A DNA stretch of 38,293 bases, from assembly GCF_004010195.1 (NCBI RefSeq), contig NC_057753.1, forward strand, positions 8,452,263 to 8,490,555. Direction: 5' to 3'. The DNA comes from Chiloscyllium plagiosum. Lineage: Eukaryota. The position numbers and the translations under genes are program-made. A model generated the notes under the pieces. The model searched no databases. It was not told the DNA's origin and saw nothing but the letters and a program-made list of their open reading frames with translations. Below, in pieces: positions 1-38,293 of this stretch (position 1 is the stretch's first letter; every line of letters begins with the position of its first letter).

Positions 1-1041
1 TGTTTTTACCTTTACATTGTAAGGTGAATAATAATTCGCTTACCACAGTGAAATTCAATTTTATTTATGCTTTGAAAATGATATTGTTGATGAGCGGCTA
101 AGTAATTGCTATGGTGATATAATCTTCCTGTCTATACTCTGCGGTTGAATTATTCTATTGTTATCGCTGTGTTTACTGTTTTACTACAACTATATATTTT
201 GGTTAATTATCACACTGAAGTGATGATGTCAGTATAGATCTATAGTAGCACGGGTTTTCACATTAACATATTTAACATATTTAATGGCTTTTATTAAGAT
301 CACACTGTTGAATGTGCAACAGATTTATCGTTGTTATCTTTACTTGATGACTGTTACTTGTCAGTATTTCCACCAGAACAGTATTCATGTTCTCAATCTC
401 CAAAAGTCTCTGCTTTACCTCTAGTCTCCACTTCCACCCTCACTGCAGCTGAAGGTCCTGGATTGTCGAGCACTGTGATTGAGATCAAAGGAGATGACAA
501 TATCTGACATCCTCTTCCAATTTTTTCTTCTCTTTCCATGTTCAACAAAATTCCATAAATTGTGGCCTTTCTTTAAGCAGATTTTAAAATTATCAACGAA
601 TCACGACATGATAAATGTGATCACTTACATTTCAGTGGAGTGTATCATAAAGGGACTATTGAATTGTTCAAATGTTGTCAATGTGGACACTAACTCTCCG
701 TGACTCTGCCCTTCCAGTCTTTTACTATTTGTCTTATTTCTTTGTCAATGCGTTTTGATGTTCCTGTACTAATTTTGGAGAAAAGCCGATTTCATGTTGT
801 TATTCATTTGCTGTCATTTGATGTATTTGTAATTCTATGACAATCAACGGATGTACTTTCAATCTGCATGAGCGAACTAGAGGTGGTACGTAATTTCACG
901 GTTAATTGCAATCTTACAATCGTTGTCACAGTTTTCCAAGTTTATTCATTGGCTGACTTCAGCAAAATTAATTATGTTAATCTGAACCTCACTGTTTTCC
1001 CTGCTTCTACATCGATATTTCTCATTTTCTCCCTATTACAG

Positions 1042-1946
1042 CTAACATGTCGGCGATTGTCGTCCTGCCTTGAAATAGATGCGGTCTTTCTGGATGCATT
1101 ATTTATTATCTTGTGTCCATGGCAGTGACGGATCTCCTGGTTATTGTCACGACAGTAATTATGAACCGAATTGCTGGAATTTATTTCCCAAACAGTTTCC
1201 TGTCTATTCCACCAATTTGCAGTTTTCGTGCTGCTATAAATTATGCAGTCATGGACAGTTCTATCTGGTTAATGGTCCCATTCACTTTTGATCGACTTGT
1301 GACAATTTCTTGCCAGAAGCTGAAATTAAAGTACTGCACCCAGAAGGTGGCAGCACGGGCAATTGGAACTGTGTTCGTGCTGTCCTGTATAAAGAACGGA
1401 TTCACATATTTTTATTATGAACCTTCATATGTAATTGACAATGTACCCTGGTTCTGTCGCCTAAAACTCTCAGTTTATGAATCACCTTTATGGGCTGCAT
1501 ATGACTGGATTCGTATAATTTTAAGTCCAATTCTCCCATTCATCCTGATTTTACTGTTCAATGCTCTAACTGTCCAACAGATTCTAGTGTCCAACAGAGC
1601 TCCCAGAAGATCTCACAGCAATAGAGAAAATCAGGTTGATTCAGAAATGGAGAAACGCAGAAAATCTATTGTTTTACTTTTTGGCATCTCAAGCAGTTTT
1701 ATCACGCTAAATGTATTATCTTTTATAACGATAGCCTATGTGCGAATAGCAAAACTTACTTACCCTTCATTTCCTGATCTTAGTAATTCCACGTTAATTC
1801 TCCAACAGAGCGGATTCATGCTTCAGTTACAGAGTTCCTGTGTCAACCCATTTATTTACGCCGGGACACAAAATGTATTCAGAGCCGAGTTACTGAAAGG
1901 GTTTATGTATCCATTGAGCCTACTTATAAAAATTCTTAAAGTTTGA
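1042..1946 (+). pseudogene. GPR139/GPR142-like class A GPCR, copy A, coding exon 2 (TM1 end to TM7); one in-frame stop (residual ORF 1113/1119-1946)
   Basis: A polypyrimidine tract plus AG acceptor (ttttctccctattacag) ends at 1041. The frame reads (A)NMSAIVVLP*NRCGLSGCIIYYLVSMAVTDLLV...FTFDRLVTI...KYCT...PWFC...RKSIVLLFGIS...SSCVNPFIY, with TM2 (MAxxD), DRY-like and NPxxY motifs. TGA at 1071-1073 corresponds to CGA at 26481 in copy B. Family assignment is from recalled similarity, not a search. Confidence 0.85.
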
Positions 1947-2839
1947 AAATCGCACCACAACTGCAGCACATATTGCTGTACTGTCTCTCTTTGTCCACGA
2001 TATTCAAAACTTCACTTTGAATGTTCAATTGTTTTCAATTTCTGATATGCTTTATGTATTTCAGAATATAAACTTAGTCGCATTGTTGATAATTATGCAT
2101 GCCTTGCAAGCCGTTTCCAGGTTTTCTCCAGATGCTCAGCAGTTTTGTGATTAAGTTCAGTACACGTCACTGTGGTCTGGGACAACTGCAAAAACTCTTG
2201 ATTTGAAGTCTCCACACAGTTGACTATTCAATAACGATTATTCTTCTCATTATGTCATTGAATGTTAGCGTTCTGGACAAGGGCAACACCCATTTCGATT
2301 TCTAACATTTAATTTGAACCAAACTTCTGATTTATGTCAAGGCCGAGGTGGACTCAATTAGCATTCACACATGCTGAGCACTTCCTGAAACTTTGCCAAA
2401 TATATGCCCTTTCCTGGCAGTAACTACGAATGCCCAATATTAATTGTCTGCATTAATTGATGAATGGCAACAGACAAAACAAAGTGGATAAAGAATAAAC
2501 CTCTGTTGAAAACCAGCAGAGAGTTGTGAATCCTTGTCAAATATCATTTTTTATCACAGGCTAGACTCAGTACAATGAGGAGGAAAAAAAAGACAGCCTT
2601 TACGTTGTCTCAAAGAGGAATCAAGGGCAAGGTGACTGAATCAACATTCATAACGCATTTGGTACACAGTATTACACATTTCAAGGCATTTCGGCCCTCT
2701 GCATTTACGACCTCTCTTGAAAACAAAAATGGATAAAGTAACCTTCTAAAGTGTCCACATAGTCACAATAGGAACAATCCATTTGTGAGAAATATTGAAA
2801 TTTCATCAAGGATATAAAAGAAGATGGCAGTTCAGCAAA

Positions 2840-3781
2840 GAAAAAGTAAAAAAACGAAGAAAAGAGACATACAGGAATAGACCTTTCACCCTCCGAGCTT
2901 GTGTCAATCAGCATGCCTAAATAAACCAAAAATAAACCTTCTACAATTATTCCATCCGTTTCGATCTATTCTGTCCTTTTTTAGTAAACCATCTCAATGC
3001 ATCGTAAATATTGCCAATGTGTTTGCTTCTATCAGCTGTTTTGACGGTGCATTCTAGGCTCTTCCCAATCTCGGCCTAGAGAACGAAATGGTTTAAAATG
3101 ATGTAAGGGGAAACTCTTTCATACAGAGGGTAGTGGGTGCAGTGAATGAGCTACCAGAGGAAGAGGTGGAGGCTGATAAAATTTCAACATTTAAAAGGAT
3201 TTCGGATGGGTATATGGATAGGAAGGTTTTCGAGAAACATGGCCCAAGTGCAGGCAAATGGGAGTAGATTAGGTTCGGGTATCTGGCCAGCATGGACAAG
3301 TTGGACCAAAGGTTCTGTTTCTATGCTATACGTCTCTGATATTCTGTAACTCTATTTCCTTTAAACTTCCACCCTCACTTTGAGTCTGTGTCCGTTTGTA
3401 AATCAAACTTCATCCTTAAGGAGAAAAAAAACCCTGACTAGCCTCCCTATGTATCCCTCCCATAATTTTGTCGAACTCCATTAGGTGTCCTCCTAACCGC
3501 CATTTTTCCAGTAAGAATAATCACAGATGTTTTAACTTTTCCTTATAGCCAATGCCTGCGAGTCCATGCAACAACTTCGTGAATATGCTCTGCACCATCT
3601 CCAAAGCTTCCATGTCCTTCTAGTAGCATAGTGAACAGAACTGCACACTATAGTTCCAATGATGCCGAACAACTGTTTTACGTAGCTGCAACATGGTTTA
3701 CCGAATTTTGTACTCCATGCCCCGACCAATGAAAGCAAGCATGCCATATGCCTTCATACTCATTTTTAGGTAACTGGGACC
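2840..3781 (-). mobile_element. Old CR1 LINE 3' fragment, with a plus-strand CR1 3' end nested at ~3080-3355
   Basis: Degenerate CR1 ORF2 C-terminal sequence (gaactgcacac, aagcaagcatgccatatgcc). The nested piece has gaatgagctaccagaggaag and a short-repeat tail. The same arrangement recurs at ~28230-29157. Confidence 0.65.
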
Positions 3782-5155
3782 CTTCAATAGACAATAGACA
3801 ACAGGTGCAGGAGTAGGACATTCTGCCCTTCGAGTCTGCACCACTATTCAATATGATCATGGCTGATCATCCTTAATCAGTATCCTGTTCCTGCCTTATC
3901 TCCATAACCCTTGATTCCACTACCCTTTAGAGGTCTATCCAACTCTTCCTTAAATGAATCCAGAGACTGGGCCTCCACTGCCCTCTGGGGCAGAGAATTC
4001 CTCACAGCCACCACTCTCTGGGTGAAGAAGTTTCTCCTCATCTCTGTCCTAAATGGTCTACCCCGTATTTTTAAGTTGTATCCTCTGGTTCGGCACTCAC
4101 CCATCAGCGGAAACATGTTTCCTGTGTCCAGAGTGTCCAATCCTTTAATAATCTTATATGTCTCAATCAGATCCCCTCTCAGTCTTCTAAACTCAAGGGT
4201 ATAAAAGCCAAGTCGCTCCAGTCTTTCAGCGTAAGCTAGTCCCGCCATTCCAGGAATTGACCTCGTGTGCCTACGCTGCACTCCCTCAATAGCCAGGATG
4301 TCTTTCCTCAAATTTGGAGACCAGAACTGCACACAGTACTCCAGGTGCGGTCTCACCAGACNNNNNNNNNNNNNNNNNNNNNNNCCTACGCTGCACTCCC
4401 TCAATAGCCAGGATGTCTTTCCTCAAATTTGGAGACCAGAACTGCACAAATTACTCCAGGTGCGGTCTCACCAGAGTCCTGTGCCGCTGCAGAAGAACCT
4501 CTTCGCTTCTATACTCAATCCCTCTTATTATGAAGTCCAGCATGCTATTAGCCATATTCACTACCTGCTGTGCCTGCATGCTTACCTTCATTGACTGGTG
4601 TACAAGAACACCCAGATCGCTTTGTACTGCCCCTTTCCTAAATTGATTCCATTTAGATAGTAATCTGCCTTCCTGTTCTTGCCACCAAAGTGGATAACTA
4701 TATATTTATCCGCATTAAACTGCATCTGCCATGCATCTGACCACTCACCTAACCTGTCCAGGTCACCCTGTAATCTCCTAACATCCTCCTCACATTCCAC
4801 GCTGCCACCCAGCTTGGTGTCATCAGCAAATTTGCTAATGTTATTACTAATACCATCTTCTATATCTTCAATATATATTGTAAAAAGCTGCGGTCCCAGC
4901 ACTAATCCCTGCGGTACCCCACTGGTCACTGCCTGCCATTCCGAAATGGAGCTGTTTATCACTACTCTTTGTTTCCTGTCTGCCAACCAACTTTCAATCC
5001 AAGTTAGTACTTTGCCCCCAATGCCATGCGCCCTAATGTTGCCCACTAACCTCCTATGTGGGACTTTATCAAAAGCTTTCTGAAAGTCCAGGTACACTAC
5101 ATCTACTGGATCTCCGTCGTCCATCTTCAGAGTTACATTCTCAAAAAAAATTCAG
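3782..5155 (-). mobile_element. Young 5'-truncated CR1 LINE (ORF2 reverse transcriptase and 3' end)
   Basis: ORFs 4588-5124 and 3877-4404 contain YLDFQKAFDKVPH, SGVPQG, KFADDTK, LVRPHLEYCVQFWSP and RRNFFTQRVV. The 3' tail is (caataga)n at ~3785-3800. Confidence 0.93.
4362..4384. other. Assembly gap (23 N) with ~91 bp repeated on both sides
   Basis: N run; 4270-4360 recurs at 4385-4475 with two mismatches. Confidence 0.95.
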
Positions 5156-5734
5156 AAGAGCTTTACGACAGGGGTTGGTGAGGTATGTATAACAAATTTT
5201 GAATGTTCCATGGATGAGAATTTGGAATAATTGAAATTGTAAAGGACAAGGATAAGAGACAATTTCATAGACGTTCTTAAATAATGTGAGTCTGGATGGA
5301 GTAGGTAAAGATTTATTGTTCTTGCTAATTAAGTAAAAATCGAAAATGTTAGGACACTGTTGAAAAGTGCGTTGCAAATTAATAATTACCAGGTGGGAAA
5401 AATAACTTCTTCCATACCACAAATATTTAGTGTGTTGCTTGCCTGTCTGGATATGCAGTGCAGCAAGGTTCGGATTGGATATTCAAGATGGTATTGCATG
5501 ATTGCTTAGGTGAAAACAATAGACAACGTGACGGGTAATTGACATTCAAAGGCAATAAATTTGAAATAAATCACAATACTCAGCAAAGAGGTGCAGACGC
5601 GATGGGCCTAAGGACCTGCTTCTGGTCTGCAACAAATCCAACATTCCCATTAGAGATCGCATTTATTTTGGTTGTTTTATTCCCTGCAGGACTTCAATGT
5701 ACCCTATGAATAAATTTGTTGCATGATTTCACTT

Positions 5735-6490
5735 TGAAAGGAACAAAGGGAATAAAGAGTACTTGGCTCATGTTAAGATTCTTGGTAGTGTAGATACGCA
5801 GGGTGGTATCAGTGTCCATGTACATCGATCTGTGAAAGTTCCCAGACAGTTTGAATTTATTGTTAGGAAGGCACATGGTGTGCTGGCTTTTATTGGTATA
5901 TGGATTAAATTTCGGTGACATGAGATCATGTTGCAACTGTACAAAACTCTGATGCGAGCGCACTTGGAGTACTGGAAACAATTCTGGTGACCGCATTTCA
6001 AAAGGATGTGGACCCTTTGGAAAGGGTTCAGAGGAAATTTCCTAGGATGTTGCCTGGTCTGGAGGGAACGTCTCATGAGGAAAGGCTGAGTTACTGGGGC
6101 TGTTTTTGTCAGAGAGACGAAGTTTGATATGTGACTTATTTGAAACATGTAAGATAATCAAAGTGTTAGATAGGGTGGACAGTGATAGCCTTTTGCCTCA
6201 GAAGGTGATGGCTAGCACGTGGGGGCATAGGGGATTACATTAAGGGGTGATTCATATAGGACAGATGTCAGAGGTAGTTTCTTTGCTCAGAGAATAGTAG
6301 GGGCGTTGAATACCCTGCCAACAACAGTAGTAGACTCGCCATCTTGAAGGGTACTTAAATGAATATTGGGTAAACTTATGTATAATAACGGAATAGTGTA
6401 GGACAGATGAGCTCAAGATTGGTTTCACAGGTCGGCCCAACTTCGATGGCCTACAGGCCGTTCCTGCGCTGTAATGTTCTATGTTCTTTT
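5735..6490 (+). mobile_element. CR1 LINE 3' fragment, degenerate
   Basis: cacttggagtactggaaacaattctgg (HLEY.QFW-like), a CR1-type 3' UTR and a tgttctatgttct tail. Confidence 0.8.
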
Positions 6491-7025
6491 GTATTTCCAC
6501 CATGGAAGCTGCCAGGTATTTGTCAGATGCTATCTTCTTCTGCTGGATAGCTGATTATATTATTGGCATGCCCTGTGTTCTCAACCCATCTTCGTTTTAT
6601 GTGTCAGGATTAGATACACAACAGGAAATAACATGGCAATAAAAAGCCACAGGGGGATGAGCAAGAATTAATGTCCAGTGCATCTTAGTACTGAGTGCCG
6701 TTGTCTCAACTCTTCACCATCGATAATCATGACTTCGACAAAGGAAACAAATGTATTGTGCCAATTTATTTTGTATTAATGCATAGAAAGTTTAAAAAGT
6801 TAGCTGTGAAGACAATAGAGGAACTTTCTTTGGGGTCATATAAAGGTGAAGTCAGTGGACAAAAATCTACTGTGTGGAAAAGATCAACTTCCTCACTTTG
6901 TTCAGAAGAATATTAATGGTTTTTTAAAAAAAAATATATGGAGAAAATGGAGAAAGGTACAGATGGACCTGAGAGACCGTTTTGAGAATCATGTGTAGCT
7001 GGTTTACAGGCTGAGCACATGGTTA

Positions 7026-7168
7026 AGGAGAATCGACGTTTCGGGCATAAGCCCTTCTTCTTATGCCCGAAACGTCGATTCTCCTTCTCCTTGGATGCTG
7101 CCTGACCTGCTGCGCTTTTCCAGTAACACATTCTGATCTCCAGCATCTGCAGTCCTCACTTTCTCCTA
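7026..7168. mobile_element. Short Penelope-derived hairpin element with 16-bp target-site duplication
   Basis: GCTGAGCACATGGTTA occurs at 7010-7025 and 7169-7184. A perfect 27-bp inverted repeat spans 7025-7051/7060-7086 and contains the hammerhead-like GGGC-TTAT-GCCC-GAAACGTC. Confidence 0.8.
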
Positions 7169-10100
7169 GCTGAGCACATGGTTAGGAAATCAAACTAAAA
7201 CTTTTGCCTTTCTGCAAGAAGAATGGAATATAAATTCAAGACTGATTTTATCCAGTTGCACAGGATTGCGTTGGGGCGATGTCAGTTGCATTGTTTACAG
7301 TTTAACTCTCTATTTATGAAGGAATGTGAATCTGATAATTAATTTAGAAAATGTCCAAAACACTGACATCTGGAATTTGTGGGTGGGGAACTGGTGTAGG
7401 GGGCGGTGTGATTTTGTATTTTCCAATCAGAATTAACAGTTGTCATATGGCGTGGTAATGTACTACAAACTCTCTATTGATTTTTGTCCCTGGGACAAGG
7501 ATAGTTTACGTATGAAATGCACACTCTTATGTAGAAAGTTCTGAAATTAGTTGTCTTGCTGTCAGCAAGATCAGGATTTTTTTCTTAACGATATGAACGT
7601 TCTACCCGTGTTTATTCACTTTGACTTACTCCCTAAATCTGAATTTTACAGATAAAGTTGCATCTTTTAGGTGAACCCACATTTCCAACTGCTTGATTAA
7701 TACTTTAAATTCAAATTCTAAAAACGCTCTTTCAGAACTCAGCGTTCGTTACACAGAAAGAATCTTTACAACTTGTCAGCATTATCAAATCAGTTCATTG
7801 CAATGCCGTACATTCTGCTAAAGGGTTCAGAAAGTTCAATGGTACAATGTTGGTTAAATGCGCCTCAAAATACTTTCCATCAGTAAGTGTCAGTCTCAGA
7901 ATACTCAGGAGAGGAGGGATTAGGGCCAGATGAGGCCTGTACTGAGGGATCTGCGCAGGGATCAAAAACAGATTAGGTCATCGCTAGCCTGCAGTAACTG
8001 TACCTGGACAGAGTAGAGTTCTCTAGGAGGACAGTTCTCAACAAGTAGCCCTGAGCGACATCAGGCCTAATTGGGAGTCCTTAGAGGGCATTTTCCATCG
8101 AGCAAAACACAACAGTAAATTCAGAGGTAGATCTGAAGGAGAAAAGGAAGACCAGGTAATGTCTTCCTTAACAGTTCAGTGAGAGAACAGAGTACTATCC
8201 ACACCACGTTAACAAGAATTCAACATGCTATACTGACAGGCTATTTTTCCTCTGACATCAGTGAATATCCCAAGTTCTCACCTTAATAAACCTTCTTATT
8301 AGGATCTGTTTTTGGGCCACTGCTTTTATTATTTTCATAAATGATCGGGATATGGGCATAGAAGGATGGGTTAGTAAGTTTGTTGATGACACTAACGTAA
8401 TTTAGTAATATGTCATTTACATGGTCTTAACAATTAAAGAAATTATCAGAAAATTATGAACAAATCATCGACTGACGCTACTAGGCAACTGTAAACATAG
8501 ACCTACAAAAATCAATAAAGCAATCAAAATTGATTAAAGATCAAGGATGAGCTTTCAGAATGTATGCACAGCTGTAATACACTGATCATGTTTGAGAAAA
8601 AAATGCATACTCCACAGATGACTAAATCGTATCTTAATAACTCCATGTAATAATTCACTACAAGCAAGGCACATTTTTGACTTTCAATTTTTAAAAGCAA
8701 ACACACGAAAAAAGGTACATTCACAAAACCAATATGCGTTTATGAATATCGAACTTCCATGAACATGGAGAGAAATATTTCCTCGTTGCATAACCGTGTG
8801 ACCATAATTTAAAATCATGAATGTGTTTGTGGGCAGCAAGGTCTCACTGATTTAACAAGTCGATATCTGCGAGCAGGTAGGAGCATATAAATATTGATGA
8901 TTTTGTTAATTACTTTATGTAATTTATAAATTGATCGAAACCTCAGGAATGTGTTCAGGCTGCACAATTTTGTAGGCATTTTCTCCTCGAAGCAACCTAT
9001 TTAATGTTGCCTGCAAACTCATGATTCGTCAGTCTGATAGCCACGATGTATCGATCCAGAGGTAAGAAACATCTAAGATCCCAAAATATTATCGATCTGA
9101 TGCTGCATAAACTTGAGAATTATATTCTACTGATTTATTCCGAGCAATATTAGATTGCAAATTCTCGTTCCACTCCTACTCATTTTGAAACAAACAGTGC
9201 AGTCCGTTTGGAATGAAGAAATTACATAATGAACATGTTGTAACTCTTTTTATGGTCTGCTTGTGTTGTTATTTCACCAAGTGAAATTAGCACATATATC
9301 CATTACTCCTCCTGAAATCTTCTTCTGGAGTTTGTGTTTACCAGTTGAAAACACAAACTTAAGTTCAGCAGAAATAGTGCTTCTCAACAGTTTTGGCAAC
9401 ATAATGTTCTCACAGGAAGGAACTGGCAGCAAAACCCGGCTGTAAGGTATTTTGTTGTGCCGATGTGTGTGCACAGTAAATTACAATCAAACCCATTGCT
9501 GCACTTGCACGTGATGCTGGTCTGAGCACCGATGTGCATGAGTTTGTTAGTCTCTGGAAAGAAGGAGTGAATGAACATTCCCAAACTGTGGGAATCCAAT
9601 GACCAGAAATTTCTGTTCCTCTTGAAGAGGTGAGTGTCATTACACCCGGAAGGATTGTGTGAATTCATTTTTGTACATTGGGCAGATGAATAAACCTGCC
9701 CTAAGATACGAATTAAATCAACTTACAGTTTCTCAATGCCTTCAAGATCCTGACACTGGCGTCTAAACTGTATATCATGTTGGTGATGCACAAATGAAAA
9801 TTTCATCAAATAAAGTATGTTGAATTTACAAGAAAGAATTGAATTGAATTGAATTTATTGTCACGTGTACCGAGGCACAGTTAAAAGCATTGACTTGTGA
9901 GCAATAAAGGCAGTTCACAGAGTTAAGTAGCATAGAAAAGTAAATCATACGTAAACAGCGGCACAAACAAAAACAAAAGTAAACCGAATGTTAAGAGTTT
10001 GTGAGTCCATTCAGTTTTCTAACAACAGTAGGGTAGAAACTGCTTCGAAATCGGCTGGTGCGTGTGTTCAGGCTTGTGTACCTTCTTCCCGATGGCAGAG

Positions 10101-10920
10101 GTCGCAGAAAAATCATTGGCAGGTAGGATTGATCTTTGAGCATGCTGGCGGCCTTACCTCGCCAGCGGGCCACGTAGATGGATTCTATAGATGGGAGGTT
10201 GGCCTTTGTGATTGTCCCGGCCAAGTTCACCACTCTCTGTAACCGTCTCCGATCTTATATGGTACAGTTGCCATACGAGGTAGTGATACATCCTGACAGA
10301 ATGCTCTCAATGGTGCACCTATAAAATTTGGCAAGGGTATTCACCGCCAAGCCAAATTTCCTCAGCTGCCTGAGGAAGAAAGAAGTTGTTGGGCCTTTGT
10401 AGCCAATACATCCACATGAAGAATCCAAGAAAGCTTGTTGTGGATGATAACTCTCAGGAGCTTGACACACTCCACTCACTCCACCCCTGTGCTGTTAATG
10501 TGTAGGGGGTGGGGGTTGGCATGTAAAACATCCCGCTGAAAGTTAATGACAGTTCCTTGGTTTGCTGGCATTGAATGCTAGGTTGTTCTCAGTCCAACTT
10601 TTTTCCAGGGCTTCAATCTCCCGTCTGTAGTCTGTTTCGTCGCCATCTGAGATTTGACCAATAAGATGGTGTCATCAGCAAATTTGTAAACGGCATTAGT
10701 CTGGTATTTGGGGATGCAGTCATGGTTATACAGTGAGTACAGAAGGGGGCTGAGTACGCAATGCTGTGGGCTCCAGTGTTGAGTGTTAGTGAGGATAAAA
10801 TATTGTCCCCAATATTCATTGACTGTGGCATGTTGGTCAGGAAACTAAGGATCCAGTTGCAGTGAGTGGGGCTTAGTCCGAGATCACTAAGTTTAGTAAT
10901 CAGTCTCGAGGGGATAATAG

Positions 10921-11500
10921 TTCAAAGTTTGTGCGAAGATTTGTAGCTCGGGTGCTCGTTGTTGTGGTTCTGTTCGCCGAGCTGGAAGTTTTTGTTGCAA
11001 ACGTTTCGTCCCCTGGCTAGGCGACATCATCAGTGCTTGGGAGCCTCCTGCGAAGCGCTTCTTTGATGTTTCCTCCGGTGTTTATAGTGGTCTGTCCCTG
11101 CCGCTTCCGGTTGTCAGTTTCAGCTGTCCGCTGTAGTGGTTGGTATATTGAGTCCAGGTCGATGTGTTTGTTGATGGAGTTTGTGGATGAATGCCATGCC
11201 ATGAATGCCATGAATTCCCTGGCTGTTCTCTGTCTGGCTTGCCCTATGATAGTAGTGTTGTCCCAGTCGAATTCATGTTGCTTGTTGTCTGTGTGTGTGG
11301 CTGCTAAGGATAGCTGGTCGTGTCGTTTCGTGGCTAGTTGATGTTCATGTATGCGGAACGTTAGCTGTCTTCCTGTTTGTCCTATATAGCAACATGAGTG
11401 TTGTCCCAGTCGAATTCATGTTTCTTGTTGTCTGTGTGTGTGGCTACTAAGGATAGCTGGTCGTGTCGTTTCGTGGCTAGTTGATGTTCATGTATGTGTT
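10921..11500 (-). mobile_element. Penelope-like element 3' fragment (GIY-YIG endonuclease C-terminal half plus terminal repeat)
   Basis: The minus strand encodes [24 protein letters not shown]...FDWDNTTIIGQA...AREF...WHSSTNSINKH. It is flanked by GATAATAG at 10913-10920 and 11501-11508. Confidence 0.85.
10997..11036 (-). ncRNA. Minimal type I hammerhead ribozyme motif in the Penelope terminal repeat
   Basis: The minus strand reads GCA-CUGAUGA-U-GUC-G-CCU-AGCC-AGG-G-GAC-GAAAC-GUU-UGC. It has both core boxes, stem II, a 3-bp stem I (GCA/UGC) and the palindromic AACGUU in place of stem III. Confidence 0.7.
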
Positions 11501-12602
11501 GATAATAGTGTTGAAGGCTGGACTGTAGTCAATGAGTAGGTTTCTTATGTAACTATTCTTGCTGTCAAGATGTTCCAGGGCGGAGTGAAGGGCAAGTGAT
11601 GTGGCATCTGACGTGGATCTGTGGGTCCGTTAGGCAAATTGGAGTGAGTGAAAAGTAGAGGGGAGGCTGGAGTTGATTAATTCCATGACTAATCTTTCAA
11701 AGCAGTGCATGACCACCAAAGTTAGGGCCACAGGCGGTAGTCATTGAGACATGCTGCATGAGCCGTCTTAGGCACAAGGATGATGTTGGCCCTCTTGATA
11801 CAGGGAGGGACAGTGGTCTGCTGCAGGAAGTGGTCGAAGATCTCCCAGAAACCTCTATCAGTTGATCTGCGCATGTTCTGAATGCACGGCGTTGTACTCC
11901 GTCTGATCCCATCACTTTCCTTGGATCACACGTAGGAAAACTGATCTGACCTCTGATGCAGTGACTGTCGGGATAGGTTCATCAGAATTTGTCAGAAGAG
12001 GTTTTACCTCTCCGCCGAAATTCTTCTGTAAGCGAGCATAGAAGGCGTTGAGAGGATCTGGGAGGAATGTGTCATCTGGTATCTTGCACTGCCTCTTTTT
12101 AGAACTTGTGATGCCATTCAGTCCTTGCCATAGTCGCTGGGTGTCTGTCTGAACCTCTAGTTTGGGTTCGTATTGATCCTTGGCTGTCTTAATAGCTCTG
12201 TGAAGGTCATACTTGGATTTCTTATATTTGAGTGGGTCTTCTGATCTGAACCCCTCACGCCTGGTTTTTAGCAGGCTCTGTATGTCCTGATTCATCCAGG
12301 GTTTCCTGTTGGGGATCATTCAGATTGACTTCCTTGGTATGCTGTCCTCCACACATTTGCTCGTAAAGTCTGTGACGGTGGTGGTGTACGCGTCCAAAGT
12401 ACTTTCGGACTGTTTGAACATGGCACAATCAGCCGAATTCAGGCAGCACTGGACCTAATCATCTGTCTCCTCTGCCCAACAATGAAACTGTATCAGCAAG
12501 GTGGTCTCCTGCTTGAGCTTTTTCCTGTAAGCTGAGAGAATTAATACGGCATTGTGGTCGGAGTTCCAGAAGTGAGGGCTGGGGATGGAGAGTTAGCATC
12601 TT

Positions 12603-15600
12603 GGAACAAAAAGCAAAGAACAAAGAAAATTTACAGCCCGGGAACAGGACCTTTGACCCTCGAAGCCTGAGCCAATCCACATCCACTTTCTAAACTTGTC
12701 GCTCAATTGCTAAGCATCAGTAATCCTCTGCTCCCCACCTACTCAAGCATCTGTCCAGACACATCTTAAATGAATCTACCGTGTCTGCCTCGAGTGCCTC
12801 TGCTGGCAACGCATTCCAGATACCTACCACCCTCTGTGTAAAGTACTTGCCGCATGTACCCCCCTTAAACTTTTTCCCCTCTCACCTTGAAAGCGTGACC
12901 TCTCGTTATTGAATCCTTCACCCTGGGAAAAATCTTATCTCTATCTATCCTGTCGATACCCTGACCTCAATCATGACCCCAATCTCATTTTTTCTAATTA
13001 AAACAATCCTAACCTACTCAACTTCTCTTCATTCCTCGTTCCTTCCATACCAGGCAACATGCTCGTAATATTTTTTCCGCACTCACTCCAAAACGTCTAC
13101 ATCCTTTTGGTAATGGGGCGACAAGAACTGTACACAGTATTTTAGCATGACCTGCCAGTTCTAATACTCAATACCACGTCCAATGTAGGAACCATACCAT
13201 ATGACTTCTTGACCACTCTATCCACCTGTCCAGCTTCCTTCAGTGTACAATGGACCTGAACTCCCAGATCTCTCTGCTCATCAACGTTTCCCACGGCTCT
13301 TCTGTTTACAGTATAAATCGCACTCGAATTAGACTTGCCAAAATGCATCACCTCACATTTGCCTGGATTGAACTCCATGTGCCACTTGTCAACCCAACTC
13401 TGGACTCTATCTATATTCTCCTGTATTCTTTGACAGTCCCCCATGCTTTCTGCTCCTCGATCAATCTTTGTGTCATCTGCTAACTTGTTGATCATACCAA
13501 CAGTGCCCCTTTCCAGATTATTTGTGGATATCACAAACCACAGTGGCCCCCAGCACTAATCCTGTGGAATAACACTTGTCACTTTGCTCTATTTCAAGAA
13601 ACTCCCTTCAACTCCCACTCTTTGTCTCCTGTTTAAACAGGTGTTTTTATCCATCTCCCCACAATACCCTGCACACCATGTGACTTCACTGTCTCCATTA
13701 ATCTACCCTGGGGATCCTTATCAAACGCCTTACTAAAGTCCATGTATATGACATCTACAGCCCTTGCTTCATTTATCAACTTGGCCACTTTATCAAAAAC
13801 TCTATTAAGTTGGTAAGGCACGAACTCCCCCACACAAAACCATGTTGCCTATCACTGATAACCCCATTCTATTTGAAATATAAATAGATTTTATCCCTCA
13901 GTACCTTCTCCAGCAAAGTTCCCAAAACAGACGTCAGGCTCACTGGTCTGCAGTTATCTGGAATATCCCTAATACCCTTCTTGTACAGGGGGACAACATG
14001 AGCAACCCTCCGGTACTCCGGCACCACACCTGTTTTTAGGATGTACAAAGACATTCGTCACAGCCCCAGCTATTTCCACTCTGGCCTCCCTCAGCAACCT
14101 GAGATATATCCCATCCGAACATGGGGATTTGCCTATCTTGATAACCTCAAGCCCATCCAACACATCTTCCTTGCTTATGTCAACGTGAGCCAGAGTAATC
14201 AAACTTCTATCTCTAATCTCAACATTCATCAGTGAACACTGATGCAAACTAATCATTCAGAATATCACCCATTTTCTCAGGTTTCCTTCCTTATCCTTCA
14301 GTGGACCAATCATTTTTCTAGTAACCCGCTTGCTTCTTATATAAGAAAAAAGTCGTTGGTATTCTATTTAATTCGGTTCGCTGAAGCTATTTCATGACCT
14401 CTTTTAGCCAGCTTGATTCCTTGTTTAAGTCTGTTCCTACTCTCCCGATATTCCTTCAAGGCCCGTTCTGTTCTTAGCTGCTTGGAGTATATGCATGCTT
14501 CCCTTTTCCTCTTGGCTAGTCATACGATTCCCCCTACCACCCACGGTTCATGAATCTTGCCTTTCCTATCCTTTGCTTTCAACGGGACTTGCCCATCCTG
14601 CAACTATCTTTAACCTATCTTTGAAAGCCTCCCACATATCAAATGTGGACTTTCCTCCAACTAGCTGTGTGCAATCCACATTTCACAGCTCCTGCCTAAT
14701 TTTGATATAATTGGCCTTGGCCCAGTTTAGAACTCCTCCCTTAGGACCCTCTCATGTTTGTCTACGAGTATTCTACAACTTACAGACTTGTGGTCACTAT
14801 TCGCAAAGAAATCCCTCAACGCTACTTCTACCACCTGGCCTGGCTCATTCCCCAACACCAGGTCCAATATGATCCATTCCCTCGTCTGACTATTGACATA
14901 CCGCTCTTGGAAACTCTCCTGGACCCTTCTTACAAATTCTGCCCCATCCAGACCTCTGACATTACGTGTATCCCAGTCACTGTTGGGAAAATTATAATCT
15001 CCCATCACCACCATCCTGTTGCTTCTACATCTTTCCATCATCCGTTTACCCATTTGTTTTTCTACCTCACGCTCATTGTTGGGAGGCCTGTAATACAGCT
15101 CCAACAATGTAACTGCACACTTCTTATTTCTCAGCTCCATCCCGAATGCCTCACTACTCATTAGTGTCGTCCTTTATCACAGCCGTGATATCATCCCTGA
15201 CCAGCAATGCAACTCCTACCCCCACGTTTTACTTCCCTCCCTGTGCTGTCTGAAGCGTCTATATCCTGAAACATTTAGTTGCCATTCATGCCCTTCCTTC
15301 AACCAAGTTTTTATGATTGCAATAACGTCTTACTCCCAGGCACCAATACAAGCCCTAAGTTCATCTGGCTTGCCCACTATGTTCCTTGCATTAAAGTATA
15401 TGCACTTCAGGCCACCAGTTATTTTGCATTCATCTGCTCCCTGCCTACTCTTCCCCTTGTTAATGCTAACATCATGATTCTTACAGTCTCCAGTTTCCAC
15501 CTCGCTATCTACTTGTCGTCTCTTGTGGTTCCCAGCCTGCTGACACATTAGTTTAAAACCTCCCCAGCAGCAATAGCAAAAACTCCCCCAAGGACTATGC

Positions 15601-16050
15601 TGGCTAGCACGTGGCACTGATCCTAATCCTGAGATCAATACCTTTGAAGTACTCATAGCTCCCTGAATTCTACTTTCAGGACCAAATCTCATTTTTTACT
15701 TATGTCGTTGGTGCCTATCTGCACCAAGACAACTGGATGTTCACCCTCGACTTTTGGAATACTCTGCAGCCAATCAGTGACATCCCTGACCCGAGCATCT
15801 GGGAGGCAACATACCATCCGGGAGTCCTGTTTTCGGCCACAGAACCGCCTATCTACTCCTCTTAAAATATAAACCCCTGTGTATATGGCCCTACGAAACT
15901 TTTGTCCGCCCTTCTGAACAGCAGTGCCCACCACGGTGCAATGATCCTGGAAACTGCTGCCCACTCCGGTGAGTCATCTACCTCAATAGTATCCAAAACG
16001 GTATACCTGTTTTGGAGGGAGATGACCGCAGGGGACACCTGCACAGGGGA
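12603..16050 (-). mobile_element. Long CR1 LINE with ORF1 (SGNH/esterase-like) and decayed ORF2 (endonuclease and RT), internally deleted
   Basis: ORF1: ILRGVDRRFCG...VCCLPDARV...VQIGTNDI. ORF2: YYRPPN, GDYNFP, LDLVLGN, RPVSLTS, YMDFSKAFDK, KLADDTK. The 3' tail is at ~12605-12630 and CATCTT flanks both ends (12597-12602, 16051-16056). Confidence 0.92.
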
Positions 16051-16303
16051 CATCTTTCACAGTGGTGTAGCAGTGCTCTAAAACGTTTGTGACACTGGTG
16101 AGGCAGCTAATGTTCTGGTGGTACCTGGGTAACACCTTCCTTAGGTTGGCTTGATTGAAATCGCCAGTTACATTAAACAGGGCGCGGGGAGTTCTGCCTC
16201 CATGGTATTAGTGGTGGAGTGCAGCACATCCAGAACCTTTGGTTGTGGCGGTATGTACACAACAGTTAGAACTGGAGATCTGACACAATTGGATCTGAAA
16301 CCG

Positions 16304-16417
16304 AAACAGAAATTGTTGGAGAAATGTTTTGTATGTTTTGACACTTCTTCAAGCGTTAACTCTGTTTTCGCTTCATGGGTGCTGCCAGATCTGAAAGTAT
16401 CTCCATTTATTTCTGTT
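16304..16417. repeat. Degenerate short inverted-repeat element, probably Penelope-derived
   Basis: The ends aacagaaat...atttctgtt are complementary. The internal cgttaactctg...gctgccagatctg resembles shark PLE-derived repeats as I recall them. Confidence 0.4.
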
Positions 16418-17781
16418 ATAAATTAATTAAAGACTGGCGAATTGGGAACAATTATGCAGTTTCAGATGTGAAGCAGCAAAAGGTGTTGCATGGTTACTGT
16501 CTCATTCAAAATGCAGCCACCATTATTTTCAATGATTACAACATTGGTGGATAAGCAATCAGGAATACCTACGTGATAAGAGGTATAGAATTCTTCGACT
16601 CACTGATGCCTCTATCAATATGCTTGTGAAGGATGTGAAGGATGAGAAGAGTATTCTGATTAGATTAGATAGTTTTGGAAAACTGAGCAGAGTTTTAAGT
16701 GATACTCGGAGACGTGAGAATAATTTCCTGATTGCATCTATCAATACGATGGTGTTGCTGAAGGGATAAAATGCGTGATTTCCATGATAGGTTTGTTAGC
16801 CTTACAAGGCATATATTTCAGCTGGAATCCTTCAAAGAATAAACATGAATGGCCTTCAAATTCTCCACTCAGTAGTCGGAGCATTCATACTGCTTATAAC
16901 ATGTGTAGTTTTCACACAGCGAAGACAGAGCTGACGAGTTGGTGCCTCCTAAATACTCAGTACTAAGCGCCTCCTTGCAGGAGCATTGGCTGCCGCATTC
17001 TACTGGACAGTTAGGCCGCCATCCTCATAGAGGTCGTGTTGTGATTCACAACAGAAAATGATGTGTTTGCAGGAAACAATAAATAAAGCGAATTTAAAAA
17101 TAAAATTAGAATGGAAAAAGTAGCGGATGTACGATGCAAAGCTGTCCAGAAACGAGAATATTAAGAGGATCTGAAGACGGAAGGTATGGAGTCAGGGTTA
17201 TGAATTTTTAATGGTCTAACTATTTTAAAGTCCCATTGAGTGCACGTTCTAATGGATGGGCTAAGTGGACTATCTGTCATACACAAAACATACTAGTATG
17301 ACACAGGCAAGTGGGACAAGTCTATTCTGAAAACATGGTTGTGTGGACGTGTTTTGACCAGGCAGTCTGTTCTTTTGCTGTATGACTCCATGACTCTCTG
17401 ACTTATTGCACTTTCGATCGTCTGCATCAAAGCTGCACTGTACCTCTTACTTGAGGAGAATGAATGCTTGTCCTGGAAAACATGTCATATAATTGATCCA
17501 AAGATTTTCACCAGTTCAATCCACTCAAGTCCAGGTCTCCTGCTACTGCTGAACATTAAAAAAAACATTGTTGCAACAAAGCAGCTATAATAAGTAATGA
17601 CATTTGCTGTCATTTGCAGTCCAAATGCACTGAGAATGCTGAGAGTAGTCAACATCTGCTAATAGCAAAGTCTGAAAGGCCCGTACCCATTAAAGTGACT
17701 AAAGATACAAAGCATAACGTGTGTAATGTTGGAATCTGTTCAGCCCATGACAGGTTATCACATATCCAAGAAATTGAATAT

Positions 17782-18470
17782 TTAAACAAATAATCTTAGT
17801 GGGTATTTCCCTCAATTTTTTAATTCCGTTCTGAATTTACTCTGGGTCCCAGCATAAATGAACGGGTTAATGCAGGAACTCAACACTTGAAGCATGCAAC
17901 CAGTTTGTTGGATGATAAACGTGGAATTGATGACATTGGAACCTGAGGAATAAGTCACATTCCCAATTCGGACATACAGCATGGTTATAAAAAGAGCCAA
18001 ATATAGCAGGATGAAATTGCCTGAGATGGCGAATAGTAAAACAATTGACTTTTTTCGTTTTCTTATCTCTGCATCATTCTTATTCTCATCTCTGCTCTGG
18101 ATCCGGGCCCTGTGTAGTCCTGTATTGGCAGCTACAATATCTCTAACCGTCAGAGCATTGAAATGTAAAATCAGAACGAATGGAATCCAGTCATACACAG
18201 TCCATGCAGATGACTGATAATATATTTCTTTATTGACACAAAGCCAGAGAACATTGTTAATTATATATCTAGGTTCAAATATAAAACACAAAAAGACACT
18301 TTTATGCAGATCAATATGGTTATCATTACTATAATCCATTCTGTCATGCCCCAAGTGCAATACCGTATTTTTACCTTCTGTAAAGAAATGGCCATAAATC
18401 GATCAAAAGTGAAAGCGGCCGTTAACCAGGCAGCACTGTTAATTGCTGCAATGTTTAAAGCTGTTCGAAC
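17782..18470 (-). pseudogene. GPR139/GPR142-like GPCR pseudogene, copy C (TM3-TM7 only)
   Basis: Two overlapping frames read WLTAAFTFDRFMAISLQKVKIRYCT..., then EPRYIINNVLWLC...YDWIPFVLILHFNALTV...RKKSIVLLFAISG...LSSCINPFIYAGTQSKFRTEL. There is a frameshift near 18300, an ~8-codon loss after YDWI, an early TGA at 17812 and no recognisable TM1-TM2. Confidence 0.88.
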
Positions 18471-18724
18471 ATTAGAATCCACACGTTTATACCTGAAGTA
18501 TACAGTCTTGCAATATGATCCAAAAGTGCACATCGTTATTTCCACTGCAGAAAGCTATTCGATTTTTTTAAACATTATGTATTGAAACGCAGTGTCATAA
18601 CATAATTATATAATACAAAGAGATATGAAGGAGGACAAGATTTTAAAAAGCGCTTAGAAGTCAGCAGCAGAACAGTCATCAACAGAGAACAAAAACACAA
18701 GCAAATAATTTTTAACAATTGAGT

Positions 18725-20100
18725 AATAGAGCCAATAGAGCTGTACAGCACGCCAATTGTCCATGCCGACCAGATATCTTAAATTAATATCATTACATTT
18801 GCCAGCATTTGGCCCGTACCACTCTGAATCCTTCCTATTTATGTATCCATCCTGTTGTCTTTCCAGTGTTTCTCTTGTACCAGCTTAAAAAATTCTTCCT
18901 CTGGCAGCTCAGTCCATACACGCACCACAATCTGTTTGAAGAGGTTGCCCCTTGAGTCCCTTTCAAAGCTTTCTCACCCTGAACGTAAGACTCTGGATTT
19001 GTATTCCCTACCCCGAGAAAAAAACTACGTTGGCTGTTCATCCTATCCATGCTCTTCATGCTTTTATAAACCTCAATAAGGTCACCCTGCAGCGTCCGAT
19101 GCTCCAGAGGAAATAAACACAGTCTATTCAGCCTCTTCATATAATTCAAACCTTCCAATGTTGGGAACAGTCTTGTCGATATTTTCTACATCCTTTCAAG
19201 TTTAACATTACCATTCTTTGTAGCACGGCAACCATAATTGAATGCAATATTTCAAAAGTGGGCGAATCAATATCCTGCACAAGGCAACTGGACATCTGGA
19301 CTCCTACATTCAATGTGCTGACCAAAATTGCATACCAACTGATTTCTTCACGACTAGTCAAGCTGTAGCTCCACCTTCAGCGAACTGTGAATTTGCAGCG
19401 CAAGATTTCTTTGCTTGGCAAGACTCCCTAGGCAATAACTTTCACTGAACCATTCCTGTCCTGATTTGCCTGAACAAAATGAAACAGTGCACACGCATTG
19501 AAATCTGCTCCAACTGCCACTCCTCTGCCCATTGACCCTTCAGAACCAAGACCCTGTTTTAAACAGAGATGACCTTCTTCAGTGTTCATGACACCACCAA
19601 TTTTTATGTCATCTGTAAACTTTCTAAACTTTTTCTCCAATGTTCACATCCAGGTCACTTTTATAAATGACAAAAACCCCTGGACCAAGCACCAATCCTT
19701 GCAGCACACTGTTGGTCACAGGATTCATGTCTGAAGACCAACCCTCCCCGAATGTCCAGTATATCATACCTTCAAACCAATTTTCTATCCAAATGGCCAG
19801 TTGTCTCTGCATTCCAAATAATATAACCAGCATGGCATCCGGAATCTTGTCAAATGTCATGCAGAAGTTTATACAGATAATGTACACCGTCAGTGTTCTT
19901 TGTCATTTTATCTAAAACTGAATTAAGTTTTTGAGACACGATTTCCATTGTACCAATGTTGAATATCCCTAAGCGGTCCTAGCATTACTAAATACATCAA
20001 AATCTTGTCCCTCAGCATTCCGTCCAAAACGTGCCCACCGTTGACGTCAAGCTCACAAGTCGATAGTTCCCTGGCGTATTTGTGGAACCTTTCTTAAATG
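18725..20100 (-). mobile_element. Degenerate CR1 LINE 3' portion
   Basis: Fragments FDKIPD, SVLQGLVLGP, KFTDDIKIGG and LQGDLIEVYK, with many frameshifts. Confidence 0.85.
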
Positions 20101-20999
20101 CAAGCAAGCAGCAAACTAATCAAATAAAGCAACATATTAACTTGAATAGGGATGTAATCTCACGGAGATCCAAAGTGGTTCATTTCATTTCAGTTACAAA
20201 AGTCTTAAATCTTGGAAAAATCTGAAAACAGTTTTCGAAAATATCCTCGAGCAGAATGATTTGTTAATTAACGCGCCAAGGCCATTTGCAGAGGACATTT
20301 TTGGTTGAATCAGTGCCAAGTCTGTTTTCTTCAACGAACTATAATTTGGAATCTTCATTGCAATGATCCCCGGGAAGTTGCAGATTAGGACGTCTTAATA
20401 GACAAAACGAACTTCCTAAAACATAATGCCTCTTTGGTGCTGCAGGGCAGATTCTGGATAAATGACCAAAAGTATTATAGTCTGCATAATTCATAAAATG
20501 AACTGTTGAATTAAATGTGAACTTTAATTGAGAATTTGGGATTCAATCAATGTGAAAGTGTGAATGATGAAGGAAGCAGCTCCAGCATTGCAGATGCCAC
20601 AACAGCAGTACATAACTTAGATTGTCCACTATTATAATGGGTGTGTGGGCGAGTTCATTTTCTTGTCTTCCCTGGAGGACCTTGTGTAAATTTCAGCACA
20701 TTAAGCGCTTCCACAGTATAAATAAGAACGTCATCAAAAAAAGTCCATAAATTGCGTCGCTGACCCAATGGTGATAAGAGTGTGGAAGTACAAAGCTGGC
20801 CATTGGCATAAATGTTCCATGAACAAACATTGGTGAAGTGGCCTTGCAGCCTGATATCACTAATCCCCATAAATCGCCGTCCGATTTTCAATTCTCCTCT
20901 GATGTCGACATCTCTTTGCATTCTAATTATTTAATCATTCTCTTCTCCTCCATCTACTCCACAATAGATCTCTTGACAGATTCTATATCTAAGAGCGAG

Positions 21000-21480
21000 G
21001 GCATGGTGCCTTGCCCGACTCTTCCAGTCACAGATGGAGTCTCCAAAATATTTGCATTATGTACGCTCAAAGGTTGCCTTGCATGTGCAGACAGTGGAGA
21101 GATTTATCATTTGTTGGGAACAGCAAACTCGTGCAAATCCTTCTCCTTCTACACAACAGTATTTTGGCAACCTGTAAATGATTTCAAAATAGTCGACAAG
21201 TAAAGAAGAGGTCGTCCTATATGAAAAGTTATGGGAGACCTCTAAATGCCGTCCTATACATTGGCCACTCCAAATACCGAACAATCAGCACAATGAGTGT
21301 GAAGTCGGTGTTTCCAGTTGAAACAAGAAGAACACAAAAGCACGACTCCATGAGATAGAAACACGTGCCAGGCAGACATTAAAGGCCTTCCACGGCAATT
21401 TGTTTTGTAACTCTATCAAGATTCTTGTAGCTGTTGATATCCATTTAAATAGATTGAATTCCAAGTTAAGTATGAACAAA
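21000..21480 (+). mobile_element. Possible very old Penelope-like remnant
   Basis: Weak motifs in the expected order: TLP...GVS, TVF..P.N, then ETRRT..RLHE-like. Heavily decayed. Confidence 0.3.
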
Positions 21481-21820
21481 TTGTTCAATAATTCGTTACA
21501 CTCAGCAATTCTCTTACTTCTGAGAAATATTAAGTTGTCCTCTCATTGAAAACCGAAATATATCGCGCTTTCAGTGCCATGCTGCTCTCCAGATGACAGC
21601 ATTTACAAATAAACAATCTGCGAAAGGCATGAAATGACTTCTGTCACGAGAAACATTCTAAGTATGATGGGAATCATTTGTGTGTATTATGTGAAAGTAT
21701 TATATTAGAAGCTGTTAGTTAACCAAACAGCTAAAAGTGAGTCGTTACACAAGATCAGAACTGTACAAAGTATTCTAAATGCAGTCTTGGACGAATTTAA
21801 CATGAGCTTCCCGCTTTTTT

Positions 21821-22131
21821 TTACATTACATTACATTACAGTGTGGAAACAGGCCCTTCGGCCCAACAAGTCCACACCGCCCCGCCGAAGAGTAACCCTC
21901 CCAGACCCCAACATTTACCCCTTACCTAACACTACGGGCAAATTAACATGGCCAATTCACCTGATCTGCACATCTTTGGACTGTGGGAGGAAACCGGAGC
22001 ACTCGGAGGAAACCCACGCAGACACGGGGAGAACGTGCAAACTCCACACAGTCAGTCGCCTGAGGCGGGAAATGAACCCGGTCTCTGGCGTTGTGAGGCA
22101 GCAGTGCTAACCACTGTGCCACCGTGCCGCC
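21821..22131 (-). mobile_element. HE1-type (V-SINE) tRNA-derived SINE, full length
   Basis: The minus strand starts GGCGGCACGGTGGCACAGTGGTTAGC (A box) and has GGTTCATTTCC (B box), the V-domain GTGTGGAGTTTGCACGTTCTCCCCGTGTCTGCGTGGGTTTCC and a (TGTAA)n tail. Confidence 0.9.
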
Positions 22132-22990
22132 GACAAAATATAATAAATACCCTGTCCGATGAAGACAAGCATACCATATGCCTTTTTGCCGACTTTATCC
22201 ATCTGTACAGCAACCTTCGGGGTACAATGGACCTGAACTCCCAGATCTCTCTGCTCATCAACTTTTCCCAAGGCTCTTCCGTTTTCTATATAATTCGCTC
22301 GAGAACTAGACTTGCCAAGATGCATCACCTCACATCTGCCTGAATTGAACGCCATCTGCCACTTCTCCACCCAACTCTCCAGTCTATCTATATTCTCATA
22401 TATTCTTTGACAGTCCCCTATGCTTTCTGCTACTTCATCAATCTTCGTGTCATCTGCAAGCTTGCTGATCATACCAACAGTGCCCCTTTCCAGATTATTT
22501 GTGTATACACAAACCACATTGGCCCCAGCACTGATCCCTGTGGAACACTACTGGTCACCTTTCTCCATTTCGAGAAACTTCCTTCAACTACTACTCTCTG
22601 TCTTCTGTTGCTCAACCTGTTCTTTATGCACCTAGCTAGAACACCGTGCACACCATGTGAGTTCACTTTCTCCATTAGTCTACAATGGGGATCCTTATCA
22701 AACGCCTTACTAAAGTCGATGTATAAGACATCTACAGCCCTTCCTTCATTTATCAACTTGGTCACTTCCTCAAAGAACTCTATTAAGTTGGTACGGCACG
22801 ATCTCTCCCATACAAAATCATGTTGCCTATCACTGATAAACCCATGCTTTTCCAAATCTAAATAGATGTTTATCCCTCAGTACCTTCGCCATCGACGTTC
22901 CCACCACTGACGTTAGGCTCACTTGTCTGTAGATACCTAGAATATCTCTACTACCCTTCTTGTACAGGGGAACAACATGAGCAACCATCT
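22132..22990 (-). mobile_element. CR1 LINE ORF2 RT fragment
   Basis: NLIEFFEEVT...DFSKAFDK...SVPQGSVLGP...KLADDTK; same family as 13142-14010. Confidence 0.9.
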
Positions 22991-23324
22991 GCTGAATTCT
23001 GCTGAACAAAATGGGAACATACGCGTATGAGTAATTTTCATAATAAATGGAGTGGCACTAATCAAGAACTGACAAACATAATTATCAAGTGGAACTATAC
23101 CAGGTCACTAGATTAGCAAATGGTGAATGGATTATAAAAATATTTTTTTAGAATTGAGAGACAACTGCTCTTTGAAATTGGCCTCACAGGTAGACATTCA
23201 GCATGCCTTCATGCTCACACATTTGAGTATAAAATCAGGATGTCATATTGAGGTTGGACAGGAGATTGGAGAGGTTTTTTTTTCCAGAGTACTGTGTGAG
23301 ATCTGGTTGCCCTGTGAAAGAAAT

Positions 23325-23833
23325 CATAGAACATAGAACAGTACAGCACAGAACAGGCCCTTCAGCCCACGATGTTGTGCCGACCACTGATCCTCATGTA
23401 TGCACTCTCAAACTTCTGTGACCATATGCATGTCCAGTAGTCTCTTAAATGTCCCCAATGACCTTGCTTCCACAACTACTGCTGGCAACGCATTCCATGC
23501 TCTCACAACTCTCTGTTTAAAGAACCCACCTCTGATATCCCCTTTGTACTTTCCTCCAACCAACTTAAAACTATGACCCCTCGTCTTAGTCATTTCTGCC
23601 CTGTGAAATAGTCTCTGGCTATCGACTCTATGCCTCTCATTACCTTATAAAGCTCAATTAGGTCCCCTCTCCTCCTCCTTTTCTCCAATGAAAAAGGTCT
23701 GAGGTTAGTCAACCTCTCTTCATAAGATAAGCCCTCCAGTCCAGGCAGGATCCTGATAAACCTCCTCTTAACCTTCTCCAAAGCATCCACATCTTTCCTA
23801 TAATAGGGCGACCAGAACTGGACACAGTACTCC
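23325..23833 (-). mobile_element. CR1 LINE 3' end inserted in an older plus-strand CR1 remnant
   Basis: EYCVQFWSPYYRKD...RGDLIE, FFKQRVVRAWNALP and a (catagaa)n tail. Confidence 0.9.
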
Positions 23834-24498
23834 AAATTATATCATTATAATGGATGGATTCAGAAAATATTTCGCAGAATGGTACCAGGGATGCAGTGTT
23901 TGAGTTATAAAGATACACTGCATACACTAAGACGTCATTCCCTTCAGTTTGGGGGGTGGACATATACAGGTGTATTAAAACCATGTAGGGCAAAGATGAG
24001 GCTAGTAGATTGGGTTTTTCCAGAGGATGAAGGAGATCAAAATAGGGAGCATGTTTTAAAGGTGAGAGGAGAAGTGGTGGGTGGACATAACTTGATAAGT
24101 GGGATTATTTTAGATTCGGAGCATGGTCTATATGTAATAGTGGGGATCTAAATATTTTATTTCCATGATAAATGATTCTTCGACTCCATGACTCAAATGT
24201 AACTGTGCTAAATTTAACAATTTCGCACTGAAAGCAGCTTTGCTTTTTTAGGCCTGTCACTCGTCAACTTGGCATATGCGTTCCACAGTTTTAATCATGC
24301 CATCTCTCGAGAAAATATTTATTTCTAACAAAAAGTTACCTTCATCGGGGTACCATTTGCAACGATGTGTTTTTTACTACCGGCTTCATTTGTTCAAAAC
24401 ATTCTAATCAACTAATTGTCTCCCAGTTGCCTGACAACAGTTATGAAAGCCACAACTTCTCTGTGAGGTGCAACGGTCTTCCCAAGATTTTAATAGAA

Positions 24499-24568
24499 AT
24501 GCATGAGGCACTGAGAGGACTACCATTTGCCATTTATTATCTCGTGCTTGCAATCATCGGGGCTCCAG
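24499..24568 (+). pseudogene. GPR139-like GPCR copy B, coding exon 1
   Basis: ATG at 24499 gives MHEALRGLPFAIYYLVLAIIGAP+G, then the donor GTAAAG at 24569. The exon is 70 nt (phase 1), matches the phase of the acceptor at 26451 and rebuilds TM1 as YY..LAIIGAP|ANM. Confidence 0.85.
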
Positions 24569-24857
24569 GTAAAGAAATGAAAAAATCTGCGTAAAATGCG
24601 TACTAAATTTGTTAATTCTCTCATTTGAAAATAACAACTCTGCGTTATAGTTTTCTTAGCTGCAGGAATAAAATATTCCCTGCGCCAGGAAAAGATATTC
24701 ATTCCATGTGGTATAGACTTTCCAAAATGAACGAATATTACTATCTGCGTCGACTGTGTAGCATTAAAACCATTTTTTCTTTCATTCATTAACCGAGTGT
24801 TGCTATTTCCATGATCATGATTGAGGGACGGTGGTGTTGGACTGCGGTGTCAATATG

Positions 24858-25018
24858 AAAAATATCACAACACCAGGTTACAATCCAAAAGATTTATTTG
24901 ATAGCACTAGCTTTCAGCACGCTGCTCTTTCATCACGTGATGAATGAACAGCACTCTGAAAGTTAGTGTTTACAAATAGGCTTGTTGAATAATGACCTGA
25001 TATTGTCTAATTTGTAAC
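24858..25018. mobile_element. Degenerate palindromic Penelope-derived element with a decayed hammerhead motif
   Basis: Imperfect ~80-bp inverted arms centred on the perfect palindrome TTCATCACGTGATGAA (24929-24944); TGATGA...GAAAGTTA remnant. Confidence 0.65.
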
Positions 25019-25881
25019 ATATTTCATGGTATTATCGCTCAAATCTGAAAAGAAAAATGATCAACAGAGTGACTGCATTTATTGTGTTAATGTACCATTT
25101 ATATTTGCATTAAATTAATTATAGAAATTCTCCAAAAACATCCGCTAAAAAACAGAGGAAGTTAATGTTGATACTTTGTGTTTTTACATTTTCATTGTAA
25201 GGTAAATAATAATTCAATTACCACAGTGAAATTCAATATTATTTATGCTTTGGAAATGATATTGTTGATGAGCTGCTAAGTAATTGCTATGGTGATATAA
25301 TCTTCCTGTCTATACTCTGCGGTTGAATTATTCTATTGTTATCGCTGTGTTTAATGTTTAAGTGCAACTATATGCTTCTGTGAATTATCACACTAAATTC
25401 ATGATGTCAGTATAGATCTATGGTAGCACCGGTTTTTCACGTAGATGGAGAAATTCCCATAAATCATTCATTAATTTACAAGATCGAGCAAATGAAGAAT
25501 TTCGACTAATTTTATTGAAAAATATGTTCAAACGTTTTTACGAAGCATTAGGATGTTGATAGGTACAACAGATCTATTGTTATTATTTTTACTTGACCGC
25601 TACTTGTCAGTATTTCCTCCAGAACAGTATTTATGTTCTCAATCTCCAAAAGATTCTGCTTTACCTCAAGTCTCCACTTCCACACTCACTGCAGCTGAAG
25701 ATTCTGTATTGTTGAGCACTGTGATTGAGATCCAAGGAGATGACAATATCTGAGATCCTCTTCCAATCTTTTCTTCTCTTTCCGTGTTCAACAAAGTTCC
25801 ATAAATTGTGTCCTTTCTTGAAGCAGGTTTTTAAAATATCGTCGAATCACGACATGATAAATATGATCATTTAAATTTTAG

Positions 25882-26079
25882 TGGAGTTTATTTCCCAGTT
25901 TCCTGTCTATTACAGCAATTTGCAGGTTTCGTGCTGCTATAAATTATGCAGTCATGGACACTTCTGTCTGGTTAATGGTCCCATTCACTTTTGATCAACT
26001 TGTGACAATTTCTTGCTGGAAGCTGAAAATAAAGTACTGCACCCAGAAGGTGGCAGCAAGGGCAATTGGAACTGTGTTC
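25882..26079 (+). pseudogene. Intronic fragment of GPCR exon 2 (ECL1-TM3-ICL2-start of TM4)
   Basis: Matches 1175-1376 and 26585-26786 (gtgctgctataaattatgcagtcatggaca...gcaattggaactgtgttc) with a 4-nt deletion; absent from the copy A intron. Confidence 0.9.
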
Positions 26080-26451
26080 AAATGTTGCTAATGTGGACAC
26101 TAACCTTCCGTGGATCTGCCTTTCCATTCTTTCACTATTTGTTTTATTTCTTTTCAATCCGTTTTGATGTTCCTGTACTAATTTTGGAGAAAAGCCGATT
26201 TCATGCTGTTATTCATTTGCTGTCATTTGATGTATTTGTAATCCTATGACAATCAACGGATGTACTTTCAATTTGCATGAGAGAACTAAAGGCAGAACGT
26301 AATTTTATGATTAATTGCAATCTTACAACCATTGACACAGTTTTCCAAATTTATGCATTCGCTGACTTTAGCAATTTTAATTATATTAATGTTAACTTCA
26401 CTGTTTTCCCTGCTTCTTGCATCGATATTTCTCTATTTCTCCCTATTACAG

Positions 26452-27446
26452 CTAACATGTCGGTGATTGTCGTCCTGTCTCGAAATAGATGCGGTCTTTC
26501 TGGGTGCATTATTTATTACCTTGTGTCCATGGCAGTGACGGATCTCCTGGTTATTGTCACGACAGTAATTATGAACCGAATCGCTGGAATTTATTTACCA
26601 AACAGTTTCCTGTCTATTACACCAATTTGCAGTTTTCGTGCTGCTATAAATTATGCAGTCATGGACAGTTCTATCTGGTTAATGGTCCCATTCACTTTTG
26701 GTCGACTTGTGACAATTTCTTGCCAGAAGCTGAAATGAAAGTACTGCACCCAGAAGGTGGCAGCACGGGCAATTGGAACTGTGTTCGTGCTGTCCTGTAT
26801 AAAGAACGGCTTCACATATTTTTATTGTGAACCTTCATATGTAATTGACAATGTACCCTGGTTCTGTAGCCTAAAACTCTCAGTTTATGAATCACCTTTA
26901 TGGGCTGCATATGACTGGATTCGTATAATTTTAAGCCCAATTCTCCCATTCATCCTGATTTTACTATTCAACGCTCTAACCGTCCAACAGATTCTAGTGG
27001 CCAATGGAGCTCGCAGAAGATTCCGATCTCACAGCAATGGAGAAAATCAGGTTGATTCAGAGATGGAAAAGCGCAGAAAGTCTATTGTTTTACTTTTTGG
27101 CATCTCAGGCAGTTTTATCACGCTAAACGTGTTGTATTTTATAACGATAGCCTATATTCGAATAACAAAACTTACTTACCCTTCATTTCCTGATCTCAGT
27201 AATTCCACGTTTATACTCCAACAGAGCGGATTCATGCTTCAGTTGCTGAGTTCCTGTGTCAACCCATTTATCTACGCCGGGACACAAAATGTATTCAGAG
27301 CCGAGTTACTGAAAGGGTTTAAATATCCGTGGAGCGTTTTTTATAAAAAATGCTTAATGTTCGAAAATCGCACAATAGCTGCACCACATATTGCTATACC
27401 ATCTCTCTTTGTTCATGATATACAGAATTTCACTTTAAATGTTTAA
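26452..27446 (+). pseudogene. GPR139/GPR142-like GPCR copy B, coding exon 2; in-frame stop and altered DRY motif
   Basis: ORFs 26277-26738 and 26757-27446 share a frame, separated by TGA at 26736-26738 (TTA at 1326 in copy A). TFDR is TFGR at 26700. NPFIY is present. The C-terminus is frameshifted and extended relative to copy A. Confidence 0.88.
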
Positions 27447-28229
27447 TTTTTTTCAATTTCTAATATGCTTTCTATATATATAAAATATAAATTTTGTCGC
27501 ATTGTTAATAAATATGTTTGTTTTGCAACTCGTTTCCAGGTTTTCTCCAGTTTGTTAGCAGCTTTGTAACTAAGTCGTGTACACTTCACTGTGGTCTGGG
27601 AGAACTACAAAAACTCTCGATTTGAAATCTCCACACAGTTGGCTTACTCAATCATGATGATTCTTTTCATTATGTCATTGAATGTTAGGACAAGGGAAAC
27701 ACCCATTTCTGTCTCTAACATTTCACTTGAATCAAACATCTGATTTATGTCAAGGTCTAGGTGGACTCAATTAGCATTCACACATGCTTAGCGCTTCCTG
27801 AAACTTAGTCATTTTTTCACCCATTTCAGCCAGCAACCGCGAGTGCCCAATATTAACCTGTCTGCATTAATTGGTGAACAGCAACAGATAAACAGAGCTT
27901 GATAATTAATTAACCTCTATAGGAAACCAGCAGCGAGTTGTGACTTCTTGCCAAATATCAGTTTTTCACAGACTAGACTCAGTACCGTGAGGAGAAAAAA
28001 GACAGACGTTTGCATTGTCTCAAGAAGAATAATGGACAAGGAGACTCAATCAACATTCATAACCCATTTGGTACACAGTTTTCATACACTTTATGAGCAT
28101 TTCGGACCTCAGTATTTACGACCTCGCTTGAACAAAAACAAGGATAAAAGAACCTTTTATAGTGTCAATGTCGTCAGATTAGGAACAATGCAATTGTAAA
28201 AAATACTGATGCAGGTAGTTGGACAGAGA

Positions 28230-29860
28230 ACAAATAACAAAGGAACAAAAGAGATGTACAGGAAAAAACCTTTTGGCCATCCGAGCCTCTGCCAATCAGC
28301 ATTGCCTAAATAAATAAGAACTTCTTATTATTCCACCTGTGTTCTGTCCCTTTTTATTAAAAGATCCCATGTGTCTTAAATATTACTAACCTGTTTGCTT
28401 CTACCAGCTCTTCTGACTTTGCATTCTCGGCCCCTGCCACTCTCTGCCTAGAGAGGGGAAAGGTTTAAAAGGATCAAAGTGGAAACTCTTTCACGCAGAG
28501 GGTCGTGGTTGTATGGAATGAGCTACCAGAGGAAGTGGTAGAGGCTGATAAATTTTCAACTTTAAAAAGGAATTCGGATGAGTATATGAACAGGAAGATT
28601 TTAGAGGAATATGGACCACGCGTTGGAAACTGGCAGTAGATTAGATTTGCAAATCTGGTCGACATGGACAAGTTGGACCAAAGGGTCTGTTTCTGTGCTG
28701 TGCGTCTCTGTTACTCTGCGACTTTATTTCCCTTAAACTTCCCCCCTCACTTTGAGTCTGTGTCCCTTTGAAATCCAAATTTCAACCGTGGGAGAAAAAA
28801 GGCCTCTGACAAGCCATCATATGTATGCCTCACATAATTTTATGGACGTCCATTAGGTCTCCTCCAAATCGCCGTTTTTTTCCAGTAAGAATAACCATGG
28901 ATGTTTTAACTTTTCCTCATAGCCAATGTTCTTGTGACCACGCAACATCTTCGTGAGTGTGCTTGGCATTCTCTCCAAAGTTTAAACTTCCTTCTGGTGG
29001 TGTAGCGAACAAAGATTGCACACAATAGCTCCAATGAGGCCTTATACCTGTTTTATACAACTACAACATAGTTTGCCAAATTTTGTACTCCATGTCCCGG
29101 CCAATGAATGTAAGCATGCCATATGCCTTCATACCCATTTCTAGGAAACTGGGGACCTGCACGCCCAGATTCGCCTGTATGTTAGTGCTCCTAACAATTC
29201 TGCCATTTGAAGTATAATTCAAACCTTAAATTTGATCTTCTAAAGTGAATCAATTCTCACTTATCTGGATTAAACTTCACCTGCCATTTCTGTAACTAAG
29301 TCGGCAATATATATATTCGATTCTATTTTTTCGCAATCATCACTATTAGCAACTACAGCGATCTTCGTGTCATCTGTAAACTTACTAATTAGGCCAGCCA
29401 CATTTTCCTCCAGATCATTTATATCGACTATAAACAACAGAGGACTAAAGAATGATCCGTGTGGTGAGACTGATTGGTGAGACATGATCTTCCCGGACAA
29501 AACCATGCAGTCTGTGACTAGCTATTCCATCTTCCAATAGTACATGCGTTATCCCTCAGTAACTTCTCTAAGAAATTCACCACCAGAGGCGTGACGCTCC
29601 GCAGCCTATAATTTCATGCATTATACCTGTTTCCTATCTTCAACAACAGAACAACATTGCAAAATCTCGAATCCTCTGGAACCTCGCCTGTGGTCAAAGA
29701 GAATGTGAAGATATATGCTAAAACTCGAGTTATTTCTTCCCATGCCTATCTTATAACCTGGGATAGATCCGAACTTGCCCAGGAGACTTTTCTACCATAA
29801 TGCAACTTAGGATAATCAACACTTCCTCCTTCAATATATTGACATACTCTAGAACATTCA
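28230..29860 (-). mobile_element. Old CR1 LINE fragment with nested plus-strand CR1 3' end (~28450-28725)
   Basis: INDLEENVAGLISKFTDDTKI at 29270-29506; the left part is paralogous to 2840-3781. Confidence 0.75.
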
Positions 29861-30499
29861 CGGAGTCATTCCTGAACCCAGTAGACCCTCGAAATGCTTG
29901 ACATCCGCGAGAGCTAACAGTCCGTAGTTCTCAAGAGAAAATAGTTGATTTTCAAAGTCTGACTTAAGACATAGAGAAAGCCACATCGACATAACAACGG
30001 TACCAACGGCGCAACTGGTTAACATTCTTGATAAAAGAACAGAAAGAAAAAGTATAGAACATTTTGGAACACAAGTTGCCTGGCTGTAATTTGAACAGAT
30101 TCAGTGAATGTCCGAAATTTAGTTTGTTTAACCACAAGAAGTTAACGAAAAGCAGGCCACACCACTTTACACAATGCGCTCACTGATTGTGGGTTGAATT
30201 GCTCCACTTTTAGTGTTCCGGTTTTAGTTCACAGAGGGGTGTCAAACTCCACTTTATAGCACTTAAGAGGATCTTGTCGGGATCGTTCTGTATTTGGGTT
30301 GAGGTTTGTTGTACTCAAAGGGAGGGATTTGCACAGTTTTGAACAGAATGAGGGTACGACAGGTCCCAGCAAATTTAAACAGACGTGGTGACTAACGTCT
30401 CAGATCTTTGGATAACCTCAGACGGGAAGTAGAATATCTGTTTAATTTAGGTTGCTTGTTGTTGGTAAAATCAAAAATGGGGTTATTGCTCTTTAAGTC

Positions 30500-33400
30500 A
30501 CTAAGATTTTGTGCGTGTTTTTAAAAAAATAAGGTGAGCAAGGCAAAGGTGTTGAAATTGGCAGACAAGCTGGAGTTGGGGTTTCCTTCGTCTGTGAGAA
30601 ATGAAGAGGTAGTTACAGAAATAGCTCGATTTAAGTTTGCTGGAAACGTCATCGAATTCTGAGGAAATGGCGGGAATTCAATTGCAGATGACACTGTTTT
30701 AAAAGGAAAGGTATCGAAAGCAGCTGGAATTCAAATAAATGCAAAGGAAAGGGAAAAGGAAAGTATCGCTATGCAGAACAAAATGAAAAGAAGAGGAAAC
30801 TCCCCGAAGATGAAGGGGAAAAGAAATAGAGGAAATGAATAAAGAGAGAAAGAGTTTGACATTCAGAAATTGGCCATTAGAGAGGGAAGTTGGCTCAAAA
30901 CGATTGATGTGAAGTTAGAAGGTAAACATTGTTAGGAGGATTGTGATGATGAGAAAACACATCTTGGCCAACAATCTTTTATGGATATATACAAATATGA
31001 TCAAATATTTGCAAAATTTAATGAAAAAAGTTTTAGTAGACCTTTTCCTTTCCTTTACGCAATTGGCTAAACAGATGAGCTGGCCAAAGAATGAATGGGT
31101 AACGTTAACTCAGACCAAGCTGATAGGCAAGGTAATTGAGATGTTTAAAGCTCTGTCTGAGGTGGTATCATGAGAATATGAAGAAGTAAAAAGCACAATT
31201 TTTAGTGACTACAAGTTGGCAACATAAGCAAATACAGAAAGGATCAGAAATTTAAGGAAGGAACCAGGTCAGATTTAGATCACGTTTGAAAGAATTAAAC
31301 AGAATAACGTCAAAAATGAGTGAGACCATTCAAGTTAGAAAAGGCATACGAAACTCTTAGAAATATTATTCTGCTAGAGGAGAATAGAAACAACTTTTCA
31401 GAACTGACATGAACTCATTTTGAGGTACAGGAAGTTAAAAAGTGAGAAAAGATGCAAAAATAGCGTTTGAATACACATTAGTGCATAAATTGAAATCTTG
31501 CTTCCCATAGCATTTTCAAGCCGTGAGGTATAGAAATTGGAAAAGGCATAGATCCTTCCATGGAAGGCAAACAGTAGAGCACCATAGGAGCAATTTAACC
31601 ACATGTGTCAAACTTAACCAAAGAGGTTGGAAAATCTTGAAAGTCCTCAGTCGGCTTCCGCTGCAATGAGGTGGGACATACAAAGTCACAGTGCTCGTGT
31701 TTAAGAAAGGTACCAGGAAAAAGGATTTGGCAAAAGAGCTAAATCTGTTCGGACTACTTAAGGTAGTGAAGGAATTCCCAAGAGAAGTCGATGAGCAGTA
31801 GGAGAGTGCCAGTCTAGTCACGGGTTGAGTAGTAAAATAGCGCCAGATCTTTTCAAATACTTCGCCTGTGTGGCTAAGTTATATTCAGGTTCAACACGGG
31901 GAGTAGCTAAAGAAAATAAAGTCTTGAGAGATACGGGAGATAGTGTGTCTCTCATAATAAGAAATGAAAATATTTGCACTCCTTCTGATACATTGCCCGT
32001 GAGTGTGGTAATTTGAGATACAAATGGAGAGAGGATTCGTGTTCCCCTGTGCAGAGTTTCGCCTAGAAAGTCCAAACAAGACTAAGGATATGATAATGGG
32101 ACTGATGGATACGATGGCTATTCTCGGAATTCAGTTTATTCTTGGCCACGATATAGCTGGTTCGCATGCAAGCGTGTTGCCCAGATCAGTGGGGAAGCTG
32201 AAAGAAATCAACGGAACTAAGGAGTTAAAAGAACAATACCACGTATAAAGTTTAGAGACTGTGTGGTGACAAGATTCCACAGCCATAAGTTAAATCAAGA
32301 AAGTAAGACAAAAGAGAAAGATGAAGGAGTTGAGGTTCAGTTAGCTGACAATCTGCTTGATGAACTGACAAAAATAAAATGCAAGCAGCTGGAGCTGTTT
32401 AGTTCTGAAAGATTAATGGAGTTACAACAACAAAGATGAGTCTACAAAGGAATAATATCATAAAACCTACTCGGAAAAGGAATCAGAATGCATTCCATAA
32501 CTCTATTACCTTAAGGATTTAAGCCTAAAGTGGAACTGCAGATCTTGGCAGGCTAGTGCAGTTGAGAAATTAGTTCATCAGATTTTGTTGCCGGTTGAAT
32601 GCAGAAAAAAATTGTTGCAGTAGCACACGAATTACCTGTGGGTGATCATACAGCAGTTAGAAAGTCTCAGGCCAAGAAACAGCAGCATTTGTGCTAGCCT
32701 GGATTATGTAAAACTGGTTGAATTATGCCATGCCTGTCTCATGAGTCAGATGTTAGGAAAGCCATAGGGAGTGATAAAACCAGCGCCTTTGCCGCAAATT
32801 CCCCCATTTGAGGAAGTTTTTACATGGGTTACAATTGATTTTGTATGTCCCCTTGTAAAAACAGAATGTGGGAACCATTATTTGCGAAACGTAATGGATG
32901 TATTTAAGGGTTTTCCCAAGGCGATTCCAATACAGAATATCAAGGCAAAAAAGGTTGTGGGGGAGTCGCTTGCTTTCATTACTTATCATAAATTACTGAG
33001 AGCTATTCAGCTAAACCATGGGTCCTTTGGAATGCCAAATTATTTGCGGTGGTCATTGATAGTTGAGACATCAAACACTTTAAATCAAATGCGTACCATC
33101 TCAGGAATCGTTGGAAATGTGGCGCCAGAATCTGAAGACATATCGGAGATGTTATAGCAAGTATGACTCAAATGACTATGATAAAAATATCCCTTTGGTA
33201 TGACTTGATGTTACAGATGCTCCAAATGAATCGACTCTGTTTACTCTATTGATATTAGGCAATGAAGTAAGAGGGCCTTTCCAATTAATTATGGAAAATT
33301 AGATAGATCTGATGCTAGAGATCTCACAGTTAATTTTTAATCTGAGATGAGAGAATGTTTAGACAGAGTAAGTGAATTAGCTTGACAATATTTGAAAATG

Positions 33401-33770
33401 GCACAGCACCTAATTAAGAAAGAAACAGAGAATAAATCTAAAATTCATACTTTTACCCGTAGGAATCAGGCTTTGTTGCTGTAATTGGTGGTAGAATATC
33501 CCTTCAAAGCAATGTTTGTCGCTCCATATCAGATTGAGAAGAAGTCAGGTGAATTACCTAGTAAATATTGCCAATCAGAAAAAGAAACAGCGTGTCGCAT
33601 GAACAAACTGAAACATTATTATGACAGGGAAAAGATTCCAGAGAAACAGGCACTGCCACTCAGACTGAGGAATCAAATTCAGGTAATTACGATTTTGATG
33701 TGCCTAGGATTAAATTGAAAATTAAAGAAGTCCTCAAGAAACAAGATCGTGTAAGTTTTCTACCGGACCC
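30500..33770 (+). mobile_element. Decayed Ty3/gypsy LTR retrotransposon internal region, Gmr1-like (gag-protease-integrase)
   Basis: Gag-like FLSF..LAKQMSWPKNEW; zinc knuckle (G)FRCNEVGHTKSQC at ~31653-31694; protease LRDTG (~31924) and ILGHD; integrase AHE...H, PFEEVFTWVTIDFVCPL and a GPY/F-like PFKAMFVAPY. No RT lies between protease and integrase. Confidence 0.8.
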
Positions 33771-33804
33771 CGCTAACAAAGATGTACTGGAAATGAACCT
33801 TCAA

Positions 33805-33866
33805 GCTCAGCGAGCAAACCTACATCCAAAACCTCAACCTGTGCTACAGATCTTCTCAAACTCGCA
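33805..33866 (+). mobile_element. Short Penelope terminal-repeat remnant
   Basis: cagcgagcaaacctacatcc...gctacagatcttctcaaactc resembles the reverse complement of 10921-10990. Confidence 0.45.
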
Positions 33867-33930
33867 CAGATATACAGAGTCGCAAACTGAAATGCAGATT
33901 TTGGAACGAAGTAGATTTTGGACCGATGCA

Positions 33931-34243
33931 GCAGGCACGGTAGCCCAGTGGTTAGTACTGCTATCTCACAGCGTCTGAGACCAGGGTTCAGTTCCTACCT
34001 CGGGCAATTGCCTGTGTGGAGTTTGCACATTCTCCCTGTGTCTACGTGGGTGTGCTCCGGTTTCCTCCCACAGACCAAACGTGTGCAGGTTCAGTGACTT
34101 GGCCGTGCTAAATTTCCCGTAGTGTTAGGTGAAGGGGTAAATGCAGTGGAATGGGTCTGAGTGGGTTGCTCTTCGGAGGGTCGGTGTGCACTTGTTGGGC
34201 CGAAGGACCTGTCACCACACTGTAAGTAATCTAATTAAAAAAA
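33931..34243 (+). mobile_element. HE1-type (V-SINE) tRNA-derived SINE
   Basis: GGCACGGTAGCCCAGTGGTTAG (A box), GGTTCAGTTCC (B box), V-domain and an A-rich tail. Confidence 0.88.
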
Positions 34244-35659
34244 CATTGTTGTCACGGGTGACGTTTACTTCCCTAACATTCATTGCAAGCTCCTGAGCTC
34301 AAATAGTTGAATGGAGCAGATTTTTCCAGGTGTGTCTGGGAAGGAATCCTGATTCAATATGCAGTCAGGACGACGAGAGGGAAGCCGAATTGGATTTGGA
34401 GCTTGGAAAAGAATTACGTCAGGTGTCATATCTCTCGGTGGAAAACCATTTCAGTCAAAGTGATCACAACTAATGACCTTTAATTTAGTTATGAAGAGGG
34501 ATAGGAGCAGATGCTATGGGAAAATAATTAATTGGGATGAGGCTAATCACCATGCTATTAGGCAGAAACTAGAGTGTCTAAAGTGGGAACAAATATTCTC
34601 ATGGAAGTACCCGACAGAAATGTGGTGGTTGTTTCGGAGGTACTTGCTGATAGTGCTGGACAGGTTTGTCCCACTGAGGCAAGGCTTGTCCCACATGGGG
34701 CAGCGTCAAGGAACCGTGGGTTACAAGGGACGTGGAACATCTGGTCACGAGGAAGAAATAAGCTTACTTGAGTTTGAGGAGGCAAGTATGAGTCGGGTTC
34801 TAAAGTATAACAAGGTAGTCAGGAAGGAACTGACGAATGGAACGAGGAGAGTAAGAAAAGGGCATGAAAAGGTTTAGTGTATCGGATTAAGGAAAAGCCT
34901 TAGGCATTCTATACTTTGGTTAGGAACAACAGGATGGCCAGAATGTGGGTAGGGCTGATCGTGGAGAGTGAATGGAACATTTGCCTGGAATTGGAGGAAT
35001 TAGGGAAGTTCCTTAATGAATACTCTGCTTCAGTATTCACGACTGAGAGGGACTTTGACATTTCTGAGGACTGCATGAAATAGGCTGATACGCTCGAACT
35101 GTTTGGTGTTAATCAGAAAGAAGTGCTGAAAATCTTGTAAAATGTAAGAATAGATATGTCCACAGGGCCAGTTGGGATATGCCCAAGGTTAATACGGGAA
35201 GCGAGGGAAGAGGTTGCTGTGCCATTGGCGATGAACTTTGTGCTCTCAACTATCCACTGGCAAATGTGATTACCTTGTTCAGGGGACAGGGATAATTTGG
35301 GAATTACAGACCAGTCAGACTTACGTCTGTGGTAAGAATATTATTCGATCCTGAGAGACAAGCTTTATGAATACATGAAAAAACATAATCTGATTAGAAA
35401 GAGTTAGCATGACTTGCAACGGACAGGTGATTCCTCAAAAGACATGTTAAATTCTTTGAAGATGTGAAAAAAGACACTTGTGAAAGTAGAACAGTGAATG
35501 TTGTGTACATGGATTTTAGTAAGGCATGGCGTTTGATTAAGTTTTCCATGGTAGACTCTTTCAGAAAGTAAACAGGCATGGGATTCAGGGATATTTGGCT
35601 GTCTGGATACAGAATTGACTGGCCCATAAAAAATAGAGAGTGGCATCAGATAAGATTGG

Positions 35660-35960
35660 TCAGATTAGATTCTCTCCAGTGTGAAAAAAGAACCTTCAGA
35701 CCAACAAAGCAGCACCAACCCTCTGAAGAGTAACCCACTCAGACCAATTTCACTTTGAATAACGCACCTAACACAATGGGCAATTTAGTATGGCCAGTTC
35801 ACCTACTTGGTGCATCATTGGACTGTGGGACGAAACCCACACAGACATGGAGAGGAGGGGCAATCTCCATACAGGCAGTCACCCAACCCTGGAATCGAAC
35901 CAGCGCCCCGGGGCTGTGATACATTATTGCTAATTACTGAGCCATTGAGCCACCCCCAAC
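35660..35960 (-). mobile_element. Degenerate HE1-type SINE
   Basis: Colinear with 21821-22131 (gaagagtaaccc, ggactgtggga, gaaaccca, ggaatcgaacc). Confidence 0.75.
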
Positions 35961-36179
35961 TGCATATGGGAAGCATTCAGCCTGGAGTTCGGTGGCCAGT
36001 CGTGTTCTCCAGATGAAGAACTGGACTGATAAATGGCCCATGGATGTCAACTTGGAAAAGTGTAAAGTGATTTACTTTGGAAGGTGAAATTGAGTGCACA
36101 ATGCAGGGTTTAAGACAATGTTCTTGGAAATGGGGACGAACAGAGGAATCTTGGGGTCCATAGTTCCCACAAAGAAACG

Positions 36180-36522
36180 AGAGGTAATGGCCTAGTGGTA
36201 TTCTCACTGGACTACTAAGTCAGAGACCTGCGTTAGAATCCTGATATGGCAGAGGGTGGAGTTTGAATTCAACAAACATCTAGGGCAAGGGTCGTCTGAA
36301 GATGACCAAGAGGCCATTCTAGATTGTTTTAAAAGGAAACACCCAGTTCGGTCACGTCCATCAGGGAAAAGCACAATGTATATTCATCTTTTCTTGGTCT
36401 GGCCTACATGCGTCTCCAGGCTCAACACTCTGTGCGTAACACCTACCTGCACTCTGGCCAATTAGAAATAGGCAAGAAATACTGGCCAATCCAGCGACGC
36501 CCTCATCCAATAAATGAATAAA
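36180..36522 (+). mobile_element. Second, unrelated tRNA-derived SINE family member
   Basis: A-box-like TGGCCTAGTGG, a degenerate B box and an aataaatgaataaa tail; it interrupts the CR1. Confidence 0.55.
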
Positions 36523-37709
36523 CTTCCCACCCAAGTTGATAGGGTTGTTGAGAGAGCGAATGATATGTTGGTTTTCATGAGCTGGCAGTTTGAGTTCAAG
36601 ATCAGTGCAGCTATATTATAATCCTGGTTCTAAGACACTTGGAACACTGTGTACAGTTCTGTTGGCCTCAATACCGGAAGTATGTGCAAGCGTTAGGGAG
36701 GGTGCAAAGGAGAATTACCAGCATGGAGCCTGAATTCAAGAGCATGCCTTATAAAGAAATATTGAAAGAGCTATGTCTTTTCCTCATTGGAGGGTAGAAG
36801 GTTGAGATGAGACTTGATAGATGTGCACAAGGTGATGAGAGGCATGGATAGAGTGAATAATCAGAGATTACTTCCCAGGGCAGAAATGGCTATCACGGGG
36901 GTCATAATTTTAGCGTGACTGGAGGACGATTCGTGATTTAGGTGAAATTTCAGAGGTTCATTCGTTACACAGAGAGTGGTGGGTGCGTGGAACGCACTGC
37001 CAGCAGTTATAACAGAGTCAAATACATTAGGGAAACTTAAGCGACTCTTGGATAATCACATGGATGATAGTAAAATGAAAGATACGGAGACTTGCGTAAT
37101 CGCAGAGTAGGATGAAAGGTCGGCTCGACATCTGTGGCTGAAGAGCCTGCACTGTGTTATACTGTTCTCTGCTCTACGTTCTACGTTCTATGTTCTTTGA
37201 CCAGCAACAAAAGTAAATATAATTTAGTATAAGTTAACTAATTTGATAACCTAATAGACACGATGTTACAATTTAATGAAGCTGTTACAATCTTTGCAAC
37301 ATCCCATAAAATACCCCATCGCAAAGGTTCTTGCAGGTAGGAGACTTCAGTGATAACGTTCGGACAAACCTCTGTTGAAGAATGGAACCTCTTTTCACTG
37401 TCACTGCTTCTCCCAGTTCCAAGCAGGTTTGTACTGCCTACTAAAACTAAACCAATCGAATTTAAAAAAACTTTAACTGGAGTGCTCGCCACACCCCTTT
37501 CATTGTACAACTGTTTAAAATAAAACCTAAAAGCCTCTATGGATTATTGACTAGGCAGTGATTGTTCGCTATTTCTCCACCACTGATTTTACAATTCATC
37601 TTAAAAAGATTCAATTACAATACAACCTTGTTGAGGGGGCAGCATCGTCACATAAAATAAAGAAGTGTCGCATTACAAAAATGGCGCCATTATAAATACC
37701 ATTAGTATT

Positions 37710-38293
37710 TATAAGACAGAACAGGACCACACACCGCAAAAAAACGGCACTAAAAGAAAAAATGGCCAAACTAACACACAACAAAGAGGACACCACAACA
37801 CACATCTGGGTTAAAAACCTCTCCCACAGACAGCTCACAGACACGGAAAGAACAATACCGGCCAAGGGACTCAACTACAACCACAGGGACGCCAAGACAG
37901 CAGACTTCCTAGCAGCACCACAATGCACACTCAGGAACAATGGACTGACAGAAGAGACACACCAAACAGTGAGGCAAAGTATCGTACCTCTGATAACAAG
38001 GAAAAGACAAACACATAACCTCAACACCAAGGAGAGGGAAGCACTAAAATCACTAAGAAATGATAAGAACATAATCATACTACCAGCAGACAAAGGCAAA
38101 ATGACGGTTATCCTGGACAAAGCAGAGCACATCCAAAAAGCACAACAACTACTTGCAGATACCAACAAACAAAGAACAGCCAGGGAATTCCTAGAAGCAT
38201 GGCACTCATCCACAAACTCCATCAACAAACACATCGACCTGGACCCAATATACCAGCCACTACAGCGGACAGCTGAAACTGACAAACGGAAGC
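37710..38293 (+). mobile_element. Internally deleted Penelope-like element, running off the window end
   Basis: An open plus frame reads ...WVKNLSHRQLT...KGLNY...EREALKSLRNDKNIIILPADKGKMTVILD...LLADTN joined to KQRTAREFLEAWHSSTNSINKHID, which matches the C-terminus of the 10921-11500 element. Confidence 0.88.

Follow-up and report, generated by a model that had tools for sequence, protein, structure and literature searches.

Pseudogenes of a clustered elasmobranch class A GPCR family in Chiloscyllium plagiosum: a possible chemosensory repertoire

Analysis of a 38,293-nucleotide stretch of the Chiloscyllium plagiosum genome (assembly GCF_004010195.1, contig NC_057753.1, positions 8,452,263 to 8,490,555 of the forward strand; hereafter the window) revealed three copies of a class A GPCR gene and one exon fragment, every copy carrying lesions as read in this assembly. 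Comparison with intact relatives suggests that the window may be a dying corner of an elasmobranch GPCR tandem array whose intact paralogs would form a chemosensory many-ligand repertoire, a reading to which we give somewhat less than even confidence.

Gene copies and lesions in the window

Searches by tblastn, self-blastn and a six-frame family profile agree with the initial annotation in placing three copies (A, B and C) and one fragment in both orientations, and besides exon 1 of copy C no other family remnant was detected in the window at E<1. Pfam 7tm_1 scored above cut-off in three of the five pieces scanned (copies A, B and C), and the features of class A (rhodopsin-like) GPCRs were found, namely 7tm_1, seven helices, N1.50, D2.50, P5.50 and DRY-like and NPxxY-like motifs.

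Copy A is represented by exon 2 (1042..1946, + strand), which runs from the second half of TM1 to the C-terminus, and by the 3' part of its intron (1..1041, + strand), which is ~90% identical to the copy C intron and ends in an AG acceptor at 1040-1041; its exon 1 lies outside the window. A nonsense TGA at 1071-1073 in this assembly corresponds to CGA in copy C. Copy C has both exons on the + strand, exon 1 (24499..24568) starting at an ATG and holding 23 codons plus one nucleotide (G) before a GT donor, followed by a phase-1 GT-AG intron of 1883 nt (24569..26451) and exon 2 (26452..27446). Exon 2 carries a nonsense TGA at 26736-26738 in this assembly (TTA in copy A), a replacement of D by G in the DRF motif (D3.49G) and, near 27335-27341 in the C-terminal tail, a +1 frameshift that extends the tail to 27446. 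The N-termini of intact relatives align with exon 1 (70% over 23 aa, E 1e-7), and the phase-1 junction GAP|AN proposed earlier is present; the spliced length of 324-326 aa equals that of intact relatives and agrees with the ~325 aa first predicted, and the short N-terminus is borne out by an intact relative, whose TM1 begins at residue 5 in its AlphaFold model.

Copy B is inverted and 5'-truncated (17812..18515, - strand; family profile match 18515-17773), lacking exon 1 and TM1-TM2 and retaining TM3-TM7 only. Its frame is broken by a 1-nt shift near 18300, 24 nt have been deleted at 18183/18184, and a stop codon at 17812-17814 ends it prematurely. With ~65% nucleotide identity to copies A and C it represents a different sub-branch of the family. 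The array lies amid LINE debris, RVT_1 and endonuclease matches being found in three of the seven ORFs scanned.

Duplication, selection and decay

Copies A and C are parts of a 3.8-kb segmental duplication (window 1-3786 versus 25179..29161, + strand), with identities of ~90% in the intron, 94.7% in the exon and 82-84% in the 3' flank. Uncollapsed haplotypes as the source of the two copies were ruled out because the flanks differ by 10-18%. The A and C exons (dN 0.033, dS 0.129, ratio 0.26, Fisher p 1.3e-5) diverged under purifying selection and each then gained a nonsense codon, in keeping with the birth-and-death turnover suggested in the initial annotation. Synonymous divergence rises along the exon (0.04, 0.10, 0.18, from few sites), which hints at gene conversion. 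The fragment (25882..26079, + strand, 198 nt) lies within the intron of copy C, covers ECL1, TM3 and the start of TM4 of exon 2 and is 94% identical to both A and C. It differs from copy A by nine nonsynonymous and one synonymous changes, an excess that points to neutral decay and rules out a functional alternative exon, and ~20 nt at the equivalent site in the copy A intron resemble both of its ends.

Such a record could also arise if a receptor for an endogenous ligand had been amplified by duplication-prone, LINE-rich DNA, giving partly redundant copies with the pocket under relaxed constraint and no new specificities. The LINE debris around the array, the death of all window copies and the hint of gene conversion would all speak for drift of this kind; continued purifying selection after the A/C duplication argues against it.

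An elasmobranch expansion

A word-limited search recovered 375 homologs among 1348 candidates, and the copy counts that follow are lower bounds taken from annotated proteins of other sharks, not from the C. plagiosum genome. By hand count, sharks of 12 species contribute 119 of the best 120 of the 375 homologs, and the horn shark, Heterodontus francisci, alone contributes 74 of these 120. Within the same best 120, 54 of the 74 horn shark homologs share one 59.5-Mb scaffold and 11 of the 15 whale shark matches lie on one 11.7-Mb scaffold. The shark homologs are not alleles, since their median pairwise identity is 72%, and deep subfamilies exist, with proteins of horn shark and skate as their anchors. 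A clustered, shark-wide expansion, as first proposed, thus stands, mostly on single scaffolds in two species; its description as chondrichthyan-expanded holds at elasmobranch scope, the animals covered being sharks and a skate. The class A family probably numbers hundreds of members per shark genome, and dozens at least, judging from these annotated proteins. A large clustered family with birth-and-death turnover, as is looked for in a chemosensory repertoire, was therefore found, and its persistence in 12 shark species and a skate speaks against drift of redundant copies.

Relationship to GPR139

Trees from quick searches, built without any GPR139 or GPR142 sequence, give three non-mammalian clades, with the shark radiation inside one of them. 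The radiation and an amphibian/sturgeon gene form a single clade (SH-aLRT 100), at the base of which are protein representatives P0155, P0175 and P0206; the 20 amphibian matches come from 20 species, and the gene appears to be single-copy. This ortholog probably corresponds to a published "GPR210/139-like" orphan. GPR210A, GPR210B and a third set are non-mammalian orphans that neighbour GPR139/142 and lack human orthologs (Rinne et al. 2019, PMC6504862), and "Orphan 139-like" and NMOGPR are among the entries tabulated in PMC5207463 after Yun et al. 2015. As in the present trees, the published orphans form three vertebrate clades adjoining GPR139/142; unlike the shark family, they are known from genes of gar, teleosts and coelacanth (PMC6504862), and the word shark is absent from the main text of Rinne et al. 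2019 (PMC6504862).

Profile searches, along with the clade shared with amphibians and sturgeon, place the family in the wider GPR139/GPR142-related orphan group, GPR139 being the top match in each of several such searches and hence the nearest characterised receptor. Against the PDB, a broad profile ranked GPR139 first (E 4e-36; next E 1e-27), the subfamily profile gave it E 9e-13, equal to TRHR, and the copy A ORF alone had no PDB match at E<=0.001. In a fold search GPR139 was narrowly first (E 2.7e-9 versus 3.3e-9), a result that carries little weight because it is barely separated from other class A receptors. FMRFamide-receptor-like clusters were among the Atlas neighbours. Protostome MIP/sex-peptide, FMRFamide, myosuppressin and proctolin receptors, the reported sister clade of GPR139/142 (PMC8557429), are reported to have likewise expanded from the same root; unlike the shark arrays with their fast turnover, they have endogenous amidated neuropeptides as ligands, and their paralogs are ancient and stable.

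The copies might be taken for true GPR139 duplicates sensing Trp/Phe, or opioid/melanocortin peptides, in the brain, and the automatic name GPR139, borne by 105 of the best 120 of the 375 homologs (hand count), together with the top rank in the broad-profile and, narrowly, the fold search would favour this. The shark family further resembles human GPR139 (PDB 7VUG, 9M42) and GPR142 in its TM1 YY..L..G.PAN stretch, an aromatic at 3.33 and M7.40. Against it, human GPR139 is only 20% identical to the family in the fold search, TRHR scores equally in the subfamily profile, and at least two further, separate clades carry the same automatic name. The sharks have very many copies instead of one, as well as a TM3 cysteine and a hairpin ECL2, whereas no TM3 cysteine aligns in GPR139, and W6.48, P6.50, R6.51 and N271 are mostly replaced in the shark subfamily. 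At the GPR139 Trp/Phe site, reported as F109, H187, W241 and N271 (PMC5430874), the 74 horn shark paralogs have Y in 50 and F in 16 at the first position, H in 43 at the second, W in 2 (Y in 70) at the third and N in none at the fourth; copies A and C have Y, R, N and F, and the 20 amphibian orthologs retain the F, W and N. Aromatic amino acid sensing, known for mammalian GPR139 and GPR142, is not transferable because these residues are mostly replaced, and true GPR139 duplicates are highly improbable. "GPR139-like" thus holds in that GPR139 is the closest solved relative, but not in the sense of GPR139 copies, given the separate clade shared with amphibians and sturgeon, and on these comparisons the database name "GPR139" appears misleading.

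Diversity of the ligand pocket

The structure used, a deeper-alignment AlphaFold model of an intact relative (pLDDT 89) replacing a first model (pLDDT 54), has seven TM helices plus helix 8 and a beta-hairpin ECL2 tied by a disulfide. The pocket is encoded within one exon and the N-terminus is very short. Across the 74 horn shark paralogs the signalling core (D2.50, R3.50, N5.58, N7.49, Y7.53 and the TM3-ECL2 cysteines) is invariant or nearly so. Pocket positions followed a generic class A list, placed by motif anchors, and variability was measured as entropy, not by a dN/dS test. In the horn shark (76% mean identity), pocket entropy was 1.06 against 0.62 at other TM sites (p 5e-5), compared with 0.15 against 0.47 in the 20 amphibian orthologs (79% identity). 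The shark-minus-amphibian excess was greater in the pocket than at outer non-pocket sites (p 0.004; by residue class p 0.036), though within the horn shark alone the strictest comparison, pocket versus outer-half non-pocket sites, was not significant (p 0.075). An eight-site pocket signature, its sites picked after the entropies and therefore illustrative only, takes 67 distinct forms in the 74 shark proteins and one in the 20 amphibian proteins.

The variable shark pocket against a near-invariant amphibian one is as expected of a many-ligand repertoire and would to that extent favour the repertoire proposed in the initial annotation. Pockets drift more in paralogs of any family than in orthologs, and the strict within-shark test would accord with relaxed constraint in redundant copies; on the other side, core motifs are nearly invariant while pocket sites switch charge class (5.42 H43/R11/L9; 5.43 R35/H13/C7/S7), and drift without new specificities is judged unlikely.

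Possible function

The window shows segmental duplication creating new copies that are held under purifying selection for a while and then lost via nonsense mutation, truncation or frameshift; in sharks the pocket appears to have diversified with the signalling core kept. In the chemosensory reading the intact paralogs may act as a repertoire with many ligands, through which sensory cells or chemosensory cells of epithelia would detect variable molecules of foreign origin, peptides or amino-acid derivatives carried in water being the most likely. Reported ligands of relatives are aromatic amino acids and peptides with aromatic ends (PMC8557429). Like OR, TAAR, V1R/ORA, TAS2R and V2R repertoires, the family shows clustered birth-and-death evolution, a short N-terminus and a variable pocket on a conserved core; it differs from these in ancestry and in being encoded by two exons, the intron falling within TM1. 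A parallel for its origin would be the TAARs, from a brain amine receptor; their derivation from a single non-sensory receptor has been reported (PMC8890504).

Clustering, turnover and a variable pocket would fit equally well an immune repertoire, with receptors on leukocytes, mast cells or barrier epithelia that recognise peptides from microbes or from damage, like FPRs or MRGPRs. The disulfide-tied beta-hairpin ECL2 of the model is as in peptide receptors, and MAS1 and its relatives are reported missing in cartilaginous fishes (PMC8455134, the whale shark paper), which may have left an immune niche open. Moreover, a repertoire-like family need not be sensory, because shark OR-family genes are reported to be expressed in spleen, testis and stomach (PMC11979771), and according to that paper none of the 50 genes most specific to brain and olfactory tissue in the catshark is a GPCR. 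An immune role is nevertheless considered less likely than a chemosensory one: the solved relative GPR139 is reported as a brain receptor (PMC5430874), and the profile search places receptors for chemokines and formyl peptides lower than GPR139 and the neurotensin receptors.

For the chemosensory reading, the known repertoires matter: those of sharks have been described as small and dominated by V2Rs (PMC6368271; PMC11979771), those examined in the catshark comprising two OR plus six OR-like and 32 V2R genes (PMC11979771), and cartilaginous fishes are described as relatively GPCR-poor (PMC8455134). No paper describing the shark expansion was found in the literature searched, which took in neither the PMC11979771 supplement nor Yun et al. 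2015 nor papers behind a subscription. GPR139 is not mentioned in the body of PMC11979771, PMC8455134 or PMC10620051, nor in 24 of 24 supplements of PMC8455134. It is conceivable, and we say so tentatively, that sharks and rays have a further undescribed chemosensory family derived from a GPR139-related, neuropeptide-type orphan receptor.

Significance

A single automatic name has concealed a large class A family whose pocket appears diversified. The window copies, being pseudogenes, are of interest only for the turnover that they document; for the ancestral state one can turn to the amphibian ortholog. If the chemosensory reading is true, the at least 74 distinct proteins of one horn shark subfamily would outnumber the reported catshark V2R repertoire and would help to explain odour and taste discrimination in animals with few ORs. 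Whether sensory or immune, the family would show that a recognition repertoire had arisen independently from a receptor of the neuropeptide type.

Receptor gene copies and surrounding elements

Self-comparison and six-frame searches of the window revealed a single class A GPCR gene present as three broken copies (A, B and C) and one exon fragment, and the array described in the initial annotation, including the lesions and the phase-1 intron, was recovered in full. Copy C has the full gene structure, with exon 1 at 24499-24568, a GT-AG intron of 1883 nt (phase 1, junction GAP|AN) and exon 2 starting at 26452; its lesions as assembled are a nonsense codon (26736-26738), D3.49G and a frameshift in the tail. 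Exon 2 of copy A (1042-1946) carries, as assembled, a CGA-to-TGA stop at 1071-1073, and copy B, on the minus strand, is reduced to TM3-TM7 and is further damaged by a frameshift, the loss of 24 nt and a premature stop. The 198-nt fragment of exon 2 (25882-26079) lies within the copy C intron.

LINE remnants that match reverse transcriptase and endonuclease surround the copies (4270-5151, 13164-15173 and 22140-22989); the stretches 13164-14010 and 22140-22989 are 85% identical. A degraded LTR-retrotransposon-like element (30200-33900) was recognised by eye from gag-, protease- and integrase-like remnants, the single ORF scanned having no Pfam match. Two related repeats (11017-11496 and 37696-38293), also lacking a Pfam match, have the appearance of Penelope-type retroelement fragments. 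An imperfect 170-nt palindrome within the copy C intron (24852-25023) is probably a miniature inverted-repeat element, and the assembly gap of 23 N (4362-4384), flanked by a 91-nt direct repeat, is probably an unmerged overlap.

Duplication and decay of the copies

Copies A and C are contained in a 3.8-kb segmental duplication, in which identity is 89.6-91.5% for introns, 82-84% for 3' flanks and 94.7% for exon 2. With 24 of 202 synonymous and 22 of 674 nonsynonymous sites changed, dN/dS is 0.26 (p 1.3e-5); both copies therefore remained selected over a large part of the period after duplication and became inactive only afterwards, through a different stop in each. The fragment differs from copy A by nine nonsynonymous changes and one synonymous change, a ratio indicative of neutral decay. 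Birth-and-death evolution, as initially proposed, is thus directly visible in the window. Copy B belongs to another sub-branch of the same subfamily (SH-aLRT 81, weak) in a quick tree, where the closest relatives of the window copies are zebra and bamboo shark proteins.

Synonymous divergence climbs along exon 2 (1042-1925 vs 26452-27341) from 0.04 through 0.10 to 0.18, on few sites, and may mean that the 5' end has undergone partial gene conversion. In the copy A intron, about 20 nt at 645-665, the site that holds the fragment in C, resemble both fragment ends. This would stem from a templated insertion guided by microhomology in C, or else from a deletion within A.

Size and kinship of the family

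A homolog search with the copy A frame returned 375 proteins from 1348 candidates, all family counts being lower bounds. The best 120 of these 375 (58-66% identity) comprise, by hand count, 119 proteins from 12 shark species and one without a species name; the horn shark Heterodontus francisci contributes 74, carried on four scaffolds (54, 10, 8 and 2), and the whale shark 15, with 11 on one scaffold. Median pairwise identity among homologs was 72%. Searching representatives clustered at 50% identity with a profile yielded 131 at E<=1e-30, many of them partial models and most without taxon, with named horn shark and skate proteins nested among them. The expansion of this GPR139-related orphan in elasmobranchs, with a pocket that appears diversified, is real and seemingly undescribed; no published account turned up in the literature searched.

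The large expansion with many shark copies stands from the initial interpretation, but the automatic name 'probable GPR139', borne by 105 of the best 120 matches, overstates the link to that receptor. The copy A frame had no match among solved structures, and the subfamily profile scored TRHR (3e-13) and GPR139 (9e-13) similarly. With a broader profile GPR139 was top (4e-36 vs 1e-27 for the next), and the predicted structure (pLDDT 89) placed the human GPR139 structure 7VUG first by a narrow margin at 20% identity. Quick trees of 71 and 48 chosen rows, GPR139 and GPR142 being absent from both, resolved three clades of vertebrate type. Clade (i) is a conserved gene of teleosts, sturgeon, coelacanth, amphibians, turtles and sharks; clade (ii) is an unnamed pair; clade (iii) unites the shark radiation with an amphibian/sturgeon gene (SH-aLRT 100), of which one copy was found per species in 20 amphibians and which sturgeon also has. 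In Rinne et al. (2019) three such sets adjoin GPR139/142, two of them named GPR210A and GPR210B, and a table in PMC5207463 includes 'Orphan 139-like' and NMOGPR. The gene from which the radiation arose is therefore probably already catalogued.

The clade (i) gene (homologs P0231, P0223, P0345, P0356 and relatives) is likewise automatically named GPR139, and the 120 matches listed for it include neither mammals nor birds; in zebra shark its model bears the annotation of a TMEM183A isoform, a hint at the gene next to it.

Pocket diversity and conserved core

The pocket was defined as 38 generic class A positions, located with the help of conserved motifs as anchors. For the 74 horn shark paralogs, mean entropy was 1.06 in the pocket vs 0.62 at other TM sites. 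The 20 amphibian orthologs, whose overall identity is similar (79%, against 76% in horn shark), gave 0.15 vs 0.47, and the conserved clade (n=29) gave 0.67 vs 0.90. The contrast between shark and amphibian pockets gave p 0.004 (0.036 by residue class); the horn shark excess against outer-half sites only was not significant (p 0.075). D2.50, D3.49, R3.50, N5.58, N7.49, P7.50 and C45.50 are invariant in 74/74 horn shark paralogs. Judged from the entropy contrast and this core, a receptor for one ligand appears to have given rise to a family with many pockets that is still able to signal.

The amphibian/sturgeon orphan (P0219, P0387-P0406), an ortholog-like sister of the shark radiation, has a nearly invariant, basic pocket (R2.61, K6.51, K6.55, R6.59, R7.35), which suggests that its endogenous ligand is acidic and conserved.

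Regarding the four GPR139 residues required for Trp/Phe (PMC5430874), F, W and N are retained in 20/20 amphibian orthologs, whereas horn shark paralogs have an aromatic residue at 3.33 in 66/74, H in 43/74, W in 2/74 and N in 0/74. W6.48 is kept in 28/31 deeper representatives, and its loss therefore marks this subfamily. In the main subfamily (P0001-P0120) Y replaces W at 6.48 and the TM6 proline is lost (P in 11/74 horn shark paralogs), which makes for an unusual class A activation switch.

Possible roles of the repertoire

The bolder reading, that the radiation constitutes a new shark chemosensory family, is less likely than not. Immune recognition by the same repertoire would fit the same sequence signatures and is somewhat unlikely, and relaxed redundancy of the receptor copies is improbable. 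The catshark study (PMC11979771) reports OR-family genes expressed outside the nose too, and the shape of a family therefore does not fix its tissue. Chemosensation is favoured, at a little under even chances, because aromatic amino acids and peptides with aromatic ends are ligands of related receptors (PMC8557429) and known shark chemosensory repertoires are small (PMC11979771, PMC6368271); the varied pockets would then serve in detecting water-borne peptides or amino-acid derivatives.
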